DNA of 63,285 bases, counting the filler, from Pseudovirgaria hyperparasitica (lineage: Eukaryota): NCBI GenBank assembly GCA_010093815.1. It is 3 parts of 3 records of this genome, joined end to end, with 100 filler letters (N's around TTAATTAATTAA, not from the genome) between each part and the next. Parts side by side here need not be neighbours in the genome. Positions count along the whole stretch, not along the records: positions 23,467 to 44,501 come from ML996584.1; positions 44,602 to 63,285 come from ML996586.1; 1 more part is not named here. One strand, 5' to 3'. The notes beneath the pieces are model-generated. The model was not told where the DNA came from and ran no database searches. It saw only the letters and a list, made by a program, of their open reading frames with translations. The translations under genes and the position numbers were made by a program. Positions 1 through 63,285 of the stretch are shown here, piece after piece (within the stretch, counting starts at the first letter, position 1; each line of letters opens with the position of its first letter).

Positions 1-125
1 TATATATATATATATATATTAGAAGTTATTATACTTAGTATACTCTATTAATTAATGTCTATAGATTACTATATCGCCCTAAATTAACTAGTTTTAGTCC
101 CTTAGAGTGTTCTAGATTTCTCTCT
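1..125 (-). mobile_element. 5' end of a Tad1-like LINE (rest lies outside the window)
   Basis: Reverse complement of 3411-3535, the 5' end of LINE-2. Also matches the 5' termini of the other LINE copies (e.g. 8750-8840). Confidence 0.8.
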
Positions 126-684
126 ATCTCTATAGTATAAAGTATATAGCTAAAGAGATATAATATAGTACTATCTTATAATATATCTAAACCTCTATAT
201 ATAGAGATAATTACTTATCTATATAATAAGGACCTCTAATATTATATAGTAGCTTAATAAGTACTCTAAGAAGATTACCTAGTAGATACTTATATATCTC
301 CCTCTCCCTTAATATTAATAGACCTAGATATATATACTAGAAGTAACTAGATATATACTAGATAGACCCTAGTATACGCTAGAAGAACCCTAGGAGAACT
401 CTAATTATTAGTTAAGGGTAACCCTAATTATTAGTTAAGGGTAACCCTTAACTTATAACCCCTATACTCTATATATACTACCTAAGTATAAAATAATAGT
501 ACTATAGGTTATAGGCCTATAGATATTTCTAATAGCTATATACTTAAGATAATATAAAGGTTTAATAAGATATAGTTATAGAGAGAAGGGAGGTTTTCCT
601 TTTATAAAGGTTTCTTCTTATATAATAGCTTAGACTAGAGAAGGTATATATCTATAGAGTAAACTACTCTACCTAGTTATATAA

Positions 685-722
<38 letters not shown>
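126..722 (+). mobile_element. 3' fragment of a Tad1-like LINE with (ATT)n tail, abutting the copia integrase
   Basis: Colinear with 18930-19485; ends in (ATT)n at about 685-722. Confidence 0.85.
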
Positions 723-724
<2 letters not shown>

Positions 725-3410
725 CTTTATAACTTATTTAGATAGTTATTCTAAATATCTAGAGATAGATATTATAAAAAATAGAGATAAGAATTTCTTA
801 ATTACTAAGAATTATATTACTAGATAAGAAAACTAGTCTAATAGTAATAAAGTAAAGAGATTCTATTCTAATAATACTAGAGAGTATAAATTATTATTAT
901 ATAAGTCTTATTTTAATAAAAAAGGTATAGAATATACCTATATATATCCTTATAGTCTAGAATAGAACTCTAAAGTAGAGAGAATTAATAGAATATTACT
1001 TAATAAAGTTAGATTATTACTTTATTAAGCTAATTTACCTTATTATTACTAGACTAAAGCTCTATTAGCTATGTATTATCTATATAATAGAATACTATAT
1101 TCTAGTATAGAATATAAAACTCCCTATAAACTTAAATATAGTAAAAAACTAATTATTATATATATAAAAGTATATGGTTCTAGAGTATATAAAAAAGAAT
1201 ATATATCTAAGAATAAGCTAGAGCCTAGAAGTAGTTTATATTATCTTATAAACTATAATAATAATAATTAGTATAAATTACTTAATATTAGTAATAATAC
1301 TACTATATAGGCTAAAGATATTACTATACTAGAGAGTACTTTTTATAATAAAAGTTAAAAACTCTACTTAGACTCTCTAGAATAAGAGTCTATATATAGA
1401 GAACTAAGTAAAGATAAATTAGAAGAAGACGAAAATTACATAGATAATAAGTCTATATATAATTTAAATACTCCTAAAATTACAGCCGAATCGGGTGAAA
1501 ATTATAGTTAGAATTAATTTACGAAAAATAGAGAAAATCAAATTAACCTAGACTCTCTAGAGGGTCTAGAGACTCTAGATAATCTAGATAGTCTATAGAC
1601 TCTATTAATTTAGATTTAGAAGACGAATTAGCTTATACTAATAATAGTAATATTAGTTCTAATGCTATATGTTATTATACTTATAATAGTCTATTTGAAT
1701 TTAGTACTTATAATATATCCTTAGATATTATAGAGCCTAAATCATATAAATAAGCTATAAAAAGTACACATGCTATAGAATGGAAAAATACTACTATTAA
1801 GGAGTATAATAACTTATTAAGTTAAAATACATAGGATTTAGTAGATAAACCTAATGGTTCTACTAATATAATCTCTAGTAGATAGGTATTTAAACTTAAA
1901 TTAAACCTAGATAATACCATTAATAAGTATAAAGCTAGATAGGTAGCTAGAGGTTTTCTATAAAAATATAGAATAGATTATCTAGAAACCTTTACTTATA
2001 CTATAAGACCTATAGTAATTCGTTTATTACTACTTATAGACGGGTTATATAACCTTAAAATACATTAATAGGACTTTAAATTAGCTTTTCCTAATGCTAG
2101 ATTAAAGAAAACTATATATATATACTAGCTAGAGGGGTTTAGAGACTCTAATTACCCTAATAGAGTTAATAAATTAAATAGAGCTTTATATGGACTTAAG
2201 TAATTAGCTAGAGAGTAGTAAGATCTACTTAAGGATATATTAATATTCTTAAAGTTTACTTAAATTATAGCTAAAAATACAGTCTATATTAGAGATAATC
2301 TAATTATTTTAGCCTATATAGACGATATATTAGTTTTTATACCTAATATTAAAGATATAGATAACTTCTATTTAGAGATAACTAAGTACTCTAGATTAGA
2401 TATATCTAATCTAGAGTAAGCTAAATATTATTTAGGAATAGAAATAAAGGGAGATAGAACTAAAGGTTATATTATATTATCTTAATCTTCTTTTATTAAG
2501 AACTTATTAATTAAGTTTAATAAAGAGAATATAAAGCTATCTAAAATACCTTTATCTCTAGGTATTTAATTAGATAAAATCTAATTATAAGCTAAATTAA
2601 AAGATATTAGATAATTTTAAAGGGAAATTAGTTCTCTTATCTATATAACTAGTCTAACTAGATATAACCTAAAATATCTAGTAGGCTATCTAGCTAGATT
2701 TATATCTAATCTAAGTCTAGAATACTTTAAAGCCTTAAATAAGCTATAGTAATATATATTATTTTCTAAGGATTTAGAAATAGAGCTCTATATTAATAGA
2801 GACTCTATTAAATCTAATAATATAATAGCTAAAGGCTATATAGACTTAGATTAGGGGGGGAATATATCTAGAAAAAGTACTACTAGATATATATTCCTTA
2901 TAGGGAATAGCCCTATCTCCTAGAATTTAAAATTATAAAAAACTATAGTACTTAGTTTCTATAAGGCTAAATATATAGCCCTTAAGGAAGTAACTAAGGA
3001 ATTATTATATATTAAGTCTCTTATTACTTAAATTCCTATATTAAATAATATAGAGATTAAGGACTTATATATAGATAATTAATTAGCTATAGAAATTATA
3101 AAGAATCTAGCCTATTATACTAGAACTAAGTATATAGATATTTAATACCATTTTATTAGAGATAATTACCTAAGAAAGGTAATTAATCTAATATATATAA
3201 ATACTAAGAACTAAATAGTAGATAGTCTAACTAAGGTAGTTAACTACTCTATATAGAAGTATTCTATAGACTCTTTTAATTTAATTAATAGAGCTAAAAA
3301 CCTATAAAAATAAAAAAATAGTATAAAAGATATATATATATATATATAGATTAAGGGGGTATATAAGTTTTATATATATAATAACCTTATAATCTATTAT
3401 ATATAATATA
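723..3410 (+). mobile_element. RIP-degenerate Ty1/copia retrotransposon (INT-RT-RNase H, PPT, start of 3' LTR)
   Basis: De-RIP motifs: PEQNxxAERINRTLL (~955-1010), EPKSYKQA (~1733), YKARWVARGF (~1928), YIDD (~2315), GYTDSDWGG (~2834), RTKHIDIQYHFIR (~3122), ADGLTK (~3218). PPT TTAAGGGGG at ~3351. The LTR is split by LINE-2 and appears to resume at 19499-19544. Confidence 0.9.
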
Positions 3411-3570
3411 GAGAGAAATCTAGAACACTCTAAGGGACTAAAACTAGTTAATTTAGGGCGATATAGTAATCTATAGATATTAATTAATAGAGTATACTAA
3501 GTATAATAACTTCTAATATATATATATATATATATATATAGTATATAATATATAATAGTACTAATATATA

Positions 3571-6500
3571 ATAATAATAATAATATTATATAACTAGGTA
3601 GAGTAGTACTCTATAGGCCTATGCCTCCTCTAGTCTAGACTACTATATAAGAAGAAACCCAAGAGGGGAAAACTTCCTTATATCGATAATTACATCTCGT
3701 TAAACCTTTATTTCTTCTTAAGTATATAGCTATAGGGTATACCTATTAGCCTATAGCCTATATTACCGTTATTTTACCCTTAGGTAGCACGTGTAGGTAC
3801 GGAGGTTATTAGTTAAGGGGTTCTTCCGGCATATACCGGGTTTCCTCTAATGTATACCGGGTTTCTTCCGGTATATATTTCCGGGTCTACTAGAATTAGA
3901 GGAGTGGTAGGTATGTAATTATCCACCGGGCGATATTCTTAGGGTACTTATTAAGCCATCGTACGATATCGGAGATTCTTATTATATAGATAAGCTTCTA
4001 CCTTTATATATAAAGATTAGGGTATATTATAAGATAGTAGCGTATTATATCTCTCCGGCTATATATCTTATACTATAGAGACACGTCGGGGACGCCTCTC
4101 TTATAGAGGTAGTATAGAAGTTCTATAGCGCCCGTTCGGGCTTAGAGGAGTATAGATATCTAGGCCTTTATAAGCCCTTTATATATCTATTTACTCGGCT
4201 CCTTCTATAGTTCTTAGATCTACTCTAGATATCTATTCTACTAGAAGGCCTACTAGGCCCGGAGTATCTCTTTCTACTTATCTTAGATCTACAACCATAT
4301 ACTTCGTCCAAGCTCTTAAAGGCTCTATTAGTCTAGAAGGGTATCTAGGTTATCCTTAATCTCTTATACTACTTAGTTTAAGTCTATTTCTATTAGGTAC
4401 TTATACTATAGTTAAGTCCGGCCTATATATAAGAGTACTTAGTAGTATACGCTAACTCACGCGCGTAGCGCGGCGAAGGTATATTCTATATTTTCTATAC
4501 GTTCCTATACTTATTATTTAGTAAAGTATACTACCCTCTATGTCTAGTAGAAGTTATATATACTTATAATATCTATCTCGCGTCGTAGTAGCACCGTGTT
4601 AGTAGCTTTATATACGCCTAATATAAGATAGAGTATATAGTTCTATATGGATTCGAGCTTTATTCGTCTAGTCTATATAAGGGCCGTGTACTAGTACTCG
4701 TGTCCGTACGTAAAGGCGGGTCGTGCTATAGATATATATAGCTAGCGTGCCTTATCCCGGGCGGTTCTCTACGTAGAGGCCGTAATCTAGCGTATAGCGG
4801 CTTCTATCTAGAGGGCCCTAGAAACGGCGTATGCTACCTATGGTCCCTATTTAAGCTTATTATTAATTATAACGCCGAGTGCGCGTATGCTTTATGTCGG
4901 CGGTTTGTCAAAGGCGTCTATTCTAGGGCGTTACTTGCCTTCCCTAGTAGCCTATTTCCTATAGCGGTTAATAAAGTATATAAGTTAGTACTTTTCGGGG
5001 GCGAACTTTACTCTATAGCGCTTTACCTATTAGATGTATCTTCCGTAGTCTTATTCGAGTCGTCTATATGTTTAGCTAGTATTATTATTAATAGCTAGAA
5101 GGTATGTATCGTCTACGTATCCTACTACCTCTATATATTATAATCCCTAGAGGAGGTCTATAGTAAAGAAGATGAAGAGAATCGGGGAGATAGTACTTCC
5201 TTATAGGATGCCGTAAGCCGTCTTCTCGTACTTACTTCGATATCCGGGGATATATATCTAGGTAACTCTTTCGGCGAGGAAGGACTATATAAACCGCGTA
5301 ATCCACGCGGGTATACGCCTCTTCCGTAAGTTATAGATAAGTCTCGTGTGGTTTACTTTATTAAATACGCCGGCCATGTTAAGGGAGAGTAGCGTTACTA
5401 TACGTCCCTACTTCTATATAGTCTAGACGACTTTAAGGATATATTAGATAGTGGTAATTAGGGAGCTTCTAGCCTTCGCCTTCTGGTTTACTAGGAGGAG
5501 GTTATATTCCTATACTACGGCGCTTATCTTCTTCGCGATCATAGTCTCTAGTATCTTTCTAAGATAGAAGAGAAGGGCGATTAGCCTCTATCCTTTCGGG
5601 GAGCTAGGGTTCTTCCCTAGTTTCGGGAGTATAATAGTATAGACGGCCCGGAAGCTTTAGGGGTGGTATCCGTTCTTAATATATGCTTAAAATATATAAC
5701 TAATAAGCGGTAGGGTAGCTAGTATAGTATGTTTAAGGTATCTATTCGGTATCCTATCCGGTCTAGGTGCCTTATTATTCGGGAGTACTTTAATAGTATC
5801 GAGTATATCCTCCTTAGTAACCTCTTAGGGGATATTAATTACGTCTAGATATTTAGTATTATTAATATCTAATAGGTCTACTAGCTCCGGGAGGGGGAAT
5901 ATAACTTTATATAAGATCTCCGTCTTCTCCGGGCTTATAGAGTATATTCTCTCTTAGTATATTAGGGGAGGTATTAGTAGCGGCGGTATCGGCGCGTCTA
6001 CACCCTTAGCCTACTTTACTATATACTATAGCCCTACGGCTTACCGTGTATATTTATCGGTAATTATACGCTATTATTTTCGTCGTTTATTACGGAGGGC
6101 CCTATCACGATATCGTACTACTTCCTTCTACTCTTCCCACGCCTTAGTCGTCCGGATATAGTATACACGTGTATATAGTCTACGGGCGTCTCTTCTATAC
6201 TCTCGTATTTAAGGTATACCCCTCGCTTCTAGGGGTCTATACGTTCAGTATAGCACATATTTATCTCTTATAGCTTAATATACTTAAAGGAGGACTTACA
6301 CGGCCTTATCTATGGCTAGGCCGTTAGATACGTCGACTATAGAGGGGTCTAGAATTACCGATTCTAGGTCCTCTAGGTATTTATCCTAATTAGTATCCTT
6401 CTATAGCTATTTCCTATATTATTCGTTAAGAGTAGAGACGTCTATTACGGTTTCCATATATTCGTGGTCGGAGTCCGTCTATATCCGGCTCGGGCGGTAG

Positions 6501-8862
6501 TACTATACTCTATGGCTAATGTACTCGGTAGCGAGGGTAAGATCGAGCGTAGACCCGTTCTTATCCTATTTATATTTCCTCTAGGTAATCTACCCTATAG
6601 GTGTAAGGAGGTATAGAAAGTCATAGTACCGTGTATATAGTTCCCTTACTCTAAGTTCTTCTCTCGCGACGGCTAGGCCTCTCTACTACCTATGGTAGAG
6701 ATTAAAGTCGCCTAGGAGGATATATTATCCCGGCGTTATAGTGCCCTCGAGTATATTATCTAGCGTAAGCGATCGCTATTAATTATAGATATTATAGATA
6801 TAGAGAGGCCCTATACTTATCTAGAGATATAGTATTATCCGGAGGTTATTACGTTCGGTATAAGACCATTCTAAGAGTGGGATCAACTTATATATATAAA
6901 ACATAACTCTCCTATCCGGGCCCGTAGGGTAGATAGTATAGTATCCTAGGTATATTATTGGCTTATTAGTTTGGTAGTGTTTATATAGTTCCTAGATAGC
7001 TATTATTACGGCTCCTGTCTCTTCTAGAAGCGTCGCTTGGTTTTCTCGTTTATATTATACGTTCGTCTATATAATAATAAGTATATCTTATGCCCTTATT
7101 AGGTGCTAGGGAAAGTTCGAGTCTATATGTTAGTGGCGCTAAGGCGTGATTATCCTTGCGCGGTAGCGGCTTTGAGTATGCCCTAGGGTCGGCCTATCTT
7201 TCTCTATATAGTATACTATTACGCGTTATTCTCTCCCCTTCGGGGGGTGGTTACTAGATTTATAAGTAAAGTTAGGGATAGCGGCGAGGGTAGCGAGGGC
7301 CTTATAGCTTAGTATATCTACCTCGCCTCTCTTATCTTTATCGCGTTAATATATTCTATAATCTACTTACGTTTCGTGCACGTTACCGACTAGGATAGGT
7401 ATTTCCCATCGTAGTTAGAGTACTTAGCGGTGTCCCTATCTCGCGTCTCATCGCTCTGCGTCTTATAAGGGTATTCCTTAGTATTATAGCCCTGTTTATA
7501 CCACCTATAGGCGGTCTTCTAAGAGTACCTCTACCTAGTATACCTATATCCTTAATAGTTAAAGTATTACGTCATTACCTATGCTCTATCCTATGGTTCC
7601 GCCGTAAGTAGCTCTCCTTTAGCTAGGAAGCCCTCCTACGTTATTCTATAGACGAGAGCGGGGTCCCTAAGCTCTACTATTATAGTAGAGTGCTTTTTCG
7701 ATTTTATCTTAATCCCTTAGACGTTCTTCTACCACGCCTTCGCGATCTTAATCCTAGGGTACTTCGGTTTATTAGATTACTCTATTCGCTTAATATCGTC
7801 TTCTCTAATAACGTGTCCTCGGACAGGGACGGTATATATCTATATCGGGTACGTGGTTACGCGGACGGACACGCTAGGGAAGATATTATTAATCGCGTTC
7901 GGGTCGCGTGAGATAGTCTACTAGGCCGTGTTAGTAGTAGTAGTTAGTACTATACCTCCTAGGGTAAGTTTAGCGGCTACTATATTTAACTATATCCCTT
8001 TCTATTTATTAATCTTATTTATAATATCCTTTAGGGACGCTTACTAGACTTATATAAGTACTTCTTCATTCTAGATAGTAACTTATATACTATATACCCC
8101 GTCCGTAGGTGCCCTTAGTGTTTTAGCTAATATAGCTATTCCGCTTATAGGTGCGGTGACCTATGCCCACGTGCTAGGGCGTTTTCCCTAGGTAAGGCCC
8201 TCCTAGATCCTCTATAGGCTGGCCTCTATACGATCTAGTCTAGATTCCGGGTCTAGTTCTAGCGTCTATTTTACTTCTATAGTAAGCTCTCTAATATTCC
8301 GGACAAGGTTCCGGAAGATACTAAGGAGGGCTATTTCTCCCTTCTCGACTTCTCCCTCTATACGTACTACCTAGTAGTTAATCTTATCTAGGAGGGTCTC
8401 CCCGGGTAGAGTCCCCTCCGTCTCTATTATCTATAGTATTATACGCCCTTAGTTATTCGTCGTTTATTAGACGGGGGTTTAATCGTCCTAGGATATACCG
8501 CTATATAGCCGTTTCTACCGTACTAGTATTAGGGGTATACCCGGTGGAAGCTAAGGTACGTCGGTGCCTAAGGCCGCTATGATTATTAGTAAAGGGCTAC
8601 CCGTAACTAATAAAAAGGGGGTCGGCGTATTAGTATTTATTAGAGATAGTCTATGCTCGTGTCATCGAAGAGCCTTCGAGCGTATATATATAGCGTCTCT
8701 ATACGTCGGTATCGTCGTGTATTATACGCTGCACGTACGTACGTGTATTGGAGGTTATTATACTCGGTGTACTCTATCGTTTAATATATATAGATCGCTA
8801 TATTACCCCGAATTGACTAGTTTAGTCCGTTAGGGTGTAAGCCTCTAATTCCGTGTACTATT
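3571..8862 (-). mobile_element. LINE-1: full-length Tad1-like LINE nested in the 5' UTR of LINE-2
   Basis: Tail at 3571, family 5' end at ~8841, 15-bp TSD TAGTACTAATATATA at 3556-3570 and 8863-8877. APE, RT and ORF1 motifs on the minus strand. Confidence 0.92.
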
Positions 8863-10248
8863 TAGTACTAATATATAGAGATACTATATATATATACTTA
8901 AAAAACTCTTTAGAGTAATAAGTATAGACTACTACTAATAAATACTAATATACTAACCCCCTTTACTAATTAAGAATAGCCCTTAACTAATAATTATAGT
9001 AGCCTCTAGTACTAATATACCCTAGCTTCTACTAGATATACCCCTACTACTAGTATAATAGAAATAGCTATATAGTAGTATATTCTAGAATAACTAAACT
9101 ACTATCTAAAAAATAAAAAATAACTAGAGGTATAAAGTACTATAGATAACTAAGATAGAGAGAACTCTACTTACGGATACCCTTATAGATAAGATTAAAT
9201 ACTAGATAGTATATATAGAGAGGGAAATTAAGAAGGGAGAGACTACCCTCCTTAATATCTTCTAAAGTCTAGTCTAAAATATTAAGGGACTTACTATAGA
9301 AGCGAAATAGATACTAGAAATAAGTCTAGAATCTAGGCTAGACTAAATTAAGGCTAGACTACTAAGAATCTAAGAAGACCTTATCTAGAAGGGATATCTA
9401 ACTACTTAGATATAAGTTATAGTACCGCTAGGTAGTATAACTAGAATAATCTAAATACTAAGAATATCTATAGAAGAAGTATATAGTATATAGATCGCTA
9501 TCTAGAATAAGAAAGTTCTTATATAGATCTAGAAGGTATCCCTAAAGAATATTATTAATAAGATTAATAAATAAAAAGAAATATAGTTAAATATAGTTAT
9601 AGCTAAACTTACCCTAGAAGATATAGTACTAACTACTACTACTAATATAGTCTAGTAGACTATCTCTTATAATCTAAACGCGATTAATAATATATTTCCT
9701 AGTATATCTATCTACGCTAATATATACCTAATATAGATATATATAGTTTCTATCTAGGGATATATTATTAGCGCTAATAATATTAAGTAAATAGAATAAT
9801 CTAATAACTAGAAATACCCTAGAATTAAGATTATAAAGGCGTGGTAGAAGAATATATAAGGAATTAAAGTAAAATTAAAAAAATATTCTACTATAATAGT
9901 AGAGCTCTAAGACTCTACTCTTATCTATTAAATTATATAAGAAGACTTCTTAGCTAAGAGAGAGTTACTTATAGCGGAACTATAGAATAGAGTATAGATA
10001 ATAATCTAATACTTTAACTATTAGGGGTATAGATATACTAGATAGAGATACTCTTAGAAAGCTATCTATAGATAGTACTAATAGAACTACTATATCTAGA
10101 AATACCTATATAAAGAATAGGAGGACTATATATATAATAAAGATACTACTAAGTACTCTAATTATAATAGAAACTACCTATTATAGTTAGTAATATATAT
10201 AAAATATAGATAAGTCGCTAAGTATATTAACGCTATAAAGATAAGAGA

Positions 10249-10390
10249 TATAAGGAGGCGGGCTCTACGTACCAACCAACTACACTATAAAAGGACCGAA
10301 TCTTAAAGCTACGGCTTCAAGGGTGGAGCATATTGCTTATATACGACTACTATACACATGTATAATTAACTGGTAGGCACGTGCCTAACA
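10249..10390 (-). mobile_element. Solo LTR (142 bp) of the TRIM-like family
   Basis: Reverse complement of the LTRs at 52188-52339 and 52662-52813, about 10 nt shorter. TG...(C/T)A ends; 5-bp TSD AGAGA at 10244-10248 and 10391-10395. Confidence 0.9.
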
Positions 10391-13234
10391 AGAGAGGTAA
10401 GGTAGATATACTAAGCTATAAGGCCTCTACTATCTACTCTAACCTTATCTATAACTATACTAACTAATCTATAAGAAGGCGGGGCTAATATATAATAGTA
10501 TACTATACTAAGAAAGATAGAGCGACCCTAGGGTATTCTTAAGGTAGCTACCGCGTAGAGATAGTCGCGCCTTAACACTACTAGTATATAGACTTAAATA
10601 TTCCCTAGTACCTAATAAGGAGCTAATATATACTTATTATTATATAGGCGAATATATAATATAAATAAGAAAACTAGGCTACGCTTCTAGAAGAGATAGA
10701 TACCGCGATAATAGCTATCTAGAAACTATATAAATACTACTAAACTAATAAACTAATAATATATCTAGAATACTATACTATCTACCCCCTAGGCCTAGAT
10801 AGAAGAGTCCTCTTCTATATATATAAATCTATCTCGCTCTTAGAATAGTTCTATAGAGAATAAGATAATCTCTAGATAATACTATACCTCTAGATAGATA
10901 TAGAGCCTCTCTATATCTATAATATCTATAACTAGAGAGAATTACTTATACTAGATACTATACTAGAGGGTATTATAGAACTAGAATAATATATCCTTCT
11001 AGGTAACTTTAACCTCTACTATAGATAGTAGAGAGGTCTAATAGTTATTAGGGAAGAGCTTAGAGTAAGGGAGCTATATATAAGGTACTACGACCTTCTA
11101 TACCTCCTAATACTAGTTAGATAAATTATATAGAGAAAATATAAGAAAGATAAGGAGGGATCTATACTTAACCTTACCCTTACTATAGAATATATAAGCT
11201 ATAGAGTATAATATTACCGCCCGAGTAAGATATAAACGGACTCTAATTATAAATATATAGAGACCGTAATAGATATATCTACGCCTAATAAATAATAGAA
11301 AAGATAACTATAGAAAGATACTAACTAGAAGAAGTATAGGGAGGACCTAGAATCGGCGATTCTAGACCCCTCTATAGTTAATATCTCTAATAGTCTAGCT
11401 ATAGATAGAGCCGTGTAAATTCTTCTTTAAGCCTTCTAAAACTTAAGGAATAAATATATATTATACTAAATATATAAGCCCCTAGATATAAGGAGTATAC
11501 CTTAAATATATAAAAGTAGAAGGGAAGCCTAGAGACTATATACACGTATATACTATATCTAGATAACTAAGGTATAGAAGGAATAGAAAGAGGTAATCTA
11601 ATCTTATAATAGGACCCTCTATAATAAATAATATAAATACTAGTATATAATTACTAATAAATATATATAATAGACTATAGGGCTATAGTATATAGTAAAG
11701 TAGGCTAAGAGCGTGGACGTGCCAACGCTACTACTACTAATACCTCCTCTAATATACTAGGGGATAATATATACTATAAGCCCTAAAAAGATAAAGATTC
11801 TCTAAGAAGTTATATTTCCCTCTCTAGAGCTAGTAGATCTTTTAGATATTAATAATAATATATATCTAGACACGGTTAATATCTCTATAGAGATTATAGA
11901 AGAGAAGATACTTAATACTATTAAAGTACTCCTAAACGATAAAGCGCCTATACTAGATAGAATACTAAATAGATGCCTTAAATATATTATATAGGTAGCC
12001 TTACTACTTATTAGCCTTATCTTCTAGATATATACTAAGAATAGATACTATCTCTAGAGCTTCTAGACTATCTATACTATTATACTTCTAAAACTAGGGA
12101 AGAACTCTAACTCTCTAAAAGAATAGAGGCTAATTACTCTTCTCTTCTATCTTAGTAATATACTTAAGACTATAGTTATAAAGAAGATAAGTACTATAGT
12201 ATAAGAATATAACCTTCTTCTAGTAAACTAGAAGGTAAAAACTAGGAGCTCTCTAATTACTACTATCTAATATATTCTTAAAGTTATCTAGACTATATAG
12301 AAATAGGGACGCGTAGTAATATTACTCTCCCTAGATATAGCCGGTATATTTAATAAGATAAACTATATAAGACTTATCTATAATCTATAGAAGAGATATA
12401 TACCCGAATAGATTATAAGATTTATATAGTCTTTTCTTACTAAAAGAATTATCTAGATATATATCCCTAGATATTAAAGTAAATATAAGAAGATAATATA
12501 TAGTATTCTATAAGGAAGTACTATCTCCCTAATTCTCTTTCTTTTCTTTACTATAGACCTTTTATAGAGGATATAATATATAGAGGTAGTAGGATACGCT
12601 AATAATATATACCTCCTAGCTATTAATAATAATACTAGTTTAACGTATAAACGCCTTATATAAGACTATAAGAGATATATCTAGTAGATAAAGCGCTATA
12701 GAGTAAAGTTCGCCCCTAAGAAATACTAACTTATATACTTTATTAACTACTATAGGAAATAGGCTACTAGGGAAGGAGAGTAATATTCTAGAATAGATAC
12801 TTTTACCGAACCACCGATATAGAGTATATATATACTTAGTATTATAATTAATAATAAACTTAAATACAGCCTATAGATTATATATATAGTATCTAGGGCC
12901 CTTAAGGTAGAAGCCGCTATATACTAGATTACGGCCTCTATATAGAGAACTACCTAGAATAAGGCGCGCTAACTATATATCTCTATAGTACGACCCGCCT
13001 TTATATATAGATATAAGTACTAGTATACGGCCCTTATATAGACTAGATAAATAAAGCTTAAGTCTATATAGAACTATATACTCTACCTTATATCTAGTAT
13101 ATATAAAGCTACTAATATAGTACTACTATAATACGAGATAAATATAATAAGTATATAGAACTACTACTAGATATAGAGGGTAATATACTTTACTAAATAA
13201 TAAGTATAGAAACACGTAGAATATACTAAATATA

Positions 13235-16200
13235 ATAATAATAATAATAATATTATATAACTAGGTAGAGTAGTACTCTATAGGCCTATGCCTTCTCTAG
13301 TCTAAGCCACTATATAAGAAGAAACCCCATAGGGAAAAACTTCCTTATATCTATAACTACATCTCATTAAACCTCTGTTTCGTCTTAAGTATATAGCTAT
13401 AGGGTACGCCTATTAGTCTATAGTCTATATTACCATTATTTTACCCTTAGGTAGTACGTATAGGTGCGGAGGTTATTAGTTAAGGGCTACCCTCGACTAA
13501 TAATTAGGGTTCTCCCGGGGTTCTTCTAGTATATATCGGGTTACTACCGGCGTATGCCGGGTCTCTTCCGGCATATATTTCCGGGTCCACTAGTACTAGA
13601 GGAGTAGTAGATATATAAGCATCTATCGGGAGACGTCCTTAGGGTACTTATTAAGCTATTATATAATATCTAAAGTCTTCGTAACGTAGATAAGCTATTA
13701 CCGTTATATATAGAGGTTAGGGTATATAGCTAGATAGTGGCGTATTATATCTCTCTAGCCGTACGCCTTATACTATAGGGAGGTATCGGGAACGCCTCTC
13801 TTATAGATATAGTATAGGAGTTCTATAGCGCCCGTTCGGGCTAAGATAAGTATAGATACTTAGGCTTTCGTTAGCCCTTTATATATCTATTTACCCGGTT
13901 CCTTCTATGGCCCTCGAATCTACTCTAGATATCTATTCTACTAGAAGGTCTAGTAGGCACGGAGTGCCTCTTTCTACTTATCTTAAGTCCACGACTATAT
14001 ATTTTTCACGAGTTCTTAAAGGCTCTACTAGTCTAGGAGAGCGTCCGGGTTATCTCGGACTTCTTATACTACTTAGCTAGAGTTAGCTTCTATTAAGCAC
14101 CTATACCGTATTCGATTCCGGCCTATATATAGGAGTACGTGGTAATATATACTAATTCGTGCATGTAGCGCGGCGAAAGTATATTCTACGTTTTCTATAC
14201 GTTCCTATACTTATTATTTAGTAAAGTATACTACCCTCTATATCTAGTAGAAGTTATATATACTTATAACGTCTATCTCACGTCGTAGTAGCACCATATT
14301 AGTAGCTTTATATACGCCTAATATAAGACGGAGTATACGGTTCTATATAGATTCGAGCTTTATTCGCCTAGTCTATATAAGGGCCGTATACTAGTACTCG
14401 TGTCCGTACGTGAAGGCGGGTCGTGCTATAGATATATATAGCTAGCATGCCTTATCCCGGGCGGTTCCCCACGTAGAGGCTATAATCCGTTATATAGCGG
14501 CTTCTATCTAGAGGGCCCTAGAGACGGCGTATACTACTTATGGTCCCCATTTAAGCTTGCTATCTAGTATAACTCCGAGCGCGCGCATGCTTTATACTAG
14601 TAGTTCGTTAAATACGTCGATTCGGGGGCGTCGTTCGCCTTCCCTAGTTACCTATTTCCCTTAACGGTTAATGAAGTGTATAAGCTAGTATTTCTCTAGG
14701 GCGAACTTTACTCTATGGCGTTTTACCTACTAGAGGCACCTCTCGTGGTTCTATTCTAGTCGTCTATACGTTCGGTTAGTATTATTATTAATAGCTAGGA
14801 GGTATATATTATCGGCGTATCCGACTACCTCTATATACTTTATTCCTTAAAGAAGGTCTACTATAAAGAAGAGGAATAGAATCGGAGAGATGGTACTCCC
14901 TTATGGGATGCCGCATGCCGTCTCTTTATATTCGCTCTAGTACCTAGAGATATATATCTAAGTTGTTCTTCCTATAAGGAATAACTATATAAAGCGTGTA
15001 ATCTATTCTAGTATTCGTCTTATCCGGAGGTTATAAATAAGTCTTATATGGTTTATCTTATTAAACGCTCCGGCCATATCGAGGGAGAGGAGCGATACTA
15101 CCTATCCCTGTTTCTATACGGCCTGGACGACTTTAATAATATATTAGATAGCTATTATTAGGGAGCTATCTACCTTTGCCTTCTAGTTCGGAGGGAGGAG
15201 ATTATATTCCTATACCGCGGTACTCATCTTCTTTACTACCGTAGCCTCTAGTATCTTGTCTAGGTAGAAGAGAAGGGCGATTAGTCTCTATCCCTTTAGG
15301 GAGTTAGAGCTCTTTCCTAGTTTCGGGAGTATAATAGTATAGGTAACTCGGAAGCTCTAGGGGTAGTACCCCTACGTGACGTATGCTTGGAATATATGAG
15401 TAATAAGTAGTAGGGTCGCTTTTATAGTACTTTTTAGGTATCGATTTAGAATTCCATCTAGTCCGAGTACTTTATCATTTAGAAGTATCTTAATAATATT
15501 AAGTATATCCTCCTCCGTAACTTCTTCGGGGATGTCTACCGCGTATAGATATTCGGCGCCGTGAACGTCTAATAGGTCTACTAGTTCCGGGAGAGGGAAT
15601 ATAGCCTCCCGTAGGGCCTTAGTTTTCTTAAGGCTCGTGGAGTATATTCTCCCCTAATATATTAGGGGAGGCATAAGTAGTAGGGGTATCGGAGTATCTA
15701 CGCCCTTAGCCTATTTCGCTATACGCCATAGCCCTATTACGTATCGTGTCTATTAACTAGTAATTATACGCTACTATTTACGCCTTTCGTTATAGAGGAC
15801 TTTATCGCGTTATTATATCGCTTCCTTCTATTCTTCCTATAACTCGGGTATTCTTATATAGTATACGCGTGTATATAGCCTTCGGGCGTCTTATCTACTT
15901 TCCTATACTCGAGGAATCCCCTTTACTTCCGGGGGCTGGTATATTTAGTATAGGACATGTTTATTTCTCGTATTCTAGTATATTTATAGGAGTGTCTATA
16001 CGGCCTGGTCTATAGCTAGGTTATTAGATATATTAACTATAGAGGGATCTAGGATCGCCGATTCCAGGTCCTTTAGGTACTTTTCCTAGTTGGTGTCCTT
16101 CTATATCTATCGTCTCCGTTATTTATTCGGGGTATATACGTTTATTATGGTTTCCATATATTCGTGGTTAGAATTCGTCTATACCTAGCTTAGGCGGTAG

Positions 16201-18519
16201 TATTAGATCTAGTAACTAATATGCTCCGTGGCGAAGGTAAGGTCAAGCGTAGACCCGTCTTCGTCCTATTTATGTTTTTTCTATATAACTTATTCTATAG
16301 GTATAAGTAGATATAGGAAGTCGTGGTAGCGGGTGCGTAGTTCTCTTACTCTAAGTTCTTCCCTTATTACGGCTAGGCCTCCCTACTATCGGTGGTAGAG
16401 GTTAAAGTCTTCTAGGAGAATATATTACCCTAGTTCCGTGGTACCCTCGAGTATCTCGTCTAGTATAAGTACACGTTATTAGTTATATATATTATATATA
16501 TATAGGGGGCCTATATCTATTTATAGGTGTAGTGTTATTCTAAGGTTATCGCGCTTGGTATACAACCATAATAAGAGTGGTATTAACCTATAAATATAGA
16601 AGAGAACTCGTCTTTCTAGTCCTAGAGGGTATATAGTATAGTATCCGGGGTGTGTAGTTAGTTTACTCGTCTAGTAGTATTTATAGGGTTCCTAGATAGC
16701 GAGTATTATAGCCCCGGTCTCTTCGAGGAGCGTCGCCTAGTTCTCTCTTTTATATTATATATTTACCTATATAATTTAGAGTATATTCTAGTCCCTTATT
16801 AGGTACTAGAGAGTATATATACCTATATACTTATTCCTTAGAGGCGCGACTATCCTCGCGCGGTAGCGGCTTTAACTATGCCTTTTAGTCGTCCTATCGT
16901 CTTCGGGATAGTCTACTATCCTACCTAACTACCTTCTAGAGGGGAGGTTAGGGGTATTATAAAGGAAGGGCCCGTGGTAGATATTATATTCTATAACTAT
17001 CTCGCGCCTCTCGCTTTTATCGTACGAATATATTCTATAACCTATTTATATTTTATGCACGTTAACGACTACGACGGGTATTTCCCGTCGTAGTTTAAAT
17101 ACTATACTATGTCTCTATTTCTTAGTCCGTCTCCTTGCGGTTTATAAGGGTACTTCTAGGTAGCGTGGTCCCTACGGCACTATCCGCACTTAGTCTTCTA
17201 TAAGTACCTTTATATAGTATATCTATACCCTTAACAGTTAAAGCACTATATTATTACCTATGCTCTATCCTATGGCTCGGCTATAAGGAGCTCTCCTTCT
17301 ACTAGGAATCCCTTCTATATAATATATTATATAAGGGCGGGGTCTCGGAGCTCTATAATTATAGTAGAGTGTTTTTTCGCCGTCGTCTTAATCGCCTATA
17401 GGTTCTTCTACCACGCTTTCACGATCTTAATCCCTAGGTATTTTCGCGTGTTGGATTATTCTATGCGCGTAATATCCTCCGCTCCGATAGCCTATCCCTA
17501 CACGGGTACTACGTGTACTATAATCGGGTATATAGCTACCCTAATAGACACGCTAGGGAAGATACTACCTATCGCGTTCGGATCTTACGAGATGTTTTAC
17601 TACGTAGTATTCGTTATAGTAGTAAGTACTACCCTACCTAGCGTAACTTTAGTAGCCACGACGCTCGACCACATTTCTTTCTACTTATTAATCTTATTTA
17701 TAATTTCCTTTAGGGATGCCTATTAGACCTACGCCAGCGTGTCCTTATCCTAGATTACGACCCGTATACTATATACTCTATCTATAGTCCTAGTAGTCCT
17801 TAGTACGGTGGCTCCGGGTATTACTATAATCTAAGCCTACGTATTAGGGCGCTTATCTTAGGATAGCTCTTTCTAGATTCTCCGTAGGCTGGCTTCTATT
17901 CGGTTGAGTCTACTACTAGGTTCCTCTCGTAGTAACTTCCTTTCTTCCTCTATAATTCCTCTTAGGTTCTAGATAAGGTCCCGGAATATATAAAGGAGGG
18001 TCTTCTTTCCCTTCTCGGCGTCCCTCTCTATATATATTATCTAGTATTTAATTTTATCTAGAAGGGTCTCCCCTCTCAGGGTCCCCTTAGTCTAGGTTAT
18101 CTATAGCGCTTTATACCCTTAGTTAGTTCCTATATTTTAGATAGGTATCTAGCTATCTATATTAATATTGCTATATAGCCGTTTCTACCGTACTAGTAGG
18201 GGTATATCCGGCGTCTACCGGGGTATTACGATACCTAAGGCTGCCATGGTTATTAGTTAAGGGTAGCCCTTAACTAATAAAAGGGGGTCAGCGTGTCGGC
18301 GTTTATTAGATATAGTCTATACTTATGTTATCGAAGAGTCTTTGAGCGTATATATATAGTATCTCTATATATTAGTATCGTCGTGTATTATACGCTATAT
18401 ATACACACGTATGTCGGAGGTTGTTATACTCGGTATACTCTATCGTTTAATGTATGTAAATCGCTGTTTTACCCCGAATTAACTAGTTTAGTCTATTAGG
18501 GTATAAGAAGTTTTTTATC
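13235..18519 (-). mobile_element. LINE-3: full-length Tad1-like LINE nested in ORF2 of LINE-2
   Basis: Tail at 13235, 5' end GGGTATAAGAAGTTTT at ~18500-18516, 13-bp TSD TATACTAAATATA at 13222-13234 and 18520-18532. Confidence 0.92.
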
Positions 18520-19544
18520 TATACTAAATATACCTTCGCCGCGCTACGTGTATAAATTAGTATCTACTATTAAGTACTACTATATATAGACTAGACTTAA
18601 CTATAGTATAAGAGTCTAATAGAGATAGATTTAAACTAAATTATATAAGAGATCGTAGATAACCTAGACGTCTCTCTAGACTAGTAGAACCCTTAGAAGC
18701 TTATATAGGCTATATAGTTATAGACCTAGAATAAATAGAAGGAAGTCCTCTAGATCTATTAGATATTCTAATAGAATAAGTATCTAGAATAGGTTTAGAG
18801 ACTATAGAAGGAACTAAGTAGATAGATATATAAGGGGCTTATAAAAGTCTAAGTATCTATCCTCCGCTAAGCCTAAATAGAAGCTATAGAACTTCTATAC
18901 TATCTATACTAGAGGGGTATCCTAGACACGTCTCTATAGTATAAAGTATATAGCTAGAGAGATATAATATAGTACTATCTTATAATATACCCGGACCTCT
19001 ATATATAGAGATAATCGCTTATCTATATAATAAGGACCTCTAATATTATACGGTAGCTTAATAAGTACTCTAAGAAGATCGCCCGGTAGATACTTATATA
19101 TCTCTCTCTCTTCTAATACTAATAGACCCGGATATATATACTAGATATAACTAGGTATATACTAGATAGATCCCGGTATACGCCGGAAGAACCCTAGAAG
19201 AACCCTAATAATTAGTTAAAGGATAACCCTTAACTAATAACCCCCGTACTCTATACGTGCTATCTAAGGGTAAAAATAATATTACTATAGGTTATAGGTC
19301 TATAGATATTTCTAATAGCTATATACTTAAGATAATATAAAGGCTTTATAAGATATAGTTATAGAGAGAAGGGAGTTTTTCCTTTTATAAAGGTTTCTTC
19401 TTATATAATAGCTTAGACTTAAGGAGGTATATATCTATAGAGTAAACTACTCTACCTAGTTATATAATATTATTATCATTATTATTATATATAATATATA
19501 AGTTATATAGAATAAGAGTCTAGCTCTACTCTATTCTATTCTAT

Positions 19545-22500
19545 TATAAGAATAGAGTTATTAGATAGTAGTATAGTTAGATAGAATAATAGAGTATATT
19601 CTATTATAGAACGAATTACTACTAAACCCTTTTAGTAGAAATCTAAGAGTATATATATAAAGGGATACTAATCTATCTAGCACGTGACTATTTACTACCC
19701 TTTATACTATCTTCTAACTATATTAGCTAAGGTATATATAGATTAGATTATATCTAAGACTAAGTTCTAATAATTATTCCCTTTCTTTAGAAAGCTACCC
19801 TTAGTAATCTAGATCGTTATCTATCTCTATATCCCTATTCTAAGTCTTATAAGACCTTAGTTATTCTCTATACTTCGTCTTAGATATTAGCCGATATTTA
19901 CTAATCTAAGATTTATATAAGTATTTTCCTAATAAACTAGATTTTATCTAACCTAAATTCTTATATAGATAAGATTATCTAATTAGGCCTAGCGTATCAC
20001 GTAATATAATTAGATAAGCCTAGGTACTATCTATATTAAAATCTTTTCTTAGAAATATTCCTTTCTTTAAAAAACTTCTTAACTCTTTATAGAGTTTTTT
20101 AGATTATTAGATATATTACCCGATTCTTATAGATATAGATTTATATAGATTTACTATAATTTAGTATAATTTATATAATTTACTAATTTTTATACTATAT
20201 TTAGCTAGTAATAGTAATAATCTATAATAATCTATATAAATTAGTAATAATTATAATATAGTTTCCTAAAATCTTAATACTCTAAAGTAATTAGTACGGA
20301 AATAGGCATCTTTAAATAATCCCTATCTTATATATATTACTAATATATTAAAAGCTATTAATCTACCCTAACCTAGACCGGGCTCTAATAATCTAGCTAT
20401 ATATTATTATAGTTATTACTTTCCGTTATATACCGCTTATAGTAGTACTAAATCTATAATATATAGTACTTATATAACTAAGAAGCATTATTACTTATAG
20501 ATATTTAAATAAGTTTAAAGAACTTTACGTAGATTTACTTATATTAGTATAGATTACTACTAGGCCTCTAGTAACCTCTACTAATAAGAAGTATAGTACT
20601 ACTAATTATAATACCTTAGAGAAGGCTTTCTATAAGCTATATATCTAAGGTAAGAGTTATATCTAGAAGTACGATTCTAATATAATCTATAAGGATTTAT
20701 TAGAATCTACTATAGCTATTATTACCGCGATTACTAGATAATATTATTTTTCTTAAATTATTATAGATTCTTACTAATATATATTAATCTCTATAATAGT
20801 ACTAAAATCTCTACTACTTTAGACTTCTTTCTATATACTAGTAATATTAAAATTTCTAGAAAAGATTCTAGTAAAAAGACTAAGGTTCCTTTCTTATATA
20901 TACTAAAGAGCTATAAATTTAGAGAAGATAGCTCTAATCTAGAAGTTTCTATACTAAAGGTATATAGTTCTATACTAATCGTTAAATCTTTTTACTAATT
21001 TATATAATTCTTAGCGTGTCTATACTAGTCCATCTCTCTCTATTCCGGGTTCTACTACTCCGTAGGTTTCTATAGAGGAGTTTATAGCTATAAGACGCGC
21101 TATATAGAATTTATAGTATTAGAATAAAAGGCTAGAGACTTATATTATAAAGCTCTATACTATACTAAATAAGAACTAGTAGAAGGAATTAGATATAATT
21201 ATTACGGTAATTAGTACTTCTACTCCTACTCTAACTTAATTAGTTTAGATCTATACTAATTAGTAATTTATTTCTTTTATCTAGCGTTTTTAGTTTTCGG
21301 TTTTAATTTTAAAGCGATCTTACTTTTTCTAGATAGATTAGTATAAGTTTATATAGATCTATATAGATCTTTATATTTTCTTTTAGCTTTCTTAATTTTA
21401 TCTTTCTTTAATAATAACTTCTTTAATCTCTTTAGTAATCTATACTAATCTATACTAATTAGCACCGATTTTCGATGTCTATTTCTCTTAGTAAATTATT
21501 TTTCTAAGTCTCTTTTTTAGTTAAATTTTTAAAGTTCTAAGTTTAAACTTTCTAAGGGAGTTTCTTAATTCCTTAGAATGTTTTAAAGATCTATATCTCT
21601 TCTATCTTCTTCCTTTTAGATAGCTATTCTTAGCGTCGAACTATACTAAAAAACGTTAAATTACCGTACTTTAGTATAATTCTCTACGATTCCGCGGCTT
21701 CCTTTACTAATTACTACTTATATACTAATATTACTACTTTACTAATATTTATTATAGGTTTCTAAGTATCTTTATTAGAATTATATTCTTTCTAATAAAT
21801 TTTATATAGCTATATACTATCTTTAGTATATTACTAGCTAAGTATCTACTTAACTTTATAGATATCTATACCTTCTTATATAACTACTTTATATAATATC
21901 TATTTAGAATAATCTAGTAATAATAAGATATAAAATAGCTTAAGAAGTATAATATAGAATATATTATATATCTTTAATATAGAAGGGAGTTATAATTTAT
22001 ATATCTAGTTATTAATTATACGAGTAATCTTATATAGATCTATTATTATATAGTTAAGCTTCTTCTTTAGTCTAATACTATAAATATTCTTACTATTTAG
22101 TAAAACTTTATCCCTAATATTAAAGATTATAGGTTTTCTACCCTTATTATAGTATGATTTACTATAATCTATAGTATCTTATAGTAACTTTATAATACTT
22201 CTTTATATTTAGAATAGTTCTATAGTAATTTCTATTACTTTAACGTTAGGTCGTTCTACTTTAAACTAAGTCTCTAAGAACTATATATTATAGTTCTAAC
22301 TAAAGTTTACTTTAAATAGACTTATATAGATTAATATATATTAGCTATTATTATATATAAATTCTATAATATAGACTAACTTTATCTAGTTATTCTACTT
22401 ATAGTTATAATATATATATAAATATACCTCGACTATCTAATTCTACCGCTCTATCTATCTATCTATTTATAGATAGAATATAGTACTAAGTTTCTACTTA

Positions 22501-23366
22501 ATTCCTAGTATATAGTAGAAATCCTTCTAAAATTTAGATATTATCTATAGACCTCTATCTAAAACTATACTATTAAGTATACTATAGAGCCGAACTACGT
22601 TATAGAGTAGTATATCTATAAGATCTAGTACTTAGATTATCTTTCTTATAGAGATATAGTATAATATCTTTATAAATCTATCTAGAACTATAAGTAGACT
22701 ATTATAAATATACCTAGAATACTTACTTAGGGGTAGATCTATAATAAAATCTATTAATAATTCCTTCTATACCTTCTTTAGTATAGGTAATAGCCTTAAT
22801 TTACTATATAGAAAGTATCTATATACTTTTATATACTAGTAAACGTTATATATTTTTATATAGTCCTTTATGTATTTATAAAGACCCAGCTAGTTATATA
22901 TTCTTTAGATTAAATTAACTATTCTTATAATACTAAAGTATCCTACTAACGTATAATTATACTATTCCCTTAAAATATTAATTTATAAGCCGTCTTCTAG
23001 TATATAGAGTTAGTCTTAAAAGTAGATTATATCTAATTATTATTTCTATCTTAATAACTACGGCGGATCTATAGCGCTTTCTTTTATACTTATAACTTTC
23101 TTTACTAATATATTAGAATTCTAGGTAGATTTAATTAAGTCTTTAAGGGTTTTCTTAGTTTCTTAGATATTTATTTAGATTACTTAATACCCGCTCTAAT
23201 TCCTATAGAGAATCGCCAAAAGTATCCTAGCTTCTAGTATTCTATTAGATAACTAGTCTTATAGTATCTAAAGTATAGTATAGTCTAAATTATACTAACT
23301 ATCTATATTATTCTATAATAATTTCTTATAATCTTTATACCGCGATAGAGGATTAGCTTTATTCTC
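19545..23366 (-). mobile_element. Ty3/gypsy family A, 3' half (3' LTR 19545-19772, accessory region, chromodomain, integrase), cut by the contig end
   Basis: Reverse complement of about 58600-62420, more heavily RIP-mutated than that copy. Confidence 0.92.
20258..21239 (+). pseudogene. Second copy of the gypsy-A antisense spliced accessory gene
   Basis: Colinear with 61707-60726 (minus strand), from the ATA(ATG)GTTTCC start to the stop. Confidence 0.7.
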
Positions 23367-23466
23367 NNNNNNNNNNNNNNNNNNNNNNNNNNNNNNNNNN
23401 NNNNNNNNNNTTAATTAATTAANNNNNNNNNNNNNNNNNNNNNNNNNNNNNNNNNNNNNNNNNNNN
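23367..23466. other. Artificial contig linker (N run + TTAATTAATTAA + N run)
   Basis: Exactly 100 nt with a six-frame stop cassette; repeated at 44502-44601. Confidence 0.97.
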
Positions 23467-23561
23467 CCTAACCCTAACCCTAACCCTAACCCTAACCCTA
23501 ACCCTAACCCTAACCCTAACCCTAACCCTAACCCTAACCCTAACCCTAACCCTAACCCTAA
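23467..23561 (+). repeat. Telomere (CCCTAA)n, about 16 units, at the start of contig 2
   Basis: Perfect CCCTAA array at a contig terminus, in the orientation of a left chromosome end. Confidence 0.97.
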
Positions 23562-24088
23562 ATCGCGACCGTTTATTCGCTTATAAAAAAGGATCACTTA
23601 TACGCGGTTATATACTGCGGTACGGCTTCGGCCCTTTAGCGCCTAGGACGTAGCCCGGCCATCGGCGTCGGTGCTATTTAGGCACCGCTGCCCGAGGCAT
23701 GCGCGCGCCGCGCTATAGTAGCGCTCGGTATTTTAAACGTGCCGATGCCGATAGGGTAGGCCCTAGTACGTTACCGTACGGCCCGTGGTGTGTGCTTTGC
23801 GCGTAAGCCTACATCCTTAGACGGAAAAATGTGACATGCCAGCATTCATAGCGATTCTCGGCCAGAACGTGACTAGGTGACTATAGAATAATTTAGAATG
23901 ACTACGCATTCCGATCGGAGGTCGGTATTATAACCGACCGACACTTTCACCTATAAAAGAATAATAAATCTTAGTCCCTAATGAGCCTTTAAGGCGAAAG
24001 GCATCTGTCGGTTTACACCTAGCTATCTAGGACTCCTGTTACTCATCACTTTTCCTCGACGATTTCTTCCTGCTTAAAGTAACCCTAA
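23562..24088 (+). mobile_element. Telomere-attached segment ending in TAACCCTAA; putative 3' end of a telomere-targeting (Penelope-like) retroelement
   Basis: Bounded by the telomere and by TAACCCTAA (24080-24088). Contains a hammerhead fold. Less RIP-affected than its neighbours. Confidence 0.5.
23959..24044 (+). ncRNA. Type I hammerhead ribozyme (RIP-damaged)
   Basis: Stem I AGTCC (23973-77)/GGACT (24030-34). Core CTAATGA (23978-84; CUGAUGA with one TG>TA change). Stem II GCCT/AGGC. GAAA (23996-99). Stem III AGGCA/TATCT. CUA cleavage triplet ending at 24029. Distal stem I GAATAATA/TGTTACTC. Confidence 0.78.
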
Positions 24089-24438
24089 TACGGCCGCCTT
24101 ACCAAAAGTAATATATAGCTCTACTACTATTATATAGTACGATATAATAACCGTAAATCTAAGACCTAACCGAGCCCGGTTATTATTATATAAAACACTA
24201 AGCCGGTCTCTAAGATAACCCTAGAGAATAAGGGTATGTTATAGACTTCGGCTTTACCTCGTCTCTAGTATTATATAACGGAGCCGGGACGGATAGAGAC
24301 TAGTATAGGGGTATCACGTGACCTCGCTTAAGACTATACTTAAGCTATAACCTATACGAGCTACCCCTACTCTCTCTAAGTTAAATTATAATATATCTTA
24401 ATTACTATTATAGTAATACCTTAGTTATATCTATTATA
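24088..24438 (+). mobile_element. Truncated 3' end of gypsy family C (150 nt of 3' region + LTR 24237-24438)
   Basis: Reverse complement of 36408-36757; homology stops abruptly at the TAACCCTAA junction. Confidence 0.9.
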
Positions 24439-27400
24439 CTAAAACCGATTTAGTAATAGATCTTATAGGATATTATAAGGTTATTACTATACCTTAAACT
24501 TAAAACTATAAGGATTATATTATAGATCTCTCTATTAATTAATATAGTAAGATATAAGGACTAACTTATATAAATAACCTAAAGTTACTTACTATACCTA
24601 TAGTAGAATAGAATATATAGTACCTAAGTACCGTTTAGAGAAACTACCAAGTACTAATATAACTAATTAATTAGTTATATATTATAAGTACTAGTAGCTA
24701 GAATATATCACGCCTAACTATCTAGTATAGAATATAAAAAACTAATAATCTATAAGAAACCCTTATAACTTATAGGCGCGACTATAATAGAGGGGTAACT
24801 AGTTAAATAGTATATTAAACTATAGGCTAGACCTATTAAGGTCCCTTATAGATAATACTAGACTATAATACTTAATAGTAGTTTAGCTACTAATATTATA
24901 TTAATCTAATAAGTATAAGAACTTAACGTTAATATCTAAGCTCTAATAGATACTATATTCTATAGTATTAACGGTCCTATTAAGTTATACGATATCTATA
25001 CTATTAAATATAGCGTCTAGAATAGTGGAGGGAAATAGAAACCCTATTACTCTATCTTTATCGTGGTAGATAGCCCCTTTAATATAATTCTAGGTATACT
25101 ATAGCTTAAAAAATATAACCTAAAACTAGACTTTATTAAGAAAATAGCTAACTAGTATATAAACCTACCTTAATAGGAACTAGTATAGCTTATTAATAAT
25201 AAATAGTTCTAGAAAGATTATAAGAAGGCGATCTCTACTATCTATATACTCTTACTTATCTAAAATAGTAAGCTTAGTATTAAAATAGACGAAAACCTAC
25301 TATACTAGTATAAAATATACTAATATATTATATTAGTGATTAATTCCTCTAAATTACCTTAATATTAATCTACTAACCTTACTATTAATCTCGAAGATAG
25401 CTAATAACCTCTATATAGATCTATTTACCCTCTTTTAGAATCTAAATTATAAGTTCTTTAGAAATATATTAAAAAGAACCTTATATAAGAATAGATTAGA
25501 TCTAGTATATCTCTAGTCGGAGCTCTAATCCTCTTTATAAAGAAGAAGGATAGAAGCCTCTATCTATATATTAACTACTATAGCCTAAATAATATTATAC
25601 AAAAGAACCGTTACCTACTACCTCTTATCTCTAAGTCTATTAATAGACTAGGATATATAAAGACCTTTACTAAGCTTAATCTACGTAATATCTACTATCG
25701 CCTTTATATTAAGGAGGGCGATAAATAGAAAACGGCCTTTAGGACCCGTTATAGATACTTTAAGTATATAGTAGTTCCTTTTAGACTAACTAACGCGCTA
25801 GGTACCTTCTAAGTATATATTAATAATATACTAGTAGGGCTACTTAATATAATATATATTATATACCTAGATAATATTCTTATCTTCTTAGATAATAAGA
25901 AGAAGTATATCTAGTATATATATATAGTTCTAGATAGACTAGAAAAGTATAAGCTATATATTAAGCTATCTAAATACGAGTTCTATTAGGACTATATTAA
26001 CTTTCTTAGCTTTATTATTACTAATTAAGGTATAACTATAGAGAGAGATAGAGTTACTACTATTATAGACTAGCCTAAACTAAAATCTATTTAAGATATA
26101 CGTGTCTTTATTAGCTTCGCTAACTACTATTAAAAGTTTATTAAATACTTCTCCCGTTTAGCTATACCTTTTAATATATATACTACTACTACTAATTCGT
26201 CTATTACGGTCCATGGTAGATAGAAATAGTATAATATTAAATTATAGTCTATTAAATTAATAGAGATTAAAAGAGCGTTCTTCGAGAAGATTAAAGAGAT
26301 ATTTATAACTACTCTACTACTAGTATACTTTAATCTAACTAAATCTATTCACGTTAAAACTAATATATTAGAATTTATAATCTTAGGTATACTCTTCTAG
26401 CCTAGACTAACTAAGTCTAAAAAGATCTAGTAGTATCTAGTTATATTCTTCTCGTGTAAGATAGCCGATATTAAGACTAGATATACTATTTATAACTAAG
26501 AGCTACTAGTAATAGTAGAGTTATTTAAGTAGTAGCGATATTATCTTAAAGGTACTATATATAATATTAAGTTACTAACTAATTACTATAACTTAAAGGG
26601 GTTTATAAGTATAATAGTTTTAAATTATTAATAGATTTAATAGGCTAAGTAGCTTATAAATTTCTACTTTATAATCTACTATTAACCTAGAAGTATAAAT
26701 CTAGCTAATAGAATATTAAGAAGACCTAACTATAAAGAAGGCGCCTAGAATTATAGTAGCTATAGGGTTCTAGAGTAGCTATAGACCTAACTCTTAAGGA
26801 CGAGGTTAGATAATATATTATCTAATAATTAGTAAGATACTAACGCTAATACTAGTAATTAAATTTATAAGACTAAAGCTAGTAACTAAAGACGTAGTAC
26901 CAAAGTCTCTAGCGAGCTATTTATTAGCGCTATTAGAGAGGGCGATAGTACCTAGTATATATATTAAGTAGACCTCGCCTAGTTAATCGTAGATCTATAG
27001 AAAATAGATCTAATAGTTTTAAAGTTATATAAAATATAGTAAAATAGATTATTACGGACCGAAGTAGACTATAAGTAGACCTTTATAGACGGCTTACTTT
27101 ACTATAATAGAAAGTATTATATACTAATAGGTAATACATGATTTACTATAGTTAGCTAATACTATAACACTAACCTAGTAGGGTATTTCGGGTATATATA
27201 TACCCTAAGCTTAATTTATTAGTACTACTTTTAGGAAGATATACCTAAGTACGTTAAAGAATAGATAGCTACTTATCTAATTTATTAAAGAACGAAGGCA
27301 TCTAGGTATAAGCTATATAGAAATTTATAGCCTCTACTAGTCCCCCTCTTTATATAGAAAGATATTACTATAGATTTTATAGTTAACTTACCTCTAAGTA

Positions 27401-29039
27401 AGATACTTAGAATAAGTTATAATTTAATTCTTATTATCGTAGATAGACTTATAAAGATATCTAGATATATTCTAGTATAGAAGATAATTATATCGAAAGA
27501 GCTAGCATAAGTATTCTAGAATAAGATTATTAAGGTCTATAATATACTAAAAAGGATTATTATAGACCGAGGGAGTATATTTATATCTAAATTCTAGACG
27601 TCGTTCTATAAAATAGCTAGTATAAATAGAAATATATCTATAGTATTCTATCTATAAATAGATAGTTAGATAGAGCAATAGAACTAGATACTTAAGGCCT
27701 ACCTTTACGTATTCTATAATTCTAAATAAGATAACTAGGCCTCTCTACTAAGTATAGCGGAATTTATATATAATAATAGTTATTATAGTATAATAGGTAT
27801 TATACCCTTCTAGGCGAACCTAGGACGTAGTCTAAGAATAGGTTTTAAACCTTATACGGTCTAATTCAATTAAATAATAGATATTAATATCTATATATAG
27901 AAACTAGCGATTAAAATCTTTAAAACTATATATAATTATTATATAATAATCTAGTAAGTAAATAAGTTATATATAAAGTACTATAATAGATTAGCTAAAG
28001 ATTAAATATATAAGGAGGGAGATAAAGTTCTTCTTAATGTTTATAATATATAAACGTTATAAGTAAATAAAAAGCTTAATTATAAAATAGCTAGTCCATT
28101 CCGAATTAAACGTTATATTAGTATAAGAGTCTATAAGCTCGACCTAGAAAGTAATATAAAAATCTATAACGTGTTCCACGTCTTACTACTTAAAAGGTTT
28201 TAATCTAATATATATAATCGTATAAACGTATAATTATACTCTATTATACTCTAAGAGAGACTAGACGTATACGAAGTAGACTATATTATTAAATATAGAA
28301 TTAATGAGAGCGGTATTTAGAAATATTAAATCTATTAGAAGAACTATACTAAGGATAAAGATACCTAGAAACTAGTAGTATATATCTTAAGTACCGCGAT
28401 ATCTATATATAAATAGAGGTTATAGAATAATATGTTAGTATTATAAATCTAGTACTATTAGAGTCGCTGTAAAAAGAAGAAGAATACCATAGAGAATAAA
28501 GTACTAAATTATAAATCTTAGACGTATATTAGGAAAACTCTATAAGGTAGCCCTATAATTCAAGTAATATATAGTTACTAGACGCGAAGAAAATATAAAT
28601 AATCGTTATAGACACGCGACGTAATATATTATAATAGAATAATATAGAAAAGTCTAGAATAGACTAATATAGACTATTATACACGAGAAAAATATAGAAC
28701 TAAGAAACTAAAAAGGTACCCTACTACGGAATTAAACTTATAATATATAATATAAAAAGTTAGAGTACCTAAACTAATAACTACTAGGCTACTAGTTCGG
28801 GTACTCTAATAAAATTTAGAGAGATAAACTAATTTATATACGACGTCTATACTTAGATAACTTAAGGAAAATTAGAATCTAGAATTTGATAGTTATAGAA
28901 TAAACGAGAGTATATATAATATTATTAAGTTAAGAATTAAATTACTAGAAAACTAGTAGATAGATATCTAAATAGTCTAAAAAGGACTAAAATAGATAGA
29001 AACTAGGTAAATAGAGCTAGAATATACTATAAAAACCAC

Positions 29040-32000
29040 CTATATAGAAAAGCTAGAGCTATAGAGCTACTCCTCTATCTTATTATTACTTTTAGAGTAT
29101 AGTAAATAAACTAGCTAAGTAATAGAGTAGTATAGATTAGATATCTTATCCTCTAGAGTAGCTACTTAATTAACTAGAGTCTAGTAAGAGAAGGACTACG
29201 CGCTAGAATAGAGTAACTAGATCTAAAGTTAGCTAATATAATCTAGAATAATCTAAAATAGAATATATACTCTCTTATAAGATAACTTAGAGGGAGAACT
29301 AGTAGATCTCTTATAAGATCTATTAGTAGTATAAGGTAGACGGAAAGAGATACCCTAAATCTCTTCTATAGCCTTAGTAGTTAAAACTAACTCCCTAGAG
29401 TAGGTAGTCTAGATACTAGGGATCTTATAATAACTAAAAAATATAAGCTAAGGCTAGAAGTAACTAATAGTTTCTAAACTTATACTTTAATAATCTCTAG
29501 AAAGAGCTTATAGCGCTCTCTAAATTCTTTATATATAGAGGGTAAGTAACTACTAAGACTACTAAGGGTCTTATAGACGCGAAGGCTATTATATATATTC
29601 TATATATAAATAGAAACCTAAAAACGTATTAGTATAGATAACTTTAGATTATCTAAGACTAAAATAGTCTAATAGACTTATCTAAAGATAAGCCTTACTA
29701 AAGATAGTATAATAATAATAATAATATTAGTAAACTAGGTAGAGTACCACTCTATAGGTGCATGCCTCCTCTAGTCTAAGCTACTATATAAGAAGAAACC
29801 TACGAATAGGAAAAACTCCCTTATATCCATAACTACGCTCTGTCTATCCTCTCGTTCTTTATATATATATAGCCCTAGGGGCTACCCATAGGCCTATAGC
29901 CTATGTTATAATGGTTTGCCCTTAGGTAGCACGTGTAGATGCGGAGATTATTAGTTAAGGGCTGCCCTTAACTAATAATCGCGGTTCTCCCGGGGTTCTT
30001 CCGACGTATACCGGGGTTCTTCCGGCATATATTAGGCTTCTTCTAGCATATATACGCGGGTCTACTAGAACTAGGGGAGAGGAAGGTATGCGAGCATCTA
30101 TCGGGCGACGTCCTTAGGGTACTTATTAAGCCATCGCGTAATGTCGGAGGTCCTCGTTATACGGACGAGGGCTTGTCTTAGGGTATAGAGGCTAGAGCAC
30201 GTCGCGAGGTAGTAGCGTATTATGCCTCTCCGGCCGTAGTCCTCGTACTAGGGAGATACATCTAGGACGCCTCTCTAGTAGAGGTAATGTAGGAGACCTA
30301 TGGCGCCTGTTCGGGCTTAGAGGAGTATAGATGCTTAGGCCTTCGTTAGCCCTTTATATATCTATTTACTCGGTTCCTTCTAAGGCCCTCGGATCTATTC
30401 TAGATATCTATCCTATTAGGAGGCCCACTAGGCTTTAAGTACCTTCCTCTATTTATTCTAGATTCACGACCGCATGACGCGGCTAAGCTCCTTAGAGCTC
30501 TATTAGCTCGGGACGGCATCTAGGTTATTTCGAACCTCCTACACGGTCTAGCTTAAGTCCGCCTCTATATGGTATTTATATTATACTCGAGTTTATCCTA
30601 TAGTAGGGAGGGCCTAGTAATGCGCGCGGATACGTATACATAGTACGGCGAAGGTATATACCCTATCTCCTCCACGTTCTTATACTTATTATTTAGTAAA
30701 GTATATAAGTCTCTATATCTAGTAGAAGTCCTATATACTCGTTACGTTTATCTCGCGTCGGAGGAGCGTCGTGTTAGTAGCTTTATATACGCCGGAGATA
30801 AGGCGGAGTATACGGTTTTATATAGACTTAAGCTTTGCCCGCCAAGCTTGTATAAGGGCCGTGTACTAGTACTCGTGTCCGTATATAAAGGCTAGGCGTG
30901 CTAGGGAGACGTATAGCTGTCTCGCCTTATCCCGGGCTATTCCCCACGTGGATACCGTAATCCGGTATATAGTAGTTTCTATCTAGAGGGCTCTGGAGAC
31001 GGCGTGTGCCACCTATAGTCTCTATTTTAGCTTATTATCGATTATGACGCCGAGTGCGCGTATGCTCTATGCTAGTAGTTCTATAAAGGCGTCGATTTAG
31101 GGGCGACGTGCCCCCTCCCTAGTAGCCTATCCTCTATAGCAGTTAATAAAGTATATAAGCTAGTATTTTTTAGGTGCGAATTTTGCTCCGTGGCGCTTTA
31201 CCTACTAGACGCATTTCTCGTGGTCTCGTTCGAGTCGTATGCATGTTCTACTAGTACTACTATCGACCGCGAGGAGGTATGTATCGTCCGCGTATCCGAC
31301 TACCTCTATGTATTCTATTCTCTAAAGGAGGTCTACTATAAAGAAGAGGAAGAGGATCGGGGAGATGGTACTCCCTTACGGGATGCCGTATACCGTCTCC
31401 TTATATTCGCTTCGGTATCCGGGGATATATATTTAAGTAGTCCTTTACGCGAGGAAGGACTATATAAATCATGTAATCTACTTAGGTATTCGCCTTATCC
31501 GGAGGTTGTGGATAAGTCTTATATGGTTTACCTTATTAAACGCCTCTACTATGTCTAGGGAGAGTAGCGTAACGACTCGTCCTTATTTCTATGTAGTCTA
31601 GATAACCTCGAGAATATGTTAAATAGCTGTGATTAGGGAGCTTCCTATCTTCGCCTTCTGGTTTGCTAGGAGAAGGCCGTGTACCTATACTACTATACTT
31701 ATCTTCTTAGTAATCGTGGCTTCTAGTACCTTACCAAGGTAGGAGAGGAGGGCGATTGGCCTCCATCCCTTCGGCGTGTTTAGGCTCTTCCCTAGTTTTA
31801 GGAGTATAACCGTGTATACGGTTCGGAAGCTCTATAGGTGGTATCCTATACGGGCGTACGCTCGGAATATATGGCCTATAATCGGTAAGGTCGCCTATAT
31901 AGTCCTCTTAAGGCATCGATTCGGAATTCTATCTAGCCCGGGCGCTTTATCGTTCGGGAGTGTCTTAATGGCGCCAAGTATATCGTCGTCCGTGATTTCC

Positions 32001-35000
32001 CTAGGGATACTCACGGCTTCCGGGTATTCCGTGCCGTCGATATCTAATAGATCTACGGGTTCTAGGAGAGGGAACATAACCTCTTATAGGATCTCTATTT
32101 TCTCGAGGCTCGTAGAGTACGTCTTTTCTTAATGTATAAGGGGAGGTATAAGTGGTGTAGGTGTCGGGGAGGCGGTGCTTTTGGCCCATTTTACCATATA
32201 CCATAGTCTAGTAGTATTACGTGTGTGTCTGTCCGTGACTATACGCTACTATTTACGTCGCTCGTTACGGAGGACCTTATCTCGTTATCTTCTCGCCTCT
32301 CTCTATTTATTCTATGCTTTAGGTGTACGGTTATAGTATACGCGTATATATAATCTCCGGACTTCTCGCCTATGCTCTCGCACTTAAGGTATGCTTTTTA
32401 GGTCTAGGGGTCTATATATTCGGTACGGCACGTGTTTATCTCTTGCTCCCTAGTACGCCTATAGGAGTATATTCACGGCCTAGTCGATGGCCGGGCCATT
32501 AGATACATTAACTATAGACGGGTCTAGGATCGTCGATTCCAGGTCCTTTAGGTACTTTTCCTAGTTAGTGTCCTTCTATAGCTATTGCCCTCGTTAGTCT
32601 TAAGGGGTAGATACGTCTATTACGGTCTCTATATATTCGTGGTCGGAGTCTATCTATATAAGGCTTAGGCGGTAGTATTAAGTCCTATTATAAATGTGTC
32701 TAGTGGCTAGGGTAAGGTCGAGTATAGATCCGCCCTTATCTTATTTATGTTTTCGCTAGGTAATCTATTCTACTAGTATAAGAAGGTATAGAAAGTAGTA
32801 GTATTAGGTGCGTAGTTCTCTAGCTCGAAGCTCTTCGCGGGTGACGGTTAGTCCACCCTACTAGCTATAATAGAGGTTAAAGTCTCCTAGGAGGATGTGT
32901 TATCCTAGCTCGGTAGTACCCTTAAGTATATTATCCGCCTAAAGTAATCGGTTCTAATTATATATGTTATATATATAGAGGGGTCCGATATTTATCTAGA
33001 GGTGTAGTGTTATCCAGAGGTTATCCCGTTTAGTATATAACTATAATAAGAGTAGAATAGACTTATGGACATGGAAGAGGACTCTCCTCTCCGGTCCTAG
33101 GGGGTGTATTATATAATATTCTAGGTGTGTTATTGGTTTGTTCGTCTAGTAGTGTTTATATAGCTCCTATATAGCGAGTATTATAGCTCCGGTCTCCTCG
33201 AGGAGTATCGCCTAGTTCTTATGTTTATACTATACGTTTGCCTATATAATTAGGAGTGTATCTTAGTCTCTTATTAGGTGCTAGGGAATGTATAGGCCTG
33301 TATATTCGTTCCTCTAAGACGCGACTATCCTCGTGCGGCGGCGGCCTTAGTAATTCCTCGGGGCCGTCCTATTATTAGCTTTCTCGGGACGGTTTACCAT
33401 TCCTAACCGCTTCCTCGTAAGGAGGTAGTCTATAGTAGTAGTGTTATAGTAAAGAGAGGAACGGTAGTAGGTCGCATCGTTTATAGCTACCTTGCTCCCT
33501 TTATCCGGATTAAGTAGATATATTTAGTAACCTATTTGCGTTTCGCGCACGTAGCCGACTACGACGGGTGCTTACCGTCGTAGTTAGAGTACTTCGCCGT
33601 GTCCCTATCCCTCTAGCCCTCTCCTCGTGTCCTATAGGGGCACTTCTAGGTACTATGTTCTTATCGACACTACCTACACCTAGTCTTTTAGAAGTACCGC
33701 TATACCGTATACCCGTATCTCTAATAGTTAAAGCACTATATTATCGCCTATACTCTATTCTATAGTTCCGCTATAAGAAGCTCCCCTTCCGCTAGGAATC
33801 CCTCTTACGTAATTTAATACGCGAGGGCGGGGTCCTTAAGCTCCACTATTATAGTAGAGTATGCCTTCGATCTGGTTTTAATCCCTTATATATTCTTCCA
33901 CCATACTCTTACGATCTTAATCTCTAGGTATTTTCGCTCGTTTAACTATTCTATCCGCGTGATATTCTCTTCTCCGATAACCTATCCGCTTACGGGCATA
34001 GAGTATATCTATATCGGGTATGTGGCCGCCCTAATAGAGGCGCCTAGAAAGATACTACTAATCGCGTTCGGATCGCGTAAGATAGTCTACTACGCGATAT
34101 TCGTTGTCGTAGTAAGTACTACTCCTCCTAGCGTAAGTTTGGCAGCGACGACGTTTAACTACATTCCCTTTTATTCGTTAATCTTACTTACTATGTCCTT
34201 TAGGGATACTTACTAGACCTATACTAGGGTGTCCTTATCCTAGATTACGACGCGTATACTATACGCCGCGTCGCCGGTCCGGGGGGCCCGTGGTATAGCC
34301 TCTAGTATTACTACTATTTATGCCTATATGCTAGGGCGCTTACCTTAAGTAAGTTCCTCCTGGATTCTACGTAGGCTAGCCTCCATTCGGTCGAGCCTAC
34401 CCTCCGGTCCTCCTAGTTATATCTTCTTCTCCTCCTCCGTAATTCCCTTTAGGTTCCGGATAAGGTCCTAGAATACATGTAGGAGAGTCTTCTAGCCCTC
34501 TCCGGCTTCCTTCTCTACACGTACTACCTGGTAGTCGATACAATCTAGGAGGGTTTCCCCTCTCGGGGTCCCCTTTATTCCGTCTATCTATGGCGGCGTG
34601 CGCCTTTAGGTATGTTCTACGTTTTGGATAGGTATATAGCTGCCCTCGGTAATGTCGCTATATGGCCTTTTCTATCGTACCGGTAGGGGTATATCTAGTA
34701 TATACCGGGGTATGTCGGTGCCTAAGGCCGCCATATTTATTAGTCAAGGGCTACCCTTAACTAATAAAAAGGGGGTCGGTATATTAGCGTTCTAGTAGCG
34801 TAGTCCGTGCCTCTGTCTCCGTGAGGATTTTAAGAGGGTATATATATATCTTTATACGGCGATAACGTCTTGGTTTCGACGCTACACGTACGTGCGTATA
34901 GTAGTAGTTGGTGTACTCGGTGTACTCTATCGATTAAGGTGTGTATCTCGCTGTATTACCCCAAATGGACTAAGTTAGCCTCTTAGGGATGTAAAAGAAG

Positions 35001-35683
35001 TTTTGTAGACTAAAGATAGTATAGTAATAGTAGTAAGTAGATAGCTTAAAGACTAGATATATAGGCCTATTACGGTTAGTAGAGTAGTAGCTAATACTAG
35101 AGTTAGAGTAGAAGAGATATTTAGAGCCGGCCGTATAGCTCTTAATATACTTAAAGTATATTAAACTATAGTTCGCTATTTTTCTATAGTATAAACTATA
35201 ACTACGTTTAGTATCTTTAGTAATCTAGACCTTATTATTAGAAGGGCTAGACTTAGAGTAAATAGTAAGGTTCTAGAAGAACCTAGAGTAACTAAATTAG
35301 TCTATATTAGACTAAAGAGAGAGACGGCGTTTAGAGTAGGGCGGCGAGAGTATAGGCTCTTAATTATTATCTATAATAAGATCTTCTTTATCCTCTAAAG
35401 AAGGTAAAGTAGATAGATAGTATAAGAAAGTATAAGTAGACTTTATAGCCGCTTCTTCTATAACGCTAGTACTAGAATTATCTAGATTAGAGCGACTAGT
35501 AGCTATATTAGTAGTAATAGTAGTAGTAGCCTTAGCTACCCTTCTCTATAACTTAGTATACTCCTTTATACTACTATAATAAGTAGTCTTCTTAGCCGGT
35601 ATAGATAGAGTAGAGGTAACCCCTTTAGAGTAAGTCTTATAAGAAGAGAAGATAGACTTAGAAATAGAACTAGTATTAGATAT
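29040..35683 (-). pseudogene. Gypsy-B antisense spliced accessory gene (Zn2Cys6-like motif, C-terminal coiled-coil), split by LINE-4
   Basis: Exons 35683-35009 + 29696-29682, 29617-29484, 29433-29271, 29216 to about 29040 (end uncertain). Introns of 64, 50 and 54 nt with (R)CTAAY-type branch sites and TAG acceptors, all phases consistent. Extra 5' UTR intron GTAAGT 35869-35684. Confidence 0.72.
29712..35008 (-). mobile_element. LINE-4: full-length Tad1-like LINE (more GC-rich, divergent subfamily)
   Basis: 15-bp TSD ACTAAAGATAGTATA at 29697-29711 and 35009-35023. ORF-track 31895-32077 gives KAPGLDRIPN (LINE RT N-terminus). GYADD at ~31225-31240 (minus). Confidence 0.93.
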
Positions 35684-36769
35684 CTATATATATATATTAG
35701 CTAGAGATCTAAGAATAAAATATTTATCCCTTAAGAGTAATTAGAAAAGCTAAATTAGTAACTATAATAACGCGAATAGATTATATAAGACTAGTTCTAA
35801 TAAGAATAGACTACTCTAAACCCGAATAGACCTAAACTAGAGAAGATAGTATAGAAATTAATAACTTACCTTAAGAGTAAGGTAGATATACTAAAGAAAA
35901 AAATTTAGAATAAGAGAACTAAATATAAGCTTAGTTAATATAGTAGTTATATAACTATAGAGCTATCTCTAAGGTAGTAGCTAGAAAGTAAGAGATAAGC
36001 GTATATATAAGTTAATAAAAGTAAACTAGAGACTTAAGTTTACTAAGGTAAAGGCTATTAATAATATTATAAAGATTTAATTAGATATATATATAAATAT
36101 AATACTTATAAGATTATAGATTTATATATAGTTAAGTACTTTAGAGCGAAGTATAAAAAGAAGAAGAATATTATTAGAATAGATACTAGAATAGACTTAA
36201 CTAGACTACTATAGTCTAGTATAGTCCTATAATAGATAGACCTAGGTTAAGTTAGCTAGATTAAGCGAAACTACTATATAAGTAGACTATATATACTTAA
36301 TTCCTACTCTTTAGGAATTAACCTTATTATAAGAGTAGACTATCCTTTTAAATATATTTCTAAATCCTTCTATAATCTATTAGACTACTATCTTATATCT
36401 ATATTCCTATAATAGATGTGACTAAGGTGTTACTATAATAGTAATTAGAATATATTATAATTTAACTTAGAGAGAGTAGGGGTGGCTCGTATAGGTTATA
36501 GCTTAAGTATAGTCTTAAGCGAGATCACGTGATACCCCTATACTAGTCTCTATCCGTCCCGGCTCCGTTATATAACGCTAGAGATAAGGTAAAGCCGAAG
36601 TCCATAATATACTCTTATTCTCTAGGGTTATCTTAGGGACCGGCTTAGTATTTCATATAATAATAACCGGCTCGGTTAGGTCTTAGGTTTACGGTCTTTA
36701 TATCGTACTATATAATAGTAGTAGGGCTATATATTACGTCCGGTAAGATGGCCGTATCCTATAGTCGTG

Positions 36770-37150
36770 TCTCGGTCGTGTAATAGAGGAGGGTTCCTCT
36801 ATAACGGCGTCGTTAGTCATATAATCGCACGGTAGTAGCACCTCGTGGTTACGTCCTAGCGGTTACGTGGTAGAGGAAGGTTCCTTATATTATAGCGTCG
36901 TTAGTTATATAATCGCATGGTAGTAGTATCTCGTAGTTATATTCTAGCGGTCACGTAGCGGAGAAGGGTTCCTTACCTTACGGCGTCGTTAGTCATGTAA
37001 TCGCACTATAGTAGTATCTTATAGTTGCGTCCTAGCGGTCACGTAGCGAAGGTAGATTCCTTATACTACGGCGTTATTAGTTATATAATTACACGGTAGT
37101 AGCATCTTATAGTCGCGTTCTAGCGGTCACGTAGCGGAGGTAGGGTATCC
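36770..37150. repeat. Tandem array of about 4.3 x 87-88 bp inside gypsy C
   Basis: TTCC anchor recurs at 36794, 36881, 36969 and 37057, with CGGCGTCGTTAGTCAT and AGCGGTCACGTAGCGG motifs. Confidence 0.92.
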
Positions 37151-37155
37151 TACGC

Positions 37156-37303
37156 ACGAACCGCGCGTCTTATTTATTATTATCTATTTTAGAACCGGTT
37201 CTTCTCCGGGCCAGGGGTTAGATAGTAGTAGTAGGGTAGCTTACGTACGACCCGCGTTTATTATTATTATTATCTATTTTAGAACCGGCTCTACCCCGGC
37301 CCA
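37156..37303. repeat. Two copies of a ~58-bp repeat (period ~90) in gypsy C
   Basis: ACGA.CCGCG...TTATTATCTATTTTAGAACCGG at ~37156 and ~37247. Confidence 0.8.
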
Positions 37304-37424
37304 CACGATTTTCCCCAATACGAGTATATAGGTTCTACGTCTAGCGACTTTCTTCTTCTTTAACTACTATTATACCTACTATCTCGATACCGCGTAGTAG
37401 CTACTACGATATTAGTAAACTCGT

Positions 37425-39000
37425 ATACCACCTCGTAGCTTCTATACTATTATTATAAGCGCGCTAGGCCTAAATAGGCCCATTATAGAAGCCGGCGCCG
37501 TCTTAGCGGTGGCTATAGATGCTAGGGGTTAAGACCCTAATAATCGACGCGCGCCTAGGCGCTAGGAACCGCCTAACCGCACCGTGAGTAGGTCCTATCC
37601 CTATACCGTTCCTTATACTAACTAGGTAGATTATTCCTCCTACCGTCTCCCGATAGGCTAAGCCTATTTACTATATAGAGCTATATATTATAGAGGGTAA
37701 CTCGTTAGAAAACGAGCGTACCAAGTCCGTATACTTCGTATATTATATATATATAAAGGCCCTAGAGAAGACTAGGGTACTTAAGTACGTGCCGTCTCTA
37801 CACTATGGTAGCGCCTACTAATCTAGAGCGTAGCTATAAGCCTAGCCGTAGTACTAACTATATAAAGTACTATACGTCGAAAGGGATCTACTTATAGGAT
37901 ACTAAGGAGCTCGCTATGTACCCGGCCCTACGTAAGGCGTAGAGCCGCCTTAAGAAGTTCGTGCACGAGTTAGTTAATAATAACTTTAGTTATATAATAG
38001 ACCGTGGTAGTCGCGGCCTAGACCCGACTAAGCCTTCATCCGGTAAGTAGCCGTGTATAAACTCTAAGTTCTACCGTCTATACGAGGACTATAAGTCTAA
38101 CTTAGAGATTATATATATCGTCCGCCGTAACGCTAGCATCGTTAGTTAGATCCCTATAACGCCTAATCGCGGTGCTATCACGGTAATTAAGACGCTATAT
38201 CGTGGTAGTAGTAACCGTAGGTAGCTTAGTAGTGTAATTCACTAGATGAATTAGTATATATCGTATAACGAGGCCTAAATAGGCGAGTTACGCACTAACA
38301 TCGGCGCCCTATAGATATATACTTAGTTAGCCTAATTACTACTATCTTAACACGTAACGTAGGGTTCGATATAGTAGGTCGCTTCCGGCCTAGCACGCCT
38401 AGCCGAGCCGCCGCCTTACTAACTCCTTATCTAGGCGGTTATAGAGGAGGAGGAGCCTCGTTTAAGTAGTAGTCGCCCGCGCCGTCCTTAGCTAAGCGGC
38501 CCTAAGGAGTCGCCCACCCGTAGCCCGCGCTATTACTATACTACCCCCCGCCGGCTCCCTATTACTCCCCCCCCGTAGGAGGCCTTACCGTTACCACGCC
38601 GTCTCTATACCCCGCCCCGCCGCTATAACCTATCCCGGCGCCGCTCTCGCTCGCCGGAGCGCCGTAGCCGGTCCCCCGACCGCCGCGACCGGTCCCCTTA
38701 CCGCTATAACTAGTCCCCCCGCTACTATAACCATTCCTATAAGCGTTACCGCCGATCCCGTAACCGCCGGCGTCATACTATTAAGGGTCGTCGCTTATTA
38801 TATTATTACCGGTCGCCGTCTCGTAGCCGCTATAGCCGCCCTAATAAGGTATATAACTCCCTCTCGCCGCTAAGCTAGATTAATAGTCGCCCCCGCTACT
38901 AGGAGCCGGCCTAGGGGAGAACTAGATAACTAACCTTATAGTTAGGATTTATAGTTAAGGACCGTGCCGGCCCCGGCGCCGTATAGACCTAGGGTAGAGC
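37425..39000 (+). pseudogene. Gypsy-C antisense spliced accessory gene (Zn2Cys6-like motif + Arg/Ser-Pro-rich tail)
   Basis: ATA(ATG)-PPR start. Exons 37425-37583, 37630-37784 and 37834 to about 39000. Introns GTGAGT..TACTAAC..TAG and GTACGT..TACTAAT..TAG, phases consistent. RRSRSPERRSRSPDRRDRSP at ~38636-38700. Confidence 0.8.
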
Positions 39001-42000
39001 TAGAAGAATAACCTTTTTATGTCTTAAGGAGGGTGTCGGTTTATTATTAGGTTACTTAGGTACTTAGCGTTTAGCGTTTAGTCTTTATAGAATCTCTACT
39101 CTTATATCGGGTTATTAGGGCCGCTATAGGCCCGTAATAGTAGATTAATATCTTTATTTAGGGATACGCTAAAGTCGTAGGCCGTTATATAATCGCGCGC
39201 TACTATACCGGGCCTTAAACCTATCTAGTGCCTCGGTATTCTCCATGTCCTTAAGTGGTACCTATATTAGCTATAGCCAGCCCTTCTATTTTATAAGTAC
39301 TTGCCTCTTATTTCGCCTATATGCGTTTTTCGCCTAAAGGATATTCTTAACCTCGTATTTAGTAACGTCCTCGTCGGCTTCGTTAAGTTCGAGTACCGGG
39401 CCTAGACGAGTATCTAGCTACTCCTAGCTAGGTAGGGGGTCCTCTACGGCGCGCTCGACTAGGCTAATATAGACCATCTTATAAAGGTCCCCGGAGAGGT
39501 CGAGGGTTACTATTAGGGGGGTAGATTAGGTAAGAACCCTATACTTAGCCTATAGCTAGTCGAGTTTCCGGCTTAGGCGATTAGTCTTTACGTTTCGGAG
39601 TAAGAACCATACTATATTACTAATCTTAAAGCGTTTAGCTAGGCGGCGTAACCGGTTAGCCGAGTCCTAGAAATGTTACTCGGTCTAGGCGATAGCCGTC
39701 TACGCTAGGGTAGTACCGTCGTAGAGGTACTTAAGGAAGTTTATAGCCCGGCCTTTCGCCGAGGTCGTAGAGGTATTAGAGAGTGGCCGTCGCGGTAATA
39801 GTTTAATATAGTATCTATTTAGAAGTAGATTCGGTGCTATACCGGTTACTAACGAGGTGCGGTTATTTAGGGCGAGCTAGCATGCTAGTAGGTACTCCGG
39901 CTAATTAGTTTACTCGAAGGTTACTATAACGCGAAGTACCGCCTAGACCTTCTAGTTTACTCGCTCTATACTACCGTCGGTCTACGGATAGTAGACCGTA
40001 GAGAGGTCCTAGTACACGTCCGTTATAGAGTAAAGGGTTATCTAGAACTACCCTAGCTAGTCCGAGCCCCGGTCGGTAATAATAGACTATAGAAACCCCT
40101 AGAAACGCTACTATATATCGCGGAATCGCGCCGCGTAGTCCTTAGCCACTATAGAGGTTATCGCCTCTAGCTAGATGAATTTTAAGAGCCGATCCGTAAT
40201 AACGAGTAGATACCGGGGCCGTAACGGGTCCGATTAGGGAAGGTCGGTTATAAAGTCTATAGAAATCTAGGACTAGAAACGGTCTAGTATCGGAAGCGGC
40301 TAGAGGAGCCTAGGGGCCTTACGCCGATTTATATAAGCTCCGTAGTAGTTATAGTTCCGTATAAATCGCCGGATATTAGCCTATATATACTTCTAGTAGT
40401 ATTCCCGCCGGATAGCTACATATATCTTATTCTTACTAGGGTAGCCCACGAGGGGGGAAGCGTAGGACCTCTAGATAATAGTTATTATAAGCGGTTCCCA
40501 TTCGGGTACCTAGATAACTCCCCGCCATATAAGTATCCCGTATACTAATATAGTATAGTCCGTAACCTATTTAGTCGTAAGCACCTCCGGTAGAAAGAGG
40601 TATACCCCGTCTACTACGGCCGTATAGCGGATCTAATACGCCGGGACGGACTAAGCGGCTTAGTCCTAAAGCTCCTAGAGGTAGAGATCGGTAAAGATAC
40701 TTTATCCCTATAGAAGGCGATCCTTCCCGGAGTAGATACTTATAGATACTATTTAGATAGCTCGCGAGGCTATAAGCGACCCCTATAGAAGGGACTTCTT
40801 AGACGAGTCCTAGTTACGGCGGCTAAGGGCGTCCGGGCGAGCCGCCTAGGATCCCGGCCGGTATACTAGGTCGTAGTTAAAGAGTATAAGCTAGTTAGAC
40901 TATCGCTACTACCGCGGGACGAGAAGATAAGACTTAGTAAAGTACTTAAGGTTCTTATAGTCTATATAGATCGTGAAAGGGTAGTAAACGCTCCGGAGCT
41001 CGGGTTCCTATATCTAGAGGTACTAAACTACGGTAAGGAGCTCCTTATCATAGATTATATAGTTCCGTTAGGCGGCCGTAAGGGCCGCAGAGTAGTAGGC
41101 TATCGGGTGCTAAATACCCCGAACCCTCTAGAATAGGCACCCACCCGTCGCGTGGCTAGAGTAATCCGCCTTAACTATTATATCGCGCGTCTCGTCCTAG
41201 GATTAGAGAATAGGTCCTATAATAAAAGTATTCTTAAGCTTAGTAAACGCGCGGTCCTCGGTTAGGCCCTAGTAGAAGGCCGCCCCGGCCCTAGTAAGGG
41301 CGTAGAGCGGGGCCGCTACGGTGGAGAAGTCGGGAAGAAAGTTACGGTAGAAGTTTATAAATCTAATAAATCGCTAGACGCCCCGGACCGTAGTCGGGGG
41401 CTTCTAGTCCTAGATCGCGGTAATTTTCTCCGGGTTAGGGCGGATTAATTTACTAGCGGTAATAACGTACCCTAGGTACCGGACTTCCTTAGTAGCGAAG
41501 CGGCACTTAGTAAGGTTATAGTAAAGGTCCGCTTTAGTAAGGAGAGATAGAATAGTCTTTACGGCGGCCTAGTGGTCCTCTAGCGTACCCGGGGTATAGA
41601 TAAGGATATCGTTAAGATACGCTATATAGGTTACCCCTAGGACCCCACTTAGTACCCCATTAATATAGCGCTAGAAGGAGGCTAGAGCACTAGAGAGACT
41701 AAACGGAAGCACGGTCTATTTAAAGAGGCCGAACCGGGTACGGAAAGCCGTCTTATGTTCGTCGCCGGCGGCCACCCGTAGTTTATAGAATGCCACCCGA
41801 ATATCGACCTTACTAAACCATAACGCGTTACTAATAGTATATAGGGTTTCGCGTATTAGAGGAAGCGGGTATCAATCCTACTCCGTAATACCGTTAAGGG
41901 CTCTATAGTTAATATATAGCCGCTATTTCCCTCCCGGCTTAGGGACGAGTAATACTAGCGCCCTAGCCGTAGAGGAGCTAGCCCGTATCTAACCCTTATC

Positions 42001-44406
42001 TATAAGATCCGTAAGCTAGCGGCGTAGCTCTACTAGCTACTCCCGAGATATAGCGTAGAGGGGTCCCTAAGGGAGGTTTACTAGGGTCCCCGCCGGGGTA
42101 GACTTAATATAGATATAGTAGTTAGTGCTCCTCTAGTAGGGGGGTAGCGCTAACGCCTTCGCCTTATCGAAGAGGTCGCGGTAGGCGTGTAGCTTTAATA
42201 GGAGCGGGCGCCTATCCTCCGTAAGCTCGGACGCGTCCTAGTCGGGTATTAGAGGTGGCGGGGGGAGTATAAGCTATAGAAGGCGGGTGACATCGCGGAT
42301 GCTAGTAGCGACCACCCGTCCACGGCGATAAGCCGTCTCTAGAGCCCCTATAATACGACCCTTCTCGGTAAGCACCCGAATGCGCGTTAGGCGTATATAG
42401 ATGTTTATATCCTAGGCTATAAGGCCGTAGGCGCGGTAGAGCGTAATCTCGTCTACCCGTATATTAATAACGGCGCCGGCCTAGTAGAGCCACGGGCTCC
42501 TAAGAATAAGATCCCGGTCTAGCCCGGGCACCACGTAGGCGGAGAGGCGCTATCTCTATCTAGTAATATCGTACCATATAGTAACGACTTCCGTAATCTC
42601 CGGTCCCGACGCTCCGTTAGCGGTAAGAGCTACTCGACGACGTAGGACTAAGATACGCGACTTAGCTACGTCCCCCGTAAGGGATAGGCTAACTACCGCG
42701 AAATACTCGCACCCTATATCTACTAAGGCGTCTATATACTTCCTATCCTAGAGGAATAGCGATATAACGGGTGGCGGCCCGTCTATAACCCGAGCGGGTA
42801 CGCTATCCTCCGGGTCGGAGCCGTAATCTTAGTCGCCTATAGCTTTATTCCCTACTAAATATTATAACGTCCCCCAACCCGGGCTATAGTAAGGGACTAT
42901 ACTTCCCCCGCCTCGGAGTCGGAATTAGTATTATTCTAGGCCGGGGCCGCGACCTTAAGCGCCTGTATATTAACGGCGTTTAGGTAGCCCCGTTATTAGT
43001 AGCTAGCCTAGCTACACCGGGTATACACGCCCGCTATATAGCGCTCCTAGAATAAATCCTTCGGAATCCACGAAGGAGGCTCTTTCTTCTTAACCCCGTT
43101 CTTACTCTTCGCCGCTAGTAAGGTAGCTCGCTCCTTACCCTTTATCTTAACGGCCTTAATAGTAACCGCTAACATCGTCGTATCGCCGTCCTTATCCTTA
43201 CCCGGCTTGCTTTAGGGCGCCGTGTTTTACCTAGTACGGAGCCGGAATAACTCTATATCTATGCCGATATCTCTAAGGCGGCCTACTACGGCCTCGTATT
43301 AGTCCGGGAGGCCCTAGTTTAGGGCTACTACCCGGGTCTTCTAGTTAAGGCCGTCCCGGAGCCGTATAAGCTTCTAGTCGTCGGCCTAGTATATTCCCCT
43401 AGCCTCCTAGAGGGCGGTATAGAACTAGACGAAGTAATCTATAAACAGCTCCTTAGCCTTTTATACGATTATATTTAGCCGTTAAAGGGCCCGCTCTTTA
43501 GTATATATATCTCCGAACTAGAACTTAAGGTAGTCTAGGAACGCGTATAGGTTCTAGTTACCGTTTAGCCCCCTAGTAGAATATACCACGCTAACCCCCT
43601 TCTATACCTTAGGCGCTAGGTTAGCCTAGATAAGGGCTATCTAGTCCCTATAGGTGCTAATAAACTCGGCGTCCCGGGTAATCTTATACTATATTATAAC
43701 GGACCACGTATAGAAGAGAGTCTTAGACCCGTTATACGGATCGCCGAGGGGGAGAGACTTCCGTTTTATAGGCCGGTCAAGTATAATATACGGGGCCGAT
43801 AGTAGTAAAGTAGGGGCGTGTATAGATAGGGCCGGGTCGGGCCTATATAGGCGCTAAGGTATAGCTAAGGAGGGGTCGGGCTAGGGTAGGGACGAATCCC
43901 TATAGGTTAACGTGGTAGGAGTACGGCTATATACTTCGACCGTAACTAGGCGGGCGTTAATATACTATAGCGCCGTATAGACGCTCTACTTAATATTAGA
44001 TATACGAGACTCGCTTACCGCTTAGACGGCCGTAATAGACTTATATACGGCCTATATTTCGTCTTAGAAGCTAAGGAAGGAGTTAGAGAGTTACCGTATT
44101 AGATTAGAGTCTTACGGGTTAAGACTATCTTATACTATAAGACCACGTATAGGAAGAGGTTAATAAAGTTAAATTAATATAATGGATGTGACTAAGGTGT
44201 TACTATAATAGTAATTAGAATATATTATAATTTAACTTAGAGAGAGTAGGGGTAGCTCGTATAGGTTATAGCTTAAGTATAGTCTTAAGCGAGGTCACGT
44301 GATACCCCTATACTAGTCTCTATCCGTCCTAGCTCTATTATATAACGCTAGAGACAAGGTAAAGCCAAAGTCTATAACAATTCCTTATATAAGTAGATTA
44401 TAGTAG

Positions 44407-44501
<95 letters not shown>
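44407..44501. repeat. (ATT)n microsatellite at the contig end
   Basis: About 95 nt of perfect ATT running into the gap. Confidence 0.9.
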
Positions 44502-44601
44502 NNNNNNNNNNNNNNNNNNNNNNNNNNNNNNNNNNNNNNNNNNNNTTAATTAATTAANNNNNNNNNNNNNNNNNNNNNNNNNNNNNNNNNNNNNNNNNNN
44601 N
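44502..44601. other. Artificial contig linker
   Basis: 100 nt of N with central TTAATTAATTAA. Confidence 0.97.
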
Positions 44602-46645
44602 TACGTTATTAGTTATATATATTATATATATATAGGGGGCCTATATCTATTTATAGGTATAGTATTATCCTAAGGTTATCGCGCTCGGTATACGACTATA
44701 ATAAGAGTAGTATTAACCTATAAATGTAGAAGAGGACTCGTCTTTCTAGTCCTAGAGGGTATATAGTATAGTATCCGGGGTGTATGGTTGGTTTACTCGT
44801 CTAGTAGTATTTATAGGGTTCCTAGATAGCGAGTATTATAGCCCCGGTCTCTTCGAGGAGCGTCGCCTAGTTCTCTCTTTTATATTATATATTTATCTAT
44901 ATAATTCGGAGTATATTCTAGTCCCTTATTAGGTACTAGAGAGTATATATACCTATATACTTATTTCTCGGAGGCGCGACTATCCTCGCGCGGTAGCGGC
45001 TTTAACTATACCTTTTAGTCATCCTATTATCTTTAGAATAGTCTACTATCCTACCTAACTACCTTCCGGAGAGAAGGTTAGAGGTGTTATAAAGGAAGGA
45101 CTCGTAGTAGGTGTTATATTCTATAACTATCTCGCGCCTCTCGCTTTTATCGTACGAATATATTCTATAATCTATTTACGTTTTATATACGTTAATAACT
45201 ATAACGGGTATTTCCCGTCATAGTTTAAACACTATACTATATCCCTATTTCTTACTCCGTCTCCTTGCGGTTTATAAGGGTACTCCTAGATAGCGTGGTC
45301 CCCACGGTACTATCTATACTTAGTCTTCTATAAGCACCTTTATATAGTATATCTATACCCTTAATAGTTAAAGTACTATATTATTACCTATACCCTATTC
45401 TATGGCTCGGCTATAAGGAGCTCTCCTTCTATTAGGAATCCCTTCTATATAATATATTATACGAGGGCGGGGTCTCGGAGCTCTATAATTATAGTAGAGT
45501 GTTTTTTCGCCGTCGTCTTAATCGTCTATAGATTCTTCTACCACGCTTTCGCGATCTTAATCCCTAGGTATTTTTACGTGTTAGATTATTCTATACACGT
45601 AATATCCTCCGCTCCGATAGCCTATCCCTATATAGGTACTATATATACTATAATCGGGTATATAGCTACTCTAATAGACGCGCTAGGGAAGATACTACCT
45701 ATTACGTTCGGATCTCGCAAGATGTTTTACTACGTAGTATTTATTATAGTAGTAAGTACTACCCTACCTAGTATAACTTTTATAGCCACGACGCTCGACT
45801 ATATTCCTTTCTATTCGTTAATCTTATTTATAATTTCCTTTAGGGATACCTATTAGACCTACGCTAGCGTGTCCTTATCCTAGATTACGACACGTATACT
45901 ATATACTCTATCTATAGTTCTAGTAGTCCTTAGTATAGTAGCTCCGGGTATTACTATAATCTAAGCCTACGTATTAGGGCGCTTACCTTAGGATAGCTCT
46001 TCCTAGATTCTCCGTAGGCTAGCTTCTATTTAGTTAAGCCTACTACTAGGTTCCTCTCGTAGCGACTTCCTTTCTTTCTCTATGATTCCTCTTAGATTCT
46101 AGATAAGGTCCCGGAATATATAAAGGAGGGTCTTCTTTCCCTCCTTGGCGTCCCTCTCTATACGTATTACCTAGTATTTAATTTTATCTAGGAGGGTCTC
46201 CCCTCTCGGGGTCCCCTCGGTCTAGGTTATCTATAGCGCTTTGCACCCTTAGTTAGTTCCTATATTTTAGATAGGTGTCTAGCTATCTATATTAATATCG
46301 CTATATAGCCGTTTCTACTATACTAGTAGGGGTATATCTAGCGTATACCGGGGTATTACGATACCTAAGGCCGCCATGGTTATTAGTTAAGGGTAGCCCT
46401 TAACTAATAAAAGGGGGTCGGCGTATCGGCGTTTATTAGATATAGTCTATACTTATATTATTAAAGAGTCTTTAAGCGTATATATATAGTGTCTCTATAC
46501 GTCGGTATCGTCGCGTATTATACGCTACACGTACGCACGTATATTAGAGGTTATTATACTCGGTATACTCTATCGTTTGATGTATGTAAATCGCTGTTTT
46601 ACCCCGAATTAACTAGTTTAGTCCGTTAGGGTGTAAGAAGTTTTT
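44602..46645 (-). mobile_element. LINE-5: 5' part (UTR, ORF1, APE start) of a Tad1-like LINE, cut by the contig start
   Basis: Near-identical to 16472-18516 apart from RIP transitions. Confidence 0.93.
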
Positions 46646-47950
46646 AGAATAAAACTATAAGAAAGATTATTATAACGTAGTTAAATAAACTCCTTAGTTT
46701 AATAAAAGGTAAGTCGGCGGACACGATGGCCGCGATAGTCCGTAGGGTATTAGAAACCATAGAAGGTAAGCGTATACTACGTATGGTAGCCGATTAGTAT
46801 TTACTATTTATTCTATAATGGGGACTACTAACTAAATAGTTTAATAGAGAGGCATGTCTATCTACGATATTAAAGCTAGTAGTAGAGTTTATATCTATCC
46901 CAGCTATAGAACTAGAGAAGATAATCGTACGGTTATACGAGAATAGAGGTAGATAGTTTAATAATCTATAGCCTAATAGAACGCTGCGCGACTCGTAGGT
47001 ATAATCTACCGCCTAGAGTAAATTAAAAGGGGGTACCGGGTCCGGGCTTAACGTATACTACTATTAGGCTAGGCTAGCTACTACGTATATACTACTTATA
47101 TACCTTACTAATAAAAAGATAGAACATAAGTAAATTAATATTACGCTTACGCGTCGGAGGGATAGTAATAATAGTATACCAAGTAAGATAATTACTAATC
47201 CCGTACGCGAAGCGCTTCTATAGCTAGATAAGGCTATATAAAAGGAGATGGTATCGCTAGCTAATAAACACGCTTTGAAGGTAAACTAGATCCGTAACTT
47301 TATTAATAATAACGTTTATAATAAAAGTACTAGACGCGCGCGATAAATATCCGCTAACTACCTGGAGAAAATCGTACTCGCATGTACTATACTAGTAAGC
47401 TTAATATTCCTATACTTAGTAAGTGTTTACACTACCTACTAGTAACGTAATTTACTAATATATATAGGTACTATGTCCATATGTATAAGCGAAAATGTTA
47501 GTATATTTACTAGCCGGCCTAAGTACGTCCGAATTAAATAAGGTATATAGATTATTTAGGTCGACTAAGTCGGATTCTCCGTGTATTCTACTAGTATTAG
47601 CTTCGTAGGTCTACGAAGGATAAGACCTAATAGTCGCTAGTTTTATAGTATTAGTAGACTAATGCTTATATAAGGAGACGTGGCCGTAGGCAAGTATAAG
47701 ATATTATCGCCATGGATAATATCGGCCTATAGTATATACGTATACTTTGATTTTAGACTATTTAGAGGTCGAGGCTAGACTCGCCGCGTTAGGTAAGGTA
47801 ATCGAAAGCACGAGGATATAAGTCTTAGACCTAGGAAAAGAAGATATAGCTACGGTAGAGATAGCTATACCTAATATACTAGTAATAGGCGTACGCTTTA
47901 ATTCTATAGAGATATAGTAGTATAGAAGTAAGTAAGGTAGTTAGTTAATT
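46646..47950 (+). pseudogene. RIP-mutated intron-containing gene of unknown function (5' part missing)
   Basis: Canonical fungal introns GTAAGC..ACTAAC..TAG (~46766-46839) and GTAAGT..TACTAAT..TAG (~47419-47467) between coding-like stretches; no recognisable motif. Confidence 0.45.
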
Positions 47951-48059
47951 AGCTTCTAAGAGACTAGATAGCATAGTAGTATAAATACGAACCGCTATTT
48001 ACTCGTGATTATATGTCTATATATATCTATACGTAAAGAGAAATAAGATATTTATTCTA

Positions 48060-48382
48060 TACCGTTATATAGTAGGACGTTACTATATATGCCGGTATAT
48101 AATAGAATATTCCGACATGCGCTAGTATATTATAGGATATTCCTAGATACTCGAAGTATAGTTATAGTATAAAGTAGTATTACTATTATATACCGGCATA
48201 TAGTAGGACGTTACTATATATGCCGGTATATAACGGGATCATGTTCCGACATACTATACGCCGCTAGTATATTATAGAATATTCCTAGATACTTAAAGTA
48301 TAGTTATAATATAAAGTAGTATCGCTATACTATGCCGGTATTTAGTAGAACGTTACTATATATACCGGTATATAACGGGATT
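48060..48382. repeat. Tandem repeat, about 2.3 x 130-140 bp
   Basis: TAGTAGGACGTTACTATATATGCCGGTATATAA recurs at ~48070, ~48201 and ~48342. Confidence 0.88.
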
Positions 48383-48419
48383 AAACGTTTTCTTAACGTT
48401 CGATAGAACGATTCTAAAA

Positions 48420-48545
48420 GAACCGGGACGGCTCTAGGAGAACTAGGACGACTCCGGGAGGACTAGGACGACTCTAGGAGGATTAGGATAACTCTAGAAG
48501 TACCGGGACCCATTTGGGATAACTTTAGAAGTACCGGGAGACCTA
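48420..48545. repeat. Degenerate 20-bp minisatellite
   Basis: GAACCGGGACGGCTCTAGGA-like units, about 5 copies. Confidence 0.75.
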
Positions 48546-48599
48546 GAAGCATTAGGAGCGCCGTATCTTTCCTAATGTAATATAATATATAAATAAGTA

Positions 48600-51500
48600 A
48601 AGTAATTCTTTAAAGATCTAGGTACTTATACTATAGTTTATATCTTACTACCGCTATATAACCCTATAGATCTTACTAGCTTTAATAATAAGCTTAAACT
48701 AGAGAGCGATCCAATTAATTTATAGTATATAGAAGTTACTACTCCCTATATATAATATAGTATATTAAGTAGGCCGGATACTTAGCTCTAGATCTCTATT
48801 CTCTACCGCGAGTTATTTAATAAGAAATTTAACTATCTAATATATATCGCTATAAGTATCTTATAAGACAAATAGGCGGATCTTCTATTATTCTAATTCT
48901 AAGACGTTACTATTAGATATATCTAGCTCTTAGATATTACTCGGGTGCTCTTAGCTATTATCTATTCTATTAATATAAAAGGATTCTATTATATAGAACT
49001 AGGTAGTCGTAGGTACCTTAAAGTAGATTTAAAGAATTATAATAATAACGTATACCGCTTTAAAGTCCTTTAATTTCGCCTAGGCGTCCTTCTATTTAAA
49101 TGCCTCGCTCTAAAAGTCTTTAATAAGGTTAGGTATTCTTCTAAAGTATCTAAGGTACTAATTATATTAATGGATACGGTTACTAATATAACTCGAGCTC
49201 GTTCTAAACATTTTATTTGGACTAGCGACACTAGTTTAAGTATAATTAGATTATCCCTTACTACGCTCATAGGGTTTACGGATATTCCGGCTTTAGTTAG
49301 TGTATAAATCTATAATAAGCTTACTAAGTAACGCATTAATACATGCTAGAAACTAATCTACTATACTATATAAGCTTCTAGAGACGGTAGCGCCGATAAC
49401 TACGCTACTTAGAATACATTTAATATAATAGTCCTTAATGTTATTATAGACTTAGTATCTATATCTCTAATATATAGGTCCCCTAACCCTAACGACGAGA
49501 TTCTAGATTATAGTATAGAGCCTTAGAATACCCTTATTACTCTTTCTAAATTATCTATATCTCTAGATAATAATAAGGATATAAATATAGAATATAGTTA
49601 CAATATTATTAGCAACAAAGGTTCTATTACTAGCCCTATCACTAATATATATATACTTCTAATATTATCTAAAGTCTACTCTAGTATTCTATCCCCTTTA
49701 CTACCCTCTATATAGAATCTAATACTTAGTAATAACTATCTAAATCTTTAACCTATCGACTATAACTACTATATTAAAGATTATAAAAGATTCTATAATC
49801 TCTAGAATATTATATATTTAGAACTATCTCTCTAATAATAGTATATCTATATATAGATGATAGATATACTTAGGGCTTAGTTTCTACTTTACGGCTATAG
49901 AGGAGCTAGGAAGAGCTATTTATAGCTTCGTCTACTACTAGCTATACTTCTAATTAATAAAATAAATAGTACTTCTATTATCGCTTATACTACTAAGGTA
50001 GTTATTCTATCTAGTAATATAATAGCGCACCTCCCTATACTAGGTTCTACCTAGATATATAGAATATATATATATATATTATTATCGGCCTAACTAACGA
50101 AACCTATAACGACGCTATAAGAAAAGTATATAAATATATAAGTAATATATTTACTTACTATAAGTCTCTAAAGATACTAGTTATTCTTTAAAGATACCTC
50201 GAAGCCGTTAATTAAGAGGTTTTCTTTACTATAGCTAGACTATCTTATTACGGTAACCCTCTTATCGGGCTAACCTAGAATAATATAATAGGCGGTACTA
50301 TCCTCGCGTAAGCTTAGGCTAACTATAGTAAATAACTATTAGAATATAGTACGGATCCCCGTGCTCGTCTATAGAAACTATATACTAGTTATATTATACT
50401 TAAGGTTATTAGACTTATTAAATCTTAATACTAATATAAATAGATCTCTAAGAATTTCGAGAAAGAAATGGCTTAGTTATTATATACTATCTATAAATAT
50501 TTTACTTATAATAAGGACATGCCTAAGGAGGAGTATAATAGAATAAACAAGCTATACCTCGCTACCTAGGACCTAGTTACTATCTACGCCTAGATTTATA
50601 TAGGGACCCTATATATTATAAATATCGCTAAGGTAGCCTATAATATATATCCGATTTTAGTTGTAATAGAAGAGACTATATATATCCTTAAAAGTAATAT
50701 ACTTAGGATTATTATTAATTATACTACTATAGAATAGTAACTAATATTTATTTATATCGGCAACCTATACTAGCTCGACACCTACTAGCGTAATAGTACT
50801 AATATATAGGCCGCGAACTAGAGGATCTCCTTTATAAAGTACTAGATATAATATAGTTTTCTAACTACTCGCCTTACCGAGTTAGAACGCTTAGTTTCTA
50901 AAATAATAAATATTATATTACTAATTACTTACTTAGGCGAGCTAACGACCTCACTCTATATAATAAATAATATTAATATACTACTCGTAGAGACCGTTTA
51001 ATAAATATTTAGAATCTACGGCCATTAATACGTCGTATATACTAATATTAATAGAGATTATACGTATATAGTAAATAACTTAATATATAATATAGACTTA
51101 TTATGTTTTACTTAGTAAATTATTACTAAGCTCTTCTATTATAGTATTATACTTAATCGCGTACTCTATATTTCTATATATACTACCTAACGTAATCTAT
51201 TTAAAGAGATAGTTAGGAACTCGCTTCTAACTATACTTACCATAGCGGATAAAGCTCGATTTAATACCCTATCTAAGCTAGTATAGAAGCTTGTCTAATA
51301 GCGTTTATAGAACGGTTCTTAGGGTTATAATAATAATATAGTTCTTATTAACCCGGTCTAAACTAATTACTTTAGCTTTCTCTCGGAAGTAAACTATAAC
51401 GTTATTACTATTACGCGCGCTAAATAGATAATAGTTATTATTACTAACTTTATATCTCTTAAGAGGTAGAAAGTCCTAGACGGCGTACTCGGTGAGATAT

Positions 51501-52075
51501 AGAATAAGTACTCTAAGATTCATATAATATATACATATATAACCCCTAACCTAGATAGTCTCTCTCTACTCTCTAATATATCTAATCTCTAATATAGTTA
51601 CCCTATACTTAGTATTAGAGAGAGAGAAGAATAAAGTAATTAATAAACTACCGATAGTACTAAGCTCTATAAGCTACTAGTCTACTATAAATATAACGTT
51701 AAAGAATATAAGTCTATTAAGTATCTAAGAGGGTCGACGCTTATATATAATAACTATTAGAATATCGGCTATAAAGCTAATATTTACTCTAAACCCAAGA
51801 CGCTTATAGGTATGTTTTATTATAATTATAAGACTATCGGTTATACTTAGCGTTATTATTCTAGCCGTACTAAATTACTAGTACGTATAAATGGTAATAA
51901 TCTAGTTAATACTACTAGAGCTAATACTACTAGAGCTAATACTACTAGAACTAATACTACTAGAGCTAATACTACTAATAAAGTAATTACTAGCGGCTAG
52001 AACGATAGAGACTACGAGGATACTAACCGAGATAGCGGTATTATAATATATAAAGACATAGAAGTTAATTAGTAA
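48600..52075 (+). pseudogene. RIP-inactivated Upf1/Dna2(Nam7)-like SF1 helicase with three C-terminal CCHC zinc knuckles
   Basis: Walker A GxGGAGKS (49893-49916), motif Ia GPTNET (~50085-50105), Walker B VVIEE (50660-50677), motif III IGDxxQL (50756-50776), motif VI NVxxITRAK (51398-51424). Three CxxCxxxGHxxxxC knuckles (51683-51863). 15-bp coding repeat 51907-51980. Start not resolved. Confidence 0.8.
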
Positions 52076-52187
52076 TAGTATATGATTAGACTTACGTGTT
52101 AGGGCTACTTAGTTATAGCTTCTTAGTAAGTATACCTCTATATCTATTTTAGATATAGTTATAACATTCTACTAGATAGATAGTTTA

Positions 52188-52813
52188 TGTTAGGCACGTG
52201 AGGAGCACGTGGCCTACTAGTTAATTCTACATGTGTGTAGTAGTTGTATATAAGTAGTATACTCTACCCTTAAAGTAGTAGCTTTAAGATTCGGTCCTTT
52301 TAGTATAGTTAGTTAGTGCGTAGAGCCCGCCTCCTTATATAATCTTAAAGCTACTATAGGGTTACGGGTTTAACTCTTAGTCTAGTTAACCGTTATTAAA
52401 TTTCGCACGATTCCGTTTAGCTTACTACGTCACGTGTACTTTATATACGTAATAGATAACATGGTAGTAACGTTACTACGGTGAGTTAGCGTGTCTAGTA
52501 CTAGAGGCGGCATTACGAATATCGATTATATGCATATGGTTTATGCTAGGCCTAGTGTGGCTAGCGCGTATACTAGGCCCGTTACGGCTAGTTTAGTTTA
52601 TCTTTCGTAAGGTAGCATGCCTATAACGCGTAAGGACACGCGCCTTTAAGAAGGGAGATAATATTAGGTACGTAAGGAGCACGTGGCCTACTAGTTAATT
52701 CTATATATGTGTAGTAGTCGTATATAAGTAGTGTGCTCTACCCTTGAAGCAGTAGCTTCAAGATTCGGTCCTTTTAGTATAGTTGGTTGGTGCGTAGAGC
52801 CCGCCTCCTTATA
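52188..52813 (+). mobile_element. TRIM-like non-autonomous LTR element (626 bp)
   Basis: 152-bp direct LTRs (52188-52339, 52662-52813), TSD GTTTA, 322-nt non-coding interior, PPT AAGAAGGGAGA, PBS complementary to its own LTR. Confidence 0.93.
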
Positions 52814-54012
52814 GTTTAGCTCTATTAAAGACCTATTAAGGGTATTTCTATTACGTCTACTCTAGTATAGACGCGCTATTAGATAATACGGCGCCACTAG
52901 ATATATTAACTAGTACCTACTAATTAAGAAATAAATATAATTCTATATCTACCGCGAGCCCCGGCCTAATAATATAGGCTTTCTTTAGTTATTCCCTTTA
53001 TACTTTTAAAACTACTTCTAGTCTTTATATTAGAAGATATTACTATCTAAAGAGAAAATATAAAAAAATATACGCCCTAATCAAAGCCTCTACCTTTAGA
53101 CTTTAACTATAATATATATAGAATATAGTAAACCTAAATATCGTATACTTTAAAAGTATAGAAGGATACGATACTTAAATATAATAAAATATAGGCTTAT
53201 AATACTTAGAGAGTATCTAGGGATAAGTATATAAATATAAAATAGAATAAGACTAACGCGGTACCTTATATATATATAGCTATATACCGTCCTAGACGTA
53301 GTCGCCTACGATATAATATTATAAGATAAGAATTATAGCTATCTAATTCTATTAAGGGTATTAGATAATATAAAGTAAATAACTACACGTCTAACTATAC
53401 TACGCTAAGTTATATACGTGTTATAAACGCGTATTTAAGGAATAATAAGAATATAAACGAGTTTCACCTAGTAGATACCTTATTATTCCGGCTTCTACCT
53501 CTATTATCCAATCTATATCTTCGTCTTCCTTACGCCTATAATATACTATATATATACTATATAATTAGTCCGTAAACTATAAATACTATATTAACTATAT
53601 ATATTAACTATATACGATTAATATATTAAATCTAATTCTATAATAAAGTAACCGTCCGAATATAGTAATTACTATAGTACTACTTTATATCTTAAGCCTA
53701 GATATATAAGTAAAGCGTAAAGCTATAGAGGCGCGTATAAGGTAGCTATATATAGAAGTATATATAGCTACTCTACTTATAGACTATAGGTATTAAACTA
53801 AGAATAAGCTTAGTATAAAAAGAGTATATAAGATTATTAATAAGGTAGTAGACAAATTCCTAGTAGTATAAAAAAGAGTAGTAGAGTATATAGAGATAAA
53901 GGCGCTATACTATATCTATAACTAGGTACGTACTATAGTATAGAAAACTATATATTATAGAAAAACTATCTCTAAGTATAAGAAGAGGCGTGTAATTATA
54001 GCCTTATATCCT

Positions 54013-54130
54013 ATAACCTTATAATCCCCGTCTATTATAACCTTATAATCTCTATCTATCGCGATCTTATAACCTCTATCTATTATAACCTTATAGCTCT
54101 TATATACTACGACCTTATAGTCTATACTTA
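54013..54130. repeat. 24-bp tandem repeat, about 5 copies
   Basis: ATAACCTTATAATCYCYRTCTATT units; reads as IDxDYKVI repeats on the minus strand. Confidence 0.8.
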
Positions 54131-55274
54131 TAGCGGTTCTATAGCCTACTAACATATATACTATAAGAAAAATTAAATTTATAATTAGGTTTAACGATAA
54201 TATATTTCTTAAAATACTAGTATCTATATCTAACTAGTAGAAAGATTATAGTAACGCTTCGTGTATTAATTTAGTAGTATTTATATAGTAAATTAGGGTC
54301 TAATATATAATAAAGACTAGAAGGGCACTTAACTAGAGCCGTACTACTATATATTCTATTATACTACTAGTTAAGTATACGATAAGTAAAACGGAACTAG
54401 AGATAGATATTAGATAGCTTCTATAGTTAGTAATTAAACGTGTCCTAGAATATAGTAATAGTATAATACTCCTTAGCCTTAGATAGGATATAGATAGTAT
54501 ACCCAAAGTAAAATAAAATATAAACTAGCAACTAATATATAATAGTATAGACGGCTATATATAGATTATACTTAAATAAATCCGCCCCTCTATCCCTAAT
54601 ACTATACTTACTATAACTAGTATAATAGTAGTAATAGAAAGCTACTATCTATAACGGTAGAGATACCTATAGAGATAGTATTATAGGTAGTAGATAGTAT
54701 TACCTAAACAACTCGACCCTTCCTCTAGCGATACTATATATACTACTATTAGTACCTAGAAAGCCGCGAGACCAATCTATAAGCTCTAAAGATAGTAACT
54801 TTAAAAGCCTTAGAAGTACCTTAGTTATAGATAATATAGATCTTAATTATAAAGAGTAATAGAATAATAAAAAGGGTACTAGGGGTAGTAAGAGTAGCGC
54901 GCGTATTTAGCTAAGGTAATATGATACCGATATAAGATAGGTTCTATCTATAGTATATTAGTATATACCCGATTCTACTAGCTATATAACCGTAGCGCGT
55001 ATATTTAATTAAGACATTAATATACTAGTATAAGCCGGCGTCTATGTTAGGACTTAGCCTTAGGCAGGACCCGACCTACACGTACCTTAGCTAACAGGGT
55101 TAGGAGGTGACGTGAAGGGCGGTAAACAGTCACGTGCTAGATAGATCGGCGTCCCTTTGTATATATACTCTCGGATTCCTACCGAAAGGGTTCGGTAGTA
55201 ATTCGTTCTATAATAGAATACACCCCATTATTCCATCTAGCTATACTACTATCTAACTACCCTATTCTTACATT

Positions 55275-55283
55275 CGAATTACT
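55275..55283 (+). promoter_or_regulatory. Self-priming primer binding site of gypsy A
   Basis: CGAATTACT is complementary to AGTAATTCG (55197-55205) in the LTR, about 30 nt downstream of a TATA-like box (~55160). Confidence 0.65.
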
Positions 55284-58200
55284 CCCCATATAGTACTATA
55301 GTCAAGATGGTCTAACTAGAACCAAGAAGGTCGACACGATCCACTATAGGGACAAGTAACACTACATTAAACAATAGGGATCCTCTATAATTAGTATTAA
55401 ATCCGGCCGTTCTTAATAGAGAAGTGGAGATGTCCGACCGAATCACGGAACTTTCTAATAAGGAAATGGTAGATATACTAAGCGACTTCCTACGATAGGA
55501 AGCTAGACAACGAGTCGTGGTAGAGCTATACAAGGAATCGCAACCATCAATCGCCGAACTATAGGAGTATATCGCTAATCAAGCCCGAGAGATATAGATC
55601 CTTAAAGAATAGACTAAACGTGCGAAACTCCTCGCAAAACAACGAGAACTTGACGAGTCTCTTAAAAGACTATACGGAACGATAGTAGGTGGACGACTTC
55701 CTACACCAATTCAGGCGGAATTAGTTCACCTACCATTAGAGTTACGATAATCCACTGTACACCCAGCCGCTTCGTTGCCGATTTACCCTACTCCCTCCTT
55801 AGGTATACCGAAACCTAAAGATCCGACCATATTTATAGGGAAGAACCAAAAGGAGTAGAAAGATTGGAAGAGAGACTGCGAGAAGTACTTCCTCGATAAC
55901 CCTATACTCTTTTCTACCAAAGTATAACGCATTTCATTCGGAGAACGTTACTTAGGTTTACAATCCCGCGATCAATAGGATAGATAGAAAGAAGCCAAGC
56001 CACTATCGGCGATAACCTGGGAGCATTTAGCTATATTTATACTAAATACCCTCGGAACTAACGGAGAACGCGAAAGAAAGGCACTATCTAAGTTAAGAAG
56101 CGTGGCATAACGACCGAGCTAGACACCTACTTAACTACTACAATACCTATAAAACCTCTAGGATAATATCCCTACACTATAGGAAAATATTCGCATATTC
56201 TAGTTTCGCGAAGCACTACTCCCGTTAATCCACGAAAGATTAGAAATAGCATTATTAAGTTTTAACCATCTACACGAATTAGAGGAGAAAGCTAATAAAC
56301 ACTACCGTATCCTTAAGGAACGCGGCTCTCTAGGTAAAACCGACGAACCCTACACGGGTTAGAAACGAGGTCGATCGAATACGTTCGATTAAGAGTAACC
56401 TTACCGCGATTAATACTAGAAGAGCGTAAATTAGGGTAGAAACGCGTTAAGAGGACACCGAAACAATCGAGGCGGTGGTTCCTAACACGGAAAAGGATAA
56501 GGTATAGGCTTAAATGTAACGCCTATCGTAAAACAGTAGGATTATAGCGCACTTTATTACTATAAGTATGGAGAAAAGAGATATATTTCACCTAACTATA
56601 AGAATCCGAAAAAAGAATAGGCTAGTACGCGAGACCTAACCGCGTTCTTAGCTAAATTATATATACTTAGGAGGAGCCGCAGCGCCTTCCGGCGAGTAAA
56701 GACCTAATATTACTAAAAGTATTATTACCCATAGTAAATAGTAATAAAACTATATAGGCCCTCGTGGATACTAGTATAGAAGATAACTATATTTCGTCGA
56801 TTCTCGCTAAGGAGTATAGATTATCGTACGATCTCGGTAAAGTTAGCCGAACCATCGTAGTTAATGGACATGAAGTTAGAACTTTAGGTAAAACTATAAC
56901 GAATTACGAAGTTCATGACTTAAAGATAATAAAATAGTAGATGTCTAATGAATTTATCGTGGCTAATATTAGCTAATAGAATATGATTCTAGGGATACCT
57001 TAGCTTAAACGCCTAAACCCAATCCTTGATTTTTAGAAGGAGACATTGATGTTCCGTCGACATCGCGGTAAATTATACTAGTAAGTCGCAACCATTAGTA
57101 AGGAGGCATGGAACCTCGCTATGCGGACCCGATCATCGCTAATCTACCTTATATCCCTATCGATCGTCGATAAAGACGAAGAGAATAGTAATAATCGGGG
57201 TAAAGACACGCTACCCGACGTATATTCGTAGTATACGGATATGTTTTCGGTAGGAGACGCGTTACTCCTCCCTAACTATAGGCCGTATAAGCTAAAGATC
57301 GAGCTCGAAGAGGGAGTAGACGTCCCTTATAGTCTACTTTACCTACTTTTAAGACTAGAACTTAAAGTTCTTTATAAATATATTAAAGAATATCTCGGAA
57401 GAGGCTAGATACGTCGTAGTACGTTATTAGCCGGCGTATCTATTCTCTTCGTGAAGAAGAAAGACGGAAGTTTACGTCTATGCGTTAACTATTAAGCACT
57501 AAATGCGGTGACTAAGAAGAATCGTCACCTATTACCGTTAGTTAGTGAATCTTTAGACTAATTAACGAAGGCAAAGTACTTTACGAAGCTAGATTTACGA
57601 GATATATATTACCGGCTTCGAATCCGTCGTGGAGATAAGTGGAAAACCGCATTTCGGACTAGATATGGTCATTTTAAGTATACTATTGTGCCGTTTAGGC
57701 TAATAAATGCGCTAGGAGCGTTCTAAGGATATATTAATACTATACTTATAGGATTACTTAATGTGATCTACGTAGTTTACCTCGATGACATACTAATTTA
57801 CTCTAATAGCATGTAGAATCACGAAGAACACGTGAAATCGGTGCTAAATCGTTTAAGATAGTATAAACTCTACGCAAAGTTATCTAAATGTAAGTTTCAC
57901 TAATAAGAAGTTGGGTTTCTCGGCTTTATTATGACACACGGCGGCCTTAAAATGGAGCCAGAGCGTGTTAAGACCATTATGGAATGGCTAGAACCTACTA
58001 CTATACGTTAAATCAGGACGTTCATAGGTTTCGTGAACTATTATCGTAAATTCATTATAGGTTTCTTACGAATTGCGGCGCCGCTTAATAAACTCATAGA
58101 GAATGGCGGTAAAATCCCTATAGGTGGGCGAGCATAGCGCAAAGCTAAGTCGGTCGAGATATAGTTAACGCCGGAAGCGCGAGATACGTTCCGATCGTTA

Positions 58201-60725
58201 AAGAATTGCTTTATAACTACGCCGATTCTTAGGTATTTCGATCCCGAGAAGCATATTTAGGTCGAAATAGACGCATCTAGATTCGTAATTACTAGAATCA
58301 TTAGTTAACCGTATAAAGATGCGAAAGACAAGGTATAATGGCACCCGGTCGCCTTCTTTTCCCGTAAAATGGCGGATATAGAGACGCGTTATAACACGCA
58401 CGACTAGGAACTACTCGTAATTATCGAGAGTTTTAAGTAATGGCGATATTATTTAGAAGGCTCCGTATATTAGATTGAATTATTATCGGATTACGTAAAT
58501 CTACGTTACTTTATATCGACTAAGGTCCTTAATCGCTAATAAGTACGTTAGGCTAAGTAGATGTTAATATTTAACTTTAAAATCTTATATAAAGCTAGAA
58601 GAGAGAATAAAGTAGATCCTCTATCACGGCGTGAAGATTACGAGAAATCGTCGTAGAATAACGTAGATAGTCGGTGTAATTTAGACTATGCTATACTATA
58701 GATACTAAAAGACTAGTTATCTAATAGAGTGCCGGAAGCCAGGATACTTTCGGCGACTCTCCGCGGGAATTAGAGCGGGTATTAAGTAATCTAAACTAAC
58801 GTCTAAGAAACAGAGCAAATCCTCGAAGACTTAATTAAATCTACCTAGAATTCTAATACATTAGTAAAGAAAGTCATAAGCATGAAGGGAATGGCTATAG
58901 AACCGCCGTGGTTATTAAGGTAGGAACGACGATCGGACGCGATCTACTTCTAAGGCCGACTCTACGTGCCGGAGGGCGGCTTACGAATCGATGTTTTAAG
59001 GGAATAGCACGATTACGTATTAGTAGGATACTTCGGCGTTATAAGGACGGTCGATTTAATCCGAAGAACGTACGACTAGCTAGGTCTTTATAAGTATATA
59101 AAGGACTACGTAAAAACGTGTAATGTTTACCAGCATACGAAAGTGTATAGACACTTACCATATAGCGAATTAAGGCTATTGCCTGTGCTAAATAAGGCAT
59201 GGAAAGAATTGTTAATGGATTTTATCATAGATCTACCCCTAAGTAAGTGTCTTAGGCATGTTTATAATAGTTTACTCGTAGTTCTAGATAGATTTATAAA
59301 GATATTATACTACATCCCTATAAGGAAGATAATCCAAGCACCGGATCTTATAGATATACTACTTCGTGACGTAGTTCGGCTCCACGGTATACCGAACGGT
59401 ATAGTTTCGGATAGAGGTCCGTAGATAACGTCCAAGTTTTAGAAGGATTTCTACTATACGCTGGGAATTAAGCGGAAACTTAGCACCGCGTTCCACCTAT
59501 AAACAGATAGGTAGATAGAGCGGTAGAATTAGATAGTTAAGGCGTATTTACGCGTATATTACAACTATAAGTAAGATAACTAGGTAAGGTTAGTCTATGT
59601 CGCGGAATTCGCGTATAATAATAGCCGACATGCGTTAACCCACGTAAGTCCGTTCGAAGTAAACTTCGGTCGAAACCATAAAGTGTAGTTTATAGGAACT
59701 TAGTACAAATTAGAGTAGCCTAACGTTAAGGCGACGGAGATTACGATAGAACTATTCTAAACGTAAAGAAGCGTTATAAAGTTATTATAAGATACTATAG
59801 ATTATAGTAAATCGCACTATAATAAGGGTAGAAAGCCCATGATCTTTAATGTTAGAGATAAAGTTTTACTAAATAGTAAGAATATTCGTAGTATCAGGCC
59901 GAAGAAGAAGCTTAACTATACGATAATAGGTCCATTTAAGGTTACTCGTGTAATTAATGACCAGGCGTATAAGTTAAAACTCCCTCCCACGTTAAAGATA
60001 TACAATATATTCCATATCACGCTTCTCGAGCCATTCCATGCCTTATCGTTACCGGATCGTTCCGAACAGACGTTATATAAAGTAGTTACGTAAGGAGGTG
60101 CGGATATCTATAAAGTTAAGTAGATACTAGGCTAATAACGTGCCGAAGATGGTACGTGGCTATATAAAATTCATTAGAAAGGGTATAATCCTAACGAAGA
60201 TACTTGGGAACCCGTAATATACATTAGTAAAGCAGCGATATTAGCGTATAAGTAGCGATTAGTAAAGGAAGCCGCGGAATCGTAGAGAATTATACTAAAG
60301 TACGGCGATTCGACGTTTTTTAGTATAGTTCGGCGCCGAGGACGGCCGCCTAAAAGGAAGAAGGTGAAAGAGACATAGATCTTTAAAACATTCCAAGGAA
60401 TTAAGGAACTTCCTTAGAAAGTTCGAACTCAGAACTTCAAAAAAAATTAACTAAAAAAGAGACTTAGAAAAATGATTCACTAAGAGAAATAGACATCGAA
60501 AATCGGTATAGATCGGTATAGATTACTAAAGAGATTAAAGAAGTTATTATTAAAGAAAGATGAAATTAAGAAAGCTAAAAGAAAATATAAAGATCTATAT
60601 AGACCTATGTAAACTCGTACTAATCTATCTAGAAGAAGTAAGATCGCTTTAAAATTAAAACCGAAAAAACCAAAACGCCAGATAAAAGAGACATATTAGC
60701 ACCGATTGGTGTAGATCTAAACCGA

Positions 60726-61707
60726 TCAAGTCGGAGTAGGAGTAGAAGTACTAATTACCGCGATGGTTACATCCAATTCCTTCTGCTGGTTCTTATTTAG
60801 CATAGTATAGAGCTTTATGACATAAGTCTCTAGCCTTTCATTCCAACGCTATAAATTCTATATAGCGCGCCTTATAGCTATGAACTCCTCTATAGAAACC
60901 TACGGAGCGGCGGAACCCGGGACGGAGAGGGACGGACCGGCGCGGGCATGCTAAGAATTATATAAATCAGCGAAAAGATTCAACGATCGGTATAGAACTA
61001 TATACCGTTAGTGTAGAAACTTCTAGATTAGAGCCATCTTCCCTAAATTTACGGCTCTTTAGCACGCGCGAGGAAGGAACCTTAGCCTTTTTACTAGAAC
61101 CTTTTCTAGGAATTTTAATATCGCTGGTATATAGAAAGAAGTCCGAAGTAGTAGAGATTTTAGCACTATTATAGAGATTAATATATATTAGTAAGAATCT
61201 ATAACGATTTAAGAAAAACGATATTACCTAGTAATCGCGGTAATAATAGCTATAGTAGATTCCGATAAACCCTTGCGGATCTTATTAGAATCATACTCCT
61301 AGGCGTAACCCTTGCCTTAGGTATATAGCTCGTAGAAAGCCTTCTCTAAGGCGTTGCGATCGGTAGTACCACGCTCCTTATCGGTAGGGGTTACTAGAGG
61401 CCTAGTAGTAATCTATACCGATATAAGTAAATCTACGTAAAGTTCTTCGAACTTACTTAAATACCTATAAGTAATAATGCTTCTTAGTTATGTAAGTACC
61501 GTATATTATAGATTTAGTACTACCGTGAGCAATGTACGACGGAAAGCGATAACCATAATAATATATGGCTAGATTATTAGAGCCCGGCCTAGGTCGGGGT
61601 AGATCGATGGCTTTCGACATGTCGGTGACGTATACGAGATAGGGATTATTCGAAGGCGCCTGTTTCCGCGCTAATTGCTTTAGAGCGTCGAGATTTCGGG
61701 AAACTAT
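60726..61707 (-). pseudogene. Gypsy-A antisense four-exon accessory gene (~270 aa; Zn2Cys6-like motif, C-terminal coiled-coil)
   Basis: Exons 61707-61465, 61412-61228, 61165-61006 and 60950-60726. GT-AG introns of 52, 62 and 55 nt in phases 0/2/0. Internal stops are only RIP-type TAA/TAG; terminal TGA. Confidence 0.82.
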
Positions 61708-63096
61708 ATTATAATTATTATTAATTTATGCGGATTATTGCGAATTATGTTGTTACTGGCTAAGGACGGCATGAAAATTAGTAAATTGCGCTAAATCGCA
61801 CTAAATAGTAGTAAATCTATATAAATCTATGTCTATAAGGATCGGGTAATATACCTAATAATCTAAAAAACTCTGTAAAGAGTTAAGAAGTTTTTTAAAG
61901 AAAGGAATATTTCTAAGAAAAGATTTTAATATAGGTAGTACCCGGGCTTACCTAATCACATCATGTGATACGCTAGGCCTAATTAGGCAATCTCACCTAT
62001 GTAAGAAGTTAAGATAGATAAAATCTAGTTTATTAGGAAAACGCTTATGTAAATCTTAGATTAGTGAATATCGGTAAGTATCTAAGACGAAGCGTAGAGA
62101 ACGACTAAGGTCTTACGAGACTTAGGATAGAGATATAGAGATAGGTAATAATCTAGGTCGCTGAGGGTAGCTTCCTAGAGGGGAGGGATAATTATTAGGA
62201 CTTAGCCTTAGGTAGGACCCGACCTACATATACCTTAGCTAATAGGGTTAGGAGGTGACGTGAAGGGCGGTAAACAGTCACGTGCTAGATAGATCGGCGT
62301 CCCTTTATATATATACTCTCGGATTCCTACCGAAAGGGTTCGGTAGTAATTCGTTCTGTGATAGAATACACCCCATTGTTCCATCTAGCTACACTACTAT
62401 CTAACTACCCTATTCTTATAGTCTACCTATTTCATATTAGTATACACCCGGTTCTACTAGCTATATTATTACTATGATTATATTCGTATAAGATCTATAC
62501 TAATAATCGAATATTTACTTATATACTTTACTTCCTCCGTACTTTATGAAATTATATTATAATTAGTAGACGCGGTAACTTAATCTCTACCGCCTAAATA
62601 TAGTTTTTAACTCTTATCGCCACTAACTCCGTCTTATTACCTATGACCTAAGTTATATATAGAAATATATAAGTATAGCGAGAGTTACGACCGTTCTAGC
62701 TTAACTACTAGCTATAGAATAGCTAACTATAATATACACGTATGACGTACGGAGGCCTTAAGTATTAGCGCCTTTCTACTATATATCTAGTATCTCTAAG
62801 ACCTATACTAACTATCTAAAATAAGTTATAGTATATATAGAGATACTATTATTAAGATAGTATACGGAAAAGTATTATAAGAGCTTAAAAATAGTAGTAT
62901 AGATACTACTATACTTATTAGAATAGTTAAGAAAACTATGACTAAAGAATTTAATTAGTATATCGCGGCTATAGATAGTAAGTTAGTATTAATAGTTATA
63001 GCTATAGATATAATAGAGGCTAAACTAGATATATATATACTAGCTATAGATACCTAGTTATAGTCGCTATTAGAATATAAAGAGAAAGAGAATATA

Positions 63097-63285
63097 ATAA
63101 TAATAATAATAATATTATATAACTAGGTAGAGTAGTACTCTATAGGCCTATGCCTTCTCTAGTCTAAGCTACTATATAAGAAGAAACCCCATAGGGAAAA
63201 ACTTCCTTATATCTATAACTATATCTCGTTAAACCTCTATTTCGTCTTAAGTATATAGCTATAGGGTACGCCTATTAGTCTATAG
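63097..63285 (-). mobile_element. LINE-6: 3' end and tail of a Tad1-like LINE running out of the window
   Basis: Matches 13235-13425. Confidence 0.92.

Follow-up and report, generated by a model that had tools for sequence, protein, structure and literature searches.

A hammerhead-bearing segment beside a contig-terminal telomere tract of Pseudovirgaria hyperparasitica as a probable leader module of a chromosome-end-attaching Penelope-like retroelement

The telomere-adjacent segment and its borders

The stretch of DNA analysed here (the window, 63,285 nucleotides from Pseudovirgaria hyperparasitica) is made up of three contigs, at positions 1–23366, 23467–44501 and 44602–63285, which are separated by spacers of the form N44-TTAATTAATTAA-N44. 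At the start of the middle contig, about 16 telomere repeats directly abut a 518-nt segment, which is followed by the short stretch TAACCCTAA. This order had been described in a first-pass annotation made from the sequence alone, and its components were located as CCTAA(CCCTAA)15, the 518 nt at 23562–24079 and TAACCCTAA at 24080–24088. The terminal tract holds 14 of the 15 matches to CCCTAACCCTAA in the window, a total reached by 0 of 100 shuffles, and we infer that the start of the middle contig is a true chromosome end. By blastn, the 518-nt segment is single-copy within the window.

The features of this region are listed below. L001–L003 are three related contigs, and T1 and T2 denote short telomere-like stretches of the related elements; the parts of the hammerhead are those of its fold.

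23467–23561, + strand: terminal telomere tract CCTAA(CCCTAA)15, at the very start of the middle contig
23562–23972, + strand: leader of 411 nt, with a higher GC content than the surrounding sequence and moderate signs of RIP
23952–23959, + strand: TATAAAAG box, inside the leader
23973–24034, + strand: type-I hammerhead with a large helix III (relaxed descriptor; homology to L001–L003)
23973–77 and 24030–34, + strand: helix I, AGUCC/GGACU
23978–84, + strand: core CUAAUGA, with A at position 5
23985–95, + strand: helix II, 4 bp
23996–99, + strand: GAAA
24000–27, + strand: helix III, long and imperfect
24028–29, + strand: U16.1-A17, with the predicted cleavage site after 24029
24042–24049, + strand: CTCATCAC, complement of the hammerhead core CUGAUGAG, kept as CTCATCAG in L002 and L003
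24080–24088, + strand: T2, the short reverse-complement telomeric stretch TAACCCTAA, closing the module (from the sequence and the L002/L003 layout)
24089–24440, + strand: 5' LTR of a RIP-mutated Ty3/gypsy element, at its natural terminus and outside the Penelope-like element (PLE)

The position of the terminal tract at 23467–23561 is that of the short telomere-like stretch T1 in related elements.

On its proximal side, the segment meets an element that spans 24089 to about 29700 (+) and that is identified as Ty3/gypsy by its RVT_1, RNase H and Tf2-type SH3 domains. In blastn comparisons, 24088–24438 corresponds to 36757–36408 (−) with 92.3% identity, and 24228–24442 to 44388–44174 (−) with 91.6%. 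The gypsy homology had been said to start at the TAACCCTAA repeat, and it does begin at 24088/24089, the gypsy sequence recurring at two other places in the window. The further proposal that the gypsy element is broken at this junction has to be given up: the copy at 36757 has its start at the corresponding base (TACGGCC...), and 24089 is therefore the natural terminus of the LTR and not a break point. A 3' LTR in + orientation is missing from the element, which adjoins a LINE at about 29700; the region is therefore rearranged. The gypsy LTR at 24089 reflects an insertion that came later, at the proximal junction.

The hammerhead and the reverse transcriptase linked to it

A hammerhead about 50 nt before the end of the segment was part of the first-pass description. 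The fold is present at 23973–24034, 54 nt before 24088, but its core is mutated: compared with the canonical CUGAUGA, the window has CUAAUGA, with A in place of the essential G5, while the GAAA and the U-A are intact. The pattern CUGANGA...GAAA...UH is consequently absent from the window copy and present in L001, L002 and L003. Besides G5, the window copy has lost one pair of helix III, each of these losses being a RIP-type change from TpG to TpA. In the hammerhead region, 13 differences separate the window from L002; six of them are transitions with A/T in the window against G/C, five of these six in a CpA/TpG context. The window's hammerhead fold is also degraded (−9.4 against a minimum energy of −13.8), and the unconstrained minimum-energy fold of 23955–24050 is not more stable than shuffles (z 0.27). 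Because of the A at the essential G5, the window copy is regarded as a mutated derivative rather than as an active ribozyme, and to judge from its sequence it is probably dead.

When a relaxed descriptor tolerated no more than one mismatch in the core, 23973–24034 was the sole match on both strands of the window. At the observed stringency, at least one match occurred in 7 of 100 block-shuffled windows (mean 0.07), so the descriptor alone is not rare window-wide. Rfam scans of 23467–26000 and 23900–24100 at E≤10 returned no hammerhead, with chance microRNA and snoRNA matches only. The whole of L001–L003 likewise gave no Rfam match at E≤1 despite a canonical core, and L003:590–700 gave sub-threshold partial matches only, with Hammerhead_3 at 17.4 bits against a gathering score of 48.5. 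The Rfam hammerhead models appear not to cover this variant.

Relatives of the hammerhead came from a pattern scan in which the core and helix II were fixed, and which yielded the three metagenome contigs L001–L003; a scan of viral contigs with the canonical-core pattern gave 0 matches. Homology between the window and these relatives, as seen by blastn, is confined to 23973–24052 (about 80 nt), where identity to the window is 82.7% for L002 (81 columns, E 5e-18), 78.5% for L003 (E 1.6e-11) and 86.4% for L001 (44 columns). At the places of CUAAUGA and CCUUUAAGG in the window, the relatives carry CUGAUGA and CCUUCAAGG. The hammerhead is the minimum-energy fold in L003 (−15.0) and near-minimum in L002 (−17.9 against −19.2). 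A covariance model trained on the window and L002 recovered L003 with 61 bits (E 7.5e-17) and L001 with 44–51 bits, and found no second hammerhead in the window, the next best place scoring 10.2 bits (E 1.6). In the alignment of the four sequences, 95.6% of 68 cells pair, against 20–50% in slid controls, and two-sided changes occur in four pairs, all in helix III, two of the four sequences being those that built the model. Three helices around the core, with covariation, and an open helix I assign the fold to type I on this small sample of four sequences.

The relatives also show in which setting this hammerhead is found. In L002 and L003 the order is T1, 370–430 nt, the hammerhead, about 50 nt, T2, about 20 nt and the ATG of a reverse transcriptase (RT) ORF. 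The window shares with these RT-encoding relatives a telomere repeat, a leader of about 400 nt and a type-I hammerhead with a long helix III, followed by about 50 nt with the core complement and then by 1.5–2 telomere-like repeats. The strand of the hammerhead, its distance to T2 and the flanking repeats are equal in both; T2 lies on the same strand as the hammerhead with the telomere on the 5' side, and L002 and L003 are arranged alike. Between the leader at 23562–23972 and those of L002 and L003, no sequence similarity could be detected, and internal direct repeats were not found in the relatives' units. L002 and L003 have 123-nt ends that are exactly identical, and L001 bridges that junction.

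In the window, no RT ORF follows T2, and the gypsy LTR abuts it instead. That no RT is visible there, as noted at first pass, was confirmed by tblastn with the ORFs of the relatives (best E 2.1), and a Pfam search of 47 window ORFs of at least 70 aa found LTR-retrotransposon fragments only and no PLE RT. The link between module and RT is therefore drawn through relatives from other organisms. Their ORF after T2 measures 1024 aa in L003, and 802 and at least 258 aa in L002, and it stops about 230 aa after YIDD. At E≤10, Pfam recognised RVT_1 alone in all three proteins of the relatives, with no endonuclease (GIY-YIG or other), integrase or RNase H family. The RT proteins of the two lineages are only 54% identical. 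PLE-type RTs, which are sister to telomerase RT, are marked by a DKG or DKN motif, RT1–7 and a thumb; the motif TDKNLG is present without change in all 32 homologues aligned. Precomputed families assign the relatives' RT to PF26215 and PF28514, in common with clusters that are commonest in Basidiomycota, Rotifera and Arthropoda. In Foldseek, ranks 1–6 were all telomerase catalytic subunits, ahead of R2 and LINE-1, with a lead over other RTs of about 10-fold in E-value and low TM-scores of 0.24–0.43. Sequence searches of solved structures, with a single protein and with a 32-sequence profile, returned generic RTs only (DRT1, G2L4, retron) and no telomerase. For about 95 of the 120 RT homologues listed, the longest contig measures 3.4–4.4 kb; one homologue is from a Pyricularia species.

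A probable Penelope-like leader module and the competing explanations

The assignment to Penelope-like elements, which at first pass could only be suggested, gains support from the homology of the window's hammerhead to hammerheads that lie directly upstream of endonuclease(EN)-free RTs that have a DKN motif, fall into PF26215 and PF28514 and come closest to telomerase in fold. The segment with TAACCCTAA closes proximally, at its 3' end, in a C-rich reverse-complement telomeric repeat, its sense strand running away from the telomere; it has a terminal location, with the distal end capped by telomere repeats, and a hammerhead, mutated at G5, in a non-coding flank (pseudo-LTR). All of these are features of EN-minus PLEs, and orientation and junctions agree, as the annotation had held, with published descriptions of such elements (PMC8557442, PMC13159263). 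The 518-nt segment together with TAACCCTAA is probably the non-coding leader (pseudo-LTR) module of an EN-deficient, Coprina-like Penelope-like retroelement that attached to a chromosome end. The copy in the window is now an inert, RIP-decayed remnant without an ORF.

On this reading, the G-overhang of the telomere would have primed the reverse transcription that joined the module to the chromosome end, with its sense strand directed away from the telomere. In intact elements, the hammerhead may cut unit-length RNA from tandem or read-through transcripts, the C-rich T1 and T2 may anneal to the G-overhang and prime cDNA synthesis, and synthesis reaching T1 would leave a G-rich end that telomerase could extend. 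Such a course would account for the common 5' border of the copies at telomere repeats. A copy without an ORF could have arisen by priming at T2 with copying through the hammerhead and the leader to T1, or by loss of the ORF after the gypsy insertion at T2. A more detailed scheme, doubtful as a whole, would have as template a hammerhead-delimited, unit-length and possibly circular RNA, primed at T1 or T2 by the G-overhang; cDNA synthesis would end on reaching T1 and so provide a telomere seed, priming at T2 would give leader-only caps without an ORF, as in the window, and the core complement would decide whether the RNA is cleaved or read through. This scheme draws on the 123-nt identical ends of L002 and L003, the bridge in L001, the 3.4–4.4 kb contigs of the homologues and the common 5' border. 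As for the switch, CTCATCAC at 24042–24049 is a possible alternative pairing partner that would mask the hammerhead core.

Further copies were read from contigs of sequencing runs of the same organism (X1, X2 and X3). Record 9 of X2 (3340 nt) and record 2 of X1 match 23545–23984 with 49–50 differences and represent a second copy with the same 5' border adjoining telomere repeats. Past the telomere-repeat side, they continue for 2.9 kb and 1.9 kb, respectively, and the 2.9 kb of extra sequence in X2 is separated from the module by a short telomere stretch. Record 3 of X1 and record 10 of X2 contain a third variant, whose alignment starts at 23570. Matching ends at 24087/24088 in records 4 and 5 of X1 and in record 17 of X3; in the latter, this border is followed by CCTAACCC, that is, more telomere-like repeat, and then by unrelated AT-rich sequence that by eye is unlike the ORF starts of L002 and L003. 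In contigs from two samples, the 5' part is represented by at least three sequence variants, and the 3' part by further ones. Summed word depth, which is not a copy number, is about 3–5 fold higher in the 3' part of the module than in the 5' part. Of the copies expected at first pass, with a common 3' junction and variable 5' truncation, the shared 3' border was found, whereas the copies seen had their 5' border in common, next to telomere repeats. A shared 5' border is also explicable by duplication of whole chromosome ends. Within the window, a possible hidden RIP-mutated copy scored 84 at best in a recoded purine/pyrimidine alignment, 10 shuffles having reached 77 at most, and it was rejected as gappy and not ending at TTAGGGTTA (51319).

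It is possible, though less probable, that the segment belongs to the same family and is what is left of a truncated full copy, in which leader, T2, ORF, 3'UTR and T1 were once present; gypsy would have inserted at the border of T2 and ORF, and rearrangement among nested transposons would have removed the ORF. Where the ORF of the relatives begins, about 20 nt past T2, the window has the natural terminus of the gypsy LTR, and the absent + 3' LTR and the LINE at about 29700 point to a rearranged region. A truncated Coprina copy lies beside a Ty3/gypsy element on chromosome 23 of A. lentis (PMC13159263). Against this history, the 21-kb contig has no trace of an RT ORF, though RIP-mutated gypsy and LINE RTs are detectable in it, and the X3 contig passes from the T2 border to telomere-like repeat and AT-rich sequence, which by eye does not look like the beginning of the L002 and L003 ORFs.

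Another explanation, an improbable one, is that of a non-autonomous, retrozyme-like element, whose short hammerhead RNA, ending in telomere-complementary repeats, is reverse-transcribed in trans onto chromosome ends by a PLE RT. PLE-dependent non-coding hammerhead elements have been proposed for animals (bioRxiv 10.64898/2026.07.22.740005). Telomere-like repeats bound the module on both sides in the window, L002 and L003, and the same-organism contigs would suit such an element, with at least two copies sharing the 5' border, the variant from 23570, several contigs ending at the same 3' border and the higher word depth of the 3' part (not a copy number). However, the module stands in the same place in two RT lineages that are 54% identical, with the ATG about 20 nt past T2, and for this reason it resembles the 5' leader and promoter region of the element itself; a solo module was not seen in the contigs of the relatives.

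Subtelomeres are often duplicated between chromosome ends, and the segment could in principle be ordinary duplicated subtelomeric sequence in which a hammerhead-like motif and TAACCCTAA occur by chance. The failure of Rfam to find the motif, its core mismatch and the equal-stringency motifs in 7 of 100 shuffled windows would fit such an origin, which is nevertheless highly improbable: it is largely refuted by the blastn matches of about 80 nt to PLE-borne hammerheads (E 5e-18 to 7e-10), by the covariance model with its 61 bits and by the compensatory changes, and strand, T2 distance and flanking repeats are moreover as in the RT-bearing elements.

MoTeR1 and MoTeR2 of Magnaporthe oryzae insert in one orientation in telomere repeats and form arrays separated by short telomere tracts; they encode a non-LTR, CRE-like RT with a restriction-like endonuclease (REL), and to our knowledge they carry no hammerhead. 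The RT linked to the window's hammerhead is PLE-like, unlike the CRE-like RT of the MoTeRs. That the segment is a fragment of a MoTeR-like, CRE/SLACS-type non-LTR retrotransposon is hardly credible, since fixed orientation in telomere repeats, short internal telomere-like stretches, a hint of array-like copies in the same-organism contigs and one RT homologue from Pyricularia are set against an RT that ends about 230 aa past YIDD without an endonuclease family, nearest folds that are telomerases before R2 and LINE-1, and hammerheads as a feature of PLEs (PMC4209133, PMC8557442).

Relation to known telomere-associated elements

The Penelope-like reading places the segment among elements of a kind already known in fungi, including ascomycete telomeres, to which it adds a further case. 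EN-minus PLEs attach to G-overhangs by means of reverse-complement telomeric repeats, with a hammerhead adjacent near the 3' end (PMC8557442). Few ascomycete examples were found in the literature searched: RPP_Circe of Leptosphaeria maculans (PMC3105345), Coprina-1_Alen of A. lentis and a case in Tuber melanosporum (cited in PMC13159263). Coprina-1_Alen lies at 13 chromosome ends of Ascochyta lentis with telomeric repeats on both sides and its ORFs toward the centromere, one copy being the truncated one beside Ty3/gypsy (PMC13159263). The segment resembles it as a probable EN-minus PLE of an ascomycete, strictly terminal on the chromosome, flanked on either side by telomeric repeats and with its sense strand toward the centromere. 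The published element measures about 4.5 kb and has two ORFs and two flanking direct repeats, R1 of 63 bp and R2 of 255 bp (PMC13159263), whereas the segment comprises 518 non-coding nt; L002 and L003, compared by description, differ from it in having one ORF, no internal direct repeats and two telomere-like stretches per unit.

Telomeres of L. maculans include the Penelope-like RPP_Circe, and the segment can be likened to it, again by description, in its Penelope-like character, its association with a telomere and its ascomycete host, which shows RIP and AT-rich mosaics of transposons (PMC3105345). Athena and the Terminons of bdelloid rotifers are also EN-minus PLEs, which attach to G-overhangs via short reverse-complement telomeric repeats beside a 3' hammerhead and form chains at telomeres. 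They differ in their telomere repeat, their animal host, their much larger and more complex units and their small palindromic helix III (PMC8557442).

EN-free, telomere-attaching PLEs are the closest transposon relatives of telomerase and a natural model for the capping of chromosomes by retroelements. To this picture the window adds a case in which the fungal genome defence RIP struck the core of a ribozyme, and it led to a widespread ascomycete PLE lineage with two internal telomere-like stretches around a hammerhead-bearing leader. Such a two-stretch anatomy suggests a testable route by which full as well as leader-only additions could be made to telomeres. In genome annotation, a short block with a hammerhead that lies between a telomere and the first subtelomeric transposon should be counted as a PLE remnant, the Rfam models having missed this variant.

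Regarding the ribozyme itself, fungal PLE hammerheads are of type I with a large helix III (PMC4209133). The fold described here agrees with those of telomere-associated PLEs of fungi and protists in being type I, in its large helix III, in the lack of obvious loop-loop contacts and in its place in the flanking repeat, and it departs from them in the A at core position 5 and the broken pair of helix III (PMC4209133). Of the conserved downstream core complement found here, no mention was found in the text of that paper, figures apart, and this hammerhead may already be depicted among the published fungal and PLE hammerheads (PMC4209133 figure 3B, PMC8557442 file S2).

The telomere-bearing contig

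The window is composed of three joined contigs, with N44-TTAATTAATTAA-N44 spacers at the joints 23367-23466 and 44502-44601; as it is not one molecule, nothing is inferred across them. The 518-nt segment follows the telomere tract that opens the second contig (23467-44501), in which no host gene was seen and the following features were recognised:

23467-23561: telomere tract CCTAA(CCCTAA)15, opening the contig
23562-24079: 518-nt segment, between the telomere tract and TAACCCTAA
23973-24034: hammerhead-like fold; helix I AGUCC/GGACU; core CUAAUGA; helix II of 4 bp; GAAA; helix III of 28 nt, imperfect; U-A; predicted cleavage after 24029
24080-24088: TAACCCTAA (T2, the telomere-like stretch at the module end), directly 3' of the segment
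24089 to ~29700, plus strand: Ty3/gypsy element; domains by read-through translation: RVT_1, RNase H, Tf2-type SH3
29700-35400, minus strand: LINE with Exo_endo_phos_2 and RVT_1
36408-44388, minus strand: second gypsy, of the same family as the element at 24089

The order of telomere tract, 518 nt, TAACCCTAA and gypsy repeat described in the first-pass annotation was confirmed at 23467-24089 by contig coordinates and repeat alignment, and no second copy of the segment was found within the window. The repeat starting at 24088/24089 has two more copies in the same contig (92% and 92% identity), and the LTR copy at 36757 begins at the same base as 24089; thus the gypsy starts at its natural terminus, and the earlier view that it is broken at this junction does not hold. 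The RIP index (CpA+TpG)/(ApC+GpT) is extreme in the gypsy (0.07-0.12) and moderate in the segment (0.64, with TpA/ApT of 1.43).

The LINE family has at least three copies, at 29700-35400 (minus), 13224-17497 (plus) and 3567-7818 (plus), and partial ones elsewhere; their mutual identity is about 73%, and the family is far less RIP-depleted (index 0.34, GC 0.44) than the adjoining gypsy elements. A long TAA/TTA trinucleotide run (~44400-44501) closes the telomere-bearing contig straight after a truncated gypsy LTR, and is probably the reason why the assembly stopped. In the other two contigs, interstitial telomere-like stretches lie within AT-rich, RIP-mutated DNA at 49481-49494 (CCCCTAACCCTAAC), 51319-51327 (TTAGGGTTA) and 419-427 (TAACCCTAA), beside which neither a hammerhead nor module homology was found.

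The hammerhead and its relatives

The fold at 23973-24034 has a type I layout with a large helix III, the same form, as compared by text description, as that of the hammerheads of telomere-associated Penelope-like elements (PLEs) of fungi and protists (Cervera and de la Pena, PMC4209133). A relaxed descriptor matched the window only there. The core lacks the consensus base at G5, an essential position, an Rfam scan of the region returned no hammerhead at E<=10, and an equally good motif occurred somewhere in 7 of 100 shuffled windows; by itself, therefore, the motif is suggestive and unproven. Its energy is 4.4 kcal/mol worse than that of the minimum-energy fold.

An IUPAC pattern spanning core and helix II, in which the four letters open to RIP were allowed to vary, was used to scan metagenome contigs and returned three (L001, L002 and L003). 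Their similarity to the window is restricted to 23973-24052 (78-86% identity, E 5e-18 to 7e-10), and all three carry the canonical CUGAUGA and CCUUCAAGG. The window's two departures from these are TpG-to-TpA or CpA-to-TpA changes, a RIP type which accounts for 5 of the 13 differences between window and L002; one such change in the window also disrupts a helix III pair. For L003 the hammerhead comes out as the minimum-energy fold, and for L002 it lies within 1.3 kcal/mol of the minimum. With the window and L002 as its training set, a covariance model gave 61 bits for L003 and 44-51 bits for the truncated L001, and found no further hammerhead in the window. In the model-guided alignment, a small sample of four sequences, two of them model builders and all recruited by a pattern fixing core and helix II, 95.6% of cells are paired, falling to 20-50% when the partners are slid, and in helix III four pairs are changed at both positions. 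Rfam also fails on L001-L003; since it misses these canonical relatives, its silence on the window is no evidence against a hammerhead. Judged by sequence, the relatives settle the identity of the motif. The fold proposed at first pass is thus real, with canonical-core relatives and covariation behind it; the window copy, mutated at G5, is probably inactive.

A TATA-like box precedes helix I by 13-20 nt (TATAAAAG at 23952-23959; TATATAAC in L003, ~583-590); if it is a promoter, transcripts would begin within or after the ribozyme.

Reverse transcriptase and module anatomy

The ORFs of the relatives are reverse transcriptases (RTs) with RVT_1 as sole family, and no endonuclease, integrase or RNase H family was found in them even at E<=10. 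All 32 aligned homologues carry the motif TDKNLG unchanged, about 70 residues ahead of IPKVHK, and YIDD also occurs; a DKN motif, RT domain and thumb are named as PLE-typical in the Ascochyta lentis paper (PMC13159263). The precomputed assignments name two families, PF26215 (HTH_animal) and PF28514 (DUF8422); the nearest ESM Atlas clusters with these families occur most often in Basidiomycota, Rotifera and Arthropoda. Named homologues, among the matches listed, are all ascomycete (Diaporthe, Beauveria, Pochonia, Cordyceps, Metarhizium, Pyricularia). With an AlphaFold model (mean pLDDT 74.8), the six best Foldseek matches were telomerase catalytic subunits; G2L4, retron and LINE-1 RTs came after them, the lead being only about tenfold in E-value and the TM-scores low. 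No telomerase came up when solved structures were searched by sequence. Endonuclease-deficient (EN-minus) PLEs of the Coprina/Athena type have as their published signature a DKN RT without endonuclease, a hammerhead in non-coding flanking sequence and short telomeric stretches rich in C (PMC8557442); the relatives show all three, and these features point to that type. The telomere-targeting PLE class suggested at first pass gains support from these RTs.

The modules are ordered as follows, T1 being the telomere-like stretch before the leader:

Window: telomere, 411 nt, hammerhead, 45 nt, TAACCCTAA
L003: ...ATTCCTAACCCTAACCCCTAACC (T1), ~425 nt leader, hammerhead, ~52 nt, CCTAACCCTAAC (T2), 20 nt, ATG of a 1024-aa ORF
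L002: 802-aa ORF, ~290 nt, T1, ~370 nt, hammerhead, ~57 nt, TTAACCCTAACC (T2), next ORF start

In L001, independently, ORF end, 3'UTR, T1, leader and hammerhead form one continuous stretch. The window module is the same module as in L002 and L003; nothing aligns between window and relatives beyond the hammerhead, CTCATCA(G/C)TT and the terminal TAACCCTAA. CTCATCA(G/C) is complementary to the core of the hammerhead, CUGAUGAG; it lies at 24042-24049, about 10 nt after helix I and downstream of the cleavage site, and is kept in L002 and L003 at the aligned place. RNAalifold prefers it as the core's partner (7 bp), and a switch between cleaving and non-cleaving folds is possible.

The leader's distal 281 nt (23562-23842), which include a GCGCGCGCCGCGC run, have a GC of 0.555 and 34 CpG, far above all surroundings; no similarity to the leaders of relatives was found.

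L002 and L003 have exactly identical ends of 123 nt (1-123 = 3875-3997 and 1-123 = 3892-4014), giving units of 3874 and 3891 nt. A de Bruijn assembly at k=123 leaves identical ends of just this length. The reverse complement of L001 (1-704) independently bridges the L003 end-to-start junction, and the longest contig is 3.4-4.4 kb in about 95 of the 120 RT homologues listed (counted by eye). These end-redundant, unit-length contigs point to tandem arrays or to circular, possibly RNA, templates.

Other copies, origin and known cases

Contigs of four public runs (X1 and X2 from one sample, X3 and X4 from another, under the same species label) were compared with 23540-25200, and include one exact match. 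Two records, X2 record 9 (3340 nt) and X1 record 2 (2325 nt), align with 23545-23984; they show 49-50 differences from the window, chiefly transitions, and extend 2.9 and 1.9 kb beyond the telomere-repeat side. They therefore represent a second copy, whose 5' border is the same and abuts a short telomere-like stretch with more sequence distal to it. In its arrangement, this layout is like the ORF, 3'UTR, T1 and leader of L001 and L002. A third variant covers 23570-23872 (X1 record 3, X2 record 10). In X1 records 4 and 5 the match ends at 24087, followed by unlike sequence, and X3 record 17 carries 23998-24088 with 4 differences, then CCTAACCC and AT-rich sequence. The 3' border at T2, as expected at first pass, is therefore common to copies in different contexts; the variable 5' truncation expected with it was not seen, the 5' border being common too and so lacking the look of random truncation. 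Summed depth, which is not a copy number, climbs toward the module's 3' part.

The module's anatomy, homology, orientation and contig-terminal telomere position are seen directly, and so are its decayed ribozyme core and its lack of an ORF; the segment is very likely what is left of a Coprina-like PLE attached to the telomere. For EN-minus PLEs, attachment to exposed G-rich overhangs via reverse-complement telomeric repeats and the adjacent hammerhead is established (PMC8557442). In intact elements the hammerhead would trim read-through or tandem transcripts to unit length, and T1 or T2 would pair with the overhang and prime cDNA synthesis. Synthesis reaching T1 would leave a new end of G-rich telomere sequence, extendable by telomerase, which would be why the 5' border is fixed at the telomere repeats. 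A leader-only copy such as that of the window would arise by priming at T2; a full copy whose ORF was lost after the gypsy inserted at T2 is the possible alternative origin. Whether by priming at T2 or by such a loss, the present copy is, by its sequence, an inert, RIP-mutated remnant.

Telomere-associated PLEs are described in Leptosphaeria maculans (RPP_Circe, PMC3105345), in Tuber melanosporum (as cited in PMC13159263) and in A. lentis, where 13 chromosome ends carry Coprina-1_Alen, flanked on either side by telomeric repeats and with its ORFs toward the centromere, one copy being truncated beside a Ty3/gypsy (PMC13159263); our literature search found no ascomycete cases beyond these three. 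Fungal PLE hammerheads with a large helix III are likewise published (PMC4209133), so the kind of element is already known. What may be new lies mostly beyond the window: a unit anatomy with two stretches, T1 and T2, in this ascomycete lineage, the conserved core complement downstream of the cleavage site, and the unit-length, end-redundant contigs.

Follow-up and report, generated by a model that had tools for sequence, protein, structure and literature searches.

On balance, we read the hammerhead-like motif that begins 412 nt inside a chromosome end of Pseudovirgaria hyperparasitica as a relic: it is probably a dead hammerhead, carried by the 3' fragment of a 5'-truncated, telomere-attached, endonuclease-less (EN-less) Penelope-like element (PLE) of the Coprina/Athena type. 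What favours a real hammerhead relic is the coincidence of the motif with its telomere context, and not the string alone. We infer its membership in the Penelope-like family, the mechanism of its attachment and its past catalytic activity. Two RIP-type changes in helix III, at positions 24025 and 24020, are documented; the loss of the conserved G5 of the core is probably not the result of independent RIP in each copy.

The motif and its position at the chromosome end

The window, i.e., the whole stretch of DNA that was analysed (63,285 nucleotides, filler included), consists of three contigs with N44-TTAATTAATTAA-N44 spacers between them (23367-23466 and 44502-44601). Any feature read across one of these joints would be an artefact. 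The middle contig (contig B, 23467-44501) is present whole, and it contains the motif at 23973-24034 on the + strand, which is the strand running away from the telomere. A reading made from the sequence alone (the sequence-only reading) had described a type I hammerhead disguised by RIP at this place; the string and its positions are as it had claimed, and we confirmed the letters on the + strand. The parts of the motif are the following:

23959-23966, + strand: 5' strand of the distal stem I extension, GAATAATA, pairing with 24037-24044
23973-23977, + strand: 5' strand of stem I, AGTCC (AGUCC), pairing with GGACT at 24030-24034
23978-23984, + strand: core strand CTAATGA (CUAAUGA), with A23980 in the conserved G5 place
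23985-23995, + strand: helix II hairpin GCCT-tta-AGGC, in which G10.1-C11.1 is kept
23996-23998, + strand: core strand GAA (G12 A13 A14)
23999-24028, + strand: helix III, with 5 bp, a 1x1 loop, three more pairs and a 12-nt loop
24029, + strand: A in the H17 place, with cleavage predicted from its position in the motif between 24029 and 24030
24030-24034, + strand: 3' strand of stem I, GGACT (GGACU)
24037-24044, + strand: 3' strand of the distal stem I extension, TGTTACTC

The order of helices and core strands is that of a type I hammerhead, with the complete three-helix arrangement (stem I 5' strand, CUGANGA box, helix II hairpin, GAA, helix III hairpin, H17, stem I 3' strand) and stems of 5, 4 and 5 bp. 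The full conserved core (C3 U4 G5 A6 N7 G8 A9, G12 A13 A14, A15.1-U16.1, H17) is not complete: 10 of the 11 conserved places are matched, the exception being the A at 23980 in the G5 place. The pairs G10.1-C11.1 and A15.1-U16.1 are both kept. In helix III, AGGCA (23999-24003) pairs with TATCT (24024-24028), beginning with A15.1-U16.1 and interrupted by a single C.A mismatch at 24002/24025, and the 1x1 loop is followed by CTG/TAG at 24005-07/24020-22. The bulged distal extension of stem I that had been described is indeed present, GAATAATA and TGTTACTC forming 7 of 8 pairs beyond a 6x2 internal loop, and it is AT-rich and weak. With A in the G5 place, the earlier assessment that this copy is probably inactive stands.

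A perfect 7-bp inverted repeat, GGTCGGT-attata-ACCGACC, is located at 23920-23939, about 35 nt upstream of the motif and within the higher-copy unit listed below. Its letters at 23924, 23927, 23928, 23931 and 23935 vary among other copies.

The surroundings of the motif are organised as follows:

23472-23561, + strand: (CCCTAA)15 telomere cap that opens the second contig, a chromosome end
23562-24079, + strand: block of non-coding sequence (526 nt) that separates the telomere cap from a telomere-like 9-mer
23850-24088, + strand: higher-copy unit of 239 nt (a possible pseudo-LTR) that holds the hammerhead-like motif, delimited by a step in depth and by other flanks on both sides in other copies
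24080-24088, + strand: the 9-mer TAACCCTAA, 1.5 units of the reverse-complement telomere repeat, which closes the block on its 3' side
24089-24911, + strand: flank outside the element, the start of a heavily RIP-mutated LTR-type repeat (Ty3/Gypsy) with homology to 36757-35924

Neither strand of the block holds an open reading frame. The 9-mer TAACCCTAA is the same repeat, in the same sense, as the (CCCTAA)15 cap. Telomere repeats are therefore found both distal and proximal to the block, whose 3' end points towards the centromere, as is expected of EN-deficient PLEs. As for a hammerhead beside reverse-complement telomere repeats at the 3' end, the order is right, but the core is imperfect and a spacer of 45 nt lies between the end of stem I and TAACCCTAA.

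The sequence on the far side of the 9-mer is of another kind. The homology of the LTR-type repeat to 36757-35924 (minus strand) starts exactly at 24088/24089, and a Gypsy-type domain follows downstream (SH3_Tf2-1 at 28063-28200, E 1.3e-9). The heavily RIP-mutated Ty3/Gypsy element to which it belongs (24089-29900) thus adjoins the telomere-like 9-mer without a gap. Two inverted copies of its LTR-type repeat are present in the same 21-kb contig, at 36363-36757 and 44174-44388. A direct 3' LTR of this element, sought for a target-site duplication in telomere repeats, was not found in contig B, which holds inverted copies only.

Two further places in the window deserve mention. In the third contig, an interstitial telomere repeat CCCTAACCCTAA lies within CCCCTAACCCTAACG at 49479-49494, and TAGTCCTTAATG, about 40 nt upstream of it, resembles stem I and the core start of the candidate. 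We considered this region as a relative of the unit and rejected it, as RIP-tolerant local alignments were no better than those of shuffles or of AT-rich pieces of the window (fractions of shuffles scoring at least as high as observed, 0.52 and 0.14; real-sequence controls, 0.70). The other place is CCCTAACCC at 41432-41440, which is probably there by chance. It lies inside a coding remnant at 41413-41871 (minus strand), where two stop-free pieces give weak RVT_1 matches (E 6.6e-4 and 3.1e-3) in a region that is GC-richer and RIP-marked.

Chance expectation, predicted folds and Rfam

The alternative that survives best is a chance look-alike. According to this explanation, which is possible although we consider it rather unlikely, the block is an ordinary subtelomeric repeat that was spread between chromosome ends by recombination and was never a ribozyme, the A at 23980 being the original letter. 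We estimated how often such a motif is expected by chance, using two descriptors that were both drawn up after the candidate had been seen and that cover type I only. The tight descriptor requires stems of 5, 4 and 5 bp with at most one mismatch in helix III, at most one mismatch in the CUGANGA box and loops of 3-25 nt. The loose descriptor accepts stems of 4, 3 and 4 bp, loops of up to 40 nt and at most one mismatch over 11 core places.

The motif at 23973 is the sole match of either descriptor in the whole window. The tight descriptor gave 6 matches in 1500 simulated windows (0.004 per window), which argues against a look-alike, and the loose one gave 59 in 300 (about 0.2 per window), which, as part of a large scan, is what a look-alike would need. 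For the string alone chance is therefore borderline, and a large scan will meet similar strings by chance. The expectation is far smaller when the context is included: for the 526-nt telomere-flanked block and the one fitting strand, it is 2e-5 with the tight descriptor (3 matches in 80 Mb) and 6e-4 with the loose one (96 matches in 80 Mb). The motif and its telomere context together exceed chance. Moreover, a published architecture (see below) recurs here in the strand of the motif, the cap and the telomere-like 9-mer at the 3' edge, and this also speaks against a look-alike.

Fold energies are ordinary, and in this respect the motif behaves as a look-alike would: the z-score is +0.33 for 23959-24044, and for the 62-nt core it is -0.20 with the letters of the window and -0.58 with G at 24025. 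In the centroid fold of 23959-24044, a 6-bp hairpin GCCUUU/AAAGGC competes with helix II. With the letters of the window as they stand, helix III is lost in the predicted fold, and for the commonest variant among the other copies the hammerhead fold is not the favoured prediction. Placing G at both 24025 and 24041 makes the hammerhead junction itself the minimum-energy fold of 23959-24044 (-16.0 kcal/mol). This repaired copy counts against a look-alike and, together with the confirmed order and stems, bears out the earlier description of a real type I hammerhead-like three-way junction.

The Rfam hammerhead families, one of which is Hammerhead_1 (RF00163), have the same order of helices and core strands as the motif. 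None of them matched the whole window at the gathering score, and on the native sequence none reached E<=10, either on 401 nt or on 96 nt; the Rfam search that had been proposed along with the original claim was thus negative for the native sequence, as it would be for a look-alike. Weak matches to mir-2002, PtaRNA1 and other families (E 0.8-10) were taken as chance, those to mir-2002 and PtaRNA1 falling on the inverted repeat at 23920-23939.

Finally, a chance look-alike would also agree with the results for coding sequence. No Penelope-type reverse transcriptase or coding remnant was found in the block, and no Penelope-type reverse transcriptase among the 81 of 82 stop-free contig B pieces (45 aa or longer) that were scanned, where the search gave only weak RVT_1 and RT_RNaseH_2 matches and the Gypsy-type SH3_Tf2-1. 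A 5'-truncated PLE copy need not have a reverse transcriptase.

Other copies of the unit and the letter in the G5 place

A BLAST search of 23000-25500 against the window did not reveal a second copy of 23467-24087, and a 34-nt motif pattern allowing up to 3 mismatches found only itself in the window and gave 0 matches in metagenome contigs. Other copies were obtained from contigs of four public runs, which were placed on 23563-24400 at 80% likeness; what we compared are their difference tables, not an alignment. There were no RNA runs among the public runs listed as containing the stretch.

The summed contig depth over 23563-23842 is 340 in X1 and 506 in X2, and over 23843-24094 it rises to about 1040-2318 and 1500-3595, respectively. 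In other copies, loose ends with other flanks occur at 23850 and at 24087/24088. One X3 copy continues past 24088 with the telomere-like CCTAACCC..., and a 3340-nt X2 contig (record 9) extends 2920 nt further to the left than the telomere junction in the window. A fixed telomere-complement 3' edge, a variable left extent and an abundant terminal unit would fit a 5'-truncating retroelement with pseudo-LTRs.

The same unit could instead be a true hammerhead relic of another carrier, either a non-autonomous repeat (retrozyme-like, a solo pseudo-LTR) or a fragment in the tail of another telomere-targeting retroelement. That the 239-nt unit has its own edges, other flanks on both sides and greater depth than its left neighbour would agree with such an origin, as would the fact that no reverse transcriptase is linked to the unit in the window. 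Against it, there is a single hammerhead-like site, with no tandem or circular-RNA signature, and a Penelope-like layout better accounts for the strand and for the fixed, telomere-like 3' edge. We consider another carrier improbable, and much more so than a chance look-alike.

The great majority of the differences listed in X1 are transitions (A>G 29, C>T 28, G>A 27 and T>C 15, versus 12 transversions), and such an excess is what RIP among the copies would give. Two of them concern deviations that the sequence-only reading had attributed to RIP. At 24025, where the window has A, the main X1 variant, the only X3 contig and 5 of 5 X2 contigs carry G, and with this letter helix III regains a C-G pair. 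At 24020, where the window has T, the commonest variant has C, which restores CAG and a G-C pair of distal helix III. Thus, in both cases the attribution to RIP is borne out, and it counts against a look-alike that at these places the letters of the other copies repair the stems rather than scatter.

Two further changes are compatible with pairing, namely A>G at 24041 in most other copies (U-A to U.G in distal stem I) and a change at 24003 in helix III. The commonest variant also carries two transversions that break pairs, 23992 A>T, which breaks the closing pair of helix II, and 24000 G>T, which breaks the second pair of helix III. Among the pair changes listed, then, the one at 24025 restores a pair, those at 24003, 24020 and 24041 are compatible with pairing, those at 23992 and 24000 break a pair, and none is two-sided; the stem covariation that had been looked for in other copies is therefore not seen as both-sided compensatory changes among the differences listed. 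Compared with the window, the commonest variant has 0 differences in the 13 core and 10 stem I letters and 7 in the remaining 39 motif letters, which may be a weak signal that core and stem I were spared.

The A at both 24025 and 24041 in the window is shared by only one X1 contig (depth 293.7), and all X2 and X3 contigs have G. These two letters could distinguish strains, belong to a minor copy or result from chromosome ends so alike that the assembly collapsed them.

The letter at 23980 behaves differently from those at 24025 and 24020. All three deviations stand in TpG/CpA contexts, and all three had been explained by RIP, an explanation that holds for the two in helix III and fails for the one in the core. 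No A>G change at 23980 is among the differences listed for the four X1 contigs and the four full X2 contigs (two further X2 contigs are partial and reach only to 23973). The other copies had been expected to keep CUGAUGA and, as far as its G5 is concerned, they lack it too among the differences listed, so that this part of the claim fails by the refuting condition given with it; A at 23980 in all visible copies is also what a chance look-alike predicts.

Several details bear on whether a G would have been noticed. No contig covering 23980 is missing, because the contig depths add up to the bin totals. The X2 contig of record 14 has only two differences, both away from 23980. Records 6 and 15 start at 23955, so that 23980 is 26 letters from the contig end, and a difference there should have shown, because differences as near as 21 letters are listed. 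Four contigs end at 23984, 30 letters after 23955, and we read this common end as a shared k-1 word. A rare copy with G at 23980 could exist, and record 4 of X1 (depth 293.7) could hide one.

The block has a moderate level of RIP, with a (CpA+TpG)/(ApC+GpT) ratio of 0.64 versus 0.08-0.26 in the flanking repeats, and all visible copies keep the RIP-prone TG at 23982-83. Independent RIP at 23980 in every copy is therefore unlikely. An A that was already present in the common ancestor, as part of a dead sequence that then spread between chromosome ends, or a place that never had G, would fit these letters better.

We also considered, as the least probable of the explanations and a very unlikely one, that the form with A5 was the working state of the family, i.e., a hammerhead fold without catalysis or with a non-standard core that presents a telomere-complementary tail. 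In its favour are the sharing of A23980 by the visible copies while the adjacent TG stays intact, the lack of differences in the 23 core and stem I letters and, in the available parts of two papers, the statements that the fold is said to expose the adjacent repeats (PMC6431247) and that PLEs without canonical hammerheads proliferate well (PMC8557442). If true, a ribozyme fold would have been reused as a priming scaffold at the chromosome overhang. Against it, the core of natural hammerheads is exceptionally conserved and changes in it are usually considered to abolish function (PMC3088659, the available part of which gives no G5 variant), the commonest variant has broken pairs in helices II and III and a fold that is not favoured, and the copies are RIP-mutated and look dead.

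Proposed origin and comparison with known systems

The reading that we prefer, a 5'-truncated Penelope-like relic, draws on what is described for active elements. In the available parts of PMC6431247 and PMC8557442, EN-less PLEs (Athena, Coprina) attach to G-rich telomere overhangs. The hammerhead at their 3' end leads into short reverse-complement telomere repeats, and in most copies telomere repeats truncate the 5' side. In the published model for such elements, the RNA of the element would end in the hammerhead fold and then in a few reverse-complement telomere repeats. Where a chromosome end is exposed, these repeats would anneal to its G-rich overhang, which would prime reverse transcription of the element RNA; an early stop of copying would often produce a 5'-truncated copy, and telomerase would cap the new chromosome end afterwards. 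If the element were active, its ribozyme would process long or tandem transcripts by cutting them after A24029. The one encoded here would not work, since the conserved G5 is A in all copies seen and the RIP-type G>A change at 24025 opens helix III.

The order of the locus matches this model: the (CCCTAA)15 cap is followed by the 526-nt 3' fragment with the fold, the 45-nt spacer and TAACCCTAA, and then by older chromosome sequence (the Gypsy LTR). Two further points weigh against a relic. The sequence may never have had G5, and the spacer of 45 nt differs from the papers, in which the repeats lie "immediately downstream".

If the reading holds, the locus is one more trace of EN-less Penelope-like elements colonising the chromosome ends of RIP-active ascomycetes (compare the account in the available part of PMC13159263). 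Such relics would be recognisable by their layout of hammerhead and telomere repeats after the coding part has gone, which helps the annotation of subtelomeres. It would not add a new mechanism, as the motif is dead and the kind of element, a telomere-attached PLE with a hammerhead, is already described.

Among the known systems, the Athena elements and Terminons of bdelloid rotifers are, in the parts of PMC6431247 and PMC8557442 at hand, alike in that copies are 5'-truncated by telomere repeats. They belong to another kingdom and have another telomere repeat, and their repeats come directly after the hammerhead instead of after 45 nt as here.

A second system comprises the hammerheads of fungal telomere-associated PLEs. 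According to the accessible portion of PMC4209133, they are of type I, with a large helix III and no recognisable tertiary contacts between helices I and II, and its supplement describes 5'-truncated PLEs that retain only the 3' hammerhead. The motif described here, compared by description, is likewise of type I and telomeric, lies near a 3' end, and has a large helix III and no recognisable helix I/II contacts. It differs in the A at G5 in the visible copies, in its mismatched helix III and in having no linked reverse transcriptase, and its host is a RIP-mutating fungus with decayed copies, unlike those of PMC4209133 as excerpted.

The third system is Coprina. In a partial text of PMC13159263 its elements occupy 13 chromosome ends of an ascomycete, flanked on either side by telomere repeats; they have terminal direct repeats, and their ORFs point towards the centromere. 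The elements of Coprina-1_Alen in Ascochyta lentis are about 4.5 kb long, nearly identical and transcribed, and they encode ORF1 and RT-Thumb, whereas the locus analysed here, likened to them by description, has only 526 non-coding, RIP-marked bases. The two share the position at an ascomycete chromosome end, flanking telomere repeats on either side and an orientation that leads away from the telomere, and the locus may also share their terminal direct repeats, a few hundred bases long.

Follow-up and report, generated by a model that had tools for sequence, protein, structure and literature searches.

Downstream of pol and on the strand opposite to it, intact relatives of the chromoviral gypsy elements studied here carry an intron-bearing six-cysteine gene in at least 11 of 38 usable loci. 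Three chromoviral families of Pseudovirgaria hyperparasitica, designated A, B and C, lie within the stretch of DNA analyzed (63,285 nucleotides, filler included, from assembly GCA_010093815.1; hereafter the window), and we consider it fairly probable that the stretches following pol in A, C and probably B are the RIP-killed remains of such an antisense accessory gene, which would have encoded a DNA-binding factor of the element. The trace of this gene is clearest in C, moderate in A and ambiguous in B, and the copies in the window are dead and non-functional. A preceding sequence-only reading, which had proposed an antisense, zinc-cluster-like accessory gene in all three families, turns out to be largely correct for the clade and is probably correct for both C and A.

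Chromoviral elements in the window

The whole window is a graveyard of RIP-mutated transposons (features in Table 1). Gypsy A, present as copies A1 and A2, is identified as a chromoviral Ty3/gypsy element by a Pfam Chromo match (E 7e-4 in A1) together with a full-length match to the pol profile, A1 covering positions 12-1235 of 1236 at a score of 1286 and finding its top database relative at E 1.9e-272. The A1 spacer is covered by thousands of family contig pieces, the same as pol. In gypsy C, the pol profile match reaches position 1171 only and the chromodomain was read by eye; the spacer from the pol end (near 39205-39325) to the 3' LTR measures about 2.4-2.5 kb and includes an 88-bp tandem array at 36785-37292. 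Gypsy B likewise has a chromoviral pol, with a profile match extending to position 1215, and its post-pol region of about 2.6 kb is interrupted by a minus-strand LINE, leaving parts of 1.27 and 1.37 kb. The LINE is flanked by a duplication of about 28 bp (29697-29724 and 35009-35036); further LINE copies are present elsewhere in the window. An assignment of family B to the LINEs instead of gypsy was dropped, as the LINE is nested inside the B spacer. Both B and C are single copy in the window.

A region of 1.8-2.5 kb between pol and the 3' LTR, claimed before for all three families, is therefore found LTR-bounded in A and C, whereas in B the post-pol region exists but is split by the nested LINE, and no B LTRs were found in the window. 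Likewise, the supposed lack of relationship between the LTRs holds for A versus C and lapses for B.

Table 1. Coordinates of elements, spacers and candidate antisense gene parts in the window.
Feature	Position	Strand	Evidence or remark
Gypsy A1, whole element	55045-62420	+	LTR pair and pol profile
A1 5' LTR	55045-55272	+	transition-blind repeat pair with 62193-62420
A1 3' LTR	62193-62420	+	repeat pair with 55045-55272; purine-rich tract just upstream
A1 pol	56695-60366	+	protease, RT, RNase H, integrase, chromodomain, terminal AT-hook
A1 spacer, pol to 3' LTR, 1826 nt	60367-62192		bounded by pol and LTR; conserved in copy A2
A1 candidate RIP-converted Cys cluster	61471-61641	-	NNP-Y-x2-Y at start, Y-x2-Y-x6-Y-Leu-TAG at end
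A1 candidate 52-nt GT..AG intron	61413-61464	-	two codons past sixth cluster position; inferred
A1 candidate second exon, RIP-damaged frame	60740-61412	-	read from frame translation; no homologue found
Gypsy A2, second partial copy, more heavily RIPped	19560-23366	-	motif at 20462-20500 (+)
Gypsy B pol, 5'-truncated element	24859-28434	+	pol profile positions 30-1215, E 5.9e-232
B spacer, first part	28435-29708		Y-x2-Y-x6-Y-Leu-TAG at 29682-29720 (-)
Nested non-LTR (LINE) retrotransposon in B spacer	29709-35008	-	RVT_1 E 1.5e-20, Exo_endo_phos_2 E 8e-6, one frame
B spacer, second part	35037-36407		previously proposed pattern at 35087-35200 (-)
Gypsy C1, whole element	36408-44388	-	LTR pair and pol
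C1 3' LTR	36408-36758	-	matches 44174-44388 and inverted solo copy at 24087-24442
C1 5' LTR	44174-44388	-	repeat pair with 36408-36758
C1 pol, RT to integrase	39325-42192	-	chromodomain-like end near 39205
C1 candidate Cys cluster	37790-37897	+ (antisense to pol)	TGC and five Tyr codons, spacing 2-11-7-2-6, then Leu-TAG
C1 candidate rest of antisense frame	37898-38990	+	Arg/Ser/Pro-rich low-complexity end facing pol end

An antisense six-cysteine gene in intact relatives

Intact homologues beside gypsy pol, a search for which had been suggested along with the original claim, were found among metagenome elements with a related pol. In total, 82 loci were searched, of which 38 with at least 1 kb after pol were usable; a scan of viral_contigs contributed three loci, all without cluster. 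Across all frames of the 82 loci the six-Cys pattern gave 16 matches, 11 of them antisense and 260-1117 nt past pol, and the half motif C-x2-C-x6-C occurred 22 times in the 63.8 kb following pol when these were read antisense, compared with four times when they were read in the sense direction and 47 times in all other sequence (880 kb). A narrow-spaced full cluster is encoded antisense in 7/38 loci and sense in none (0/38), and four more loci have a wide-spaced antisense cluster 0.9-1.1 kb past pol. No full cluster is present in the remaining 27 of 38 evaluable loci, and in loci L077 and L078 the LTR follows directly after pol.

The antisense ORFs of the relatives comprise 86-402 residues, plus introns. 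L024, L072 and L043 have canonical fungal introns in antisense orientation, that of the L024 type measuring 57 nt, and in L001, L002, L006, L008 and L026 a 5' splice site lies exactly two codons past the sixth Cys. These introns, together with the antisense share of the matches, bear out in the relatives what had been proposed for the window, namely an intron-bearing six-Cys gene placed antisense after a chromoviral pol. In L028 the gene is located between pol and the 3' LTR and hence within the element, and several relative contigs are one-unit circular permutations, which fits the same placement. Antisense ORFs of L050 and L004 were excluded because they are DNA transposases of flanking sequence.

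Two cluster types and their relation to Zn(II)2Cys6 domains

For the intact clusters, a first type (type I) was aligned from 10 sequences, showing six invariant Cys and the consensus C-x2-C-x6-C-x8-14-C-x2-C-x6-7-C. Most type I relatives (e.g., L024, L036, L067 and L070) have the canonical Zn(II)2Cys6 spacing, taken here from Pfam Zn_clus (PF00172) as C-x2-C-x6-C-x5-12-C-x2-C-x6-8-C; the exceptions are L014, with a middle loop of 14 residues, and L023, with a first loop of eight. Zn_clus was the top weak match in four of 12 type I ORFs and a lower weak match in a fifth, the best score of 14.6 bits (E 0.036) being under the gathering threshold of 21 bits. When the type I profile was compared with PDB sequences, 9 of the 11 matches at E up to 10 were Zn2Cys6 proteins, with AlcR as the best (0.012). 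The AlphaFold model of the cluster domain alone (pLDDT 75-82) has two short helices at residues 6-11 and 28-33, and its Foldseek search returned 29 matches at E up to 10 (best E 0.099). Among the best 23 of these 29, all but the last contain Zn2Cys6 domains (Leu3, Pho7, PUT3, HAP1, GAL4, PPR1, LAC9, AlcR and CBF3), the best matches reaching a probability of up to 0.98 at an rmsd of 1.7-2.6 Å. In a model of the whole L024 second exon, the cluster attains a pLDDT of just 53-60 and a helix at 100-152 one of about 95. In type I proteins the cluster is succeeded by a basic stretch, then by a long helix spanning about 53 residues and finally by an acidic tail, a layout also seen in GAL4-type activators. 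The exon-2 protein has 298 relatives, all without assigned name; in the Atlas, the closest clusters belong to Basidiomycota, one of them being automatically named a Zn(2)-C6 protein.

The wide-spaced relatives gave a different picture. Zn_clus did not match any of the six examined, their profile found no Zn2Cys6 protein in the PDB, and an Atlas search with L002 yielded no usable match. Alignment of the wide-spaced with the type I profile is confined to an 11-column half motif at a probability of 6.7%, so that a single family comprising both types is not supported. At the sequence level, the patterns of the window belong to the wide-spaced type, for which no profile or Pfam link to Zn2Cys6 was obtained: C has the spacing 2-11-7-2-6, the first loop of A and B is longer or arbitrary, and searching the window spacers for canonical spacing with C or Y revealed nothing genuine. 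Resemblance to Zn(II)2Cys6 clusters was seen for the type I relatives in profile and structure comparisons, with Pfam scores under the threshold; Pfam and profile searches showed none for the wide-spaced type, and in the window itself Pfam, HMM and homology signals are lacking as well.

Probable traces of the gene in the window

The three tyrosine patterns previously read as RIP-converted cysteine clusters are present at the positions given for them, on the strand opposite to pol. They have to be weighed against an alternative that we regard as unlikely, in which the A, B and C spacers are non-coding (e.g., a long 3' UTR with polypurine tract and tandem repeats), the Tyr patterns are due to RIP and chance, and the gene of the relatives was never present here. 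The composition of the window speaks for such an origin, as Tyr amounts to 9.5% and Cys to 0.6% over six frames and RIP makes Tyr from Cys, His and TA-rich sequence, and so does the frequency of the half motif [C/Y]-x2-[C/Y]-x6-[C/Y], which with 0.4-1.4 per kb in the spacers is not enriched over the whole window (0.77 per kb). Also in agreement with chance, six-frame Pfam searches of the A, B and C spacers found nothing besides Chromo (no Zn_clus at E up to 1), the HMM built from type I clusters did not match the window and, after Y-to-C recoding of the latter, gave negative scores throughout with scattered top matches, and the translated spacers matched neither one another nor any of 79 relative loci. 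A shared module, as originally suggested, is accordingly not discernible. The antisense frames of the window contain 16-28 stops each, and any excess of openness over shuffles is weak. A canonical-looking pattern in A2 was discarded as a RIP artefact, the less mutated A1 having Arg and His at two of the six positions. Finally, many of the relatives lack the gene, as noted above.

Against pure chance stands, above all, the pattern of C. Its spacing, C-x2-C-x11-C-x7-C-x2-C-x6-C, is identical to that of the intact relative L006, and it is the sole stop-free match in the window (1/1) to any of the 12 spacings that intact relatives provided; antisense spacer, in which it falls, makes up 7% of the sequence. 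Contrary to the statement that no Cys codon survives, its first position is a genuine TGC (37790-37792), which fits the RIP index of C of 0.14-0.19. The cluster pattern occupies one frame and requires no intron. Further toward pol, the antisense strand of C holds a 125-aa ORF with a low-complexity region (38496-38873), and stop density in the C antisense frame is no different from shuffles.

In A, the motifs at the ends of the candidate cluster resemble those of L002 and L001, the pair of loci closest to A in pol, and the NNP context of the first Tyr pair recurs in L002. With Tyr recoded to Cys, A aligns with L002 at a score of 44, which was reached by 5/500 shuffles, while the alignment with L001 is not significant (58/500 shuffles reach its score). 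The candidate intron is located exactly where the five relatives mentioned above have their 5' splice sites, and splicing there would continue, in phase, into a fairly open frame. Motifs and intron position both match the two nearest loci, which speaks against the non-coding alternative, as does conservation of the A spacer across a very abundant family. The frame itself, 347 codons at 60760-61803, includes 20 stops, and for the best antisense frame of A the stop density is weakly low at most (P 0.037, the frame being chosen post hoc). With respect to the cluster, A1 pol retains three of five conserved Cys (by eye), so that Tyr at six of six cluster positions would be unlikely, at roughly 0.004 to 0.05, and the pattern sits in a Tyr-rich stretch (12 Tyr in 57 residues, counted by eye). 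Among the first 40 of 242 rows of variant letters in the family contigs, none of the six positions appears. A homologue of the A antisense frame was detected neither by word-index protein search nor by HMMER among 1.84 billion representatives, while the equally RIPped A pol finds relatives.

The pattern proposed for B contains 10 Tyr in 38 residues (counted by eye) and lies in the second part of the spacer, which is RIP saturated (index 0.00). The spacings of both A and B had been picked out of Tyr-rich stretches. Common to all families is the half motif followed by Leu-TAG. It occurs at only four sites in all six frames of the window, and each of the four lies on the antisense strand of a spacer (A1, A2, B or C) at a similar distance of 1.1-1.24 kb past pol, compared with 0.9-1.1 kb for the clusters of the wide-spaced relatives; the motif was defined only after A and C had been seen, and in B it rests on five consecutive Tyr codons. 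Together, the Leu-TAG sites, the antisense six-Cys matches of the relatives, the splice position and the spacing shared by C and L006 weaken the notion that all three patterns are pure chance.

A further explanation, which appears quite improbable, assigns another accessory function to the spacers, either an unrelated antisense ORF or a non-coding transcript, antisense or giving rise to small RNAs, that regulates the element, as has been proposed for some plant elements and for the regions of Botrytis gypsy that are a source of small RNAs. Antisense non-coding transcripts and control by double-stranded RNA are discussed for such regions in a review (PMC7264820), and BcGypsy retrotransposons are described elsewhere as giving small RNAs and carrying additional ORFs (PMC8365987). 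The tandem array and low-complexity ORF of C would be compatible with this, as would the lack of relationship between A, C and the relatives in the sequence beyond the cluster. Such a function, however, leaves the matches in Cys spacing and intron position unexplained. Moreover, of the sequencing runs, X1 and X2 consist of DNA contigs, and X3 and X4 hold nearly only A LTR sequence, with traces at 61865-62219 and 60760-60907, and within the covered parts of the A spacer no GT..AG joint was seen.

Proposed role of the gene and comparison with known systems

Returning to the preferred reading, a RIP-killed antisense six-Cys gene, the accessory gene would run on the strand opposite to pol, from near the 3' LTR almost to the pol end. 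Being antisense to the element RNA, its introns can be retained. From the intact relatives, its product is predicted to be a small protein whose zinc cluster has six Cys. We infer a role as DNA-binding or anti-silencing regulator: the protein might be a nuclear DNA-binding factor encoded by the element and may act on the element's own LTR, either promoting transcription or countering silencing. As a more far-reaching and tentative possibility, a broad fungal chromoviral clade, comprising elements of Basidiomycota-like as well as RIP-bearing hosts, may encode, in an antisense intron-containing gene beside the 3' LTR, its own GAL4-type activator that switches on or de-silences the element via the LTR, and the window would then represent three independent fossil lineages. 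If true, this would be a retrotransposon counterpart of retroviral trans-activators.

The antisense product of HTLV-1, HBZ, is a bZIP factor. According to a review, a regulatory product of HTLV is driven by an antisense promoter located in the 3' LTR or close to it (PMC7264820); the likeness consists in an antisense regulatory product from the 3' LTR, the difference in an animal retrovirus and an unrelated protein. With Zn(II)2Cys6 factors such as GAL4, PPR1, PUT3, LEU3, HAP1, AlcR and Pho7, the type I relatives share spacing, predicted fold, profile matches and layout, but they differ in being retrotransposon-borne and short (ORFs of roughly 200-400 residues) and in that no Fungal_trans domain was reported. 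The window patterns depart further, having 11-23 residues where the family has six.

Antisense extra genes as such are already known from plants and from the Boty element of Botrytis. A close case is brtn, an additional antisense gene of the Boty-like gypsy of Botrytis cinerea (Zhao et al. 2011, Virology 417:248; via PMC7264820, PMC8365987 and PMC4227169), which by the description in the citing papers lies on the opposite strand between pol and the 3' LTR of an element with a gag-pol bearing a CHROMO domain and occurs also in Sclerotinia. As far as this description goes, brtn and the gene presented here are alike in host group, CHROMO element, place and strand. In a full-text literature search, which did not extend to the original brtn paper, no publication was found that connects an antisense gene of a retrotransposon with a zinc or binuclear cluster, and the functions of antisense extra genes in LTR retrotransposons are stated as unknown in a review (PMC7264820). 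In many fungal chromoviruses, the extra gene can now be read as coding for a small protein that has a zinc cluster and is laid out like a GAL4-type activator, which provides a concrete candidate function, that of an element-encoded transcription factor. Beyond this, with intact relatives serving as the template, genes erased by RIP can be recognized by their patterns of codon positions.

In plant gypsy elements, antisense ORFs between pol and the 3' LTR comprise gene23 of maize Grande and those of rice RIRE2, Silene Retand and bean PvRetro13; they are conserved in most copies, a nuclear location is reported for gene23, and a regulatory role has been proposed and is unproven, according to the review (PMC7264820). 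Place and orientation are the same as in the fungal gene, whereas the hosts are plants and neither similarity to other proteins nor a zinc cluster is described for them. Judging from the title of a reference cited therein, Retand contains an amplified tandem repeat (PMC7264820), paralleling the array in the spacer of C.

An antisense six-cysteine gene in intact relatives

Loci with a related gypsy pol were collected from metagenome contigs by a pol-alignment scan (79) and from a viral collection (3), giving 82 in total. Many of them possess antisense ORFs directly after pol, and there the antisense strand bears 22 occurrences of the motif C-x2-C-x6-C over 63.8 kb, compared to 4 on the sense strand over the same length and 47 over 880 kb of other sequence. 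Searching all frames of the 82 loci with the six-Cys pattern gave 16 matches, 11 of which are antisense and located 260–1117 nt past pol; of the remaining five, three belong to loci without an assigned pol end in the scan and two are located elsewhere. Among the 38 loci whose sequence extends 1 kb or more beyond pol, a narrow-spaced full cluster is present antisense in seven and sense in none, and four loci (L002, L006, L026, and L045) add wide-spaced antisense clusters. In L024, a 57-nt intron (GTAAGT..GCTAAC..CAG) is found on the antisense strand immediately before the first Cys, as is also the case in L072, while in L043 an antisense intron separates the cluster halves and splicing restores a 2-6-11-2-6 spacing. 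In L028, the antisense gene is flanked by pol and the 3' LTR. Together with several contigs representing single-unit circular permutations with gag, pol and the antisense gene, this shows that the gene belongs inside the element. Hence, the antisense, intron-bearing six-Cys gene after pol that the sequence-only reading had proposed does exist in intact relatives, as evident from the 11 antisense matches and canonical fungal introns. Translated spacers of the window, that is, the stretches following pol, gave no match to the 79 metagenome loci.

A comparable arrangement has been described, as far as the citing papers relate it, in plant elements, which carry an antisense extra gene in the stretch from pol to the 3' LTR, and in Boty of Botrytis, where the gene at the same place is named brtn (PMC7264820, PMC8365987, PMC4227169). 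By that description, brtn and the gene of the relatives are alike in position and strand. The literature search returned no report joining a zinc or binuclear cluster to an antisense retrotransposon gene, the original brtn description being outside its reach.

Narrow- and wide-spaced clusters

In an alignment of 10 narrow-spaced (type I) clusters, the six Cys are invariant and the spacing is mostly 2-6-(8 to 14)-2-(6 or 7), with L023 and L007 deviating in the first half. Of the 11 matches that the type I profile gave among all PDB sequences (E up to 10), nine are Zn2Cys6 domains (AlcR at 0.012, followed by Pho7, an S. pombe factor, LAC9, LEU3 twice, PPR1, and PUT3 twice). Weak Pfam Zn_clus matches came from five of 12 ORFs, ranking first in four of them and lower in the fifth, all below threshold (best 14.6 bits versus 21). 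The AlphaFold model of the domain shows two short helices at a pLDDT of 75–82 over residues 1–40; a Foldseek search with this model, at an E cutoff of 10, found 29 matches, and among the 23 listed all except the last are Zn2Cys6-containing proteins (best E 0.099, probability 0.97–0.98, rmsd 2.4–2.6 Å). In a longer model, residues 100–152 form a helix (pLDDT about 95), with a basic stretch before it and an acidic tail behind it, both disordered. For the second-exon protein of L024, 298 relatives were found, none of them named; in the Atlas, the closest clusters come from Basidiomycota, one of them bearing the automatic name Zn(2)-C6 protein (score 0.89), which we take as no more than a lead. 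Overall, the type I proteins look like Zn2Cys6 proteins.

The wide-spaced type (L001, L002, L006, L008, L026, and L045) begins with C-x2-C and ends with C-x2-C-x5-7-C, the long stretch between them being variable and containing a single Cys; in L002, L006, L026, and L045 the cluster is located 0.9–1.1 kb past pol. In all of these loci except L045, a 5' splice site follows exactly two codons past the sixth Cys. Neither a Zn_clus match in Pfam nor a Zn2Cys6 match in the PDB profile search was obtained for this type, and its alignment with the type I profile is limited to an 11-column half motif (probability 6.7%). It is the wide-spaced type that fits as template for the patterns in the window.

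Elements in the window

The window is rich in AT and TpA, as usual for RIP-mutated fungal repeats. Elements were located by transition-blind repeat search, and pol limits were set by a profile from 12 database relatives (1236 positions).

Retroelement features of the window (A1 and A2, copies of gypsy family A; C1, copy of family C)
Feature	Position	Strand	Basis
Gypsy A1	55045–62420	+	transition-blind repeat search
A1 LTRs	55045–55272 and 62193–62420	+	repeat pair
A1 pol	56695–60366	+	profile positions 12–1235 of 1236
Gypsy A2, second copy, more mutated	19560–23366	-	repeat search
Gypsy C1	36408–44388	-	repeat search
C1 LTRs	36408–36758 and 44174–44388	-	repeat pair
Family C solo LTR, inverted	24087–24442		repeat search
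Gypsy B pol	24859–28434	+	pol profile
LINE interrupting B downstream sequence	29709–35008	-	RVT_1 (E 1.5e-20) and Exo_endo_phos_2

G/C is kept in A1 where A2 has A/T at 327 sites, the reverse being true at 22. LTRs of gypsy B were not found in the window. The spacer after pol amounts to 1826 nt in A, about 2.4–2.5 kb in C and, counted to the start of C1, about 2.6 kb in B, and the RIP index is 0.41–0.50 in A1, 0.14–0.19 in C and 0.00–0.07 in B. Family A is very abundant in public contigs (11862 pieces in the DNA run X1), which cover its spacer similarly to pol.

Evidence from the window itself

The three Tyr patterns of the sequence-only reading, obtained by taking TAT/TAC as RIP-converted Cys codons, are literally present in A, B and C. 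Taken alone, however, the window gives little support for an antisense gene. With six frames of the spacers and X at stops, the chromodomain of A was the sole Pfam domain. The most open antisense frame of the A spacer (P0001, 16 stops in 348 codons) showed no relative by word-index search nor among 1.84 billion representatives (HMMER), whereas the pol of A, as damaged as P0001, still scores E 1.9e-272 against a database relative. Moreover, no similarity of the A spacer to the rest of the window was found. Stops in the best antisense frame are only weakly depleted in A (P 0.037, with the region picked post hoc) and not depleted in C. Considering the RIP index, missing Cys codons are uninformative in B and C, while A1 has by eye kept 3 of 5 conserved pol Cys, so that the missing cluster codons count somewhat against A. 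On these data, the patterns could have arisen by chance in non-coding spacers, an explanation we regard as unlikely when weighed with the comparison below. A canonical-spacing pattern in A2 was rejected as RIP artefact, since two of its positions are occupied by Arg and His in A1. On the B side, stops at 35037–36400 are very uneven by frame (49/93/40 on one strand, 29/37/73 on the other; P 0.003–0.007 versus shuffles), which hints at former coding sequence, though Pfam found nothing there.

The window re-read with the relatives' template

In C1, one frame shows TGC and five Tyr codons at a spacing of 2-11-7-2-6 (37790–37891), exactly as in L006 and differing by one residue from L008; the notion that all Cys codons are lost thus fails at the first position. 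Matching the spacings of 12 relatives to the six frames of the window (C or Y, no stops) gave this site as the only hit, and it falls within the antisense spacer, representing 7% of strand-specific sequence. Among the loci, L001 and L002 are the best pol matches to A. As in L002, the first pair in A is preceded by Asn-Asn-Pro, and after Y-to-C recoding the alignment with L002 scores 44, matched by 5 of 500 shuffles; alignment with L001 is not significant (58 of 500 shuffles reach its score). The last half in A reads Y-x2-Y-x6-Y-Leu-TAG followed by GT, and L001 and L002 end alike with Cys and a splice site. Removal of a candidate intron of 52 nt (GT..AG, 61464 to 61413) would connect this half, in phase, with a further frame that is fairly open. 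The motif [C/Y]-x2-[C/Y]-x6-[C/Y]-Leu-stop has four sites in the window (A1, A2, C1, and the LINE edge in B), every one antisense, with TAG, and 1.1–1.24 kb past pol. Since A and C served to define the motif, the B site is its sole independent test, and it is ambiguous because it sits on a run of five Tyr codons.

Accordingly, we consider it probable that the spacers are dead copies of an antisense zinc-cluster gene, with the case being strongest for C, moderate for A and weak for B. That they carry some other accessory function appears quite improbable. Judging from the domain layout in the type I relatives alone, the protein encoded by the zinc-cluster gene would be a nuclear DNA-binding activator, probably dimeric, that acts on the element's own LTR.

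Further features of the elements

An AT-hook-like basic motif ends A1 pol (about 60330–60366) directly after the chromodomain and is kept in the consensus of 12 pol relatives; a Lys-rich frame runs about 100 codons past it. Some family A copies in public contigs are without 512 nt of the spacer (60568–61081), a gap which is not an intron because its ends are AG..AC, and in others the integrase region is joined straight to the LTR (59609–62195). In X3, a run of unspecified kind, a very deeply covered contig (2840 nt, depth 2603) has an A LTR piece (62197–62326) at its end, joined to unlike sequence, and this fragment may be part of a highly represented transcript or locus. Just inside the C1 3' LTR, an 88-bp unit is tandemly repeated 4 to 5.5 times (36785–37292), reminiscent of the plant element Retand, for which an amplified tandem repeat is reported as far as the source describes it. 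Next to the C1 5' LTR lies a (TAT)n run (44409–44501) of some 31 codons, followed by a partial LINE copy. Between the broken A2 end (about 23366) and the inverted solo LTR, the telomere-type repeat CCCTAA occurs in 15.8 perfect copies (23467–23561), which could mark an assembly join or a chromosome end that has healed. The LINE inside B is bordered by an unusually long duplication of about 28 bp and has an upstream frame with CCHC-like knuckles near 33724. Further copies of this Tad-like family occur in both orientations at about 3.8–8.8, 10.4–13.2, 13.5–18.5, and 44.6–46.6 kb, two of them head to head around 7358–10218.

Follow-up and report, generated by a model that had tools for sequence, protein, structure and literature searches.

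Carrier element and position of the antisense block

The window (the whole 63,285-nt stretch of DNA that was analysed) harbours two copies of a chromovirus-like Ty3/Gypsy element, both of them dead through repeat-induced point mutation (RIP). The right-hand copy (copy B) is complete according to its LTR pair, its ends and its pol domains (Table 1). It is flanked by a 5-bp target-site duplication, GTCTA, at 55040-55044 and 62421-62425, and its two LTRs share 95% identity. Pfam found the domain order protease - RT - RNase H - integrase in pol of copy B, with matches to gag-asp_proteas (residues 566-655, weak), RVT_1 (802-961, E 7.9e-26), RT_RNaseH (1041-1169), Integrase_H2C2 (1312-1365), rve (1408-1480), and SH3_Tf2-1 (1604-1664). 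The Pfam Chromo match (residues 1688-1729, E 0.0027) reached 18.0 bits, which is below the curated cut-off of 25.1, in a sequence that is RIP-damaged. No Pfam call was obtained for gag in copy B; its zinc-knuckle position was recognised from the spacing, which is C-x2-C-x4-H-x4-C in an intact knuckle, and the four ligand positions now carry Tyr codons. The gag knuckle of copy B is used here as an internal example of RIP changing Cys/His codons to Tyr codons. The left-hand copy (copy A) lies on the minus strand and is ended at 23366 by the contig end. The two copies come from different contigs, which are joined in the window by an N/TTAATTAATTAA linker.

Both copies possess, in the interval from pol to the 3' LTR, a block of 982 nt, located at 60726-61707 (minus strand) in copy B and at 20258-21239 (plus strand) in copy A. 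The two versions differ by 155 mismatches and no indel (84.2% identity), and 149 of these mismatches are C>T or G>A in the B to A direction. The first-pass annotation had described the block as a Gypsy accessory gene that is present in two copies and travels with its element, and both statements hold, as in each copy the block falls within the LTR-bounded element. Key anatomy that it omitted is that the gene is antisense to gag-pol and sits between pol and the 3' LTR: copy B has pol on the plus and the gene model on the minus strand, and copy A the reverse. The pol-to-LTR interval of copy B is 1.8 kb, with the end of pol at ~60327 and the 3' LTR starting at 62193. The TG..CA ends of the LTRs and the 5-bp duplication of the target site in copy B show that the block has passed through at least one real integration. 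It was found in 2 of 2 element copies within the window, and no counterpart adjoins the other Gypsy-like pol remnants there (25354-28422, plus; 42183-39832, minus).

Contigs from one DNA run placed 8890 short pieces on the 2.6-kb stretch around the block and covered all 30 bins of 59800-62423; one contig skips 60568-61081. Compared with copy B, the variant places in this run comprise 54 C>T, 58 G>A, 10 A>G, 12 T>C, and 4 transversions, and the stop codons are untouched among the variants listed (40 of 165). Contigs of a second organism matched only parts outside the gene body and thus count neither for nor against the model. Contigs of four sequencing runs were compared in all, and no RNA run was listed as containing the stretch.

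Table 1. Coordinates of the element, the antisense block and its predicted parts in the window.
Feature	Position	Strand	Remarks
Complete Ty3/Gypsy (chromovirus-like) element, copy B	55045..62420	+	LTR pair, ends, pol domains
5' LTR, copy B	55045..55272	+	TG...CA, 228 nt
gag zinc-knuckle position	56558..56599	+	now Y-x2-Y-x4-Y-x4-Y, all TAT/TAC
pol, copy B	55888..60327	+	protease, RT, RNase H, integrase, SH3_Tf2-1, weak chromodomain
AT-rich spacer, pol end to antisense-gene stop codon	60328..60725	.	T-rich on minus strand
Exon 4	60726..60950	-	225 nt; TGA stop 60728-60726; 3 internal TAG stops
Intron 3	60951..61005	-	55 nt; GTATAT donor, CTGAT branch-like site, TAG acceptor
Exon 3	61006..61165	-	160 nt; basic stretch KGSSKKAKVPSSRVLKSRKFR; stop-free in copy B
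Intron 2	61166..61227	-	62 nt; poor donor GTAATA; GC 0.19
Exon 2	61228..61412	-	185 nt; contains DRNALEKAFYEL; 2 internal stops (TAA, TAG)
Intron 1, as first proposed	61413..61464	-	52 nt; poor donor GTATTT; no branch-like site
Exon 1	61465..61707	-	243 nt; ATA start in both copies; ends on in-frame TAG
Candidate 5'-UTR intron	61760..61854	-	95 nt; GTATAT...TACTAAT...TTAG
Polypurine tract AGAGGGGAGGGA	62177..62188	+	directly inside 3' LTR of copy B
3' LTR, copy B	62193..62420	+	228 nt
3' LTR, copy A	19541..19770	-	
Gene block, copy A	20258..21239	+	GC 0.11-0.32 per segment, 13 internal stops; more mutated than B

Predicted exon-intron structure and product

The four exons first proposed can be joined in frame through GT..AG introns in copy B, and the lengths and ends of these introns fit the filamentous-fungal range of ~45-100 nt. 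The claim that the exon lengths match the intron phases exactly stands to this extent, but the fit is neither unique nor, taken alone, beyond chance, because some control windows with freely placed introns reach five stops or fewer (see below). Intron 1 can equally be placed at 61456-61402, with donor GTAAGT and the frame retained, and a stop-minimising search at the locus chose a different three-intron path with fewer stops, so the proposed exon set, with its borders, is one of several possible.

Donors of filamentous fungi follow approximately GTRNGT, and branch-like sites follow CTRAY at 8-35 nt upstream of the acceptor. When G>A by RIP was allowed at position +5, the donor of intron 3 passed, while those of introns 1 and 2 failed. 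CTRAY-like sites occur in intron 2 (CTAAT, within a good TACTAAT located 22 nt upstream of the acceptor), in intron 3 and in the 5'-UTR candidate, and none in intron 1. Intron 3 is the only one of the three coding introns that passes a lenient filter of donor, branch and acceptor, for which the background of full candidates is ~2.3 per kb on the same strand. In copy A, introns 1 and 2 have AT where copy B has the donor GT. The probable 5'-UTR intron, previously placed at about 61855-61760, corresponds to a well-formed candidate whose outer border lies one base from there.

The translated model contains the peptides quoted earlier, namely VSRNLDALKQLARKQAPS, DRNALEKAFYEL, KGSSKKAKVPSSRVLKSRK, and EEFIAIRRAI*NL*RWNERLE, the last of which is interrupted by stops. 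Exon 4 begins with a Pro/Ala/Gly/Ser-rich part and continues into a helix-like segment, EEF..RWNERLE..LNKNQQKELD. A Cys motif had also been reported, but Cys codons are absent from the model translation of either copy. The 3' third of exon 1 is AT-rich and Tyr-rich, with two Y-x2-Y pairs 16 residues apart; since the gag knuckle of copy B reads Tyr at its four ligand positions, this Tyr run may hide former Cys residues. The reported Cys motif is a reading of this Tyr-rich stretch as a possible former zinc site.

Damage to the predicted reading frame

The frame of the model is open in neither copy. The start codon is ATA instead of ATG in both, and internal in-frame stops number 6 in copy B and 13 in copy A, six of them, at model codons 81, 113, 119, 213, 227 and 230, being common to both. 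Every internal stop is TAA or TAG, and all seven stops specific to copy A sit at CAA, CAG, CGA or TGG codons of copy B, so the damage is compatible with RIP. The model frame nevertheless has the fewest stops, the other five frames holding 14-38 in copy B and 24-53 in copy A, and its stop density of 0.022 per codon (6 per 270 codons) lies below the 0.053 found in pol of the same element (62 in-frame stops per 1170 codons counted).

Contrary to its first description, a full reconstruction of the gene is not possible from the two copies, as they have in common the mutated start codon and the six stops; an intact ancestor is assumed, not seen. The alignment of the two copies revealed no frameshifting indels in the exons. 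Stops of a kind that RIP does not produce had been named as a sign against the gene, and this test has little power, because internal stops that are all TAA or TAG are always explicable by RIP.

Homology searches

The search with the protein, recommended in the earlier account, returned no homologue from protein, Pfam or PDB databases. Word-based protein searches with both read-through frames and with exon 1 alone gave no match, and an exhaustive phmmer search with the frame containing exons 2 and 4 gave 0 matches at E <= 0.001 among 1,835,955,588 proteins. Pfam assigned no family to the three read-through frames of the block, and hence no TRP28 (PF04195), and the PDB search returned nothing. 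RIP damage is an insufficient excuse for this result, because pol of the same copy still yields RVT_1 at E 7.9e-26. Scans of metagenomes with an exact 33-mer and with a transition-tolerant pattern yielded 0 loci.

For exon 1, the nearest clusters in the ESM Atlas were bacterial DUF5677 proteins at 0.92, a match that was treated as chance. The Atlas recognition value of exon 1 was 2331, and this value is no indicator of a gene being real. Rfam gave nothing, tandem repeats were limited to short arrays with low scores of 30-44 (10 rows, 1.9-3.7 copies), and no inverted repeats pointing to a nested transposon were detected.

Probable former coding capacity of the block

Stop counts were compared with those of control windows that were allowed up to three free GT..AG introns. 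The best score at the locus (five stops or fewer) was reached by 282 of 3248 control windows and by 156 of the 1364 with similar GC. A low stop count is not distinctive here, as ~9-11% of controls equal it. Long open frames are also common on non-coding strands of the window, with stop-free runs of up to 163 codons on strands taken as antisense to LINE genes and a maximum of 86 in the block.

The purine share by codon position was also determined, since the transitions caused by RIP leave purine periodicity unaltered. In the model it is 0.60/0.46/0.40 (z = 4.7), and the excess of position 1 over position 3 (R1-R3) is 0.11 in exon 1 (weak), 0.34 in exon 2, 0.25 in exon 3, and 0.15 in exon 4. 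Of the three possible frames, that of the model gives the highest excess in 4 of 4 exons, and the sequence on either side of the block is flat. Among stop-minimising models of control windows, 100 of 3016 (3.3%) reach this periodicity; the exon-intron GC contrast of 0.179 is reached by 2 of 3016, and none of the 3016 reach both together. Far weaker periodicity (0.06-0.07) is seen in genuine coding sequences, namely pol and the LINE genes, so a high value cannot serve as a general sign of coding in elements of this kind. A triplet model of purines and pyrimidines that had been trained on pol was discarded as too weak, as it gave 0.03 bit per codon on pol itself.

The distribution of indels between the two copies provides another line of evidence. 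Over 58603-62420, six indel events separate copies A and B, all within the 880 nt of spacer around the block, and none falls in pol or in the 982-nt block; the chance of all six lying in the spacer is (880/1862)^6 = 0.011. Four of them are in the spacer at 60328..60725 and one (61791) in the candidate 5'-UTR intron, where the only two indels reported in the contigs (61788 and 61791) also lie. Low-complexity spacers are possibly more prone to indels, which may partly account for this pattern. Taken together, the purine periodicity, the exon/intron GC contrast and the absence of indels from the block support a coding past of the frames first proposed, and we infer that coding sequence once occupied the four blocks of higher GC, with introns in the three AT-rich gaps.

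A non-coding spacer between pol and the 3' LTR, cis-acting or junk and perhaps a template for antisense ncRNA, is the strongest competing explanation, though a rather unlikely one. The four-exon protein would then be an artefact of linking, by GT..AG pairs, stop-poor stretches of TA-rich, RIP-mutated DNA. Several of the above results agree with it: the share of free-intron controls with the same stop count, the intron set that beats the proposed one at the locus, the long open frames on non-coding strands, the empty protein, Pfam and PDB searches, and the introns themselves, with poor donors in two of three and no branch-like site in intron 1. Non-coding antisense transcripts of retrotransposons are also on record, such as those of micropia in the available text of PMC7264820. 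However, a non-coding spacer leaves three observations unexplained, namely the purine periodicity of the four blocks in the predicted frame between flat flanks, a GC contrast that 2 of 3016 controls reach, and an indel-free block beside six indels in 880 nt.

Alternatively, a piece of a host gene with its exons and introns may have been transduced in reverse orientation and carried as a passenger that has no role for the element. Third codon positions of the block are 60% pyrimidine (T 0.38, C 0.22) versus 47% in pol, so its codon usage differs from that of the element's own genes; the introns are retained, and host-gene capture by LTR elements has been documented (described in PMC7264820). 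We regard this origin as improbable, as exons 2 and 4 had no match among the 1.8 billion representative proteins searched, where a host gene would be expected to have relatives. According to the same source, transduced genes usually exist in one or few copies, which contrasts with the 8890 DNA-run contig pieces, and the block has its own start position and stop codon.

Purine periodicity is strand-symmetric, so that only the stops and the GT..AG polarity decide the strand, and a third ORF on the sense strand (env-like or an extension of pol), with the minus-strand frames open as its mirror image, could also draw on a 92-codon stop-free run on the plus strand (60896-61171) and on a pol frame that continues past the chromodomain into a Lys/Arg-rich tail, but this reading is very improbable and was rejected on stop counts, the best single plus frame having 19-32 stops per 327 codons (60300-62400) against 13-19 for minus, and the opposite-strand frames of the model 14-38 against 6, while the gaps between blocks begin with GT and end with AG on the minus strand only.

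Proposed identity and mode of action

The explanation that we favour, at a probability of roughly 0.6, is that the block is a RIP-inactivated antisense accessory gene (aORF-3R) of a chromovirus-like Ty3/Gypsy element, carried between pol and the 3' LTR. Introns persist in a gene borne by a retroelement only if the gene is antisense to the genomic RNA, since antisense introns stay unspliced in the RNA that undergoes reverse transcription. The antisense orientation of an intron-bearing gene fits this rule.

If such a gene was active, it would have been transcribed from its own putative promoter in the ~490 nt that separate its start codon from the 3' LTR, and the transcript would have been spliced and translated into a predicted basic protein of ~270 aa. 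This product may have possessed a two-knuckle zinc site (now Tyr codons), a basic stretch resembling a nuclear localisation signal and a C-terminal helix, and inside the nucleus it might have targeted the nucleic acid or the transcription of the element itself. Antisense RNA pairing with the genomic RNA could also have damped the element. All of these steps are speculative.

A bolder version of the accessory-gene reading, which we hold only tentatively, is that a family of fungal chromoviruses gained, independently, an antisense gene that had introns and host-like codon usage and was unrelated in sequence to brtn of the Boty element. Its product would have been a small nuclear regulator of the element that combined a pair of zinc knuckles with a basic stretch and a helix. 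If this were true, antisense accessory regulators would have arisen repeatedly in LTR retrotransposons of fungi, of plants and in retroviruses, and the kept introns would be a built-in mark of a gene that was always antisense to the genomic RNA. Another fungal case, with introns and no relation to the first, would point to a recurrent layout and offer a second fungal system for testing the role of such genes. The practical value is limited, since the two copies are dead and neither an intact one nor a transcript or homologue is available. For RIP-mutated DNA in general, stop counts and fitting phases are weak evidence, while purine/pyrimidine periodicity and the distribution of indels are still informative.

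Comparison with known antisense genes

Antisense ORFs between pol and the 3' LTR have been described in Boty, Grande, RIRE2, Retand, and PvRetro13; as summarised in the available text of PMC7264820, they are known from a small number of plant elements and, in fungi, from one family (Boty), their products have no database homologues and are in some cases nuclear, and their function is unknown. The closest parallel is brtn of Boty (Zhao et al. 2011, Virology 417:248), known here through its descriptions in PMC8365987, PMC4227169, PMC5987419, and PMC7264820. According to these descriptions, brtn shares with the block a fungal host, a Gypsy carrier (with a chromodomain in Boty and a weak Chromo match in copy B), a position on the opposite strand between pol and the 3' LTR, carriage by the element and a product that has no known domain. 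The likeness is one of layout, by description only, since no protein was returned by any of our searches; unlike the RIP-dead copies reported here, brtn was described from intact elements.

Plant aORF-3R genes (Grande gene23, RIRE2, Retand with a TRP28 domain, PvRetro13) resemble the block in position and orientation. As presented in the accessible parts of PMC7264820 and PMC11963269, they occur in most copies of a family, mostly have no database homologues, have their own upstream promoter (Grande) and have been proposed to play nuclear or DNA-binding roles. They differ in belonging to another kingdom and to non-chromovirus lineages, and in much longer pol-to-LTR regions (2.9-6.6 kb in Retand, as given there). 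The present model needs three or four introns, and the word "intron" is absent from the main texts of both papers. A more distant analogy is offered by the antisense genes of complex retroviruses, such as HTLV with its antisense promoter in the 3' LTR (as outlined in PMC7264820), which similarly encode a minus-strand regulatory protein near the 3' LTR and are transcribed separately from the genomic RNA; this analogy concerns layout only and implies no homology, the block being from a fungal host and known as sequence alone. The layout class to which brtn of Boty and Grande gene23 belong is already known, and the block would probably be a further member of it.

Carrier element and position of the block

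In copy B, the right-hand Ty3/Gypsy chromovirus-like element, pol lies on the plus strand and the 982-nt candidate gene (hereafter the block) on the minus strand; it is hence antisense to gag-pol, within the ~1.8 kb separating the end of pol (~60327) from the 3' LTR. This antisense placement, absent from the wording of the first-pass annotation, tells more about the block than any other observation. A Pfam scan of 55047-62423, translated with X at stops, recognized pol through RVT_1 (E 7.9e-26), two RNase H models, Integrase_H2C2, rve, and SH3_Tf2-1, together with a weak aspartic protease match and a weak Chromo match under the cut-off (E 0.0027). The LTR pair, the GTCTA duplication, and the polypurine tract mark copy B as a complete insertion. 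Past the chromodomain, the pol frame continues at 60330-60420 (+) into a tail rich in Arg and Lys, whose RGRP core (RRRGRPPKRKK) is reminiscent of an AT-hook.

The window DNA is AT-rich, rich in TA dinucleotides, of fungal type, and marked by repeat-induced point mutation (RIP), and none of its frames, over 63 kb, contains an ORF of at least 150 aa with an ATG, GTG, or TTG start. A second repeat family, putatively a Tad-type LINE, is suggested by RT-like translated stretches. No counterpart of the antisense block accompanies either of the two further Gypsy-type pol remnants. An open frame of 125 codons, with a GC of 0.61, occupies 38496-38870.

Coordinates of mobile-element features in the window
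Feature	Position	Strand	Remarks
LTRs, copy B	55045-55272 and 62193-62420		228 nt each, 95% alike; TG..CA ends, 3' copy TA..TA
Target-site duplication GTCTA	both ends of copy B		5 bp
Polypurine tract AGAGGGGAGGGA	62177-62188		
pol, copy A	23366-21642	minus	block on plus strand there, all reversed
Putative LINE-like family	about 3800-8800, 13500-18500, 30000-34600, 44600-46600	sense minus	
Putative LINE-like family	9400-13200	sense plus	
Further Gypsy-type pol remnant	25354-28422	plus	35-46% protein identity to copy B pol
Further Gypsy-type pol remnant	42183-39832	minus	34% protein identity to copy B pol; in GC-richer 37-44 kb

The two copies and their mutations

As the first-pass annotation had stated, the same gene is found at 20258-21239 in copy A, the left-hand element: this segment is the inverted twin of 60726-61707, both being 982 nt long and differing by 155 mismatches and no indel. 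The claim that the gene travels with the element also holds, as the antisense 1-kb block went through integration alongside its carrier. In the B-to-A direction, 149 of the 155 mismatches are C>T or G>A, four are the reverse, and two are transversions; copy B is the better preserved (segment GC 0.19-0.47 vs. 0.11-0.32 in copy A). Among the 149 changes, 92 are in CpG, often at both bases (CG to TA), and 34 in CpA/TpG, while copy B is depleted of CpA/TpG and has retained its CpGs. Mutation seems to have favoured different sites in the two copies, or some additional process seems to have acted.

The arrangement of the copies "39 kb apart, inverted" was rejected as an artefact of contig joining. 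Within 23367-23560, N runs around the linker TTAATTAATTAA (23367-23466) are followed by ~17 CCCTAA repeats of telomere type, with which the second contig opens. They indicate joined contigs, so that distances and orientations across that point are artificial; copy A stops at the contig end. The window holds only two copies of the block, and 8890 short contig pieces from one public DNA run were placed on 59800-62423, covering 30 of 30 bins, which indicates an element family of high copy number in that organism. In run X4, 62197-62326 (130 nt of LTR) was found near the end of one 2840-nt contig of very high depth (2603), the rest of which is unrelated sequence; this contig could represent a solo LTR elsewhere in that organism, or else a transcript that includes an LTR.

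Gene model and splice signals

The proposed exons of 243, 185, 160, and 225 nt leave introns of 52, 62, and 55 nt, each of which begins with GT and ends with AG in copy B, and the peptides quoted in the first-pass annotation were found in the translation; copy A has AT in place of GT at introns 1 and 2. The gene cannot be called fully reconstructed, since both copies open with ATA and internal in-frame stops number six in copy B (five TAG and one TAA, all six common to both copies) and 13 in copy A, where the seven additional stops all fall on CAA, CAG, CGA, or TGG of copy B. Nor does the reported Cys motif exist as such: neither copy has a Cys codon, and a Tyr-rich stretch, AIYYYGYRFPSY...IIYGTYITKKHYY, stands in its place. 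The gag frame at 56558-56599 reads Y-x2-Y-x4-Y-x4-Y (codons TAT/TAC), with its Tyr residues spaced as in a retroviral zinc knuckle, which means that Tyr codons of this element can hide Cys. Former Cys codons behind the Tyr-rich stretch of the block may reasonably be inferred, as distinct from observed.

Fungal-type introns were sought with a lenient filter of consensus signals (GT[AG]N[GA]T as donor, CT[AG]A[CT] as branch site 8-35 nt upstream of a YAG acceptor, and a length of 45-110 nt), which was passed only by intron 3 and by a candidate at 61854-61760, in agreement with the 5'-UTR intron suggested earlier at about 61855-61760; the background on the same strand is 17 donors with candidates of this quality per 7.4 kb. 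Intron 1 has a GTATTT donor and no branch-like site, and intron 2 a GTAATA donor and a good TACTAAT. The frame is also kept by an alternative intron 1 at 61456-61402 that has a GTAAGT donor. Given these weak signals and this alternative, the exon borders are unsettled, above all that between exons 1 and 2.

Coding signal against chance

The model frame has the fewest stops, the other five frames having 14-38 in copy B and 24-53 in copy A, with the caveat that model frames and introns had been picked to avoid stops. A dynamic programme that could place at most three GT..AG introns of 45-75 nt freely was used to find the lowest stop number attainable across 982 nt. The minimum at the locus is five, reached with an intron set other than that proposed, and five or fewer were reached by 282 of 3248 windows (63 kb, both strands), or by 156 of the 1364 with a GC of 0.34-0.44; the real pol in its true frame has 6-13 stops with free introns and 10-24 without. 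The longest stop-free run in the block is 86 codons, and the apparently non-coding strand of the LINE-like family holds runs of 159-163 codons (31079-31555, 17235-17723, 45368-45853), a warning that long wrong-strand open frames are common in this RIP-mutated window. The claimed exon lengths do join in frame through GT..AG introns, but the exact phase fit is not distinctive, and together with the stop count it is no evidence past roughly p = 0.1. The first-pass annotation had also named frameshifting indels and non-RIP stops as counter-evidence; no indel occurs in the block, and its internal stops are all TAA or TAG, any of which RIP can account for, so this test has low power. The foremost rival, a non-coding spacer with chance frames, is compatible with these stop figures.

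Other measures point to coding. The purine/pyrimidine string is unaffected by RIP, which causes only transitions. In the spliced model, purine shares at codon positions 1, 2, and 3 are 0.60, 0.46, and 0.40 (163, 125, and 108 of 271; z = 4.7 for position 1 vs. 3), the difference between positions 1 and 3 is greatest in the model frame in all four exons (0.11, 0.34, 0.25, 0.15), and both flanks are flat (<=0.08 in every frame), though such periodicity is identical on both strands. As a control for selection bias, the same figure was computed on the stop-minimising model of each control window, leaving out those overlapping either gene copy (3016 of 3248 kept); 100 (3.3%) reached the 0.203 of the block, mainly clustered at 0.7-1.4, 34.7-35.1, 37.3-38.3, and 48.7-51.9 kb, and these clusters may be old coding sequence themselves. 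Periodicity equal to that of the block was seen at 37260-38300 (+), 48650-49470 (+), and 49300-51900 and 34700-35100 (both strands), which may be further old genes. It is also strong at about 700-3500 (+), where the translation shows a Copia-like RT motif, YIDDILVF. High periodicity is no general coding mark here, as the pol and LINE genes have only 0.06-0.07. Third codon positions are 60% pyrimidine in the model vs. 47% in pol, which suggests that codon usage in the block differs from that of the element's own genes.

GC content in copy B is 0.39-0.47 in exons and 0.19-0.29 in introns, and its sliding profile shows four rich blocks with dips at all three predicted introns; the first dip includes the final ~60 nt of exon 1, making that border doubtful. 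The exon-minus-intron contrast of 0.179 is matched by two of the 3016 control models, and none of them reaches both this contrast and the periodicity. Between copies A and B, 58603-62420 contains six internal indels (60439-40, 60505, 60664, 60698-700, 61747, and 61791; the apparent event at 62420, an end artefact, was not counted), none in pol, the LTR, or the block. All six lie in the 880 nt of spacer flanking the block ((880/1862)^6 = 0.011), a distribution that is supportive and not decisive, because low-complexity spacers may be more indel-prone. The spacer explanation appears less likely than a gene, and we put the probability that the block was a real antisense gene at about 0.6. The earlier observation is partly confirmed, and its interpretation partly supported.

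Homology searches

Two frames jointly hold the four exons, and both were translated through, with X at stops, to serve as queries. Against 5.8 billion clusters, the word-indexed searches yielded 704 and 943 scored candidates, of which none had E <= 0.01, and exon 1 alone gave nine candidates, none with E <= 0.1. An exhaustive phmmer search with the frame of exons 2 and 4 against 1,835,955,588 representatives returned nothing at E <= 0.001, three frames of the block matched no Pfam family, and PDB gave no match at E <= 1. Pol of copy B, which served as the RIP-damage control, was still strongly recognized by Pfam. Judged by its translation, the block is an orphan within the databases searched. 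An origin as a passenger fragment of a host gene, whose codon usage could likewise depart from that of pol, is improbable, no related protein having appeared in these searches.

Possible function and comparison with known antisense genes

As an antisense gene, the block would once have encoded a protein in four exons, possibly with an extra leader intron. Antisense introns survive retrotransposition because the genomic RNA presents them to the spliceosome in the wrong sense. Transcription might have started from the ~490 nt that separate the start from the 3' LTR. A protein of ~270 aa may have resulted, combining a C-terminal helix with a basic KKAKVPSSRVLKSRKFR stretch and a pair of C-x2-C-like knuckles, which now read Y-x2-Y. 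This protein could have been small and nuclear and have regulated the element by binding nucleic acid; pairing of the antisense RNA with the genomic RNA might have been a further effect.

Antisense ORFs between pol and the 3' LTR are known from other elements, such as brtn of Boty and gene23 of Grande. According to the literature, none of them is known to resemble other proteins clearly, some of their products are nuclear, and the Grande gene has its own promoter upstream (PMC7264820). brtn/BRTN is mentioned in BcGypsy1, Boty-like elements, and Monilinia transcripts (PMC8365987, PMC4227169, PMC5987419), and in Retand antisense ORFs are reported in all clusters, mostly with a TRP28 domain (PMC11963269). 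The word "intron" is absent from the main text of PMC7264820 and PMC11963269. The block resembles this class in position, orientation, and an orphan status such as the literature reports, and differs from it in having no open frame in either dead copy. If real, it adds another example to this already known class of antisense genes.
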